Source: Raillietiella orientalis
Taxonomy: Eukaryota
DNA length: 64,000 nucleotides
NCBI GenBank assembly: GCA_036172245.1
Contig: JAYWIR010000044.1
Location: forward strand, 806,001 to 870,000
Direction of reading: 5' to 3'
Positions 1-64,000 of this stretch are shown piece by piece. Each line of letters begins with the position of its first letter. The stretch's first letter is position 1. The notes under the pieces are model-generated. The model was not told the origin of the DNA and ran no database searches. It saw only the letters and a list, made by a program, of their open reading frames with translations. Both the position numbers and the translations under genes were made by a program.

Positions 1-1039
1 TTAGTTTCGAGGCGGAGGGGGTCTCCTTGGCAACAGCTCGCAGAACGTCCTGCCGAGCACGTGGGAGGAGGGAGCACCGACACGCTGGTCGGTTGTATTA
101 GACCGGCGCATCTGCAGCTCGAGATAACCTCTCGGCAAGACAAGATCTGAGGTGCCCGCGTCTTTTCCAAGGTCGTCCAAGCGTTGGGGTAGGGTTTTCT
201 TTCTCAGGGGGTTGCTATGAAAAGGAAGGGTCACCTGATAGAGTGGGTTCGGTATCCAGGACGGGGTGGCATTGTTGAAGTGGATGACATCCGTGGGCGT
301 CGGATGCTGGGGCGTCTCCGTCACCAAACTTTTTCCCGGAGGATTAGGGAACGCGCGCCTACCAGACGACGAGGTGCCAGTGGTCGAGATGGCAGAGAGT
401 GAGGGAGCCCTCCGAGGTGCACCGCCAGGTCGGTCTGCAGGAGGCATCGAAAGAGGCACGAGCCAGACTTCCGGATAGTCCAGACGTCGAGGCGAGGATC
501 CATCGCCAGAGGAAGGCGGGAGAAAAAAAGAGGACGGTACAGCTGATTTATCACGCATCATTTCGAGAGCACGGACTGTTGAAGATAACCGCTTGCATGT
601 ACCATCTTGGAAAGGAGAGGAAGAGGAAGGAGACGCTTCCAGATGGTTCAAGGAACGGCAGCAAACTTATCCGCTTTGTTTTTTTTTCTCAAATAGCTTC
701 AGGCACGAATCTCCCTCACATCTCACGGAGACTTTGCCACGATCGAATGAACCACTAGCGCCTTCATGGACCTTGGATTTCCTCGTCCCATTTCTGGCAC
801 GCCCACCGAAAACAGAGGGCACACCGCCCGCTCATTGAAAAACCTGCGACCCTCTTCAGCCAGAGTGGTCCAATGAAGCGATGAATAATTTGTTGTGAAA
901 ACAAGGGATGCCAGGGGCTTCCGTGAATTTTAGAGCGAAGAAGAGCATGGAATATTCAGATGTAATGGAAGGAAGGTTCCAGGGAATTGGGGCTTCCTAC
1001 GAGCCAGCCTTGGATGACGCCAGGAAGTGCGAAGGGTTG

Positions 1040-1520
1040 CGGAACGGATTATTGAAGAGGAGGAGGGGTGGAGGACGAAGAAAGGAAGCGAGAAAGGGAG
1101 GTGGAGAACCGATTGGAGAACGGGAAAAGGAGGACGACAGGAGGAACAGGGATGGAAAAGGTAGCAGGCGAATGCAAAAGGAACAGGAGGCGAAATGGAA
1201 AGAGGAGCAACGACGTGAAAAAAGGAGGAGGAAGGAGCGGAGGTGAAAAGGAGCAGGAGGCAGGGAGGGGGTGGAAGGAACAAAATAAGAGAAAGAAGAA
1301 AGGAGGAGGATGAAAGAAAAAAAAGCAGAAGGAGAGGAGGAAAAGCACAAGAACGAAGAAAGAAGCACGGAAGACGAGAAGAGGAATAAAGGGATAGAAG
1401 AAAGAAGAAAAGAAAAGGGAGGAAGAAGGAAGGGTGGACGAGAAGGAGGAAGAGGAAGAGAAGGAGAGAAGGATAAAGGGAGGAGAGGAACGAGAAAAGG
1501 AACACCCAAGGAGAGAGGCA
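1040..1520. repeat. Purine-rich (GGA/GAA) low-complexity tract
   Basis: Almost exclusively A/G on the + strand. Confidence 0.85.
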
Positions 1521-2229
1521 AGGCACCCGCGGACTCCCGCCGTTACGGGAGGAAAGGGCGACCGTGACAGGTGGGCAAGCAGTCGGTCCCGGCCCGAGAG
1601 CGCCTTCGCCAACGATCGCACACGTCCGCTCCGGCCACAGTTGCTTCTTCGCGGAAACAGGAAGCCGCCCGAACCGGGAGCGAATCCAGGTGCACCTCCG
1701 CCTCCCTTCATAAAAGGAAAAATTCTGGGAGCGGAGCGTCTGAGGTGCCAGGTGCATCTCCCTATAAACGTCAGATCGGGAAAAGAGGGACAGGTGATTT
1801 TCCCAGGCTCGTCTGCAGCAGGCGCGGCGTTCCGCTCCCGAGGAGCGCGCGAAGGAGGCGGGCAGAGGCGCGGTTCCGCCCTCCCCCTTCCGCCCTCGCG
1901 CCACGTCTCCCTCTCCCGCCGCTGCTTCCCCTCTTCCTTCACTTTTTCCTCGCGCTCCCTTTCGCCCAATATTCTCCAAGGGGGAGTACGTCGGCCAGAA
2001 CGCGGAACGCAGAAGTTTCGGCCGCATCTTCCCCGGAGCGCCTCGACGGACGCCCGCCCCGCCTCGGCCGCGGACAGGGCAAACGGAACAGGAGAACGGG
2101 TCGGGTGCGTAGGCACCGGCGCTGCCGAGGCGCGGAGCCGCACCCACGGTTCATCTTCCTCCTCACGTACACGCAGACGAGTCGGAGCGATGCAGGCAGG
2201 TAGATGAACGTGTGCACAGGTGGATGGCT

Positions 2230-2595
2230 GAGAAGGAAAAGGGCAACGGAGAAGTAGGAGGAAGCATAGGCAGGGAACCGGTGGGAGGGTGGAGGTGCAA
2301 GAGAAAGAAAACGCGAAAGGAAAGAAAATGAAAGGGTAGGGGAAGAGGAAGAGGAAGGGAGGAGAACGCTGAAGAACTAAGAGAACGAGAAGAGGGGGAT
2401 TGGCATAAGAGGAACGGAAGCGGTGACAAAGAGCAAAAAGAAGCGAGGAAGAGAAGCAAGAAGGAGGCAAGGGCAGGAAAGGAATGGAAGAGAAGCAGAA
2501 AGGTAGGAGGAAGAGGGAATGGACGAAGAGCGATGAGGGCTGCGGAGGGAGGAAGGAAAGAGCAGGAGGGCGGAAAGGGAAGAAGGAACGGAGGG
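2230..2595. repeat. Purine-rich low-complexity tract
   Basis: Almost exclusively A/G on the + strand. Confidence 0.85.
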
Positions 2596-5500
2596 AATCG
2601 ACGTGTTTGTACAGACATCCGAACGTATACAAACAAACAGAGTGATGCCCACTTGTATCAGGACAGGAAGTGTGTCTTCCTGCATACGCACGGGAATGCT
2701 GTCTAGGGACACGTGCATGTACACATTCCTGCGTACACTCGGATGCGGAACCGCACAGAAAAGGATGCAAGCACGCGTGTGTGGACGATCCAGCAGATTC
2801 CGTGCATGCAATTCCTTCGGTGGCTCCTGCGACAAGTTCGAGCAAGCAAGTCTCGCCTCGCGCGAGGCTGCGCGCGCACCGGTCCTGGCAGCTGCTCTGC
2901 AAAATAGCTGCGGCACCTTCCCAGGACGCAAGTGGCGGTAACTGCTTTGTCTCCATGGTGCCCCGAACCCCTGCAAGCCCCGACATGGGATCGTGCTGGG
3001 AAGCTGCGTTGGGCGATTGTGGTTGGTAGCGCTGGCGGTCAGTCGTCTGTTTCCAATCACTCTAACGAAGGCAATCTAAAAGCATCCCCTGGATCCTTCT
3101 AGAGTGTTTCATAGACGTTCCCTGAAAGTGCTCTATCGTCTTTCATCCCTACGACTGAGCTGGCGGAGCGGTGGACGTGATAGCTGCTCAGCAACGGTCC
3201 ACGTGAGCCAGACTTTCAGCAGGCAGTGAGAAGAGCGGTTCCTGGATGAGAGACTTCGGGAGAAGCTTTTCGACGTGATTTGAAAGGGGGAGAAGATGGG
3301 AGTATCTCTCTACTGCTGCTGACTCTTCGTGCGATGAGGGGACACTCTTCTGCTCCCAGGAATGGTACCTCTGGCTTTTCCGCGGGACACAGAACACCCA
3401 AACTCGCGAGGTATCACGATGATGAGAAATGATTGGGGTCTGAGGATTCCGATCCCGGGACATGATTCACGACAGGAGAGCTCCGTTATCGAGGAATCTT
3501 CCATGAGCGCGACGCCAGCAGCTAAATTCGACGCAGAGAGCTCCCTCAGGAAACACTGTGAAAACGAACCCATAAGTCTTTTGATACGGTTAAAGAAGTA
3601 ACGCACTTTCACACCGTGGAAGTAAGTGGACGCTGGGTGTTCATGAGAAAAATTACACTCGTGCTGCACTCTCGGTTCCATCTTACGTTTCGGGAAGTGC
3701 GTCGCTGCGTACGACACCTGTACCGCACCGACTGCACGGCAGATATAGCGTGTCCGTTTGCCTCACTCGCCCTCTCATCGCTTCGAAGACCCCAGTGCAA
3801 GGATGGGAACGTGTCTCGTTGTAGTCCCAAGCTCATCGTGGCCTCCAGACACAAGGTGGAGGGACGCTCGGGTCATCTAGTGCAAGTTCGAGCAGGTTTG
3901 TCATTCACCCAAGACTTGGTGCTCTCCGTCACAGTGTGGCTTGGATGGCCAGCGCTCCGCCATCTCCGCACTTCTCCACCGCTGAAGTAGCTCTGGATGT
4001 GCGCATCTCCTCACACTCTGGCGAGCGGTCTGACGGTGCACACCAGGAATTTTCAGAGTTAAGACATGGAACGGGGACAGACAGAGGCTCCTCACGCCCT
4101 TGCAGCCCCATGATGGAATCGAAATCTTTGATCCAAACCCGCCACAGATCAGAGAAACGCGACCCAAATGAGAAGGATGCATGACGTGCGCGTACTCCCA
4201 CGCCGCCCGTTTCCCGTTCCTGAAGTGGCGACTTCTGGGCCACTTCATAGCACCGCAACTCCAAGGAAATGCAAGAAGCATGCTGATGCGGTTCTCCCCT
4301 TCCGAAAATGCCTTACTCGCAACCTGAGAACTTCATCTCCTCCCTCGTCACTCTAAGGGAGCCTTCTAAAGTGTCGTGGGCAAAATTACTCCGAGGACAC
4401 CATAACACCACACTGCCATCCCTTTCCTCGCTGCTGAGAAAACAACGGCGCGTCCAGATGCCGAGAACTAAGGGAAGCATCCCCAGTAGGAATACTGTTA
4501 CTTTGGGAGCTGTTGTCCGTCGGCTGGCACGTTATCGACAGATGCAAGCAGCTCTTTGGATCTCAGTGTGCATGTGATGATTTTCAGGGTACGCCCGTCG
4601 GCTCATTCGCGATACGCTGGACCATAGAAATTCTTCTGAGCTCCCTCTTTCTTTTTTTTCTCTTTTTGCAATTATCAAGACAAGAGATTTTCCAGTGATT
4701 GAACCAGGCCGGCTTTCGGAAGGCGGCTCGCCGTGCACACATCCTGCGAGGAGCGCGCTTCTCCGGGGAGCGAAGAATCTGCCCTCGTCCGTTCCAATAT
4801 CACCGTTTACAGGGGTGCGGGGGTGCAGGACGTGCGGTCACATCAAAAGTACATTCCCAATTTTTTTTTTCCATCATATGGATAGCGGTACAGTCGAAAG
4901 CGACATCAAAGGTTAGCAAAAAATTTGTGAATTCCATTAGAGTCTCGAGATGTTGGGAACGGGGAGGAACTTGCATTTATACCAGTACGGAGAATGGGAT
5001 GCAGGGAGAGGGAAAACAATAAAGCTCATGATGGGGAATCATATAGATGGGAAAACTGCTCGGTAGCACACGAATGCTTTGATAATTTGGGCGCTCAGAA
5101 AGTATGCTCTGCTCTTCGGAAGTGTTGGGGGGAAAAAAGCCTCGCAGTTGTCGAGGGGACGTGCCGCTCTAAGCAGATCGTTCCCGTGTTCCGATACCAG
5201 ATTATGGCATGGGAAACTGAGGTTGTTTTCCTCTACAATCTCGGATGATTTTTTTTTTTTTTTTTTTTTTTACCGTTCCTGAGGTTTCCTTTGATGCCAC
5301 TCGAGAGACCAGCCCAGAGACCGACTTGTCTGGACTGTCGGGCTATGTTTCCTGAAGCCAGTTCCAATGCTCGGAGACTTCTGCACGCCGGGTAGCTGCG
5401 GCCCATTTTCTGTGTCCTTGATAGCCGCAGGTTCGGAAAGCAGTCCTTGATAGCCTTCCCGAAGTGATCTTCCCCGCAACACAAAAAGCGTTTAGGCAAA

Positions 5501-6572
5501 AAAAAAAAAAAAGAGGCAAAGAACACGGGAAAGTTAAGAAGAGAAGCCTTCTTTCCTTGAGTGGACCCCATCTCGGATTCTGGTGTCTTCCCCTTTTCTT
5601 CCAGTTCCCTGAGAGCAAACAGCTCCGCGAACGTTCGGTTACCACGAAGCAACAACTTGCATGAGTCATCGTGTAATCCGTCTGCAGAAAACTGCCGACA
5701 CTTTACTACTGCAACCCATTTTCATTAATATCTACTCGTGAAATGTGACATCCACCATACAGTAAATAACATTTGGAAGTACGCAACTGCTGTTCCTAGC
5801 CGCAACGGCTGGGACATAATTCGAGGCGGACCTATCAACGATTGCAAGTTTCCAATGGTAACCATAAATAAAAGCGCACGCCATTTTGCCCGGCTCTTGA
5901 AAGCTGATGTGTCTTCTACAACTCTCAAGATAATCCAACGGAACAGTTGTACCAGTCTTCAAGAAAAGAAGCTTCTCGGTGCCCAAGGATCGTGACAGTC
6001 ACCAAGCTACTCCTCAGCCCTGTGTACTTCTGCACGCGTTCTCCTGATCCTGAGTTTTTAAGCTATTTGCAATTTTTAATTTGCTTTTTCCTCTGTCGCC
6101 ATTCCGTTCAAATGTGAATGCAAATCCTCCCCCCCTCCCTTCCTTTTTTTTTCCTTCTGCCTGCAGCAGGAAAGCGGGGCGGAGTTCGTTTGAGAAGGAA
6201 GTCGAGAATAGGAGTACAGGGTCTAATATGGAGATTGGGAAGAAGAGGAAACAACGCGAAGGTACTATACGAACCCAAGAATTCTTGGAGCATCAGGCTC
6301 GTCCATCACGGTTACACCATTTCCGGTGCCAATTTCACCTCTGGGAATTGCAGCAATCGCATTGCTAACTTTGACTGCATTTCAGCAATTGAATGCACAA
6401 TCAATGCATTGGGCACACAGGCAAGCAACTCGGGAAGCTCCAGCACTAATTGATTTTCAAATAAAACTTCTTGAAAGCAAGACTACTCTTGCAAGTACCC
6501 TTCTCAAAGATAACCTAATTCGCAGTGCTAGCTGGGGAGCATCGCCTTCCGCTGACAAGTGGGAGCGCGCGA

Positions 6573-6628
6573 CCCGTTGCTACGGACGCCCGTTGCCACA
6601 GACGCACCCCGTTGCCACAGACGCACCC
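6573..6628. repeat. Short tandem repeat, 3 x ~19 bp (CCCGTTGCCACAGACGCAC)
   Basis: Direct reading; the first copy is degenerate. Confidence 0.85.
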
Positions 6629-8413
6629 TAGGACGGCAGCAGGTGGAACCGACGAGCGCTCCTCCCTTTCGCGCGAGGCTGGTTGGGAGCTTTTGCCCCG
6701 CGCACGGGAACAGCGTGTAAGCCTCCGTCTGCAGCGGTCAGCAACATCCCCCCTTTGATCTTCTTCATCCCTGATCGCTTGCAGTCTGCGTCTTCGAAGG
6801 CCAACGGTCAAATAGGAAGCCCAGAATCGGAGGGCGGGTGCGGCGGCCTCCCTGTCAACGAGGGGGACGCGCAGCTCGATTTTCTTCGGAGGTTTCCAGC
6901 AGGAAGCCGCGAGGTGAGTTCCAATGTGCATTGTGGCACCCAGACGTGCGTGTTCCCTCCGTTCCCGAGTGTGGGAGAAGAGAGTAGCGCTCGAGGACAA
7001 ACTTGGGCGTGCACGTCTTCGGAGCGCCGAGCGCGGCGGCCATCAGACGGCAAGTTTGGCTGTTGTGAGATTCTCTCACTGGTGGGGCCTTCCAGACGTG
7101 AACCCGTTTCCACGGTGTTCCCTCCGGAAGAGAGAACACGGCTCCGGGTTCTGGACCACCGTGCACCTGGGTGTCCTTCGGACGATCTTTCCAGGGGACC
7201 GCTGCTACCGCTTCCAAGGATTCCGCTGCCTGCACCTTGCTGGTGCTACCTGCGGAGAGCGTCGCGAGGCTCCTGGAGACATCCCGAAGCGGCGATCCCG
7301 CAAAAACAACAACCTCCGGTGCAGTAAAGCAGCCGCCTTGCCTACCACAGACGAGTGCTTGCTCCTTGGCCCAAGAAAGAAGTTCGCTTGCGGTTGCGAA
7401 GCGGAAGGCAGTGCCCTCGTATGACCGGAGGCCCCGCTCCCGTCGCCAGCCTACCGAACTCTTTGCCTGGCGAGGCGTCGCGGTTATCGAGCGGTTCACG
7501 CAGAGCCTCGGACAGGAAGCTTCGGGCAGGCGCGTTCGTGTGAGGGAAGGCGCGCCTGCGTTGCCCCCGTGTCCCTTCCACTGGCTGGCACGACAAAAGC
7601 AAAGCCTGCAGTCGCTCTCCATCCAGGACGACGCATCCTCCCGGAAGCGTCGGCGGCGCACGTCCGGAAGAAACCTCAAAAGGTAAGGCGGGTGGGATTC
7701 CCCCGCGTCGGAGCAGGGCGCCGGGGAGAGTAAGGAGAGAGGGATAAGGGGAGTGGAATGGGGAGGTGGAGAAGGTCGCCGATAACTGGTAAGGAGGCGC
7801 GGTTCTCGCATGCCTAGGAGAGTCGGCGGAGATTGCGTAAGCGCTCGAGCGCTCCGCAGGGGTGGAGGAGGAACTCCACTTTCCCTGGTGACCAGCGCAA
7901 CAGTCACCTAGCGACAGTCACCTGCCCGAAGGAGCTGTACTGCGCGAATACAAGGAGGATGAGGTTCGCGGAAAACGTGCGGTCTTCCTCCGGAAGGCGG
8001 GCGCCTGTGTGCGCTGGCCCGCAGTCCTCACCCGCCCAAGCGTCGCCAGAGGGAACGAAAGAGCGCTACCGTGGTGGTCCGGAAAGGATGCAGCCTGAAC
8101 ATCGGAAGGTCAGGGACCGCGCGCACCACAGCTCCAGGGTAGGAGGGAAGACGGTGCGCGACCAGGACGGCTTCCTCCTCCTGGCACGAGATGCTCTGCC
8201 TTTGAGGGATAAGACAGGTTTCCCCCTGGCTCTCGTCCCTCCACTTCCCTCCCCCCTTCCTCCTTGCGGAGATGGGAGAAGAGCGGGAGAGTTCGAGGCG
8301 GCGGCACTTTCACTTTCGTGGCCCCTCTTGCTTGTCCTCCGCGGCAACGTCCCTCACGTTCCCGCAGCAGCAGTATTCGGGACATCCTCCCGGGTTTGTT
8401 TGCTCTTCCTCAG

Positions 8414-8577
8414 ATCCCGCAAGCACTTTCCCGAGCTGGGATGAAGGCGGGCCCGCTCCGACTTCGCAGTCGCCAGTAGAGATGAACCCAGCGCTATCGG
8501 ACAAGAAACTCGAGGTGGAAGCGGTCCCGGCCAGGAGGGGCTCCAGGAAACCCTCCCACTTCGAGGTCCGCCATTCG
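8414..8577 (+). CDS. Putative 5' exon of the DAPK-like gene (ATG at 8482; MNPALSDKKLEVEAVPARRGSRKPSHFEVRHS)
   Basis: Pyrimidine-rich acceptor tgctcttcctcag, strong donor TCG|GTAAGT, and phase 0 matches the 12612 exon. No homology support. Confidence 0.5.
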
Positions 8578-11500
8578 GTAAGTAGCACGGCGCTCGTCTC
8601 TGCTTCTGTCTGCGGTGATGGAGGACCAAATTCCAGCAGCAGCGTCGCCAATCTGAGACGCTGCTGCTACAAGTAAAGACGGGAGGGCGGTCCGCACTCA
8701 GGGAGCCGAGATTGGACGATGCACTCTCCTTCTCCCATCCCGGCTCTGCAGCCGAGCGTGCCACTGCCCCTGGCCATGCTTGACCTGGGAGGTGGAAGGC
8801 ACGCACCTGCCCTCATATGGGAAGTGGTGCGCGCGCGATCCCGGGCATCCGAACCGGAAACGGCGATATTTTTTTCCCCTGCTGTTCTGCTGGCCAGCAG
8901 AGGGAGTTCTTGCGCGGTGGAATCCGCAGAACCCACATTGTTCCCCCAAGTCAACCCACCTGTGGGAGAGGAATCACGTTACCATGCAACTGCGCGCTGA
9001 GTCTTCTCATGCTGACGCGAAGCGAAAGCAGAAAAAAATACACACATGCACAAAAAAAAAAAAAATGGAAAAGGGAAGGAGGAGCAAAGGAGCAATCTTC
9101 TTTTGTGCATCTCCCGACACGCGTCATGTGGTGAGGGTGGATGGCACGCTTCTTTCAGCGTCCGTCTTGGAGGATTGAACTGACTGGAGTTTGAAATCAG
9201 GAAGGCTGGATAGGGAAACTGTGCGGGAGGAAGGACGACCGGGAACCGCAATGCGTTACTCTGTGACCCCTCGAGGAATGCCTCAGCGAAAAGCGGCCTC
9301 TGGCACCAGGGACGAAATCTCTGGTTGGTTTGACTCATCCCGGTGCCGTTCGTGCTGACAGTTCGAAAACCGTCGACCAACCGGAGGGCGCATCTTTCGT
9401 GCAAGAAATTTGTCTAGGCGGGGGAGGACCTGCCAAGGCCGATTTACCCTGTCGGCCGTGTCCCAGGAGGGTCAAGGTGCGCGCGCGCAAGGACACGTGC
9501 CGGGAGCTTCGGCTTCTTATGCCGATACCACCGGAAGATGAGAGTTCGGGAAGCAGCCTGAGCAGCCTCGGACATCACTGCCCTCAAGATCTCGGTGAAT
9601 CCGCTTCCATCCTAATCACTCAGGATGCGCTTCTGCCACCTACGCCACCGTGGTCCTTCCTCCCTTCTGCATCTGCATTCGGAGACATTAGGTCCACTCG
9701 AGATGTGAAATTCCCGGGGAACCCAGCTGAGCGGCCCTCTGGGGTCCCTGCAAAAGGGAAGCACAAGGAGCTTGTCCGTCCCCTTAATCGGTTGTCATGT
9801 AAAAAGATTTCAACTGAACAGGGCAAGGAAATAAAAAAAAAAAAAAAAAAAAGGATATAAATAAAAGAGGAGAGAAGAAGGAAGCTGTGATTTTCGTGCG
9901 ACGGACGAGATTCGCGGATGCAAGGCGCGCCGAACGGAGCTTGATAGCCGCCGGATGCGAGGCCAGCGCGGCTATAAATAGATTTCCCCCGCCAGCATGC
10001 TCTTTCAAAAATAGCCTCTTTATTGTTGTGGAGAAAAATAAACCCGGAGTCAGTAATGAGGACTCTATCCAATTAATCGATCTCCGTGTTTGACTTTGAG
10101 ACCACATGAAAGTGGGGAGGAAGGCTTTGCTTCCCGTGCGGACGGGCATGGAGTCCAGCGCGAAGTATCCCCGGATTCAGGATGCTGGCTGCAATCTGAA
10201 GTTGTCCGAGAGTGCGTTCAAATAGCCTTCCGGATCAGATGCGAAGTATCGGAAAGATTTCTCGGAGTAGGAAAAAACTGGCCTTATCGGAGGACCAGTT
10301 GCCTTGCGCCAAATGAAGTGAGTTGATTTCTCATCGCGTTCGTGCACTCGCGACGTACTCTATCCTTCTGCCCCGCGAATCCTTACCACGTCGTTCGAGC
10401 ATCCTTCTCCTCGATGTAGATGCAATGGAGACGCACGAGCAGAAAGAGAGATTCATTTCCAACTCGTTCACAAATGCTCCAATCGATTTTCTCTCTCCTC
10501 TTCCCCCCCCCCCTCCCTCCCTAGTAAGCAGCGATGCAATAAACAACCATCTGAATAAAAATAACGCTCTCGAAGGATTCGGATGCACGGCTTCGACTAA
10601 TAGATCATTCAGCATCGGAATATTGAAGCCCCAGACGATAAGCATTTCGCCGCGCGCTCGAGCCTATCGGGCAAAAGCAGCCGGCGCACGACGCACTTTC
10701 TGCTGCTCACGGTGCCACGCAGAATTCGAGGTGGCAGAGACCGGAGCGCGGCAGGGAACGGAGTGGGTGCGAAGGAAGGAGCCTCTCTTCCCTGATGAGT
10801 GGTGAGTGCAGTCTCAAAAAGAAAAAAGGGAAAAAATCACATGTCTCTGTAGCGCGTCCAACTTTAGGCCCACGGAGGTCGCCTGATTCGAGGCTGATTT
10901 TTGCGCGCGCGTGTGTTCCCCAAGGCCACTGTGCCCGTTCATTCTGGAGAGGAATGCTGCGACAGCGTCCCCGCAAATTTAAAGCGGATTTCCCCTGGTG
11001 CACCCGGAATGTTCGGTTCACACGAGCATGCCATCCCACAACCACGCGTGTGAATTATTGAGGACCCGGGCGCATGTTGATGACAGGGACGGACGCCGGA
11101 GTGTGCAACAGCCACTTTTTATCCCGACCTGTTTTCGCCCAATTGTCGCGCGTCAATTATCCCTTCAAACGTGCTGATCCCGAGCGATCCTGCTCACTTG
11201 AGAGAGTTTGCAAATTGGGAAGAGGAGGAGCAACCTGATTGGCGAGGGACCAGGAAGTGCGCACTTTTCTTCCCGACTGGGACGGAAAGCACACACATCG
11301 CCGTCGTCCCCAGGAGCCACGGCGGCACCGGGGACGTTTCCCCGTGGGGGCCGAATCAAGATTCACAGCCTCCCCTTCCTTTTCCCCCGATCTCTTTGAT
11401 GATCCGCCAGAGGACACACACGCTGAAGAGAACCCGCGGCTCACGAGTCCCGGAGCAGGCAGATGGCGAACTTGGATTCATCAGAAAGAGGGGGACAAGA

Positions 11501-14500
11501 AACCGTCCGTCCGCATTAGCGACTTAGAGGTGTCGGCAGTCTGCGGAGAGCGGTGCAGCGCGAACCTTCTGGTCCTCCCGGGGCCTTACGAGAGTTCCTC
11601 ACGCGCGCGCACTCCGCTTCCCTCCCTCCTCTCCTTCCCTACCGTCGTTCCCCGGAACGAAGGAAAGAAAAGAACAGGCACGAGGTCCGATTCTTCGTCG
11701 CTCGCTCACGATTCCTCCTCGTAATTTATTTCCTTCCTATCCGGGACGCAGCTCAGATAGCGGCAGCGTTGGCCCGTGGTATCCTCTCGCCGCTCCCATT
11801 GTCCGTGGTCGGTGACGCAAGTTGCTGCGACCGCGCCATGATGGATGTTCACTGTTGCCGAGCGCGCGCGTCTTCGCCGTTCGGTAAATCCCCTCTTGTC
11901 ATGGGCACGTCTTGGGTGCACGGGGAGCGACCGCAGGATAGAAGGCTCGGCCAGATTGCGAAATCTCGCCCTCGGGAAATGGGAGAGGGAAAGGGAAGGT
12001 AGGTCTTCCCGTAACGGGAAAGAAGGGGGGGGGGCCACTTGGCGCTGCCTTCCCCGCTGCCGGCAGAAGGAGGAACAGCCCGGGCGACTCGGGAAGAGCC
12101 GTTTGATGCGCGTCGCTCCGCAGCTGAAGGCGAGGTCGTTCGCGAAGCGCCCGCGAGAGAACTCATCTCGTGCCCGCCCACCTCTCTTCCCCCCCCTCCC
12201 CTCTCCCAACAGCAGCGCCGAATCCTCTGTGGATGCGCGCGCACGGGGGGGGGGAAAGGTCACCCTCGGAAGCTCGGGCGAGCGACTCACGTCGTTGAGA
12301 GGGTCGCCGACCTCTTGCGCTTCCCACGCGGGAGGCTCAGAGCTCGGTTGGTCACCGAGGATGAGGTTGCGCGTGTCTGTGCAGACCGAAGACCACGACC
12401 GGAAAGCTGACCTGAGGACTCGACCGACAGGCAGCAGCGAAGCTGCCCTGAGGACGTTTGCTCGCCGCCCTTCGCGGAGTGCGCTACCGTCGCGCGTGCG
12501 CTTCCTCCATCCGTCTCCCGGTGGCGCTCGCATCCGCACAGGAGACCGCGGGTCGGAGGCAATCATGTACGTGTGACCTAGGCAATCATGTACGTGTGAC
12601 GCCGTTTCCAGGGAGATCAGCAGTCCGTGCTGCAGGAGCTCTTCGCGTTCGTGAAGAACGGCGACAGCAAGGGACTGGTCAGCTTCGTGTCCCAAGGGCG
12701 CAAAGGCGCTGTCGACCTGGACACCGCCAATGAGGTGAGTATTTCCGTCCCTCCCCCCCGAACTCGGATCGCCCCTTCTCTCCTTCCTCTTTTCCTTCTC
12801 CCGTCTCCCCGAGGACTATGACGTCATACAAACGGAAACCCGACCGGTGGTGCTGTCCCCTGCCACCACCACTACCTTCCGTACAGCCGCCTCCTCTGCG
12901 GCGCGCTAGGTGCTCACCTTCCCGGACGCGATTCCACTCGCCTGCCCTTTCCTTCCGTTTCCATGGACACCCCTTCGTCTCCTCTGAGCAGGTTTTCCTT
13001 GGAGGATCGGTAGAGGGAGACAACTCACTACTCCAGGCGGGGAGTGTCCCCGAGGAGGAAGGACGGCTGCCGTGACAACTGCACCGTTACCGCACCGCCC
13101 TCTTGGCAGTGGCATCTTTCTCCTCTTCCTCCCCTTCCTCCTCTTCGGAAGCAGATCGGTAGATATCTGTCCCGGGAGCCACTGCCGCCCCGGCATCTGC
13201 TCAAAGCACGGACTCGCCCGAGAGCGGATCCGAGGGGTCGTTACTGCGACTCCAGCGGCCGCACACCCCGGCCCATTTGGGTCGTGGCCCCTTGCCGAAC
13301 TATCTCCAGGAATGGTCTTTCCTTGCCAGGACTCCCGAGGTCCGCCGGCGCACAGCGCTGCCGATACCTTCCACTCCCCGTCCCTTCGAGTATCCATGAC
13401 TACGGCCCCTCTGCTCCTCCTCTTCTTCTCTCCATCTGTCCCCTTCACTGGGCGAAGAGCGCGCTTCCCGTCCGCCCCTATGAGCTTCGCCGTAGCATCT
13501 GCATACCCTGTCTCCTCCACGCCCGCATTGCACAACACGCGATGCTCGCCGTTTCCAGGGAAATCCCGTTCCTCGCACGTCTTGGCGCGCGTCCACCTGC
13601 CTCTGCTTCCTCCTTCCGCCTTTCTTGTCCCCTGTACAGAGGTCTTCCTCTCCTCCGCACCGACTCGCGGACGGGGACGCCGTCACCAGACGACGAGACC
13701 GCGCCGGCGCGGCTCCCTCGCCGAGCAGCACCGCCGTCGGCTTTTCGCTGCCTTCGAATCTCCCTCTGCTCCCGTCCCGGCTGGGAGCCCGATGCGGGAG
13801 GCTCACTCCCGGTCCTCCTCCTCCGTCTCTCCCAGCAACCACGCCGGAAGGCGGACGGTCCCTTATCTCCCCGCTCGTCACCGTCTCTGCCCGCGGCTGC
13901 CGAACCGCCTCGCTGCGGCGCTTCCGCCGTCTCTCCCTCCGTGGACAGTGGCGGCAACTGATGAGACGGCTGACGCGCAACGGACCAGCCCTCTGGACCG
14001 CGTCCCGTCGCGAGCGCTTCGAGCACAGCTGGCAGGGAAATGCTGACGTAGCTTCGGGATCGCTGGACCGGATTTTCTGGATTCTGGGCGCCGAGTCCGA
14101 CGGAGGCGAGCAGGCCGTCTGGCGTCGGCGCGGTCCAGGAACGGCGGCAGCACCACTTCCCCGCGATTCTCTTCGCGGCGTGCGCCGTTTTTCCAGGGAG
14201 CTGCCGCTACCGGAGCTGGGGCTTCGTCCGGGTGTGACGTCACTCCTCTGTCCGCCGGGCTGCACTCAGGACAGCGATTCGGAGATGCGCATCGGCTGGT
14301 CCGCCAGCAGAGGGACAGCAGCACCGAATCCAACGCCTGCTTTCCGCTGTAACTGCGCACAGGAAACCATCGAGAACCTCGTTTTCGTGGGGATGGGCTC
14401 GCAGGAGAACAGATTCCTGCGGCGACCGCTTCAGATAGGCCGTCCGCTGCTGTTCGACTCCTCGAGGATCGAGCCACGAGCCTCCTCGACAGAGCACGGG

Positions 14501-17500
14501 CGGCGTGGATCGCAGTGGACGCTGAGGCGAAGAGAGGGTGTCAGTAGCGCGTGAACCACGCTGTCTTTCCCACCCCTCCGTTGCCACGGAGAAGCAAGAG
14601 GACACCGTAGCCCGCTCCAAATGACCAGGGGAATGTCCCTTTCAAGAGAGACTTCGGGAGGGGGATTCATCCAGGAACGGAATGGAATCCACAGCCAGTG
14701 GCGCCCCTAATTTGTCGCTCCGTCCGCGACTCCACCACGAAGCTCTCAGCCCGGAGTGGCCAGTGGTCATAACATGCCTCTGTTCCCTTGAGGCATGCAC
14801 TCAAGAAGGCTGCTTCTATCACTCACCTTTCCTCCTCCCTCCATCTGAGAGCAGGCGCGACAGCATGCCCCGCGGGTTTGCGCACCAGCTCGAGGACAGA
14901 CCACGGGGAGGAAACAGCGGGGATCCTAGGACGGGAAGAAGGTTCGCTTTCCCTCTAGGAGTTGTGCGCCTGCCCCTATGCCGCTCTTTACGTTTGGATT
15001 CCCCTATGCGGAGCGGTTAGCCTGACGCGGACCTCCCCGTGAAAGCGGCGAGTCGATCCGCATTGCCACAGACATCGCCGCCTCTCGGGGCGCTCCTTTA
15101 CCTCCGGCTTGCCAGTCCAATGGTGTCCCAGCCTTCAAGACACCGACTCGTGACCTTGCAATTTTTCGCCGAGTCGTCGCTTCGTGGGGCTGCCTGCTGC
15201 CTCCTCCCTGCTCTCCCTCTCCAGAATTCTCCTCTCCAGCGAGGGATCGACCGGCGGGAATGCGAACCCTTCTGTGTGGAGGAATAAGGCAGGACGTAGT
15301 TGCCGCCTCGCTCTGGAAAAAAAACCTCGTTCGCTCCTCGGCGTCGGCGCTCCTCTGCAGTCTTGCCTTGTCTCTCCCCCACACCGCAAGAAGGGGATCC
15401 ACCACCTCCACAAGGTGTAAGAGAGAATCACAGATGGCGCAAAAGATCCTTACATCTCCTCTTCCTCCTCCTCCTTCCTCCCTTAGTGTTCCTGTGAACT
15501 TCTTCCATCGACCCGGGAATGTCCCGGAATCTTGGCAGAGCCTCCCGGACAGCAAACACCCACCGCGTCCTTCTGGCGCCTCTTTACCCCACTCCCCGTC
15601 GTCCGTAACCGAAGAAGCATCTTGGCTCTTCCTTCTCCCTTCGTCTCTGCGAGAGGGCGCCACCTTCCTGCACCAGAAGGACTATCCGTTTGCAAGTCGT
15701 TCTACAAGTGCTCGCGCGAGGCGACTTCGAAAGAGAAGCACCTTTGCAGGTCCGTCTGTACTGATGCTCGCAAGGCCCTTCTCCGCCTTAGCATGTCGCT
15801 TTTCGAAACAACCAGGCGACAGTCTTGATCGCCGCCCCGCATTCTGTTTTGGAAAGATCGCTCCTCCATGCTGTGGCCTCATAGCCAGATAACGCACGCG
15901 AAAACATCAAAAGTATCACTCTTACCCGAGTGACTCGAGGCGCACGGCACCGCGGAAAAGAAATCACCAAAAAAGGCTGCTTTCGAAATGCTGGCCTGTT
16001 GTGATGTCCAGATTGGGAAACAGCGGCAGTTTCAGTGCAAACAACGGTTGCTCGTGGCAACCGCCTTAACGTAGGCTCCGTCGTTTAGCCGTCATCCCGC
16101 CGTTGTTGCATCAGGTATTGTTGGTTCTATTTATAGGCCCAGCATGAGTGCCTGCTTCAGCAGTCATCAGATTGTGCGAAACGAAGCCTTGCAAATTGAG
16201 GTGACCTTTAACGACGTCCGTTATTAGAAAACCGCTGGAAAATTCCTAAACGAGGAGACGAAACACGCGGTAATCAGAAAAGGAGGATCTGGGGTACCAA
16301 ATCGGGGAGCAGGAAGCCTGATGGTTTTCATTCCCTCGTTCCTTGCGACTTAGCTATACGGTCCATTGCGGCCCGGATGTTTTCTCGCGGTCACTTAAGG
16401 AGAGTTTACAGAGCGCCCGCAGTGGAAAGAGACTCGGCTTTCCGGATTTCCCTGGAAACTCGATTCAAGCAGGAGACTCGGGGAAAATGCCAGAAGGCAG
16501 CGAAGAAGCAGTTCGCACTTGAGGTGCTTACAAAAAGCGGCCTTGCTGGTGATTTCGCAGACGCTGCTGTAGGTTAGGACTCTTCGTGGGGAGAGGGCTG
16601 CAGATGCGGTGACAAAACCCATGGCCACGTTTTCACAGACGACGGATGAACTCTGGTCGCGTGCTCCTGGTCTCCCCGAACTGACCAGATTGAGTTTTCT
16701 CGTGACTGCCGCGCTCGGTGTCAGCCCGCGGCCTCCCTGCAGCATTGAACCAGCAGCGGCTGACTCCTTGGCTACATCCATCCCTGTGTTCCACTAGAAA
16801 CCAGTCTCCGCACCTTCCGCACACGGTACCACTTCTCCTATGGAAATGCTTCAACCCAAATGGAAAGTCTCACCTCTACTCACTCTTAATAAGTAAGCGA
16901 GTTTAAAGAAGAAAAAAGCAGCCCTCTTAGGTACCGCTGCGCTTCTCCGCGAAGGCAGATCTGACGTCGGCCGCTTTCAAGTGGCTCACTCTACATCGAT
17001 TCTGGGACGCTGTCACCACGGGCTGCCGCAGTCGACGATAACCTACTTTCCGTATACTCCCTTCCTCCCACCCACCCCCCTTCCGTCAGCCAGCGTATCA
17101 TGCTGTCCTCACGAGGGCACTTTATTGTTCCCAGCCCAACACTCGACCCTTTCCCCTCTTCTCCCCCCCAAATACTTGTGCTTATCGTATCAGCAGACCA
17201 CGGCGCTGTTTCCTCCAAATAAACATCTCCTCGAACCCTCCAGGTACCAACAAATGCCGACACTCGATTCAGGTGTTCCGGCGATGCGTTAGCGAGGCTG
17301 TGGCGCGGGCTGCGATGGAGTCTGCCGCGGAAAAGCCGGCACGCCAGCCGGCTGCTCCAGAAGCAGCGGAAGAATCGCGCGGCAGGGGTGTGGTGACGAA
17401 TGCCTTCCACCTAAGCTTCGTCTGATCCTCAAGGATGCGCATGCTCCCGTTCCTTGTCCCCCCCCTTATCCCCCTTCCTTGGAATCGTCAAGGCGTTCAC

Positions 17501-20500
17501 TGCAGGCTCCATTGCAGCCACAAGCTACCGCGAGGAAAAGGCTCGTCGGATTCAAACTTGAAATTAGGAGAGACGGCAGGCCTCACACCGGGTCTGTGCA
17601 AACAGCAATCCAGATGGATGGAACGTCGAGAAGAGCGTGTTCGCAAGACAGGGAAAGGGGTGGGAAATTCGATTTGCAAAGCAGCGGCAGGAGAGCAAAT
17701 ATTAGAATTAAAAGTTAGAAGTGCGGCCCTTTCCGGTCGAAGAGGCTCTTCGGACACGGGGACCCGCAAGAACTATCTTGCGAGGAAAGAACCCAGGGCC
17801 AAGGCACGCCGGCGTTCTGTGCTCCTCATCGATGTGTTGCGAACGCTGGCGCCGCCGCTCTGCGTCCGCGGCGTGCGTTCCAGGATGTGGTATGACCGTG
17901 GCAGGTGCTGCAAACGGCCGCGACTGCGCCAGCGGCCGCGAAACGAAGAGGCGCACGTGAGCTTACCGTCCCGCCGCCGCCGAGTGCGACTCCGCGTCGG
18001 CCTTGGCAACGCGGCGTTCCCCTGTCAACAATGCCTCGCTCGCCTCGCACCCGCCGGTGCCACCAGCGCCGCCACCGCGTGTTCGATCAGGGGCGCGTCT
18101 TTCGCACTCACAGCCAGGCGGCCCCCCTCAGCACGCGCGCTCACCATTCCGTCCGGGGAGGCACCTTCGCGCGACCCCACCTGCGCCCGGACGCGCCCTT
18201 GTGGGGCCTCTCCGCCACCCGTCCCACCATTCCCCGGCGAGCGCCGGGAGGGCAGAGGGATGTGGCGTCTCTCCAGCCGCGCGGTCCGAAACCAGGATCG
18301 ACGACGACGCCTCGCGCACGCAGGGCAAGTGAGGACAATGGGGAATCCGGGAGAGGAGAAGCAGCCCTTTCCTGGAGCCTCCCGAACGATGCTCCACCGC
18401 TGCCACCTACAGAGGAGAGAGTGTGGCCGGATGACCGCCTTTCCTGCATTTCCCGTCTTCTCCAAGCACCTACCGGAAACTACTACTCCTTTCAACTTTC
18501 CCCTCCTCCTCCTCTTTCCACTCCCTCCCTTACTCCTCCTCTTCCTGCTCTCCCTTCCTCGCCTCCTTCCTCCACCTCTTTGCTTCCCTTTCCCTTCCCT
18601 TCCTCCCCCTGCTCCCCCCTTCTTCCGTCCCTTTTCCTGCTTCCCGCGGAGCGCGTGTGGCCCAGCGACGGAGCTCGGGAATAATGAAAAGGGACGAAAG
18701 TCGATGAAGGGAGCTCGTGGCCTGGGAATGAAAGGGCGGGGGGAGAGGAGTGAGGAGTTTCACGAAACCTTCGCCCGTTCCGCATCTCGCGGGACGTTTC
18801 CTGTGGCGGGACCCCCGCCCACCCCTTTTTCCTTCTCCCCATCCTTCTCCCTCTCTCTTTGCTTGCGCCTTTTCCCGCTTTCCCGAAGAGGCAAGCACAG
18901 AGGTAGGGCTCCCGCTGCCGGGAGCGTGGCGTCGCAGCAGAGAGAGACAGCAGACGGAGATGACCCGCACCGTCTCTGCGCCTGAGGAGTCTCCAGCCGA
19001 CCGCTCTTGGGACGCCTCGTGTCGAGGGAGGGGCGGAGGGAGTGAGAAATTCTGTCTCCTCGGCAACCCTCCTCCTCATCATCATCACCGTTCCCACGGC
19101 GGCAGCGTCCTCTGCTTGCAGTACCAGGAAACCGCCTGCCACTTCGCCTCGTTCCTGGGGAAGGTCGACGTGCTGAGAGCGCTAGCCGAGCTGGGAGCCA
19201 ACCTGGACGTCCAGGACTCCAACGGGAACACCCCGCTGCACCTGGCCGTGCTAAACGACGACGTGCGCACGGCGCAGACCCTCCTGGAGCTGGGCGCCTG
19301 CGCCAACGTGCGCAATCACGTGAGTGGCCCCCTGTCCCGAGTGCTGGTGAACAGTCTCGTCCCGGCCCCTTCCAGGCGTCCTGCGCGCCGCTGCACCTGG
19401 CCGCGGGCAGGGGCTACGCCGAGTGCTGCGGGCTGCTGGTTGTTTGCGGTGGCGCGTTCGTCAACGCGGTCAACTCTCAGAGCCGGACGCCTCTCCTGGA
19501 AGCCCTGCGAGAGGGTCACGAGGACGCCGCGAGGGTCCTCCTGGACGCCGACAGCGAGGTCAACGCCGAGGACCAGGTGAGTCACGCGCTTCCCCGCGCG
19601 GCCACTCCGCCAAGAGTTCGCCAGCTGCCAGCAAGCTCAAGTGACTGCAGCCGGCGCCGTTGGTCAGAAACTATTCAGGGCCGGGTCTCTTCCTCTCTTC
19701 CTCTCCATCTTCCTCCTCCTCCTTCTCCTGATCATCATCATCATCATCCCTTCTTTTTCATTCTTCTTCCTCCTCTTCCTCTCTTGCTCCTCCAAGGCGG
19801 CAGAGGCTCCACGTGAGGCGCCGACCCGTAAACGGCGGGGTGGCTTCCCCAGGCTTCGAGGAGGACCTCTGCCGAGGCCTCAGTAGCCAGTCCATGGAAT
19901 GAAGCTCTCAGGAGAAAAAATCCATGGCAGTCGAAGAAACGAAATGGAGGTGCTGGGAGGAAGGGAGAGGAAAACCGACGTCTTCCTTGACCCTCCCTGT
20001 CGGTGATCGCTCAAGCGTCTTTCGGTCCGGAAATCATCCCTACGAACGACCATCTCCTTTCCAGGATGGCAACACCGCCTTGCACTTCGCGGTGAGGGCG
20101 GACCTGGTGAGCATCGTGGAGACGCTGTGCGCCCTGGGGGCCAAGACGGATGTCTTCAACCGGTTCGGATACTCGCCCTTGCACTACGCCGCCAAAATCG
20201 GGTCGGTGGACATGGTCAGGTGAGCGCTGGCCACCCCGTCGCGAGGGGCGCGCGACCGCCGCTCGCCAGGTGCCTCTGCCTGAACGGGTGCCTCATCACC
20301 ATCAAGAACAAGGAGGGCATCTCCCCGGAGATCTCCGCCTATGCCGACAACCACATAGCCCTGGCCGAATTCCTCAGCAAGCTGTCCAATGTGAGTAACG
20401 CTAACGCCCCTGCGCCATCCTTCCCGGCCCCACCTCTCCGCCTCTTTCCGCGTCCCTCCGGAAGCGGGAAGGACGGCTCTTCTTCTGCCCACCCATCTAC

Positions 20501-23500
20501 TCGTGGACCTGACCGTCGTCCTCCCGCTCCCCAGGACGACTTCCGGGAAGGGTGCATAAACCAGCTGAGGTCCAGCGACGAGCCGCTGCCCCGGGTGAAG
20601 GTCAAGATTTTCGGGGACGCCGGCTCCGGCAAGAGCAGCCTCCTCGACTCGCTCAAGTGGGGGAAGACGTTCAACATCTTCCGCTGGCGGCGCTCCAGCA
20701 CCAGCTCGGCGGGCAGCAACCTCTACCGCTACGGGAGCAGTGAGTGATCCCCTCCGGCCCGCGCGTTCGGCGCCAGATCCGCGCATCCCCAGACAAGTCG
20801 CCCGGGAGGAAGTCCTCAGAAGGCGAGGCGGCGCAGTCGGCGCGCCGGAACTCATGGTCCAACGAGAAGCAGAAGCCCGACCACTACACCAAGGGCATTT
20901 ACGTGGCCCAGTCGCAAGGCCACTCCCAGGGCAACTTCACCCTCTACGAGTTCTCGTCCCTGCCGACCTACTTCCAGGTCTACGACCTGTTCCTCGACGA
21001 CCTCCACAGCGTCCACCTGATACTCTTCTCGCTGGAGCTGAGCCCCGAGGCCGCCATGGAGAGCGTCACGTCCTGGGTGTGCTTCCTAAGGTCGCGGCTG
21101 CGCGTCACGGACCTTCAGGGTGACTGCCGACCCCGGCAACCCCCCACCGGGATGATACCGAGTGCGTTTCTGCCCCCAGGGGAGGATGCTCCTAAGCTGG
21201 CGCTGGTGGCGAGCCACGCTGACTTAGCAGGATGCCAGAAGGACGCCCATGGGCGGTATCTCTGCCCGTGGGCGGAGAAGATCTTCCAGAAGGTGCGCGC
21301 CGACTACCAGCACGTCTTTGACCTGGAGGACAGGATCTTCATCATCGACTCCAACAACACCGGGCACGTCGGCTTCCGCGAGCTGAGGATCTTCTTGTAC
21401 AACAAGAAGGAGCAGATCTGCGCAGTGAGGCTCGCAGCCGCGAGAGGGGGAAGCGCGCGCTGGAAGCGAGGCTGCCATCGACAGGGGCGTGGCTTTCGCC
21501 TCCAGGCCCAGGGAATTCCTGCCATGCAGGACGAGCACAGAGAAGGAAAGGGCCGCGCAGGGAACGCACGCACGCCTGCTCCTCGAGGGTGGACCGATCG
21601 CCACGGGGGGGAGAGAGGACCATGGTTGCCGAGAGGAACAGCTGTGCTCCGGCCGCGCTTCGACCCGCACAGGCAACCCGGCAGACTCCCGGGGATGGAT
21701 CCCAGTTCCGAGGCAGCTCAGCCTCGCGACCGCGAGAGGGAGTGACTGCAGTCTCTTCAACCATTCCTCTCTCCACTTCCTCCGCCACCACCACCACTCT
21801 CACCACTACTACTACCACCCTTCTACACCCAGTTGCACAACCGCAGCTATGAATCCCACCACCGTCACTCCCTTCCTCTTTCTCCTCTCCTGTCGCTGCA
21901 GATACTCCATCACAGCCCGAAACCCTGAGGTGTCGGATGCTATGACAACCATCCGCGCTGTCTGGAAGCTCGCTCGAGGAAGAGAATTCGGCCCCGCCCA
22001 GCACACCACCATCGTGCCTTCCCACTTTTCTCTCCCCTACGCTATCGCTTCCGGCGCGGATGTCCTGGTTTCCCTCGCGACCGGAAGCCCAGCCCCCGCA
22101 AGGGCGTCTCCGTGGACACGACTCCCTGAGTGTTCGTTTCCGTAGCAGCGGCAGCGCCTAGCCTTCCGTCGGATGCCTGCTCACACCACGGTCCCGCGTG
22201 CCCATTCCGGCAAGCTGCCCGACTTCCTGCTTAGCGGAATTCCACCTCAGAGAAGGCGGGAGGACGCATCATGTCTCCCGTCCGGTCGACTCTATGGACC
22301 ACGGGCGAAGCGTTGTCCCCCTGCAATGCTCGATGGCCATTGCCACTGCGGCTACCGCGCCACTTCCGCTGCCACCGCTTTTGTGCTTGTGACTCTGCAG
22401 CCACTTCGACTGTCGCTCTTTGTGCTCCTTGTGCTGCTGCAACTACTTCGACAGCCGCTACTGTCACCACTGCCGTAATGTCGGCCAAGAGGCTCGCTGC
22501 CTCGGAAGGCCGGAGGCCGCCTCCACCATCCGTCCCGAGGTATGCTCAAGGAGGCGATGAAGCGCCACCGTATCCTCGCCGCATCCTCACCTCCGCCGCA
22601 TTGCGGAGGACGGCAGGGCAGAAAGCGCGCAGTGGATGAGCCGCCGGCAGGGGTCGCGAAGAGGCGAGCTGAGGGCTGCTCGTTCGCGGCAGCCGCGTGC
22701 GCGTGGAGGGCGGGAAGCGCTTGCGGCCCTTAGTCGCCGTTGTCTCTCACGTCTTTCCTTCCTTGCGCCTTCCAGAACCTGCCGAAGGTGACCGGCCTCC
22801 TGGACAAGATCCTCTCTCTGCTCCCGACCTGGCGCAAGCGGCTCGCTAACAACCCTGTCGTCGAGGAGGGACACCTGATGGACATCGTCCGCAGGGACGT
22901 CAATCCCTTGGTCACTCAGAGGCACTTCAAGGACCTCGTTCTCCAGATGTCGGCCATGGGAGAGGTTAGGGCAGCGCCGCCGCCGCGCCGGGAGGAACGC
23001 GCGGGATGGACGAGTCGTGGAGGCCGTCGGGTCGAGCGCCAGGGGGGTCTGCCCACGGTGCTACCAGTGGGCACGCCGATGACGCGTGACACGGGCAGCG
23101 GCTCTGGACCTTCGTTTGCACATGCGCAACAACGCCGGTGCTCCTCCTCCCAGTCTCCAGCGGCTCCACAGGAGCCACGGCCTCTGCTGCCGTCGCGACT
23201 GCTTCTGCTGCTGCGTTTACTATCGTTACCAAAGCTGCTATTGCCGCTGCTGCTACTCCTGCCGTTATTACCATTGTCAGCAATGGCGACAACAGTACTG
23301 CTACTGGCATGCTTAATACTCTTACTGCTGCCATTACTGCATTGCTACTCCTACTGCTTTTAGTATTATCGCCATTTCTTTTGCCACTACTACTCTTGTT
23401 ACATCTATCTGATGATTACTATAGCTAGTGCTACTCGTGTTGCTGCTGGCACTACATACTGCTTCTGCTATTACTATGCACTAATGCTGGAGTTACCTCC

Positions 23501-26500
23501 ATTACTACATACTATTGCTACTTCTTCTATCACTATGCTGCTGCTATTATTGCCGTCCCTGCTAATTCTACTACTTTCAGTATTATTACAGTTACTACTG
23601 CTTCTATTACTTCTGTTACTGCTACTTCCGCTACTGGACTTCCGTTACTGCTACTGCTACTGGTATTGCCTTGCGACTACTACTGTTGCGATTGCTACCT
23701 GCAGTAGGACGACGAGTGCCCCATCGCGGTGGCATCGAAACCACCACGCGGCTTCCGTGAGCGTTAAGGGCAGCGTGCTAGCTGCTCGCGCGCCTTTACG
23801 ACGATCGCTCCAGCTAGCGCACCCCGAAGCGGATGGCTGCTTCCTCCAGGCTCGTAGCGACCGGAGGCCGAAGAGAGACCGACATCCGCACGGTGGAGCG
23901 ACTGCGCGCTTGTCACGGCGAGCGCGTGCGCGGCACACCACCGACCTCGGGAGGGGACGCAGGCAGAGAGGGAAGGTTGTGGCGCAGGCGAGGGCCGACG
24001 GAAAAGGTTCCTCTCCCCGCTCCCTCCTCCCTCTCCGCACCGCGTCTTGTCGTGCACGCACCCCGCTCGCTCGAGAACTTCCGTCTTCCCTACCTGCGCG
24101 TTCCAGGTCATCCAGCTGAAGACGAGTACATCCTCGCTCATCGTGCTGAACCCTTTCTGGATCTGCTGCGACGTGGTCGGCTACTTCCTCTCCGAGGAGT
24201 TTGTCCTGAAGTCCCGCATCAGCGGGCGGTACACGGAGAACCTCTTCCACCTAGCCTACCCAGAGTGGGAGGTGTCGGGGACGCTGACCCTTTTGCAGAC
24301 GCTGCAGCTGTGCGTCAAGGTGAGTCTCCGCCCCGTCCCGCGAGGCGGCGAGCACGCTGCCTCTCAGCGGGGAGAACCGCCGCTGCCAAGGGCTGCCTCT
24401 TCGATTGCCCCGAGAGCAGAAACTTCATCTGAGCCCACGTTGCGTCTTACGGAAACCCCGTGGAGATCTGAACCATTCCCGCGGTGTCGGGGCCGGGACG
24501 CACAGGCCCGACTCGCGCGCGCGCCCCGCCAGCCCGATCCCTCCCTTCCGTTTCCGGAAACCAAGGCTGTCCGAGTCGAGTGGAGGAGCTCTCCAAGGCC
24601 GTCTTGGCTTAGGGCGATGTGAAGCTGCAGATCGGGAGTCGAACAGGAGCTGGCTGGTCCTTCTCCTTCCGAGTTCCTTCGTCTCGGGATGGCAGTCTCC
24701 CAGATACAGTGTCATTCGTCGCCTGGTGATGCTTCGGCCTGGTTCTGTCCGTTCCTTCTGATGGCGTCACTTTCTGGGCTTGTGATTGTTGCGTCATTTG
24801 CTTTTCTTCCAATCGCTGCTGACCTTTCATCGTTCGTGATTGTTGCGTTCTTTCCTGAACCTGCGATTGTTACGCCATCGCTCGAAATCTTTAAGCATCA
24901 CACTGCGTGCTCATGATCCATCCTGACATCCTGGCCTTCTTGCGTCCCTGAGTCTCTTTAATCCGGGACGTCCATGCGCGAACAGCGCTCGAGTCTTTTT
25001 ACGAGGCTTGAAGCTTGCAGTGCAGCGTGGCGAGCTCACTGAGGCAACAGGAATGGATCCCGAGAAAGAGTCGTAAGCCAGGAGAAAGGATTTTTGAGGA
25101 TCCCAAAAGGATTTTTGCAAGGCGCCCAAAACCTGGGCGTTGGCGCGTGGCGAACGATGCTGAGATGAATTTAAGCACTGGCTCCGGACACAGGGGACTG
25201 ATGAGGGAAGAAACCACCTTCCTCTCGAAAGGCACGGAATAGTGGCGATCGTCCCAATGGACGGAGTACGGATTCACCTGCTCGCCGGATTCTCCTCGTG
25301 AAGATCTCATGAATGTAGGACGCTGGCCAAAAATGGAGGGGATTCAGCATCGAATCGTTGGCTTCCATTGAAGTAAAGGGTGCACTGGAGCTCCTTGAAA
25401 GCCATATCGAAGCGTCGGAAGATGCACATCAGTCCCTAGCGCCGTATCAGGAGCCGCTTGCACATGTTTCTCTCGCTGTGAAGAGGGAAGGAACTTTTCG
25501 GGGTGATCTCGTATGAAAAGGCAAGAGGAAGAAGAAGCATAGCCATCATCTGCGCCAGCTGAGATCCTTATTTCAGTAAGTGGTCACTTGCCACGGCTGC
25601 CTGGATCCTCTGAGGAGGTTTTTGTCAACTTTTCACTCCACCATGGAAGCCGCATCTCGCGCTCCGTCGGAGTCGTCAGCAGAGACGTCAGCAGATTCTT
25701 GACACCAAATCATGACCTCTCTCCTTTTTTTTTTTTTTTTTTTTTTCGAGTTTGACCCAGGCCCTCTGATTGTTTGCGCGCGGATGTACACTGCGCTCTT
25801 TGATGTCTCTGGAATCCATTCTCGAACGTCACGGTTCACGCGGACGCTCGAGCACCGCGACACGGTTTTTCTTCCCTCGGCGGAGATGGCTCACATGCAT
25901 CATTCACATCGTTGCTTGTGAAGTGGAGCTCACAGCATCATGCGTTGCGCACAGTGTCCACTCACCTCGCGGCGAAGCCGTTGATGCTGCTGACATGTGC
26001 TTCACGCTTTCTACGCGGTTCGGCTGCAGGAGTTACCAGAGAGGCTCAGTCACGCGCGCGATACGCATGTTCGAACACATCGGAGCCATATGGAGAGCCA
26101 GTGAGTGACGTATGGAAGAAAAGACGCCCCTGGAGTCATCCTCCGTCGATCCCTTCGCCTCTCAGAGCAATCTTCAGGAGCTGACTGACGGATATGCTCT
26201 GAACCCTGCGCAGTTTCGGAAGCCACGAGGCAACTCTCGGTGAAAGAGTTCAGGCAGTGAATGATCCGGGAAGCCATCGAACCTCCCAGCCGCCATTTTG
26301 ATTAGGGATCGGAGATGGGAAAAGATTGCACAGATCAAGGTTACTGTTACGGTCACCGAGGATATTGAATAGGACCTGCTGACCTCATGCCACACTTCCC
26401 CTCGGGCTTCTGAGCAACCGTCTCTCAAGAACGTGCCCTCAAAGATCGGACCTCGCTCTCGGTGTGTGGAGGACGAAGTGGCGCCTCGCTCCGGCCATTC

Positions 26501-29500
26501 GCAACCTTTCCTGCCCTCCTCCGCTTCGGAGGGGCCAGACTCGCTTTTGGAGGACCACGGAGGGTGGAGGAAAGCGCGTCACCCTCTGCCATGGGGACCG
26601 TAGGCGAAGAACAGAAGCGACGGAGGCAGGAAAACCCGCGTGCCTGCGTGAGCAAAACGTGCGCGGCGCGAGCGCTCGTTCGTCTCGCGACGGTTGCGAC
26701 CACGTGCGCACGCGAGCAGATCAGCCCACTCTCGTCTCCACTTAGGCCGTCTCTTCGGAGATAACGGCGCGCCGGAACTTTCCACCACCGCTGCCGCTCT
26801 TCTTTCTCCTCCTTTCCTCCTCCCCTCCTCTGTTCTTCTTCCTTCCCCTTGTTTCCTCTTACTCCTTTCTTACTCCTTCTTACTCTTCTCTTTCCTCCTC
26901 CTCCCTATTCCTCTCTTCCTTCTTCCCACTTCCTCCTCCTTCCTTCCTTCTTCCTTCTTCATTCTCTCCCCTTCCTCTTTTCCTCCCTATTCCCTACTCC
27001 TCTCTTCCTATTGCTTCTCATCGCGCCACCGCTGCAGCCATTACCATCATCTGTTCATTGATCCCCGCCGCCACTATGATCACTGGTACGGTGATGGTCA
27101 TCGGCATCATCCCTCCATCACCACCATCGCCATCGTCTTCATCTCCGACAACATTATTCCACCGTTCCATCAACCGTTCCCATTATTCCATCAACCGTTC
27201 TTTCCATCTTTCTTCGCCCTCGCCGTTGTCATGGCAACAGCGACGGCGGTCCGCGCCGACTGGAACAGTTGCGGTTGTGGAGTCGGGAACGGGACGTGGA
27301 AAGAGCGCCGGCAGGGGGACTTCCAGCTGACGCGGCTGCTTCGAGGTGGGGGATCTCGGTTGCCTCGGAGAACAGCGTGGCCGATCCCGCGGGAACAGTC
27401 CTGTTGGCAGCTCTGTTCCAGCGGTCTCAGCGGTGGACAGGCGGCGCTGCGTTCGCGCTTCCCACCCGCCGGACTCCTTAGCGGTGCCCTGAGGGGCTCC
27501 TCGCCGACGTCGCTCCCTCCCGGTGAGGACGCGTCTGCGGGGAGCTCCGAGTCACCCCTGCCCAGGCTGTTTTGGGTCCCTCGGGGCGGAGACGGACGCC
27601 TGGAGAGGCGCGCGCCCCCGCACAGACTCTCTCGGACGCGGTAGCCTGATCCCCAGCCCTCCGGGCCCTTCCAGTGCCCCCGGGAGGACGCGACTGAGTA
27701 CGAGTTCCCCTGCTACATCGGTCTGGAGAGTGAAAGCGACCCATGGGACCCGCACGACGACTGGAGCCAAGGCGTGTCCATCCGCTTGGGCGCCAGGCTG
27801 AAGCCTTCGCGGTTCACCCCGCTCTCCAGCTTCCAGGCGATCTTCCCCAGAGTCCAGGTGCGTCCGGATAGGAGGGGGCGTGAGCGAGGGGGACGCCTGC
27901 TCCGCAGGTGCGGCTGCGCCACCTGGCAAACCGGCAGGACGAGACGCCCGCGGCGGTGGTCCTGTGCCAGTGGTCCGGAGGCTCGAAGATGCTGTACGGC
28001 TCCCTGGAGGCCATGATCCGAGCGCTCCCGGAGGAGAGTTCCTTCGAGGTCAAGGCACGCTGCCCCCGGGCCAAATGGACCGATCGAACGTTCCTGCTGT
28101 ACGCGCTCCTTCTCAGCGAGATCGAAGAGGTGGCGACGGCCCCTGCCTGCTACGCAACTACCCTCAAACCTCCCCATTCCCTTTCCAGTGCGTCGGAGAA
28201 GCGTGCCCGGGAAGCACCCTGGTCTGGGACGCCCTCAGCCCGAAGGACCTTTCGCGCCACTCCAAGAGACCCGCCGCCTACTCCTCGGAGGAAGTCAACC
28301 GCGCCCTGCTCGACCACGGCACCGAGGCGCACCTGCAGCATCCGGACCGATCCTGGGAGACCGTCCGCAGCCTCTTCGGCATCATCAGCGAAGCCGTAAG
28401 TAGACGCTGCGGATGCCCTCGGACTCGGCAGGTGGTGGCGTCCCAGTGGTTGCAAGCTGACCCACATCTCCCGCTTAAACCGTGACCCCCGCGTGCGGAG
28501 GCACCTCGGCCACACGAAGGCGCCTCCCACGATCCTCCCAGAGGGTCCGCTGCGCCGTGCGAGCGACGGTCGCGGCCTCTCCGAAGGGTCGGCGACCACC
28601 ATGACCTGACGGGAAAGGCTGCGGCGGTTGCCTCTTCGGGGGGTCCTCTAGACGGGTCGGCAGCACCCCATGCTGTGGTCTCTCGCCTCCAAGTCGGTGC
28701 GGCACCCAGCGATCAAGGTGCGGGGTGCTGATGTCGCCTCCGGGCTGAAATAAAGCCCCTGGCCCAGGGACCGGAGCTCCCATGGTCATCCTTTCCAGCA
28801 GCAAAGGTCTGGCTTACGGATGACCGCTTGGCCTCGGGTCTTTTAATCGGGCAAAAGAGACACGCTCGGAGTCCCGGGGCGCCGCTGACGAAAGCACGGG
28901 ATAGGCAGAGGCTTCCGCGCTTGACGGGGAAGTGATGAGTGGGGGCGAAGAGCCGCAGGACACGCTCTTCCTCCTCGACGGCCACTGACGACCTCTATCT
29001 GCTAAGCTCACGCGGAACAAGAGGTTCCCTAGGGGCGGCGGGTGGCCGATGGCGAAGAGAGGGCGGGGTCGATCAGGCCTCTCGATCAGCATCACCTCGG
29101 ACTGAGCTGCGCCTGACCCCCGACCTTCCTTCCAGTGCCTGGGTCACGTGACCCTGTTCCCGTCGCTCCCTTTCGCCGCCTTATCCAGCGCCGCCCGGAT
29201 GGAGTTCCTGCACATCACCCGGCGCAAGGAGGACGGCCGGACGGTTTCCAAGGGATACGACCCTGTGCCTACTGGAGAGGAGACCTTCCCACAGTGCCCT
29301 CTGCTTCAGTGGGACAAGTTGGCCGTCTCCAGCGTAGGTAAAGCTCCCGGCCCTCCGTAACCCGAGGACGCTCCGCCCTTCCTCCCTGCTCGTGGCTCCT
29401 GAGGGCGCTCGCCCGCTCCCTGGAGCCGCTGGCACCTTTCAGGAAACCCCCTTTCCCTGCCCTATGCCAGGTGCCGAACCGGAAGGTACCCTGTTCTCAA

Positions 29501-30656
29501 CCCCCGCGGAAGGCGGGACGAGCGCCTCTCGCGGAGACCTCAGTGGACAGCCAGCCTGCCCTTGCGTCGTTGCCTCTGCCACGCCCCTCTCATCTCGAGG
29601 CAAGAGAACGCTCCGGCGGGGCCCCACTACTCAGCAGCCTCATACGCCGCGTTTCGCGCTTGCGGACGATTCTTCCTCGGCGCCTGCTCGGCGCAAGGAG
29701 CTCGTCTTTAAAGGACTTCACCTCTCCCTCAAGGTCCCGTGGTCATCAGTGCTTTCCGTTGCTCTCATCTTCCTGTGGCACTTGTCCTGCATCTCTCGTC
29801 TTCCTGACCCTCGATCCTTCTTGCCCTGCAAGTCTCCTCCTTCTTTGGCCCTTCTTTCGTACACGTTCCGGAACTTCCGGCCACCCACCCCCATGAAATT
29901 GGCTTTCCGCCGTTGGAACCAGTCAAGGCCGTCGTCTCCGTGGAGCCGTCCGAATCGGACACGTGGTCTCTCCCCTCCTCCTTGCTCCTCTTCCTTTTCT
30001 GTTTTCCACCTCCTCTTCCTTCCCACCGTTGCTCCTCCTCCTTCTCCACAGAAGGAATCGCAGCACCACCGGTTATCCTGACCTCTTCCTGAGGGCTTCC
30101 TCCCTTTTTTCAGCTAGCGGCGAGGAGCCGCGTAAAGGAGGTTCCTTTTGGACAGCTGGGAAGTCCGAAGGATTCCTCAGCGGTTGATGTGTCCTCCTTT
30201 TGGGCATGTCCCTCCGAAGCGATCCTTCGGGAAAAACGGACCCGGCAAGCTCGATGCCTGTTGGTCCCGGCCGCGAGTTCCACTGTCGGCCGCCTTGCGA
30301 GGCGGCTCCTTGCCTTCAAGAGGAACCGAGTCTCGCGAGGGATGAAACGCCCCCTTGGCGCCGCGGCAGTCGCTGTCGGGAACCCACGCACTCCCGGCTC
30401 CTTGTTTCCAGTATCTTCCAGTCTCCTCTTCCTCCCCCCCCCCCACTCTCTGTGAAGGGAACGCGGCGCAGGCGTGAGGGATGTCCACTCCACTCCTCTC
30501 GTTCTAGCCAAGGTCATCGCGGTGCTTCAGAGGTTCCACGAGGAGGAAGCGCTGGCCTTCCTGCTGCACGCGTCGCCCTCCTTCCGGACGAAATCCGCAG
30601 CCGCGGACACGCTGCTGCAGCCTTCCCCGCAGGACGTCCCGTGCTCCAGCCGCTAG
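8482..30656 (+). CDS. DAPK1: Death-associated protein kinase (DAPK)-family Roco protein: ankyrin repeats + ROC + COR + divergent death domain. Multi-exon gene span; no kinase exon seen. Exons: 8482-8577?, 12612-12734, 19122-19319, 19376-19576, 20065-20219, 20270-20390, 20535-20739, 20793-21119, 21180-21424, 22776-22964, 24107-24319, 27675-27857, 27908-28129, 28189-28395, 29136-29337, (29471-29542?), 30508-30656
   Basis: Phase-consistent chain of GT-AG exons. The translation is collinear with DAPK1 as I recall it: ankyrin motifs (GNTPLHLAV, GNTALHFAV, GYSPLHYAA), 'PRVKVKIFGDAGSGKSSLLDSLK' (DAPK1 PRIKLKLFGHSGSGKTTLVESLK), 'LVASHAD', 'KILSLLPTWRK', 'LNPFWIC', 'IFPRVQV', 'LSPKDL' and C-terminal 'AFLLHASPSF'. 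The 5' end and one small 3' exon are uncertain. Confidence 0.88.
12557..12600. repeat. Exact 21-bp duplication AGGCAATCATGTACGTGTGAC (23-bp period)
   Basis: Copies at 12557-12577 and 12580-12600. Confidence 0.95.
12612..12734 (+). CDS. DAPK1: DAPK-like exon: N-terminal capping ankyrin repeat (GDQQSVLQELFAFVKNGDSKGL...DLDTANE)
   Basis: tttccag acceptor and GAG|GTGAGT donor, 123 nt, phase 0-0. Resembles the first DAPK1 ankyrin (AIIHAINDDNVPGL...DVNQPNK). Confidence 0.75.
19122..19319 (+). CDS. DAPK1: DAPK-like exon: two ankyrin repeats
   Basis: ttgcag acceptor, CAC|GTGAGT donor, 198 nt = 2x33 aa; ETACHFAS...GANLDVQDSNGNTPLHLAV. Confidence 0.93.
19376..19576 (+). CDS. DAPK1: DAPK-like exon: two ankyrin repeats
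   Basis: Follows a 56-nt intron; APLHLAAGRGYAECCGLLV...RTPLLEALREGHEDAARVLL; CAG|GTGAGT donor. Confidence 0.9.
20065..20390 (+). CDS. DAPK1: DAPK-like exons 20065-20219 and 20270-20390: last ankyrin repeats
   Basis: DGNTALHFAVRAD...GYSPLHYAAKIGSVDMVR|CLCLNGC...LAEFLSKL, split by a 50-nt phase-2 intron. Confidence 0.92.
20535..21424 (+). CDS. DAPK1: DAPK-like exons 20535-20739, 20793-21119 and 21180-21424: ROC GTPase domain
   Basis: P-loop GDAGSGKS, switch I YTKGI, G3-equivalent YEFSS, G4-equivalent VASHAD. Introns of 53 and 60 nt, both GT-AG. Confidence 0.93.
22776..22964 (+). CDS. DAPK1: DAPK-like exon: start of COR domain
   Basis: ttccag acceptor; NLPKVTGLLDKILSLLPTWRK...VNPLV...QMSAMGE; GAG|GTTAGG donor. 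Confidence 0.9.
23200..23700. repeat. Intronic degenerate trinucleotide repeat (CTA/CTG/TTA)
   Basis: Cryptic 3-nt periodicity, AT-rich relative to its flanks. Confidence 0.85.
24107..24319 (+). CDS. DAPK1: DAPK-like exon: COR domain
   Basis: VIQLK...LIVLNPFWICCDVVGYFLS...GRYT...LLQTLQLC; AAG|GTGAGT donor. Confidence 0.9.
26790..27220. repeat. Intronic pyrimidine-rich (CTT/CCT) tract followed by a CAT-rich degenerate repeat
   Basis: Direct reading. Confidence 0.8.
27675..28395 (+). CDS. DAPK1: DAPK-like exons 27675-27857, 27908-28129 and 28189-28395: C-terminal part of COR
   Basis: YEFPCYI...IFPRVQ|VRLR...QWSGGSK...FEVKAR...EIEE|CVGEACPGS...LSPKDL; 50- and 59-nt introns; GCC|GTAAGT donor. 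Confidence 0.88.
29136..29337 (+). CDS. DAPK1: DAPK-like exon(s): start of a divergent death domain (possible internal 66-nt intron 29244-29309)
   Basis: ttccag acceptor. ALSSAARMEFLHI...(RT|)WDKLA aligns loosely with DAPK1 DLNLLTRRKLSRLL...DWCLLA. Confidence 0.6.
30508..30656 (+). CDS. DAPK1: DAPK-like terminal exon (end of death domain, TAG stop)
   Basis: gttctag acceptor; KVIAVLQRFHEEEALAFLLHASPSFRTK resembles DAPK1 TLMSKLRELGRRDAADFLLKASSVFK. Confidence 0.75.
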
Positions 30657-31255
30657 CTCACCTGGCGGCGGCGGACCAGACAATCCGTCCCGCGCGGGGA
30701 GACGACGACCTGGACGACGACCATCCCTTGACTTCCCCCCTCCCTTCCTCCCCTCCGTCATGCAGAGTCGTCGCCGTTCCTTCGGTGGGAAAATACAGAA
30801 AGTATCTTCAGGAGGAGTTTCCCGTGGCAGCGGGGGCGGAGGAGAGCCAGGGGGATCTCCCGATCGCCCAGGCAGCGGACGGGAGAAGGAGCCGCCTCTG
30901 CCCCGCGTTTCGCCCTTCCGACCGGTCGGCTCAGCAGGAACGCGGCGACGCCGGGTTGCCTGGGAGAGACGGTGCCAGCGAGGCGCTTCCTGGACGGAAG
31001 AGAGCGTAGCTGTGGAACGGGTTGGCGGTGGTGGCGCATGCGAGCCAACGGGAAGCAAGAGACCCGCGCGGCGCCTGCTGGCGTCTCCTCCGCGGCTCGC
31101 TTCCTTACCGTTGGCCCCCCTTCCCGGAGCGGCCAGGAGCCAATCGCGCGCACCCGACGTCTCCGCTCGCGCTCTCCTCCCGCCCTAAGCCGAGCTCCGG
31201 GAGCCCTGGAAGCGGTGCGCACCCCACCGCCGCGGTCGCCGGACGACGCCGAGTC

Positions 31256-31261
31256 AAAAAA
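31256..31261 (-). terminator. RNA polymerase III terminator (T6) of tRNA-Gly
   Basis: Run of six T on the minus strand, 10 nt downstream of the tRNA 3' end. Confidence 0.8.
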
Positions 31262-31271
31262 GGTACCGCAC

Positions 31272-31342
31272 TGCATCGGCCGGGAATCGAACCCGGATCG
31301 CCCGCGTGGCAGGCGAGCATTCTACCATTGAACCACCGATGC
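31272..31342 (-). tRNA. tRNA-Gly-GCC: tRNA-Gly (anticodon GCC)
   Basis: GCATCGGTGGTTCAATGGTAGAATGCTCGCCTGCCACGCGGGCGATCCGGGTTCGATTCCCGGCCGATGCA: 71 nt, full cloverleaf, intact A and B boxes, no intron. Confidence 0.97.
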
Positions 31343-32790
31343 ACTTCTAGGAAGTGCGCTGCTGCGACCCTTGTACGAACAAATTTCTCAATCCCGAGCA
31401 ATCATGACTCCTTTCCGCGTCCGTTTCCTGTGACCTTCCCCTTATTTTTTTTTTTTTTTGTTTTTGGCCCCGCTTTCGTTTCGCTTAGTTTCTTTCGCTA
31501 CTTTTCTTCCCTTCCTTTCCTCTCCTTCGAAGATCTCTCCTCTCGGCCTTCACTCGCATCCGGCCTCCAGCAATTTCAACCACGAGACGGTGGCGGCGAC
31601 GGAGTCGTCGCCATGCTGACTCCCTCGCCAGCTCGCCGGCGGAGTAGTTTGGGCATCTGCCTGCGGTCACGACGGGAGGCCGCCAGTGGCGCTGCCTCCG
31701 CGTGGTCGGAGCGCTCGCGCCTCTAACGGGAGGGATGTTTTCCTCACGGGGCTCCCGCGTACCGGCGACGCTCAGGAGGAGGGTGGAAAGAATCGGGTGC
31801 GACGGGAGGAGGTTCCGGTCGCCGTCTCGGCTCGTTTCGGAAACGCGTTGCCACGCGTCCGCTCGCTGAGCGTCTCTAGGCAACGCAAGCGGAGAAGCGC
31901 CGGGCGCGCTGCCGCAAAGGGGGCCATACCATTCGACCCTCACACTCTAGAAGGGTGTAGCAGCGATCCGAAACATCCCCTAGACTCTCCGCCAGGGCTT
32001 CCCGAGACAACTGTCTGCTCGGAAAAGGTGATGTTCCCGCTCTTTGCGGGTGTTTCTACATCAACACCACCATCTCCGGACGACTCCGGGAGCGAAGGAT
32101 GCAGCGGGGATTGCGGCGCCGTCTTGGCGCCACTGCAACCTCCGCCGTTCCCGAAAAACTCGCGTGTCTCAAGGCGCCTGCGTGGAAAAGGTTGCGGGAG
32201 GCACCCCCACCTAGCGGATCGCCCTCGCGGTACCTCAGACGGAAGGGCATTGTCCAGAGGAGGCGCTACGCCAAGGGCATACCGCGGACTCTCCTCGGTG
32301 GTTGGCACCTGCACGCCGTAAGTCGCCCAGGAGCAGCAGCTAGTGGAGTGTGCTACAGGGAAGGTAATGCGTGGCTCTTCGGCCACCAGCAGGCTCCAGC
32401 GCCACCTTCAAGGAGACTCCAATGACACCATGCAATCAGTCAGGAATGCCGTGGCCATCGGAAAGAGTTTGGCAGACCAGAAGGAAAAAAAAAAAAAAAA
32501 CAAGAACAGAGCGCCGATCGTCAATCCGTCTCTTGGCAAACGGCTTGTTCCTGAAAAAACACCACATTGTCCTCGCCTATGGCTTTCGGAATGCGAGCCG
32601 TAATGGAGACCTCTCTTTCCATTCCATTCTATCTGGACGGTTCGCTTCACGTTGACTCGCTTTCCTCGGGGCGTAGGTCAAACGCCCGCGACCCGTCCTC
32701 TTTCTCTCTCTCCTTCCTCGAGGAAATCTGCGGGCACAGTTTGGGGGATATTCCAAGCGCTCTCCTTTTTGTTTTGTTTTGCTTTTTTAT

Positions 32791-34907
32791 TCAGCGTCTC
32801 AGCAACTTGGCCGCCACGTCGGAGAAGTGACCTTCGTTGGAGACGTTGAAGACCTCGTAGAGGATGGTCACGATCCTCTCCATCTCCTGCTTGTAGCTGG
32901 AGAAGAAGACCGCCTCCCTCTTCTGGTACTCCTCCCGCCGAGGCTTAGGCAGGTGCATGCGCCTTATGTAGCCCGACACCTTGTCGCGGAAGAACTTGGA
33001 CAGGATCTCCTGCCATCTCTGGAAGCTACGGGGACACGGAGTCAGGAAGTAGGGACGTCGCCGAGTGCCACTACGCCTTGCGGAAGACAGACAGCCCCGC
33101 AGGCGGGGCGCGCACACCCCTTCCCGCACGCGAAAGGTCCGCCGGAAACTCCGCTCCGTCCTCGATCCGCGGACGGCGGGGCGCGAGCGCGTCACCTGTT
33201 CACCGCGTCCTTGTAAGCGTCTGCATCTCCAAGCTCGATGTCCCTCTTTCCCTCCACGAAGATGAAGTGGTAGTCGCTCCTCAGGTCGTGGATCTGCTTA
33301 TCAAACAGGTGACTCAGGTACCCTTCGTCCGCAGGCTCCTCCCCCTCGGTGACCTTGGCTATCAGGTACTGCAGGAGGTCGTTGTACTTGAGGTAGTTCG
33401 CCTCCAACGAATTAATTACCCTTCCCGGGAGTCGCAGAGACCTCCGCTAATGTCCCGAGAATACTCACTTCTGAAGAGCCCTGCTCACGTAGTCGTCCAT
33501 GGAGAAGTGCAGGTCCCAGTCCTCGTTCGGCAGGAAGCGCGTGCTGCCATCCTCTGCAGAAGCAGGAAGTCAGGATCAGTGCTTGAGTCACAAGGTTGGC
33601 ACAGGTTCCTTCCAGCCCCGTTCTGCAGGGCCGGAAGGAGAAGAAGGAAGCGTGGAGGTAAGGCATTCCCGGAAGAGCTGAGAGTGCCTCACCGGCGGAT
33701 GTTCCTCCCTCCTTATGTGGTCATTCCAATCTCGAACGGTGGCACAGGGATTCAATGGAGCGCGTGAGCTCATTCCTTCTCCTGTCGGACCAATAGAATT
33801 CGGGCGCGTGTTATATCATTGTTTCCCTCCCTTGTTAAGGGTAGCTGAAAAGTAAGTTCGGTCTCCGGCGCGAGTACGGCATGGTTGCGAGAGCTCTCGA
33901 TTGTTGCAAGTAGGCATTGTTGCGAGTAAGGCCATCGTTCCGAGAGCTCCCGATTGTTACGACCCGAAATAGGCTTGAGAAATCCCCAAACTTTCGAAAA
34001 CTTGCGGGAACCATCGGAACATCCCTAGGCTCGGCTTTGGGAAAGAGGAAGAGATTCCCGAAAGAGGACGGAGGAAAGCTCACCCCACTCTTCTCGTTCA
34101 CTTCGCCCGCCGCCGGTGCCTCTTTTCTCACCCAACGAAGCTCGCAAACCAAGCTGCGAACACGATCTTTGACGCGATTGGAGGCAGCAGCTTGATGGGA
34201 GTCTCAGCTGCTGGAACGCGCCGCTTGGAACGAACGAAGAGCCCGAACCACGACGATCCGCTTCCCTTGCGAACGTCCGTTTGCCAACGTTCCTGTTCCG
34301 GGACGAAGAATGTTCGTCTCTTGAACAGGCAGTTCCTCAGTTCCGGTCCCCTCCCCTCCTTCCTTCCTTTCTCCTGTCCCCTCCTCCTCGACTTTTTCCC
34401 TCGGGGCATTCGACTTGACAAATTTGGAGGGAAGCACTCCGTGGACGATCTCTCGGGAGTTCCAGGAGTTCTTCGGGTGCTCGTCCGTGCCTTGCCTGAG
34501 GGTAGTTCCAGGCAGACCGTTCGACAGGCGAGACGGACCCTTCCGAGAGACGCCTGGCAACATCCGGCAGTCCTTGTCGGGAGTGAGCCTGCTTGGGTCG
34601 CGCGGAACCTCGGCACACCTTCTGCTCCCCTGTGGTGGTGGAAGGTCGGACGCTCTCGGTCAGCCGCGAAGGAATCCTCCGGGTCGCCTCTCAAGCAGGT
34701 GGAGCCGGGAAGTTTCCTCCCTCCCTCTCCCCTTGTGCGTCCGTCTCCCTGGCAGCCGCTGCCCGTTGCGAAGGGCGTCGCGGAAGGGGGAGAGTGCTGC
34801 TTACCCAAGTTGCCGCCGGCGGCGCGGGCAGAAGCTTCCAGCAGCAGCAGCAGCAGGAGCAGCAGCAGAGGTGGGAGTGTCTGGGAGCTTTTCGGGGCAG
34901 GCGCCAT
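32791..34907 (-). CDS. Uncharacterised 215-aa secreted protein; exons 34907-34805, 33553-33469, 33420-33196, 33025-32791
   Basis: Exon 1 encodes a signal peptide (MAPAPKSSQTLPPLLLLLLLLLLEASARA) and ends G|GTAAGC. Three further exons with GC3-rich codons join in consistent phases (1,2,2). The TGA stop overlaps an AATAAA (32786-32791). Confidence 0.8.
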
Positions 34908-34975
34908 CGCCTCCTTGGGTCGGGCTGGCGCTGTGTTTTCCTGAGTGAACCTCCTTTAGGCGACCGCGGAACTTG

Positions 34976-35011
34976 AACTGACTTTTCCGAGGCGCAGCGC
35001 TCCTTATCGAT
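34976..35011 (-). promoter_or_regulatory. Putative core promoter of the secreted-protein gene (left-arm copy)
   Basis: Arthropod-type initiator TCAGTT (34976-34981) ~70 nt upstream of the ATG, with GATAAG overlapping a DRE-like ATCGATA at about -30. Confidence 0.45.
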
Positions 35012-35568
35012 GCGGGTGGGGTGGGGAGGGAGAGAGAGAAGGGAAAAGAGCGCACGCTTCGGCTCGCTCGCTCCCATGGGAAGGTGCACACGCGCGTGCC
35101 ACCTGCCGAAGAGACGATCGAGGAAGGAGAGGGGAAGTCGCAGAGGGGAGGTGATGGCGCCCTTGTCAGCGGGTACAAAGGGATCCACTCCGATTGTGGC
35201 GGTCTCCCTGGCTCGCACCTTCACCTCTACGGCGAAGAAAGAAACGGCAAACGGGCCGGAGGAGGAGCTCCCGTCCGGCAACGGCAGAAGAAGCCGTTCC
35301 GGCTATTCATCTGGAGCTACCGGCCTCCTCACCATCTCGCCGGAGGCAGATCAGGGACGTGGTCTCCCGAGTCCCGCCGTCTGTTTCCCCGAAGCATTAG
35401 GGGAGTGCGCGCGGGACTCGAAGGAGGCCCCATTCTCCCTAGGACCGGAGGCGCTCAGAGGACGCGGCCCAACGCACGCGAGCCCTCGGGTCGTTTTGGG
35501 GACACCGAGCGGGAGCTGCGGCCGACTTTCCACCGAAAGTATGCCTTCCTGAAAGAGCTCACTCATCC

Positions 35569-35598
35569 GATCCGCTACTGTGGCCACAGTAGCGGATC
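35569..35598. repeat. Perfect 30-bp palindrome GATCCGCTACTGTGGCCACAGTAGCGGATC (mirror copy 62799-62828)
   Basis: 15-bp arms, no spacer, read directly. Confidence 0.95.
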
Positions 35599-36509
35599 TC
35601 AGTCGCCCTCGGCAACCGAGAAAATTCCTTCCTGCGAACCTCCTCCTTCCGTTCCGTTCGCTTTTGCGCGCTTCTTCGCCCTCTCCCAGCATCTTCGGTC
35701 TTCCTGACCTCGCTCGGCGGTGGAGGCCGGGCGACCTTTCCTCTGTCCTCCAGTCGGCAGACGTCCGAAGACCCGAATCCACCGCCAGAGGAGGTGCAGC
35801 ACTTCCGGAGCACCGTGGGCAGCTTTGAAGACCCCGTCGGCATCCCGCGCGATAGCTCGCGGCCGAGCTGCTCTGCTTTCCCTTTCCTGCAGCTGGCGAG
35901 TGGCAGGTGAGGGCGGACCCCACGCTCATCTCTGCACCCGCGAGATGCCATCCTCTCCTGCTCTCGCTCCCACGAGCTCCTCGAAAGTGGAAGGCTGCTG
36001 CAAGCAGGAGGACACTTACCTCCAGCTCCAAGTCGGACTGTAGAGCCCTCCAAGAAACCTGTTGCAGAGCTTGATCTTTCCCTTAGGTTCTGCCGGTCGT
36101 CTTTCACCTCACGACGGGTGAGCGTGGCTCCCCTGCCAGTGGAGAGACGTCACCGTTGCAGATCTCCTCATTGCTACGGGAGCAGTTTTGATCGCAATGG
36201 GAAATGACCTCGGGTGACCGTGCCTGCAGCACCACTCTCTCCAAAGCTTGTGCACGAAGATTGCACGATTGTTTCCAGGATTACCTCCTGAATTTCGAAA
36301 CCTCAGTGGAAAGGGAACAGGCAGGGCGGCAATTCCAGCCCTTCTTTTCCCTTCCGACTCAGACTTCAGGAATACATTAGCATGGAGATCTGCATAGTTC
36401 ACGATTGCCCGGATCTGCTTAGATCTTTGTGTTTGTCCTCACTCTTCATACTCTTCTCTCTCCTTCCCAAGTACTGTCTGTCCATCATGGAGGCTCCTCG
36501 AATTCTTCG

Positions 36510-36533
36510 ATCCATATCGGGCCCGATATGGAT
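36510..36533. repeat. Perfect 24-bp palindrome ATCCATATCGGGCCCGATATGGAT (mirror copy 61864-61887)
   Basis: 12-bp arms, no spacer, read directly. Confidence 0.95.
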
Positions 36534-37114
36534 ACATTTCCTCTTATCCCTTATTTATTTTATGTAGATAAATGTTTATTCTACGTTTGCTGTATCCCGT
36601 ATAGTTAATCTATGTTGAGCATGGTTTTTCATCGTATCATTTTCTACTTTCTACTGTTAATTCTACGTACGTATGGTCCGGTATATCCGAGATGAGCAAG
36701 TTTCGGAGCTCTGAAAGTGATCCGCCAGTTTGAATGCAATCGCCTTTACTTTCTTCACGGCTTCATTCAGCTCCGCATGGCAGCAGCAAAAAAAGAAAAA
36801 GAAGAAAAAAAACCGTATTTGACCTGAGACGTCAGGGTCGTGAGCTCTACGGCCACGGTTCCCCTTTCACGAGCTCCGCGCTCCATGGAATCTTCCTAAA
36901 ATCGGAGTATCTGAGGATCCTCACAAGTACCCTAAGTTTCCTCGCATCTATTCCCACTCTTCCATCGTTAGCGTTTCAATGGAGAGCAGGAATTCTGGAA
37001 CTTTGCCACTTGTTCACCATCTAGAGCTTCTAGAGCTCTCTTTCGAGGTCGTTAATTGGAATGGTCACTCTGGAGCAAAGCCAGAATGAGGAAACAGCAG
37101 TGAGAGAGAGCAGT

Positions 37115-37244
37115 CGTGAAAGCAATAATAAGAGAGGAATCGTGAAAGTAACAATCAAAGAGAAATCGTGAAAGCAACAATAAAAGAGGAATCGTGAAAG
37201 CAACAATAAGAGGGAAATAATGAAAACAACAATGAGAAAGCAAT
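37115..37244. repeat. 26-bp minisatellite, ~5 copies (CGTGAAAGCAACAATAAGAGAGGAAT-like)
   Basis: Units start at 37115, 37141, 37167, 37193 and (degenerate) 37219. Confidence 0.9.
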
Positions 37245-39994
37245 TAGGAAAGCAAAATGAGTAGGCCAGTGATAAAAAAAAAAAAAACAATGGAATGGAA
37301 TGCAGCAACAACATTATGTCAGCAAAGGCTCGCTCCTGATTTTCAGCATATGCTCTTCCGCTGTTCCGCCTTCCAGGCTTGCCAGGCGCCTCGTCCCGTG
37401 AACGCGATGCATTTCCAGTCGGCCCGTCGAGCGGATGTGCGGCCCAGGAAGCTCAGACACTTCGCGCCTGCGCGACCCTTTGATGCCGCCTGCGAGGCTG
37501 CCGTTCGCAGACCGCGACGGTCCCTCGAACAAAATGTCCTACTCAGGTAAGGATGCTGAGATTGCTGTACGAAAACGGAACGGTCGGTCGTCTCCCTCGT
37601 TCCCGCATCCTGCTGCCGTGCGAAAACCCCCTGAACCCGAAAGGCGACGGCGACGTGCGCATGACAGGGGGTTCCACAACCAAAGCAGCAACACCGGATA
37701 TCTGCCTGCGCAGCACTCCTGACTGTCGATAGCTCACATCTCAACTCACGATCCTCCCTGCAGAGTTTGCTTCCCTCCCGGACGATGGAGCAGAGCGGGA
37801 GGCAGAGATCGGGAGCGTGCGAAAAGACGATGCCAAGGGGAAGAAGGGGAGAGGGGAGGAGAGGACGGAGGAATTTCTCAGATGAGAGGCGTGGGGTGGC
37901 ACTCCTTCCTCCCATCATTCCTGCGATTTCCAATGCATTCCAGCCGCTGATCCTTCCGAGAGGAGCTCGGCGAGAACCGATTTGTCTTCCCCGTTCCCTC
38001 AGTTCGGCGTGCCCGGGGTTGAGTTTTTCCCCTTCTCCTCGTCTGATTTTTCTCCTCGCCTGGCGGGACGCTGGAGAGGAGATACCGGAAGAAGCAGCTC
38101 GATCGCAGGAACACTGATAATGGTTCGTCTTCCTCCTCCTCGTCCTCCTCTCTCCCCTCCCTTCCCCCTCCCTCAGCAAAACTCCCCAATAGATATAGGA
38201 AATAATAGGTCGTCAATCTGTCACCTCTTCTCTCTTTATCAACTGGCACCGTTCCATACCGCGCCCCACGCTCCCCGCTAAAAAAAACACACACACACAA
38301 AAAAAAAGTCTCTCAATGAGGTCAGCACGAAGTCAATCGGATCTTCCAAGAGGGGGAAAGGAATGGATATTCAAATCAAGCTTGCGCGTCTCGCTTCCGG
38401 TCAACCTGCTCGAGGTGCTCCCCAGGAAGGATTCCTCTTCCGGATCGCTTCGCGCGGAGACGCCACTGGAGGAGTCCTCGGGGCAACCGGAACCGGAAGC
38501 GATACGGAGCTTCGAAAGCCACCCGGCCCGGGCACGCCGCACCTGCCAGCCCAGAACGAGTCGCCGCGTTCCCTACTGGCAGCCGGCGCTGAGGTCCTTT
38601 CCGGTGGACCCGCGACCTCGGCGTCGCCGGCAGCCCTCGGCATGCCGAGCTGCTGCAGCCCCTGCGCCTTCCTCGCTCACGGACCTTCGGAGGCAGCAGC
38701 CAAGATGAAAGAACGTGTGGGGGGCATCATCCACTGGAGCCTTTCGCGCTCCGCCGCCGAACTCGTGCGGAGTGAAACTGGAAGCTGGAAGAAGAAAGAG
38801 CCTCAGGGAACTCTCGTGATATGACCAGCGGATGCTAAAAGCGAGGACGGAGATCGACCAGGTCGCTTAGCCGGCTGCGGGTCTCGTCCGTGGGCCGAGG
38901 GGAAGCTGCAGAGGAAGGTGGTCACCTGGAGCGACGACACGCTTGAGGGGACGGAAGACTTTGCTTTGCGCTGCTTTGAGCTAGTGGTCACGAATCACTC
39001 TCCGATGCGCATCTGCTCTGGTCATGCGCATCCCCAACCTCCTTAGATCCGTTTCCTCCTTCTCCCTGCGCTTTGCCCTTCGAAGGTTCACGTTCGCTTC
39101 CCTTTCCTGGGCTTCGCGGTCCCTCTCGAAGTGGACCTCTCGCCTCAGGGTCTCGCCTTCCCACAGGAAGCTAGCGTCTCCCTGGAAACACATCCTTCTC
39201 GGGGAAGCGCGATGGACGTTCCTCGCGTCCCTTGCCCACCGCCAGTCGGGAGGGACATCAAAGGCAAAGGTCGCTCGGAAAAGCGCCTGCAGCATTCCAA
39301 GGAGGAGCCGCCGTTGGGCTGGACAGGCAGCGTCCCGCTCGCCGTGCCCTCTTGGCGGGAGCCCCTTCGAACGCTCAGGTACCACCGAGGTGCTGCGGTG
39401 GCCTCCGGTCGGTGCCGGGGGACACCCCAGCACCGACCGTAGACGCCGTTGCCGTGAGGAGACCCGAGGTCGCCGGGGCGCACGCGACGTGCCGTGGCAC
39501 TCGCGCCGCGCGTCGAAGGCTCTTGGCGGAACGCACCGAAGATCTTCCTGAACCGGGGTCGCCAGCGCGCCCCGGAGGATCGCCTGCCGCTCTTGCTGTC
39601 TGCCTGATGGCTCCTTCCCAGAGCCATCCTCCGCCCGAGACCGCGCCGGTGTCCCTTCGTCCCAGGAGACGGCCTGACCTGCGAACGGAGTCGCTCCTGG
39701 AGCAGCGGATGTTCCTCCCTAGTGAGCCCTTCGTCCCTCTTGGTCTTCTGCCCGGGTCCTGTAGCTACGGTTGCTGTTTCAGCTGATTCTCCTGTTTTGC
39801 CTCACATCCCTTGCTGTTTCGGCGAGGGGGTCCTGGGTGGCCGCTCTCGTCGTTGCTATCCTGATCACCCTTCCCGAAGATCCGCTTCGCCCCTCCCCAA
39901 CGACAACGCTTTCCCGGTTGCGGATGAGGGCAAGGGGATCTCTCGAGCTGCGCGCCTTCAAGCGAGCGCTCTTGCGCTGGGCATGGCTGCACGT

Positions 39995-40860
39995 GAGAAG
40001 AGAAGAGAAGAGAAGAGAAGAGAAGAGAAGAGAAGAGAAGAGAAGAGAAGAGAAGAGAAGAGAAGAGAAGAGAAGAGAAGAGAAGAGAAGAGAAGAGAAG
40101 AGAAGAGAAGAGAAGAGAAGAGAAGAGAAGAGAAGAGAAGAGAAGAGAAGAGAAGAGAAGAGAAGAGAAGAGAAGAGAAGAGAAGAGAAGAGAAGAGAAG
40201 AGAAGAGAAGAGAAGAGAAGAGAAGAGAAGAGAAGAGAAGAGAAGGAAGAGAAGAGAAGAGAAGAGAAGAGAAGAGAAGAGAAGAGAAGAGAAGAGAAGA
40301 GAAGAGAAGAGAAGAGAAGAGAAGAGAAGAGAAGAGAAGAGAAGAGAAGAGAAGAGAAGAGAAGAGAAGAGAAGAGAAGAGAAGAGAAGAGAAGAGAAGA
40401 GAAGAGAAGAGAAGAGAAGAAGAGAAGAGAAGAGAAGAGAAGAGAAGAGAAGAGAAGAGAAGAGAAGAAGAGAAGAGAAGAGAAGAGAAGAGAAGAGAAG
40501 AGAAGAGAAGAGAAGAGAAGAGAAGAAGAGAGAAGAGAAGAGGAAGAGAAGAGAAGAGAAGAGAAGAGAAGAGAAGAGAAGAGAAGAGAAGAGAAGAGAA
40601 GAGAAGAGAAGAGAAGAGAAGAGAAGAGAAGAGAAGAGAAGAGAAGAGAAGAGAAGAGAAGAGAAGAGAAGAGGAAGAGAAGAGAAGAGAAGAGAAGAGA
40701 AGAGAAGAGAAGAGAAGAGAAGAGAAGAGAAGAGAAGAAGAGAAGAGAAGAGAAGAGAAGAGAAGGGAAGGGAAGGGAAGGGAAGGGAAGGGAAGAGAAG
40801 AGAAGAGAAGAGAAGAGAAGAGAAGAGAAGAGAAGAGAAGGGAAGAGAAGAGAAGAGAAG
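39995..40860. repeat. (AGAAG)n pentanucleotide microsatellite, ~170 units, with a short (GGAAG)n block and a degenerate purine-rich tail to ~41090
   Basis: Direct reading. Confidence 0.99.
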
Positions 40861-42472
40861 GGAGGAGAAGGGAAGAGAAGAGGAGATCAAGAGGAGGAGG
40901 GGTGTAAGGAAGAGGACGAGGAGAAAGAAAGGAAGAGGAAAGAAGGAGGAGCAAAAGAGAAGCAGGAGCAGGAGAAAAGGGGAATGGGGAAGAGGAGGAA
41001 GAAGGTGGAGGAGAGGTGAGAATGAGGGAAGAAGAGGACGAAAAAGGGTGAGGAAGAGGAGGAGAAAGGAAGAGGGAGGGGAGGAGGTGGAAGCGAGTCG
41101 GGCCGCACCGCAGGGGACGGCTCGCGCCGACGGCGGGATCTGGACGCTTGGACCCGTCGCGCGGGAGAATCGCCGACGCCGCCTTGGTCTTCGCACGGTC
41201 CGGTCACCTTCGGACGACGCTGGTCAGGGTCCAATAGCGGCGGTTTCCTCCCTCGCGTGCCTCCCCGACGCCGCTACCCTGGTCGCGATATCCGCGGCCG
41301 GCTTCACTCGCTGGTGCATCCCGGCCTTCCCGACGTCGCTGCCGAGTTACCCTGAATTACGCCGCCGCATTTCCTGAAGAGGGCGCTCGCGCGAGCCCCC
41401 GTCCTCCGAAGGCGCGCTGCGCGTCCTCTTCTTCCCGGCCCTCCGGCCGCCGCGTTCTCCATGCGGAACGTGATTGGCGGAAAAACCCGTGAGGTCAGCA
41501 GCTTGAAAGAACTACCGATGGAGAAACCGTTGGTCTTCTCAAGGAGAAGTATATGGTAACTTGGCATCTTCGCCTTCTTTCTCAGGAACCTCAGCATCTC
41601 TTCTGGTTATTGACGTCGAGAAGTTCAGAGGTCAACGGCATCCCACAGAACGTGTGACCACGACAGCTGGAAATTCCTTGAGCGCGGACAAGCAAAGATA
41701 TATCCACCAACTGCATGGGATGAGGGCGTCGGCACCCTCACCATCTTCACCATCTTCCTGTCCTCCTCCATATCTTCTTGCCATGCTCTTCTTGCAGTAC
41801 CAATCCCATTCACGCTGAGCCTAAGAAACAACCAACAGATACCTCAATCTATGAAGGTGCAATCCGGAAGATCTCCGCAACGAGACTTTATCGTAAGGAA
41901 GACAAGATTTTGGAAGGTCCGCTGCTGGGGCCTCGACAGCCACACGAACCTCCTTCGTCGACGCAGACAGACAGAGGGGGGACTTCGCGACACTCTCCTT
42001 CCTGGAGCGCTACCGAAAGCGTCAAAGATGCAATCGAGCAACCCAGCGGCCTCTGGGATGACCACCCTTGTCCCCTGACTAAGGAACGGGAAGGAGCATG
42101 CTGAAGATGCTGAAGATTTCAAGCAGACGGTTGATGGTTGCACACTTCCATGAAGCGGGCATTTCAGGAAAAATAAAATAAGAGAAGGGAAGACCAGCTG
42201 GAACAGGCACCGGCATACATGATACCAACCACACAGCGCCACCGACGAGTGCAGCAAGCTCGTGCGATCGCCATCACCGGGGGCTGCACCGCAAACATCA
42301 GCAACGAAGCAGAACAGAAGGAGCTTCACCAAGGCGAATCTGAGCGAAGGTCACTACGGGCAAGGTGCGAAGAGTGCGCTTCCTACCGGACTCGACGACC
42401 AAGACGCTGCACTGGAGTCACCCGGCTGCCGACACCCAATGACACAGGACCTCTTCCTTTGCCGACAAACAC

Positions 42473-42640
42473 CCGAAAAAAGGGGAGCAGCCAGGGCCCG
42501 GGCGACCCCGTGCAGGTCGAAGACGAGCACCTCCTCCCGAAGGACCATCGTCTTGTCCCGCTCGATCGTCCTCTTCGACTGCAGGAGCTCCTTCAGGAAC
42601 CAGGAGGCGACTGACTTCCGCAGTTCCTCTTCTTGTTCAT
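42473..42640 (-). CDS. Same exon, left-arm copy
   Basis: Mirror of 55756-55923. Confidence 0.5.
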
Positions 42641-43709
42641 CTGGGACGCCCGTCGCCCCACATCACTCTGCTTCTTCCGCTTCCTGACCTCCGTACGGAA
42701 AGAGCGACCGCTAAGTTTTTCCAGCTGGTTCATCACCCGCTCGCGGCGCGACGTTTCTTATGAAAATAATAAGCATACATACATGTGTAGGGGGACCATC
42801 TGCCCTACATCGTCCGAAAATGCTCGGAACCTGCCGAGTAAACGGGAAGTGCTGCTCCAGGCCGGCGAGGTTCGCCTCGCCGCCCGGCGGAGGGGGAAGG
42901 GGCGAACAAAAACCAAAATCAAATCAAAAAATGTGTGCAAAAAAAGGTCAGGGACGGTCAGGAAAGATATCACCGGGTTTCAGAGGACGTCTTCTGCATC
43001 CTTTCCAGGATGACGGAAAGTTTCCACCCGAGTATGCCTCAGCTGGGGCCACCATCTTGCTGCCGTCCGCAGGAAGCGCAGGGCCAAGGGCAGGTGACAT
43101 CCTCATCGTGCCGTCCTCCCCTCGCGTAGCTCCAGGCCGCCGCGATCCCGCGTAGGCAGAAGCAAAGAGCTGCTGGGCATGCGCCAGGCGAAAGGGCATC
43201 GCGCACGAAGACGCGTCACCTGCGATTGCCCGTCGGTGCACCAAGGGCCGTTGCGTAACGCAAGCGCAGGGTCCGGAGCGCAACGCAGTCTACGAGCAGA
43301 TGCGAAAGCTGGGATTCCCCGTTTCCCACGCCCGCCGCAGTTCGGGTCCACAGCCCCCGGATCTAGCGAGAGCGGCAGGCGTTGGACGAGTGACCCCAGT
43401 GCAGCAGCAGAAGGGCCGACTCCTTCCACTTCACGGGGAGGATCCCGTTGTTCTTCAGCACTGAGGGGCAACTGGACGGATCGTCCTGTGGGATTCCCAG
43501 CAGCTCACCTCACCGCTACAATCCTTTCGGTAGACCACTTGGGGTTGCGGTTTCCGTGAGCCTCCCCGTGGTCGAACAACCACCTCATTCCTTCGTCCGA
43601 AGACGTGCTTCGCAACTGCCCTGCCATTCGGCCGGCTGGTTACTGCCCAGTTACTGCTCCCTGAGGTACGGCACTGCTGCGGCCAGGGAGGCTCGTTGCG
43701 CCCACGCAC

Positions 43710-44174
43710 ACGTGGTGGGGCTGCACGATGACGTCCTGCAGCGAGCGGGTGTTGTAGGGGGAGCGCGGCAGTCGCCGCCGCATTTCCGGGCGCGCTCCGT
43801 TGTCCTTGGCCCACGTGCAGACTGTTTCCTGCAACCAGGCGCTACCGTTGGCGAGCTGCAAGAAGATCCAGTTGTTGGTCCTGTTCAGCCTGGCCATTCG
43901 CCGGAGCCGCACTGCGCAGCTGGACACGTTTCGTCTGCGCCGCTGCGCCAGGAACGAAGACAGTCCCGCGTAGCCGGTGGCTCGCTTGACCAGGTGTCGC
44001 GCGGACTCGCACCAGTTCGTGCTCCACGACTTCGCCTCTAGGGCGAGCGCCGTCCACTGGAGCTGTTGCCTCAGGCGGTGCAGCGTCAGGAGGCCGAGAA
44101 CTCCGCTACGACGCAATTCCTTCAGGCGGATCCACAGAGCGATTTTCAGGAGGTCCTTCGTCCTCTTGCTTATA
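43710..44174 (-). CDS. Same exon, left-arm copy
   Basis: Mirror of 54222-54686. Confidence 0.6.
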
Positions 44175-47100
44175 CTTTTCGGTGGGAAAGCAGGGGATGG
44201 AAGAGTGGGGCCACAAACGTGGTGCACAGCGCTTCCTCCGCTTCCTGTCCTCCGTAAGGAAAGAGCAGACCTCTGGGGTTCTCCGGCTGGTTGCCGCCTT
44301 CCCGTGTGACGTCGGCTGCATAGATGTCGCTCGGGTACCGCATGCGCGAAGCCACCATCCGGTGCCTGAGCGTCACCAGCCGGCTCTTCGTAAGGCACAG
44401 CGCAGGCCCTGCAGACCGGCAGGCGCTACCGTGGCGCCTTCCGGCCGCCCGTCGGCGGGACCACGGTCGGAGACAGAGCGCTTCCGGGTTGGCGGGGGAG
44501 GGAAGGGAGAGAGGAGCAGATGTGTCGCTGGACTCTCGGTCGGCCGCCGGAGTTTTTACCTCCCTCCTGCAGGCTGCCTGACGCCATGGCTCGGACAAGG
44601 AGGGCTGCATGACCGCGCGGCGGAGAAGCGCCGGTCACCGCCGACGAGGCGGCGCTCAGGGCGCACGCAAGAGCGACAAATGGCACTTGGGGGTCGGGTG
44701 GCTGCGGTCGTGACGCGTTGTAGCGCGCTTTGCCGAACGTCCCCCTCCACAAAGGGTCGACGCGAAAAATGAGGAGTAGGTCCGAGAAGAGGGCGTCCTC
44801 GGCTGTCGGTCGAAAGGGCGGAATGGGTGGATGGTCCATCCGTCGTCCCTTCCTCTTCTGTCCTTGAGCCTGTCCTCACTCGAACCCGTGTTGCATAACG
44901 ACGGGAAGGAGTCTGCGAGGACGCGGGAGAGCGGGCGGATGATGGCAGGGGAGTCGGTAGCACAGGACGCCGGCTCGCCTCTCGTGCCACCTGACGTCAG
45001 AGGGTGTTCGGTGGGCCGACGCGCGGGCGAGTGCGCGCACGCTGATGCCAAAGCCGTCTCCTTGGACGTTTGCCAAACTCCGAGAAGCCAAAGCCCCTCA
45101 GGAGGTGCAAGATTCGACAGCCAGTGGATATGGCGGAAGAGTGGACGCGCGCCACGCCCAAGCCCGGAATCGGAAAGTTGACGCTGGCCGTAACCTCCCC
45201 CTTGCCTCGCGAGGGTGGACTCCGGGTCTCGTGGACGAGGAAATTCCACGCTGACTCCGCGCCCAACGGCGCTTACGAGCGGCTTCCTGGGGCTCTTCGT
45301 GTCGTGCCGCCAGGCGCCGCGTCGCTATCTGGCCTGCCATCCATGTTCGTCGATTCGTTCCGCGCCCGGCAGGCTGGGTCAGCTAAGGTCGGGCGGAGCG
45401 AGGTGCGTGAGCTGATTTGCGGCAGCAGGGCTGCCAGCTTTCCGCTCAGGGCTCCACGCAAGTGGGTTGAGGTCAGGCGCCATCTGGCACTCCGAGCGTT
45501 TCGCCGCGCGCCTGCGCGGGGAAACGCTCGGAGCGGTCGCTGGCACGCGGTGCAAGGGACGCGGGGGAGGATGCCGCGCTTCCCGAGCCGCGGGGAAGAA
45601 AGTGGGGCAGCCGAGCGATGGGGGTCGCTGCCTGATCCCCCGCGAAATCCCCAGGTCTTAGGCGACCTCAGCCTCCCGTATTTCTCGGAGGGACGCGCCC
45701 GCGCTTAAGGGATTAACGTGCAATCGGACGGGAGCTTTCGGGGGCACTTTCGGGAAGTGGAGGGGGGGGGGGAGGAGGATGCGGCGCGAAAATCGCGGGA
45801 AACAGCTGCGTCCCGTTTCCCGGGAGACGCCATCCCGTTCCAGAACGCGAGAAGCCACCGTCCCGGCGGAGACACCTTCTCCACGAATTCCCTTTCCCGG
45901 AAGCTCCGGGTCTGCTCTGCTGGCGCCCGGAAATGTTGGCCCGGCCGCCTCCCTGCCCGCCTCTCCCGGATGCTGTCGCCCGTTTCCCACCTGGCTGGCA
46001 GGGAAGAGGACGCGCCCGGCGGCTGGGTGGACTCGCCTGGGCACCGCCCTCTCTCTCGAGGGCGCCCACCAGCGAGCGGCTGCGCGCGGACGTGGGATGG
46101 TCCCCGTCATTTCCTTCTCCCGCTTCTCCGCAGGTGGCGCCGTTGCGAAGACCGGAGAGACTTCCGGTTTCCGCGCCCGTCGCGCTTCGAGGATAGGTCG
46201 GGTCGCAAGGAGGTCGCACCTCCCCGCTGCGGCAGAACAACGGACCTCGGCGAAGTCATCGTGGAAACGAGAGGAGGTCCCTCGCCGGCACGCTGCCCCC
46301 TGCTCCCGGAAAGGGGAAGCGGTCAAAGAAGCTCGCCGGGATCGAGGGACGGAGGAGGAGATCACCATCCGTGCAGCCGCCGTTTCCCTGACGACCTCCA
46401 CTCTCCCGCCCCTGCTCGCGTTCGATCCGAGCGAGAGTGGGGTCGCCGCCGGTCGCGAGGGTCGCTGGGAGCCGATTCGCCACCGCGCTGACGCTGCGCG
46501 GTCCTCCTGCCGCCTGACGGGATGGCCCGGAGGGAATGCTACCCTCCAGTGCACACTCGGTCGGAGGACCGTGGCCGAGGCTGGAACCCGCTCCGTCGAG
46601 CGGGACGCCGGCCGTGAGGGCGGCGACGCGCCCCTGGAGCGCCGCCGCTCCAGAGCGCTCACCCTGAGCGCTCTGCAGGGTGGACCCCAGCGCTCGATCC
46701 ATTGCCAAGCCACCGAGCGGATGGATCGGAGGTTAGGTTAGGTTCCCCAGCGCTCGGGAGGAAGAGCCCCCTCCTCCTCCCGAGAGCTAGCGCGGTTGCC
46801 AGTTCGATCTTCGGCTCGTGTCCGCCCCCGCGGGCGGCGCGGTCCTGCCGACGCCGCCTCTGTGCCGGAGGGCGCCATCGATCGGGCGGACTGGGATTTC
46901 CGGATGTCGAAGCGCTCGATCGCTTCCGGGTCTCGGGGCCACGGGACGCTCCTACCCTTGCCGGCTTGATCCTCCCTCCCCCCGCAGGCCGCGTTGGGGG
47001 CGACCTCACGAGACTTGCGGTCTCCGCGCTGCGCTGCCGATCTCTTCTTCGCGGCGGGAGGCCCGAGAGCGGCTGCTGGTCAACGAACGCCTCGGGCATG

Positions 47101-48165
47101 GAGCGTCGTGCGGGCGGCGGTTGTCGGTGATGCGTCCCCCGTCCTCCCTGCGCGAGCCGCTAGCCTTCGGTCCGCTCCTCGCGGCTGCGCCGCTCTCATC
47201 CGGCGGAGATCGCGGGTCGTCTCCGGCAGACGGGAACCATGGTGACGGGGTCTCACGGAGCGCGCGGCCGGCTTTCCCTGCCGGCCGAGTCCTCGTCGCT
47301 CCGGGTCGCGCCCGCGGGGGACTCCATCTTTCCCCGCACGTCCCCTTGTCGACTGGCAGCAGGGTCGGCCAGTCCGTTTCGAGGCCCCGGGAGCCCGCAC
47401 CCCAGGACGCAGGGCTGCCGACGGAACCCAACCGTTTCGACCTCGCGCTGGGGACGGGGCTGGGGTGCAGGGAGCGGACGGAAGGGTCACCGAGGAGCTG
47501 CTGCTGTTGCTGCTGCAGTGGCCGCGAGGTGCGCGCCACCCGAGCGCTACGGTAGGGCGTGCGGCCGGGCCTTCCCTGCGGCGCGGCGTTCGCCGCCGGC
47601 AACCCATCTCCTCTGGGGAGCGACCGACGAGGATGCCTCTTCGTCGTGCGGCGAGGCACAGCCTGCCGGGAAGACGGCGGGGGGGAAGACGGACCGAGGC
47701 TTTGATCGGGAACGCCGGGAACTCGAGGCGCTTCGTGTCCAGCGACGGGAGACGTGACACCCGTGCCCCAGCCCGCCGACGCTGGAGCGGACGCAAGGAG
47801 GGCATCCCTCCGCGAGACGGCCGTCGGAAGGCGCCGAACTCGGCTGCGCTGCCGAGCGTGCGCTCCCGCGTCCGGGATTCGAGGGAGTCGTCGCCCGAAT
47901 GGAGCCCCGACGAAGCCGATTCCGCGCTTCGGTGGGTGCTGCCGGGAGGGAGGGAGGGAGGGGAGCCTGACGGGGCATCCAGGCTGAGCTGGAGGCATCG
48001 AGGGGCCTTTTGCCTCTGGACAGGCCCGGGGCTAGCCGCGTAAAACGGCCCCCCGCCGAAATTCTCGTCGCGCTTCTTCGCTGACGTCCGACTCGGGGCA
48101 GCCGGCCTTCAAGTACCCGCCCCACGCCCGTGTGCATTCGCATTGCAGCGTTGCCCCTTTCCCCC

Positions 48166-50230
48166 GCCTTGCTGGCTGTTTGCGCTGATGTCTCGACGCA
48201 AATTCGTGTTTGTGATGATCTGTACACTTGTGCATGCCAAGAAACACGATGTGATGTTTGTGCGGTGTAAGTCTTTTGGCAGAAGGTGGTCTCGGACCAC
48301 AGATGATACGTGGGCACTCAGCAGGGCGTTGTTTCTGCCCCAGCTTTTTCAGAATGCACGCTCGTCCAGGTTTGTTGCCGCCTTTATTGTTTCATTCTTC
48401 TCCGAAGACGGGGAACTCTCCACCACGCTGGTCCTGTCGGCAATCTCGAGATGTATGTTGTTGATGTCTTCCATTCGTGGTTCGACCCGAAGGCCCTTGT
48501 GTGATCTGGAGCCATGCTCTTTCCTTTTCGACTGGCTTTATCCCAAGGATGCAGCCTGCAACGCTGGAAATCCAAGAATTCATCTCGGAAGGGTTTCCAA
48601 GGCAACAAGAGAGGGCCTTCGCAGTGCTCAATTGGATGCTTTCTTTGATGATTCTAGTCCGTTTAGGGGATTTTGGCTGGATGCTTTCAGAACTGGCCAG
48701 GGAACAATGGCGGTCGATGCCTTGGCGGCATTCCTCTTCATTGGTTCAAGCAGCAAGCAATCCATTGAGAAGACGAGCGGAATCCACGTGGTGGATGCTT
48801 CCGTGTCTTCTGTTCGAAGTCTCCTGGAACTCACCCACACTTCCTGCCGTCTGTTGGCATCAGAAACTGCAGATCGGGTGTCTTCTTGCAGTCAGTTTGC
48901 TCCTTGAGAAAGCCTTTCGGAGCAAACCTTTGCCAAGGCCCCGCCGTTACCCCAGGAGACAGGCAAGGTAGGCATCCATCTGCTCTTGGGCTGCGGAAAG
49001 CGAAAGAGGACGGAAGACCCCATTCTTTCGCCTGCCATCTGCTTCCCAGCTTGCAGTAGTGGGTCGATATCACCCCATTAGCGATGAACTTTGGTACGGT
49101 TGAACTCCTTCAACTTCTCCTTGGTTTCTGCACCGCTTGCGAGAACACGAATCAGCGTTGTTGGTGCGATCGCGTCCACTCAGACGCTTCCTTGCATCCA
49201 GGATCCTTGCGAACGGAATGAATTCTCGGATGCACATTCAACAGGACATCTACTGAACACGCGGATAGATCGAGAGCGGACCAGCAGCTCGGATAGGCCG
49301 AGTCGTCCCGCAGGCAGCAACCCTGAGACCGGCGCGCTTGGCACGGAATTGAAAATCCCGCGTGCCGTGAGGAGAAATTCCGTTTCGAATCCCGGCGGGG
49401 GAAGTTATGGACCCTCTTCACACACGCGAGCACATTGAGCATCTAGGGACCAAGTGGGTAACAGAACATTTCAAGTGGGCGCAATAGGTCACCCTAGAGA
49501 ATAAGTCGGCGATCCCGTTTCAACACTCTCTGCGTGTCGCAACGCTCAGTTGCCTGCAGTGTTCGCGACCCACGCTGCAGCGACGTTCCTATTGGATATT
49601 CTCTGCTGATCCCCCAAAGCATCCCTGTCTCCGCATACGCCGAAAAATTACGCAGCTCCCGACGCGGCGTCTGGCAGGACGACTCCCTGCTCCAGATGGG
49701 AGCTAAGGAACGTGGAAGCGGCACCACGATGCATCTGGAATTCCCGGGCGGTTTTTATCACGCGCTGCCATCTGCGAGAAGAATTGGTGCCAAGAGCAGT
49801 GCGTCTTCCGAGTGATCCGCGAGAGCATTCCAGGGATTTCGTGACCAAAAAATGGTCCATTGCAGACGTGCACTTTGGTGAGCACCTTTGCTGACCCTCT
49901 GGTAGGGACCCCCAGCACAGTTATTTACCGATATGTCCTAGCAGCTATTCTCTTGGCCGCGCAGAAGAGTTCCTCATAAGCAAAAGAAACCAATACATCA
50001 AGAAATGACAGAAAAAAGAAACCCTTAGGGCAGAAGACCTTGCCGTACCCGGCACGAAGGAAGAAAGAAATGAAGACGGCAGACTAAAGTCTGTCCTGAC
50101 AGGTCTAGAACCGAAAATTTGAAAACAAAAGAAATGGAGAATACATCAAAATACAAAAGTGCATTTCCACAGTCAGTATGCTGCAAGTAGGACGTCGCGG
50201 AGTGACGCCAGAGAAAACAACAAGCAGGGT
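48166..50230. other. Unique 2065-bp spacer of the palindrome
   Basis: Arm identity ends at ...tttccccc (48165) / ggggg... (50231). The spacer is visibly less GC-rich than the adjacent arm ends. Confidence 0.95.
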
Positions 50231-53200
50231 GGGGGAAAGGGGCAACGCTGCAATGCGAATGCACACGGGCGTGGGGCGGGTACTTGAAGGCCGGCTGCCC
50301 CGAGTCGGACGTCAGCGAAGAAGCGCGACGAGAATTTCGGCGGGGGGCCGTTTTACGCGGCTAGCCCCGGGCCTGTCCAGAGGCAAAAGGCCCCTCGATG
50401 CCTCCAGCTCAGCCTGGATGCCCCGTCAGGCTCCCCTCCCTCCCTCCCTCCCGGCAGCACCCACCGAAGCGCGGAATCGGCTTCGTCGGGGCTCCATTCG
50501 GGCGACGACTCCCTCGAATCCCGGACGCGGGAGCGCACGCTCGGCAGCGCAGCCGAGTTCGGCGCCTTCCGACGGCCGTCTCGCGGAGGGATGCCCTCCT
50601 TGCGTCCGCTCCAGCGTCGGCGGGCTGGGGCACGGGTGTCACGTCTCCCGTCGCTGGACACGAAGCGCCTCGAGTTCCCGGCGTTCCCGATCAAAGCCTC
50701 GGTCCGTCTTCCCCCCCGCCGTCTTCCCGGCAGGCTGTGCCTCGCCGCACGACGAAGAGGCATCCTCGTCGGTCGCTCCCCAGAGGAGATGGGTTGCCGG
50801 CGGCGAACGCCGCGCCGCAGGGAAGGCCCGGCCGCACGCCCTACCGTAGCGCTCGGGTGGCGCGCACCTCGCGGCCACTGCAGCAGCAACAGCAGCAGCT
50901 CCTCGGTGACCCTTCCGTCCGCTCCCTGCACCCCAGCCCCGTCCCCAGCGCGAGGTCGAAACGGTTGGGTTCCGTCGGCAGCCCTGCGTCCTGGGGTGCG
51001 GGCTCCCGGGGCCTCGAAACGGACTGGCCGACCCTGCTGCCAGTCGACAAGGGGACGTGCGGGGAAAGATGGAGTCCCCCGCGGGCGCGACCCGGAGCGA
51101 CGAGGACTCGGCCGGCAGGGAAAGCCGGCCGCGCGCTCCGTGAGACCCCGTCACCATGGTTCCCGTCTGCCGGAGACGACCCGCGATCTCCGCCGGATGA
51201 GAGCGGCGCAGCCGCGAGGAGCGGACCGAAGGCTAGCGGCTCGCGCAGGGAGGACGGGGGACGCATCACCGACAACCGCCGCCCGCACGACGCTCCATGC
51301 CCGAGGCGTTCGTTGACCAGCAGCCGCTCTCGGGCCTCCCGCCGCGAAGAAGAGATCGGCAGCGCAGCGCGGAGACCGCAAGTCTCGTGAGGTCGCCCCC
51401 AACGCGGCCTGCGGGGGGAGGGAGGATCAAGCCGGCAAGGGTAGGAGCGTCCCGTGGCCCCGAGACCCGGAAGCGATCGAGCGCTTCGACATCCGGAAAT
51501 CCCAGTCCGCCCGATCGATGGCGCCCTCCGGCACAGAGGCGGCGTCGGCAGGACCGCGCCGCCCGCGGGGGCGGACACGAGCCGAAGATCGAACTGGCAA
51601 CCGCGCTAGCTCTCGGGAGGAGGAGGGGGCTCTTCCTCCCGAGCGCTGGGGAACCTAACCTAACATCCGATCCATCCGCTCGGTGGCTTGGCAATGGATC
51701 GAGCGCTGGGGTCCACCCTGCAGAGCGCTCAGGGTGAGCGCTCTGGAGCGGCGGCGCTCCAGGGGCGCGTCGCCGCCCTCACGGCCGGCGTCCCGCTCGA
51801 CGGAGCGGGTTCCAGCCTCGGCCACGGTCCTCCGACCGAGTGTGCACTGGAGGGTAGCATTCCCTCCGGGCCATCCCGTCAGGCGGCAGGAGGACCGCGC
51901 AGCGTCAGCGCGGTGGCGAATCGGCTCCCAGCGACCCTCGCGACCGGCGGCGACCCCACTCTCGCTCGGATCGAACGCGAGCAGGGGCGGGAGAGTGGAG
52001 GTCGTCAGGGAAACGGCGGCTGCACGGATGGTGATCTCCTCCTCCGTCCCTCGATCCCGGCGAGCTTCTTTGACCGCTTCCCCTTTCCGGGAGCAGGGGG
52101 CAGCGTGCCGGCGAGGGACCTCCTCTCGTTTCCACGATGACTTCGCCGAGGTCCGTTGTTCTGCCGCAGCGGGGAGGTGCGACCTCCTTGCGACCCGACC
52201 TATCCTCGAAGCGCGACGGGCGCGGAAACCGGAAGTCTCTCCGGTCTTCGCAACGGCGCCACCTGCGGAGAAGCGGGAGAAGGAAATGACGGGGACCATC
52301 CCACGTCCGCGCGCAGCCGCTCGCTGGTGGGCGCCCTCGAGAGAGAGGGCGGTGCCCAGGCGAGTCCACCCAGCCGCCGGGCGCGTCCTCTTCCCTGCCA
52401 GCCAGGTGGGAAACGGGCGCCAGCATCCGGGAGAGGCGGGCAGGGAGGCGGCCGGGCCAACATTTCCGGGCGCCAGCAGAGCAGACCCGGAGCTTCCGGG
52501 AAAGGGAATTCGTGGAGAAGGTGTCTCCGCCGGGACGGTGGCTTCTCGCGTTCTGGAACGGGATGGCGTCTCCCGGGAAACGGGACGCAGCTGTTTCCCG
52601 CGATTTTCGCGCCGCATCCTCCTCCCCCCCCCCCTCCACTTCCCGAAAGTGCCCCCGAAAGCTCCCGTCCGATTGCACGTTAATCCCTTAAGCGCGGGCG
52701 CGTCCCTCCGAGAAATACGGGAGGCTGAGGTCGCCTAAGACCTGGGGATTTCGCGGGGGATCAGGCAGCGACCCCCATCGCTCGGCTGCCCCACTTTCTT
52801 CCCCGCGGCTCGGGAAGCGCGGCATCCTCCCCCGCGTCCCTTGCACCGCGTGCCAGCGACCGCTCCGAGCGTTTCCCCGCGCAGGCGCGCGGCGAAACGC
52901 TCGGAGTGCCAGATGGCGCCTGACCTCAACCCACTTGCGTGGAGCCCTGAGCGGAAAGCTGGCAGCCCTGCTGCCGCAAATCAGCTCACGCACCTCGCTC
53001 CGCCCGACCTTAGCTGACCCAGCCTGCCGGGCGCGGAACGAATCGACGAACATGGATGGCAGGCCAGATAGCGACGCGGCGCCTGGCGGCACGACACGAA
53101 GAGCCCCAGGAAGCCGCTCGTAAGCGCCGTTGGGCGCGGAGTCAGCGTGGAATTTCCTCGTCCACGAGACCCGGAGTCCACCCTCGCGAGGCAAGGGGGA

Positions 53201-54221
53201 GGTTACGGCCAGCGTCAACTTTCCGATTCCGGGCTTGGGCGTGGCGCGCGTCCACTCTTCCGCCATATCCACTGGCTGTCGAATCTTGCACCTCCTGAGG
53301 GGCTTTGGCTTCTCGGAGTTTGGCAAACGTCCAAGGAGACGGCTTTGGCATCAGCGTGCGCGCACTCGCCCGCGCGTCGGCCCACCGAACACCCTCTGAC
53401 GTCAGGTGGCACGAGAGGCGAGCCGGCGTCCTGTGCTACCGACTCCCCTGCCATCATCCGCCCGCTCTCCCGCGTCCTCGCAGACTCCTTCCCGTCGTTA
53501 TGCAACACGGGTTCGAGTGAGGACAGGCTCAAGGACAGAAGAGGAAGGGACGACGGATGGACCATCCACCCATTCCGCCCTTTCGACCGACAGCCGAGGA
53601 CGCCCTCTTCTCGGACCTACTCCTCATTTTTCGCGTCGACCCTTTGTGGAGGGGGACGTTCGGCAAAGCGCGCTACAACGCGTCACGACCGCAGCCACCC
53701 GACCCCCAAGTGCCATTTGTCGCTCTTGCGTGCGCCCTGAGCGCCGCCTCGTCGGCGGTGACCGGCGCTTCTCCGCCGCGCGGTCATGCAGCCCTCCTTG
53801 TCCGAGCCATGGCGTCAGGCAGCCTGCAGGAGGGAGGTAAAAACTCCGGCGGCCGACCGAGAGTCCAGCGACACATCTGCTCCTCTCTCCCTTCCCTCCC
53901 CCGCCAACCCGGAAGCGCTCTGTCTCCGACCGTGGTCCCGCCGACGGGCGGCCGGAAGGCGCCACGGTAGCGCCTGCCGGTCTGCAGGGCCTGCGCTGTG
54001 CCTTACGAAGAGCCGGCTGGTGACGCTCAGGCACCGGATGGTGGCTTCGCGCATGCGGTACCCGAGCGACATCTATGCAGCCGACGTCACACGGGAAGGC
54101 GGCAACCAGCCGGAGAACCCCAGAGGTCTGCTCTTTCCTTACGGAGGACAGGAAGCGGAGGAAGCGCTGTGCACCACGTTTGTGGCCCCACTCTTCCATC
54201 CCCTGCTTTCCCACCGAAAAG

Positions 54222-54686
54222 TATAAGCAAGAGGACGAAGGACCTCCTGAAAATCGCTCTGTGGATCCGCCTGAAGGAATTGCGTCGTAGCGGAGTTCTC
54301 GGCCTCCTGACGCTGCACCGCCTGAGGCAACAGCTCCAGTGGACGGCGCTCGCCCTAGAGGCGAAGTCGTGGAGCACGAACTGGTGCGAGTCCGCGCGAC
54401 ACCTGGTCAAGCGAGCCACCGGCTACGCGGGACTGTCTTCGTTCCTGGCGCAGCGGCGCAGACGAAACGTGTCCAGCTGCGCAGTGCGGCTCCGGCGAAT
54501 GGCCAGGCTGAACAGGACCAACAACTGGATCTTCTTGCAGCTCGCCAACGGTAGCGCCTGGTTGCAGGAAACAGTCTGCACGTGGGCCAAGGACAACGGA
54601 GCGCGCCCGGAAATGCGGCGGCGACTGCCGCGCTCCCCCTACAACACCCGCTCGCTGCAGGACGTCATCGTGCAGCCCCACCACGT
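54222..54686 (+). CDS. Large exon of an unrecognised multi-exon gene (right-arm copy): ISKRTKDLLKIALWIRLKELRR...LNRTNNWIFLQLANGSAWLQETVCTW...DVIVQPHH
   Basis: Stop-free for ~155 codons with strongly C/G-ending codons. An upstream pyrimidine tract ends in AG and there is a GTACGT donor candidate. Boundaries are approximate. Confidence 0.6.
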
Positions 54687-55755
54687 GTACGTGGGCGCAA
54701 CGAGCCTCCCGAGCCGCAGCAGTGCCGTACCTCAGGGAGCAGTAACTGGGCAGTAACCAGCCGGCCGAATGGCAGGGCAGTTGCGAGGCACGTCTTCGGA
54801 CGAAGGAATGAGGTGGTTGTTCGACCACGGGGAGGCTCACGGAAACCGCAACCCCAAGTGGTCTACCGAAAGGATTGTAGCGGTGAGGTGAGCTGCTGGG
54901 AATCCCACAGGACGATCCGTCCAGTTGCCCCTCAGTGCTGAAGAACAACGGGATCCTCCCCGTGAAGTGGAAGGAGTCGGCCCTTCTGCTGCTGCACTGG
55001 GGTCACTCGTCCAACGCCTGCCGCTCTCGCTAGATCCGGGGGCTGTGGACCCGAACTGCGGCGGGCGTGGGAAACGGGGAATCCCAGCTTTCGCATCTGC
55101 TCGTAGACTGCGTTGCGCTCCGGACCCTGCGCTTGCGTTACGCAACGGCCCTTGGTGCACCGACGGGCAATCGCAGGTGACGCGTCTTCGTGCGCGATGC
55201 CCTTTCGCCTGGCGCATGCCCAGCAGCTCTTTGCTTCTGCCTACGCGGGATCGCGGCGGCCTGGAGCTACGCGAGGGGAGGACGGCACGATGAGGATGTC
55301 ACCTGCCCTTGGCCCTGCGCTTCCTGCGGACGGCAGCAAGATGGTGGCCCCAGCTGAGGCATACTCGGGTGGAAACTTTCCGTCATCCTGGAAAGGATGC
55401 AGAAGACGTCCTCTGAAACCCGGTGATATCTTTCCTGACCGTCCCTGACCTTTTTTTGCACACATTTTTTGATTTGATTTTGGTTTTTGTTCGCCCCTTC
55501 CCCCTCCGCCGGGCGGCGAGGCGAACCTCGCCGGCCTGGAGCAGCACTTCCCGTTTACTCGGCAGGTTCCGAGCATTTTCGGACGATGTAGGGCAGATGG
55601 TCCCCCTACACATGTATGTATGCTTATTATTTTCATAAGAAACGTCGCGCCGCGAGCGGGTGATGAACCAGCTGGAAAAACTTAGCGGTCGCTCTTTCCG
55701 TACGGAGGTCAGGAAGCGGAAGAAGCAGAGTGATGTGGGGCGACGGGCGTCCCAG

Positions 55756-55923
55756 ATGAACAAGAAGAGGAACTGCGGAAGTCAGTCGCCTCCTGGTTCC
55801 TGAAGGAGCTCCTGCAGTCGAAGAGGACGATCGAGCGGGACAAGACGATGGTCCTTCGGGAGGAGGTGCTCGTCTTCGACCTGCACGGGGTCGCCCGGGC
55901 CCTGGCTGCTCCCCTTTTTTCGG
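55756..55923 (+). CDS. Probable exon of the same unrecognised gene (EQEEELRKSVASWFLKELLQSKRTIERDKTMVLREEVLVFDLHGVARALAAPLF)
   Basis: cccag acceptor, GC3-rich codons, phase-compatible with a short upstream exon 55640-55687. Donor uncertain. Confidence 0.5.
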
Positions 55924-57535
55924 GTGTTTGTCGGCAAAGGAAGAGGTCCTGTGTCATTGGGTGTCGGCAGCCGGGTGACTCCAGTGCAGCGTCTTGGTCG
56001 TCGAGTCCGGTAGGAAGCGCACTCTTCGCACCTTGCCCGTAGTGACCTTCGCTCAGATTCGCCTTGGTGAAGCTCCTTCTGTTCTGCTTCGTTGCTGATG
56101 TTTGCGGTGCAGCCCCCGGTGATGGCGATCGCACGAGCTTGCTGCACTCGTCGGTGGCGCTGTGTGGTTGGTATCATGTATGCCGGTGCCTGTTCCAGCT
56201 GGTCTTCCCTTCTCTTATTTTATTTTTCCTGAAATGCCCGCTTCATGGAAGTGTGCAACCATCAACCGTCTGCTTGAAATCTTCAGCATCTTCAGCATGC
56301 TCCTTCCCGTTCCTTAGTCAGGGGACAAGGGTGGTCATCCCAGAGGCCGCTGGGTTGCTCGATTGCATCTTTGACGCTTTCGGTAGCGCTCCAGGAAGGA
56401 GAGTGTCGCGAAGTCCCCCCTCTGTCTGTCTGCGTCGACGAAGGAGGTTCGTGTGGCTGTCGAGGCCCCAGCAGCGGACCTTCCAAAATCTTGTCTTCCT
56501 TACGATAAAGTCTCGTTGCGGAGATCTTCCGGATTGCACCTTCATAGATTGAGGTATCTGTTGGTTGTTTCTTAGGCTCAGCGTGAATGGGATTGGTACT
56601 GCAAGAAGAGCATGGCAAGAAGATATGGAGGAGGACAGGAAGATGGTGAAGATGGTGAGGGTGCCGACGCCCTCATCCCATGCAGTTGGTGGATATATCT
56701 TTGCTTGTCCGCGCTCAAGGAATTTCCAGCTGTCGTGGTCACACGTTCTGTGGGATGCCGTTGACCTCTGAACTTCTCGACGTCAATAACCAGAAGAGAT
56801 GCTGAGGTTCCTGAGAAAGAAGGCGAAGATGCCAAGTTACCATATACTTCTCCTTGAGAAGACCAACGGTTTCTCCATCGGTAGTTCTTTCAAGCTGCTG
56901 ACCTCACGGGTTTTTCCGCCAATCACGTTCCGCATGGAGAACGCGGCGGCCGGAGGGCCGGGAAGAAGAGGACGCGCAGCGCGCCTTCGGAGGACGGGGG
57001 CTCGCGCGAGCGCCCTCTTCAGGAAATGCGGCGGCGTAATTCAGGGTAACTCGGCAGCGACGTCGGGAAGGCCGGGATGCACCAGCGAGTGAAGCCGGCC
57101 GCGGATATCGCGACCAGGGTAGCGGCGTCGGGGAGGCACGCGAGGGAGGAAACCGCCGCTATTGGACCCTGACCAGCGTCGTCCGAAGGTGACCGGACCG
57201 TGCGAAGACCAAGGCGGCGTCGGCGATTCTCCCGCGCGACGGGTCCAAGCGTCCAGATCCCGCCGTCGGCGCGAGCCGTCCCCTGCGGTGCGGCCCGACT
57301 CGCTTCCACCTCCTCCCCTCCCTCTTCCTTTCTCCTCCTCTTCCTCACCCTTTTTCGTCCTCTTCTTCCCTCATTCTCACCTCTCCTCCACCTTCTTCCT
57401 CCTCTTCCCCATTCCCCTTTTCTCCTGCTCCTGCTTCTCTTTTGCTCCTCCTTCTTTCCTCTTCCTTTCTTTCTCCTCGTCCTCTTCCTTACACCCCTCC
57501 TCCTCTTGATCTCCTCTTCTCTTCCCTTCTCCTCC

Positions 57536-58400
57536 CTTCTCTTCTCTTCTCTTCCCTTCTCTTCTCTTCTCTTCTCTTCTCTTCTCTTCTCTTCTCTTCT
57601 CTTCCCTTCCCTTCCCTTCCCTTCCCTTCCCTTCTCTTCTCTTCTCTTCTCTTCTCTTCTTCTCTTCTCTTCTCTTCTCTTCTCTTCTCTTCTCTTCTCT
57701 TCTCTTCTCTTCTCTTCTCTTCTCTTCTCTTCTCTTCTCTTCTCTTCTCTTCTCTTCTCTTCTCTTCTCTTCTCTTCTCTTCTCTTCTCTTCTCTTCTCT
57801 TCTCTTCTCTTCTCTTCTCTTCTCTTCTCTTCTCTTCTCTTCTCTTCTCTTCCTCTTCTCTTCTCTCTTCTTCTCTTCTCTTCTCTTCTCTTCTCTTCTC
57901 TTCTCTTCTCTTCTCTTCTCTTCTCTTCTTCTCTTCTCTTCTCTTCTCTTCTCTTCTCTTCTCTTCTCTTCTCTTCTTCTCTTCTCTTCTCTTCTCTTCT
58001 CTTCTCTTCTCTTCTCTTCTCTTCTCTTCTCTTCTCTTCTCTTCTCTTCTCTTCTCTTCTCTTCTCTTCTCTTCTCTTCTCTTCTCTTCTCTTCTCTTCT
58101 CTTCTCTTCTCTTCTCTTCTCTTCTCTTCTCTTCTCTTCTCTTCTCTTCCTTCTCTTCTCTTCTCTTCTCTTCTCTTCTCTTCTCTTCTCTTCTCTTCTC
58201 TTCTCTTCTCTTCTCTTCTCTTCTCTTCTCTTCTCTTCTCTTCTCTTCTCTTCTCTTCTCTTCTCTTCTCTTCTCTTCTCTTCTCTTCTCTTCTCTTCTC
58301 TTCTCTTCTCTTCTCTTCTCTTCTCTTCTCTTCTCTTCTCTTCTCTTCTCTTCTCTTCTCTTCTCTTCTCTTCTCTTCTCTTCTCTTCTCTTCTCTTCTC
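57536..58400. repeat. (CTTCT)n microsatellite, mirror copy in the right arm
   Basis: Direct reading; nearly the same interruption pattern as the left copy. Confidence 0.99.
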
Positions 58401-59213
58401 ACGTGCAGCCATGCCCAGCGCAAGAGCGCTCGCTTGAAGGCGCGCAGCTCGAGAGATCCCCTTGCCCTCATCCGCAACCGGGAAAGCGTTGTCGTTGGGG
58501 AGGGGCGAAGCGGATCTTCGGGAAGGGTGATCAGGATAGCAACGACGAGAGCGGCCACCCAGGACCCCCTCGCCGAAACAGCAAGGGATGTGAGGCAAAA
58601 CAGGAGAATCAGCTGAAACAGCAACCGTAGCTACAGGACCCGGGCAGAAGACCAAGAGGGACGAAGGGCTCACTAGGGAGGAACATCCGCTGCTCCAGGA
58701 GCGACTCCGTTCGCAGGTCAGGCCGTCTCCTGGGACGAAGGGACACCGGCGCGGTCTCGGGCGGAGGATGGCTCTGGGAAGGAGCCATCAGGCAGACAGC
58801 AAGAGCGGCAGGCGATCCTCCGGTGCGCGCTGGCGACCCCGGTTCAGGAAGATCTTCGGTGCGTTCCGCCAAGAGCCTTCGACGCGCGGCGCGAGTGCCA
58901 CGGCACGTCGCGTGCGCCCCGGCGACCTCGGGTCTCCTCACGGCAACGGCGTCTACGGTCGGTGCTGGGGTGTCCCCCGGCACCGACCGGAGGCCACCGC
59001 AGCACCTCGGTGGTACCTGAGCGTTCGAAGGGGCTCCCGCCAAGAGGGCACGGCGAGCGGGACGCTGCCTGTCCAGCCCAACGGCGGCTCCTCCTTGGAA
59101 TGCTGCAGGCGCTTTTCCGAGCGACCTTTGCCTTTGATGTCCCTCCCGACTGGCGGTGGGCAAGGGACGCGAGGAACGTCCATCGCGCTTCCCCGAGAAG
59201 GATGTGTTTCCAG

Positions 59214-59356
59214 GGAGACGCTAGCTTCCTGTGGGAAGGCGAGACCCTGAGGCGAGAGGTCCACTTCGAGAGGGACCGCGAAGCCCAGGAAAGGGAAGCG
59301 AACGTGAACCTTCGAAGGGCAAAGCGCAGGGAGAAGGAGGAAACGGATCTAAGGAG
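59214..59356 (+). CDS. Possible charged/coiled-coil exon (GDASFLWEGETLRREVHFERDREAQEREANVNLRRAKRREKEETDLR); mirror at 39039-39181 (-)
   Basis: tttccag acceptor and AG|GTTGGG donor; phase-compatible with downstream candidates at 59415-59469 and 59561-59667. No homology recognised. Confidence 0.3.
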
Positions 59357-61152
59357 GTTGGGGATGCGCATGACCAGAGCAGATGCGCATCGGAGAGTGA
59401 TTCGTGACCACTAGCTCAAAGCAGCGCAAAGCAAAGTCTTCCGTCCCCTCAAGCGTGTCGTCGCTCCAGGTGACCACCTTCCTCTGCAGCTTCCCCTCGG
59501 CCCACGGACGAGACCCGCAGCCGGCTAAGCGACCTGGTCGATCTCCGTCCTCGCTTTTAGCATCCGCTGGTCATATCACGAGAGTTCCCTGAGGCTCTTT
59601 CTTCTTCCAGCTTCCAGTTTCACTCCGCACGAGTTCGGCGGCGGAGCGCGAAAGGCTCCAGTGGATGATGCCCCCCACACGTTCTTTCATCTTGGCTGCT
59701 GCCTCCGAAGGTCCGTGAGCGAGGAAGGCGCAGGGGCTGCAGCAGCTCGGCATGCCGAGGGCTGCCGGCGACGCCGAGGTCGCGGGTCCACCGGAAAGGA
59801 CCTCAGCGCCGGCTGCCAGTAGGGAACGCGGCGACTCGTTCTGGGCTGGCAGGTGCGGCGTGCCCGGGCCGGGTGGCTTTCGAAGCTCCGTATCGCTTCC
59901 GGTTCCGGTTGCCCCGAGGACTCCTCCAGTGGCGTCTCCGCGCGAAGCGATCCGGAAGAGGAATCCTTCCTGGGGAGCACCTCGAGCAGGTTGACCGGAA
60001 GCGAGACGCGCAAGCTTGATTTGAATATCCATTCCTTTCCCCCTCTTGGAAGATCCGATTGACTTCGTGCTGACCTCATTGAGAGACTTTTTTTTTGTGT
60101 GTGTGTGTTTTTTTTAGCGGGGAGCGTGGGGCGCGGTATGGAACGGTGCCAGTTGATAAAGAGAGAAGAGGTGACAGATTGACGACCTATTATTTCCTAT
60201 ATCTATTGGGGAGTTTTGCTGAGGGAGGGGGAAGGGAGGGGAGAGAGGAGGACGAGGAGGAGGAAGACGAACCATTATCAGTGTTCCTGCGATCGAGCTG
60301 CTTCTTCCGGTATCTCCTCTCCAGCGTCCCGCCAGGCGAGGAGAAAAATCAGACGAGGAGAAGGGGAAAAACTCAACCCCGGGCACGCCGAACTGAGGGA
60401 ACGGGGAAGACAAATCGGTTCTCGCCGAGCTCCTCTCGGAAGGATCAGCGGCTGGAATGCATTGGAAATCGCAGGAATGATGGGAGGAAGGAGTGCCACC
60501 CCACGCCTCTCATCTGAGAAATTCCTCCGTCCTCTCCTCCCCTCTCCCCTTCTTCCCCTTGGCATCGTCTTTTCGCACGCTCCCGATCTCTGCCTCCCGC
60601 TCTGCTCCATCGTCCGGGAGGGAAGCAAACTCTGCAGGGAGGATCGTGAGTTGAGATGTGAGCTATCGACAGTCAGGAGTGCTGCGCAGGCAGATATCCG
60701 GTGTTGCTGCTTTGGTTGTGGAACCCCCTGTCATGCGCACGTCGCCGTCGCCTTTCGGGTTCAGGGGGTTTTCGCACGGCAGCAGGATGCGGGAACGAGG
60801 GAGACGACCGACCGTTCCGTTTTCGTACAGCAATCTCAGCATCCTTACCTGAGTAGGACATTTTGTTCGAGGGACCGTCGCGGTCTGCGAAAGGCAGCCT
60901 CGCAGGCGGCATCAAAGGGTCGCGCAGGCGCGAAGTGTCTGAGCTTCCTGGGCCGCACATCCGCTCGACGGGCCGACTGGAAATGCATCGCGTTCACGGG
61001 ACGAGGCGCCTGGCAAGCCTGGAAGGCGGAACAGCGGAAGAGCATATGCTGAAAATCAGGAGCGAGCCTTTGCTGACATAATGTTGTTGCTGCATTCCAT
61101 TCCATTGTTTTTTTTTTTTTTTTATCACTGGCCTACTCATTTTGCTTTCCTA

Positions 61153-61282
61153 ATTGCTTTCTCATTGTTGTTTTCATTATTTCCCTCTTATTGTTGCTTT
61201 CACGATTCCTCTTTTATTGTTGCTTTCACGATTTCTCTTTGATTGTTACTTTCACGATTCCTCTCTTATTATTGCTTTCACG
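61153..61282. repeat. 26-bp minisatellite, mirror copy in the right arm
   Basis: Reverse complement of 37115-37244. Confidence 0.9.
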
Positions 61283-63385
61283 ACTGCTCTCTCTCACTGC
61301 TGTTTCCTCATTCTGGCTTTGCTCCAGAGTGACCATTCCAATTAACGACCTCGAAAGAGAGCTCTAGAAGCTCTAGATGGTGAACAAGTGGCAAAGTTCC
61401 AGAATTCCTGCTCTCCATTGAAACGCTAACGATGGAAGAGTGGGAATAGATGCGAGGAAACTTAGGGTACTTGTGAGGATCCTCAGATACTCCGATTTTA
61501 GGAAGATTCCATGGAGCGCGGAGCTCGTGAAAGGGGAACCGTGGCCGTAGAGCTCACGACCCTGACGTCTCAGGTCAAATACGGTTTTTTTTCTTCTTTT
61601 TCTTTTTTTGCTGCTGCCATGCGGAGCTGAATGAAGCCGTGAAGAAAGTAAAGGCGATTGCATTCAAACTGGCGGATCACTTTCAGAGCTCCGAAACTTG
61701 CTCATCTCGGATATACCGGACCATACGTACGTAGAATTAACAGTAGAAAGTAGAAAATGATACGATGAAAAACCATGCTCAACATAGATTAACTATACGG
61801 GATACAGCAAACGTAGAATAAACATTTATCTACATAAAATAAATAAGGGATAAGAGGAAATGTATCCATATCGGGCCCGATATGGATCGAAGAATTCGAG
61901 GAGCCTCCATGATGGACAGACAGTACTTGGGAAGGAGAGAGAAGAGTATGAAGAGTGAGGACAAACACAAAGATCTAAGCAGATCCGGGCAATCGTGAAC
62001 TATGCAGATCTCCATGCTAATGTATTCCTGAAGTCTGAGTCGGAAGGGAAAAGAAGGGCTGGAATTGCCGCCCTGCCTGTTCCCTTTCCACTGAGGTTTC
62101 GAAATTCAGGAGGTAATCCTGGAAACAATCGTGCAATCTTCGTGCACAAGCTTTGGAGAGAGTGGTGCTGCAGGCACGGTCACCCGAGGTCATTTCCCAT
62201 TGCGATCAAAACTGCTCCCGTAGCAATGAGGAGATCTGCAACGGTGACGTCTCTCCACTGGCAGGGGAGCCACGCTCACCCGTCGTGAGGTGAAAGACGA
62301 CCGGCAGAACCTAAGGGAAAGATCAAGCTCTGCAACAGGTTTCTTGGAGGGCTCTACAGTCCGACTTGGAGCTGGAGGTAAGTGTCCTCCTGCTTGCAGC
62401 AGCCTTCCACTTTCGAGGAGCTCGTGGGAGCGAGAGCAGGAGAGGATGGCATCTCGCGGGTGCAGAGATGAGCGTGGGGTCCGCCCTCACCTGCCACTCG
62501 CCAGCTGCAGGAAAGGGAAAGCAGAGCAGCTCGGCCGCGAGCTATCGCGCGGGATGCCGACGGGGTCTTCAAAGCTGCCCACGGTGCTCCGGAAGTGCTG
62601 CACCTCCTCTGGCGGTGGATTCGGGTCTTCGGACGTCTGCCGACTGGAGGACAGAGGAAAGGTCGCCCGGCCTCCACCGCCGAGCGAGGTCAGGAAGACC
62701 GAAGATGCTGGGAGAGGGCGAAGAAGCGCGCAAAAGCGAACGGAACGGAAGGAGGAGGTTCGCAGGAAGGAATTTTCTCGGTTGCCGAGGGCGACTGAGA
62801 TCCGCTACTGTGGCCACAGTAGCGGATCGGATGAGTGAGCTCTTTCAGGAAGGCATACTTTCGGTGGAAAGTCGGCCGCAGCTCCCGCTCGGTGTCCCCA
62901 AAACGACCCGAGGGCTCGCGTGCGTTGGGCCGCGTCCTCTGAGCGCCTCCGGTCCTAGGGAGAATGGGGCCTCCTTCGAGTCCCGCGCGCACTCCCCTAA
63001 TGCTTCGGGGAAACAGACGGCGGGACTCGGGAGACCACGTCCCTGATCTGCCTCCGGCGAGATGGTGAGGAGGCCGGTAGCTCCAGATGAATAGCCGGAA
63101 CGGCTTCTTCTGCCGTTGCCGGACGGGAGCTCCTCCTCCGGCCCGTTTGCCGTTTCTTTCTTCGCCGTAGAGGTGAAGGTGCGAGCCAGGGAGACCGCCA
63201 CAATCGGAGTGGATCCCTTTGTACCCGCTGACAAGGGCGCCATCACCTCCCCTCTGCGACTTCCCCTCTCCTTCCTCGATCGTCTCTTCGGCAGGTGGCA
63301 CGCGCGTGTGCACCTTCCCATGGGAGCGAGCGAGCCGAAGCGTGCGCTCTTTTCCCTTCTCTCTCTCCCTCCTCACCCCACCCGC

Positions 63386-63421
63386 ATCGATAAGGAGCGC
63401 TGCGCCTCGGAAAAGTCAGTT
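63386..63421 (+). promoter_or_regulatory. Putative core promoter (right-arm copy): ATCGATAAG at about -30, initiator TCAGTT
   Basis: Mirror of 34976-35011. Confidence 0.45.
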
Positions 63422-63489
63422 CAAGTTCCGCGGTCGCCTAAAGGAGGTTCACTCAGGAAAACACAGCGCCAGCCCGACCCAAGGAGGCG

Positions 63490-63592
63490 ATGGCGCCTGC
63501 CCCGAAAAGCTCCCAGACACTCCCACCTCTGCTGCTGCTCCTGCTGCTGCTGCTGCTGGAAGCTTCTGCCCGCGCCGCCGGCGGCAACTTGG
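63490..63592 (+). CDS. Exon 1 (signal peptide) of the second copy of the secreted-protein gene; remaining exons would lie beyond the window
   Basis: Exact mirror of 34805-34907; ATG at 63490, donor G|GTAAGC. Confidence 0.75.
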
Positions 63593-64000
63593 GTAAGCAG
63601 CACTCTCCCCCTTCCGCGACGCCCTTCGCAACGGGCAGCGGCTGCCAGGGAGACGGACGCACAAGGGGAGAGGGAGGGAGGAAACTTCCCGGCTCCACCT
63701 GCTTGAGAGGCGACCCGGAGGATTCCTTCGCGGCTGACCGAGAGCGTCCGACCTTCCACCACCACAGGGGAGCAGAAGGTGTGCCGAGGTTCCGCGCGAC
63801 CCAAGCAGGCTCACTCCCGACAAGGACTGCCGGATGTTGCCAGGCGTCTCTCGGAAGGGTCCGTCTCGCCTGTCGAACGGTCTGCCTGGAACTACCCTCA
63901 GGCAAGGCACGGACGAGCACCCGAAGAACTCCTGGAACTCCCGAGAGATCGTCCACGGAGTGCTTCCCTCCAAATTTGTCAAGTCGAATGCCCCGAGGGA

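What the first reader, a model, noticed from the sequence alone, without database searches (positions are those of the whole stretch)
34397..64000. Giant gene-bearing palindrome: >=13.8-kb arms, ~99.9% identical, 2.07-kb spacer
Seen: 34397-48165 is the reverse complement of 50231-64000. I could find only ~9 substitutions (35024, 37503, 39571, 43609, 43684-43685, 43707, 45976, 46731), an A14/T16 homopolymer difference and a 1-nt microsatellite difference. The arms carry at least two genes. Established: near-identical gene-bearing palindromes kept homogeneous by arm-to-arm gene conversion are known from mammalian X/Y and avian W chromosomes, and fold-back inverted duplications initiate gene amplification. 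Inference: this is an invertebrate ampliconic palindrome (possibly sex-linked or in a low-recombination region), a very recent fold-back amplification, or a WGA/assembly chimera.
Basis: partly seen in the sequence, partly recalled or inferred. Interest (0 to 1): 0.85.

Follow-up and report, generated by a model that had tools for sequence, protein, structure and literature searches.

The report
Large near-perfect inverted DNA duplication
Two mirror-image copies of at least 13.8 kb of mostly non-coding DNA face each other across a 2-kb unique spacer; this is a known kind of structure, I found no cellular gene in it, and without sequencing reads an assembly error cannot be excluded.

Summary
The sequence observation is exact. 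Bases 34397-48165 are the reverse complement of 50231-64000, with 9 substitutions at the listed positions, an A14/T16 difference and one 1-nt difference in a (GAGAA)n array. The spacer is 2,065 bp. The right arm is cut by the window end, so the outer ends are unknown.

"Gene-bearing" is not supported. None of 206 arm or spacer ORFs of 50 aa or more has a Pfam domain. The long ORFs lack this genome's codon-position GC signature. The only coding-like stretches are one clear and one weak LINE retrotransposon relic.

Two features lean towards a real palindrome kept alike by GC-biased gene conversion:
- a 47-nt decayed inverted match just inside the spacer (30 of 47);
- the sharpest GC step in the window, about 70% to 50%, exactly at the arm/spacer boundary.

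A young fold-back duplication or an assembly or amplification artefact remains possible. No sequencing run was listed and no genome is held.

Earlier notes of this scan report many similar near-identical palindromes elsewhere in this genome. I did not check them.

Verdict: a new member of a known kind, of modest interest.

The parts
34397..48165 (+). Left arm (13,769 nt). The outer end is set by the window, not by the repeat.
   Evidence: reverse complement of 50231-64000 with 9 substitutions and 2 small indels.
48166..50230 (.). Single-copy spacer, 2,065 nt, GC 52%. No gene found; the ORF 48188-48904(+) has a flat GC1/2/3 profile and no homologues.
50231..64000 (-). Right arm (13,770 nt), cut off by the end of the window.
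48166..48212 (.). Left half of a decayed inverted zone just inside the spacer. It matches 50184-50230 in register at 30 of 47 positions.
   Evidence: 2 of 1,000,000 random 47-mer pairs and 0 of 100,000 shuffles reach 30.
50184..50230 (.). Right half of the decayed inverted zone.
44166..48165 (.). GC-rich inner 4 kb of the left arm (61-74% GC in 250-nt windows). It mirrors 50231-54230 and ends at the arm/spacer boundary.
   Evidence: change point at 48168-48176, support interval 48107-48200.
43640..44210 (-). Relic of a 5'-truncated LINE ORF2 C-terminus, including its stop codon. The mirror copy lies at about 54186-54756(+).
   Evidence: P0001, E 6.8e-33, 56% identity; P0001 carries RVT_1; tblastn 43718-44185, residues 451-615. 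The 5' limit near 44210 is my reading of the ORF against P0001.
42385..42612 (-). Weak second LINE-like fragment (P0001 residues 37-110). The mirror copy lies at 55784-56011(+).
   Evidence: 33% identity, E 0.002. Tentative.
43609..43707 (.). Cluster of 4 of the 9 arm-to-arm substitutions, at the 3' end of the LINE relic. The mirror lies at 54689-54787.
   Evidence: C/Y and G/S changes, one synonymous change, one after the stop.
39995..40886 (+). (GAGAA)n array of about 179 units, the same in both arms but for 1 nt. The mirror lies at 57510-58400.
37105..37287 (+). 26-nt tandem repeat (37105-37255) followed by the A14 run (37274-37287). The mirror has the tandem repeat at 61142-61292 and a T16 run.

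Best explanation
This is a genuine palindromic segmental duplication of mostly non-coding DNA. It holds LINE relics, a long microsatellite and a GC-rich inner domain. It most likely arose by a fold-back or template-switch event whose loop became the 2,065-bp spacer. Its arms have since been kept, or very recently re-made, nearly identical by arm-to-arm gene conversion. That conversion favours G and C and stops at the arm/spacer boundary. Shown here: the structure, its content, the decayed inner edge and the GC step. Inferred: that it exists in the organism, that conversion occurs, and that conversion is GC-biased. No cellular function is indicated. Possible consequences, from general knowledge of inverted repeats, are flipping of the spacer, hairpin RNA if the region is transcribed through, and a risk of rearrangement.
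For: (1) The arms are collinear over 13.8 kb with 0.065% substitutions. An ~890-nt microsatellite differs by only 1 nt between the arms, and 7 of 8 homopolymers of 7 nt or more are equal. (2) Just inside the spacer the inverted match continues in register at 30 of 47 positions and then stops. Only 2 of 1,000,000 random pairs and 0 of 100,000 shuffles reach that. This fits an eroded arm edge, or the short inverted homology seen at fold-back junctions (PMC3907307, passages). (3) GC falls from about 69-72% to 50% at the boundary. The maximum-likelihood change point is 48168-48176. The 1-kb step of 0.198 and the 2-kb step of 0.190 exceed every step in the 34-kb flank, whose maxima are 0.174 and 0.162. 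Primate X palindrome arms are likewise GC-enriched, and their arm/spacer borders shift over time (PMC8981503, passages). (4) Four of the 9 substitutions cluster within 99 bp inside a multi-copy LINE relic, as a conversion patch from another LINE copy would. (5) Unchecked notes on the same genome describe mosaic, converting and GC-enriched inverted repeats elsewhere.
Against: No reads, no whole genome and no related species could be used, so neither the existence of the junctions nor conversion was tested. GC enrichment holds only for the inner 4-5 kb; the outer arm (36-38 kb at 48-53%, 41-43 kb at 56-59%) is no richer than the flank. At the 500-nt scale the GC step is not unique: 0.84% of flank positions reach it. 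A fold-back landing might favour the first GC-rich patch, which would weaken the coincidence argument. As a free local alignment the 47-nt zone is not significant (score 14 against a shuffle maximum of 16); only its in-register position is. All nine differences are between a strong and a weak base but cannot be polarised.
Confidence: 0.45

Rival explanations
1. Assembly or amplification artefact. The organism has one copy (arm-spacer-other flank). A chimeric fold-back molecule (MDA-type inverted chimera) or a graph error joined the far end of the spacer to the reverse strand of the arm. The second haplotype, or mis-polished reads, supplied the few differences.
For: MDA inverted chimeras join nearby segments in opposite orientation. 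The distance is usually under 10 kb, and short complementary overlaps lie at the join (PMC9984789, passages); 2,065 bp fits. The two indels sit in the most error-prone contexts, the longest homopolymer and a microsatellite. The substitution cluster lies in a multi-copy LINE, where polishing errors are expected. The right arm reaches the window end, so a contig end there is not excluded. Artificial palindromes from mis-assembly are a known caveat in invertebrate genomes (PMC7953838, passages). Many near-identical palindromes are noted in this genome, which could also mean a systematic artefact.
Against: A one-off chimeric junction is normally outvoted by true reads inside a contig. Nine substitutions, five of them outside the LINE relic, are not typical consensus errors when 7 of 8 homopolymers agree. 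The breakpoint coincides with the window's sharpest GC step and with a 47-nt decayed inverted zone, which a random chimera does not predict. The reported chimeric-distance peak is 250-300 nt, not 2 kb. Other notes on this genome describe deeply diverged islands inside converting palindromes (unchecked), which artefacts cannot produce.
Confidence: 0.3
2. A very young, real fold-back or template-switch inverted duplication with no gene conversion since. The arms differ only by mutations since the event.
For: The spacer length lies within the 766-70,466 bp range (median 3,428 bp) of human fold-back inverted duplications, which also carry short inverted homology at the spacer boundary (PMC3907307, passages). 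The arms are fully collinear, with no insertion private to one arm.
Against: At a mutation rate of a few 1e-9 per site per generation (recalled, not from a call), 0.065% divergence implies about 1e5 generations. Over that time a 179-unit microsatellite would be expected to change length, yet it differs by 1 nt. The model does not explain why the breakpoint sits on the GC step, nor why 4 of 9 substitutions fall within 99 bp.
Confidence: 0.2
3. Transposon-centred structure. The spacer is a mobile element with about 47-nt imperfect terminal inverted repeats that inserted at, or created by aberrant transposition, the centre of the palindrome.
For: The spacer is bounded by an imperfect inverted repeat, differs in composition from the arms, and holds a 239-aa ORF.
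Against: There is no target-site duplication: the arm ends next to the spacer are reverse complements, not direct repeats. The ORF has flat codon-position GC and no homologues. No Pfam domain occurs in the spacer. No look-alike stretch was found in other windows of the scan. 64% identity is low for functional terminal repeats.
Confidence: 0.05

Closest known systems
Large conversion-maintained palindromes of primate X and Y chromosomes (Rozen et al. 2003, recalled and seen only as a citation; Jackson et al. 2021, PMC8981503, passages read)
   Same: Inverted arms over 10 kb with more than 99.9% identity around a unique spacer. GC is higher in the arm than in adjoining single-copy DNA. There are signs that the arm/spacer border has moved.
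   Different: No protein-coding gene family was found in the arms, only LINE relics. The chromosome is unknown. Concerted evolution was not shown. GC enrichment is limited to the inner 4-5 kb.
Fold-back inverted duplications with a single-copy spacer (Hermetz et al. 2014, PMC3907307, passages read)
   Same: The layout is duplication, kb-scale single-copy spacer, inverted duplication. The spacer is 2,065 bp against a median of 3,428 bp. Short inverted homology lies at the spacer boundary.
   Different: Those cases are megabase-scale, de novo and pathogenic, with a terminal deletion. Here the outer junction is not visible, and the imperfect homology is longer (47 nt at 64%) than most of theirs: 2-8 bp at 13 junctions, with about 300 bp of repeat homology at 3.
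Inverted chimeras of multiple displacement amplification (review PMC9984789, passages read)
   Same: Two nearby segments are joined in opposite orientation, under 10 kb apart.
   Different: Typical distance is 250-300 nt and typical overlap 5-8 nt. Each chimera is unique to one molecule. Arms copied from one molecule should not differ by 9 substitutions.
Palindromes reported from invertebrate assemblies (Adineta vaga, Folsomia candida; Jaron et al. 2021, PMC7953838, passages read)
   Same: Palindromic blocks found in an invertebrate assembly, with the stated caveat that mis-assembly can create them.
   Different: Those were defined by gene collinearity. This one is defined by near-identical nucleotide sequence and has no recognised cellular gene.

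Membership tests
Conversion-maintained large palindrome | Inverted arms of many kb with more than 99% identity | tested here: met
   at least 13,769 nt, 9 substitutions, 2 small indels.
Conversion-maintained large palindrome | Unique spacer between the arms | tested here: met
   2,065 nt with no inverted or other repeat beyond the 47-nt edge zone.
Conversion-maintained large palindrome | Concerted evolution: arms more alike within a species than between species | not testable with these tools
   No relative was found and no genome is held.
Conversion-maintained large palindrome | Arms richer in GC than adjoining single-copy DNA | tested here: inconclusive
   There is a sharp step at the inner boundary, but the outer arm is not enriched, and the left 'flank' may itself belong to the arm.
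Conversion-maintained large palindrome | Arms carry protein-coding (ampliconic) genes | tested here: not met
   0 of 206 ORFs of 50 aa or more have a Pfam family. Codon-position GC is flat. The only coding-like stretches are LINE relics.
Conversion-maintained large palindrome | Location on a sex chromosome or in a low-recombination region | not testable with these tools
   No chromosome assignment and no reads.
Fold-back inverted duplication | Single-copy spacer of about 0.8-70 kb between direct and inverted copy | tested here: met
   2,065 nt, compared with PMC3907307.
Fold-back inverted duplication | Short inverted homology at the spacer/duplication boundary | tested here: met
   30 of 47 in register. 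Any perfect microhomology would be hidden inside the arm.
Fold-back inverted duplication | Outer junction (deletion, telomere or second template switch) | not testable with these tools
   The right arm leaves the window at 64000.
WGA chimera / assembly artefact | Junction not supported by native reads; arm depth equal to single-copy depth | not testable with these tools
   No run was listed, so read laying could not be used.
WGA chimera / assembly artefact | Arms identical apart from sequencing errors | tested here: inconclusive
   The 2 indels look error-like. The 9 substitutions, 4 of them clustered in a LINE relic, do not clearly look so.

The most novel reading that the evidence does not exclude
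Together with the many near-identical and mosaic inverted repeats noted elsewhere in this genome, this locus would show that an invertebrate genome runs frequent, strongly GC-biased conversion between inverted repeats even where they hold no genes. Such palindromes would then be long-lived without selection, would erode only at their edges, and would drive local GC above 70%.
Probability: 0.3. Interest if true: 0.55.

Novelty: new member of a known kind. Interest (0 to 1): 0.3.

Why it matters
If the palindrome is real, it would show that near-perfect palindromes can persist without any gene to protect. That bears on the debate whether such structures are kept by selection or simply by the mechanics of conversion. 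It also offers a clean place to measure GC-biased conversion in an invertebrate. If it is an artefact, it flags a class of inverted false duplications. Since many similar structures are noted in this assembly, these would inflate gene counts and mislead studies of duplication.

Tried and rejected
- Reads: the look-up of sequencing runs with 46500-52000 listed none ('none was listed'; no RNA holder listed), so read laying could not be used.
- Own genome: not held.
- Independent copy of the junction: an exact 40-nt scan of metagenome contigs across 50230/50231 found 0.
- Earlier notes by sequence or relatives: 0 windows for 44000-46000, for the spacer, and for the relatives look-up, which covered 32897-44896.
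- Whole-arm six-frame translation for Pfam: not accepted because of stop codons. I scanned ORFs one by one instead.
- Homologue searches that found nothing: spacer ORF 48188-48904(+), flank ORF 20744-21742(+), flank exon 33195-33440(-).
- Atlas look-up of the LINE-relic ORF: no usable hit.
- Rfam and tRNA scans: nothing in the arms or spacer.
- P0002 (E 1e-4, four short repetitive stretches): I treat it as a low-complexity match.
- Amino-acid-composition scoring: it flagged no arm segment as clearly coding-like.
- Whole-ORF GC3-GC2 filter: too coarse. The sliding version found the LINE relic.
- MAFFT misaligned the microsatellite. I replaced it with ungapped registers.
- Transposon-with-TIR idea: no target-site duplication.
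- timed out and was re-run.
Full report
**1. The observation**

The repeat finder reports three abutting inverted segments: 34397-37287/61110-64000, 37274-40673/57722-61121 and 40674-48212/50184-57722. blastn joins them into one alignment of 13,793 columns at 99.87%.

I compared the arms base by base in the three ungapped registers. This gave exactly nine substitutions, at 35024, 37503, 39571, 43609, 43684, 43685, 43707, 45976 and 46731. There are also two indels:
- A14 at 37274-37287 against T16 at 61108-61123;
- one extra G near 40673 inside the (GAGAA)n array.

High identity ends at 48165/50231. The arms are therefore 13,769 and 13,770 nt, and the spacer 48166-50230 is 2,065 nt.

The left arm begins at 34397 only because its partner leaves the window at 64000. 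The outer ends are unknown, and the 34 kb to the left may or may not belong to the arm. A self-blast of the window finds no other repeat except a 62-nt motif.

**2. What the arms contain**

I gave Pfam 108 of the 114 stop-to-stop ORFs of 90 aa or more that overlap 34000-50300. The six left out overlap the (GAGAA)n array (the lengths of three of them are owed entirely to it). None of the 108 had a family at E <= 0.01. None of the 98 ORFs of 50-89 aa did either; the script left out those lying within the array.

The long ORFs translate to Arg/Ser/Pro/Gly/Ala-rich strings.

Coding-like flank segments (two carry Pfam ankyrin repeats) show a strong codon-position signature, with GC3 0.80-0.93 and GC2 0.23-0.40. 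The twelve longest arm and spacer ORFs are flat, for example 0.72/0.72/0.73. The spacer ORF 48188-48904(+) is also flat and has no homologue.

A sliding GC3-GC2 scan picked out one convincing stretch, 43676-44179(-).
- It matches a 619-aa protein (P0001, E 6.8e-33, 56% identity, residues 455-615) among 1.84 billion representatives.
- P0001 carries a reverse-transcriptase domain (RVT_1, E 4.7e-24).
- tblastn places P0001 residues 451-615 at 43718-44185(-), with the mirror at 54211-54678(+). It places residues 37-110 weakly (E 0.002) at 42385-42612(-).

So the only coding-like material in the arms is a 5'-truncated LINE ORF2 tail and possibly a second LINE fragment. This fits the LINE-rich genome described in earlier notes (unchecked).

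Rfam and ARAGORN find nothing in the arms or spacer. 'Gene-bearing' is therefore not supported within the visible arms.

**3. Features that bear on origin**

(a) Immediately inside the spacer the inverted match continues in register for 47 nt at 30 of 47 positions, and then stops.
- Two of 1,000,000 random 47-mer pairs from the unique part of the window reach 30.
- None of 100,000 composition-preserving shuffles does.
- As a free local alignment it would not stand out: score 14 against a shuffle maximum of 16. Its significance lies in its position.

(b) GC drops at the same place.
- The inner 4 kb of the arm has 61-74% GC in 250-nt windows, and the spacer 41-58%.
- A likelihood change-point scan of 46166-50165 peaks at 48168-48176, with support interval 48107-48200.
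- The step is 0.198 at 1 kb and 0.190 at 2 kb. Both are larger than any step in the 34-kb flank, whose maxima are 0.174 and 0.162.
- At 500 nt, 0.84% of flank positions reach the observed step.

(c) Four of the nine substitutions lie within 99 bp (43609-43707), at the 3' end of the LINE relic. Two change residues (C/Y, G/S), one is synonymous and one lies after the stop.

(d) The 179-unit microsatellite differs between the arms by 1 nt only, and 7 of 8 homopolymers of 7 nt or more are equal, including G11 and A9.

(e) All nine differences are between a strong and a weak base. Without an outgroup they cannot be polarised.

**4. Reading**

A random breakpoint, whether of a young duplication or of a chimeric molecule, has no reason to fall on the sharpest compositional step of the window, nor next to a decayed inverted match. 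Both are expected if the arms have exchanged sequence for a long time by GC-biased conversion that cannot reach past the edge of homology.

Primate X palindromes offer a parallel. Their arms are GC-enriched relative to single-copy DNA, and part of a spacer in one species can be arm in another (PMC8981503, passages).

The 47-nt zone could equally be the short inverted homology that primed a fold-back. Human fold-back duplications show this, with spacers of 766-70,466 bp and a median of 3,428 bp (PMC3907307, passages). The two ideas are compatible: origin by fold-back, upkeep by conversion.

The substitution cluster in a multi-copy LINE fits a conversion patch from another LINE copy. It also fits mis-polishing.

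Several points weaken the conversion reading:
- Only the inner 4-5 kb is GC-rich.
- A fold-back 3' end may simply prefer the first GC-rich patch.
- Nothing here shows conversion directly.

**5. The artefact rival**

MDA-type inverted chimeras join nearby segments in opposite orientation. The distance is usually under 10 kb, with a peak at 250-300 nt, and the overlaps are 5-8 nt (PMC9984789, passages). Mis-assembly is a stated source of false palindromes in invertebrate genomes (PMC7953838, passages).

I could not test this rival. No sequencing run was listed, no genome is held, and an exact scan for the right junction in metagenome contigs found nothing. Whether the contig ends near 64000 is unknown.

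I therefore keep the artefact at about 0.3, a young unconverted duplication at 0.2, a transposon-centred origin at 0.05, and the converted palindrome at 0.45.

**6. Context from the scan**

Earlier notes on other pieces of the same genome describe many near-identical palindromes with spacers of 1.7-22 kb. They also describe 'mosaic' inverted gene pairs with diverged islands, and GC-enriched inverted repeats.

These are unchecked AI notes. They gave me the idea of the GC test, which I then ran here independently. They raise my prior that inverted repeats in this genome are real and converting. They could equally point to a systematic artefact.

**7. Comparison and verdict**

The structure works like a sex-chromosome-type palindrome or a fold-back duplication. 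It fails one defining feature of the ampliconic palindromes, because it has no gene family in the arms. Concerted evolution, chromosome location and the outer junction could not be tested.

It is a new member of a known kind. Interest is modest.

Noticed in passing
window 31271-31343 (-): A tRNA-Gly (GCC) gene, 66.6 bits in Rfam, lies 3 kb outside the visible left arm.
   Followed up: yes
window 18732-24340 (+): A multi-exon gene with ankyrin repeats (Pfam Ank at 18732-19813 and 20059-20217). A P-loop-like stretch lies at 20529-20666, and coding-like exons run to about 24.3 kb. The exon 20744-21742 had no homologue.
   Followed up: partly
window 32794-33560 (-): Three coding-like exons of a small gene with a strong GC3 signature but no Pfam family and no homologue. 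Its 5' end points towards the arm, so upstream exons or the promoter could lie inside it.
   Followed up: partly
whole window: Coding-like flank segments (two with Pfam ankyrin repeats) have GC3 0.80-0.93 and GC2 0.23-0.40, while non-coding ORFs are flat. A sliding GC3-GC2 scan works as a simple exon finder in this genome, although non-coding DNA is itself about 60% GC. CpG observed/expected is about 0.9-1.0 (0.95 flank, 0.97 arm, 0.88 spacer).
   Followed up: yes
window 42670-42730 and 44231-44292 (mirrors 55666-55726 and 54104-54165): A 62-nt direct repeat (84% identity) brackets the stretch that holds the LINE ORF2 relic. It might be LINE-derived or a scar of nested insertion.
   Followed up: no
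window 39995-40886: A very long (GAGAA)n array of about 179 units at 96% purity gives strong purine/pyrimidine strand asymmetry (GC skew 0.40, AT skew 0.60 in 40-42 kb).
   Followed up: partly
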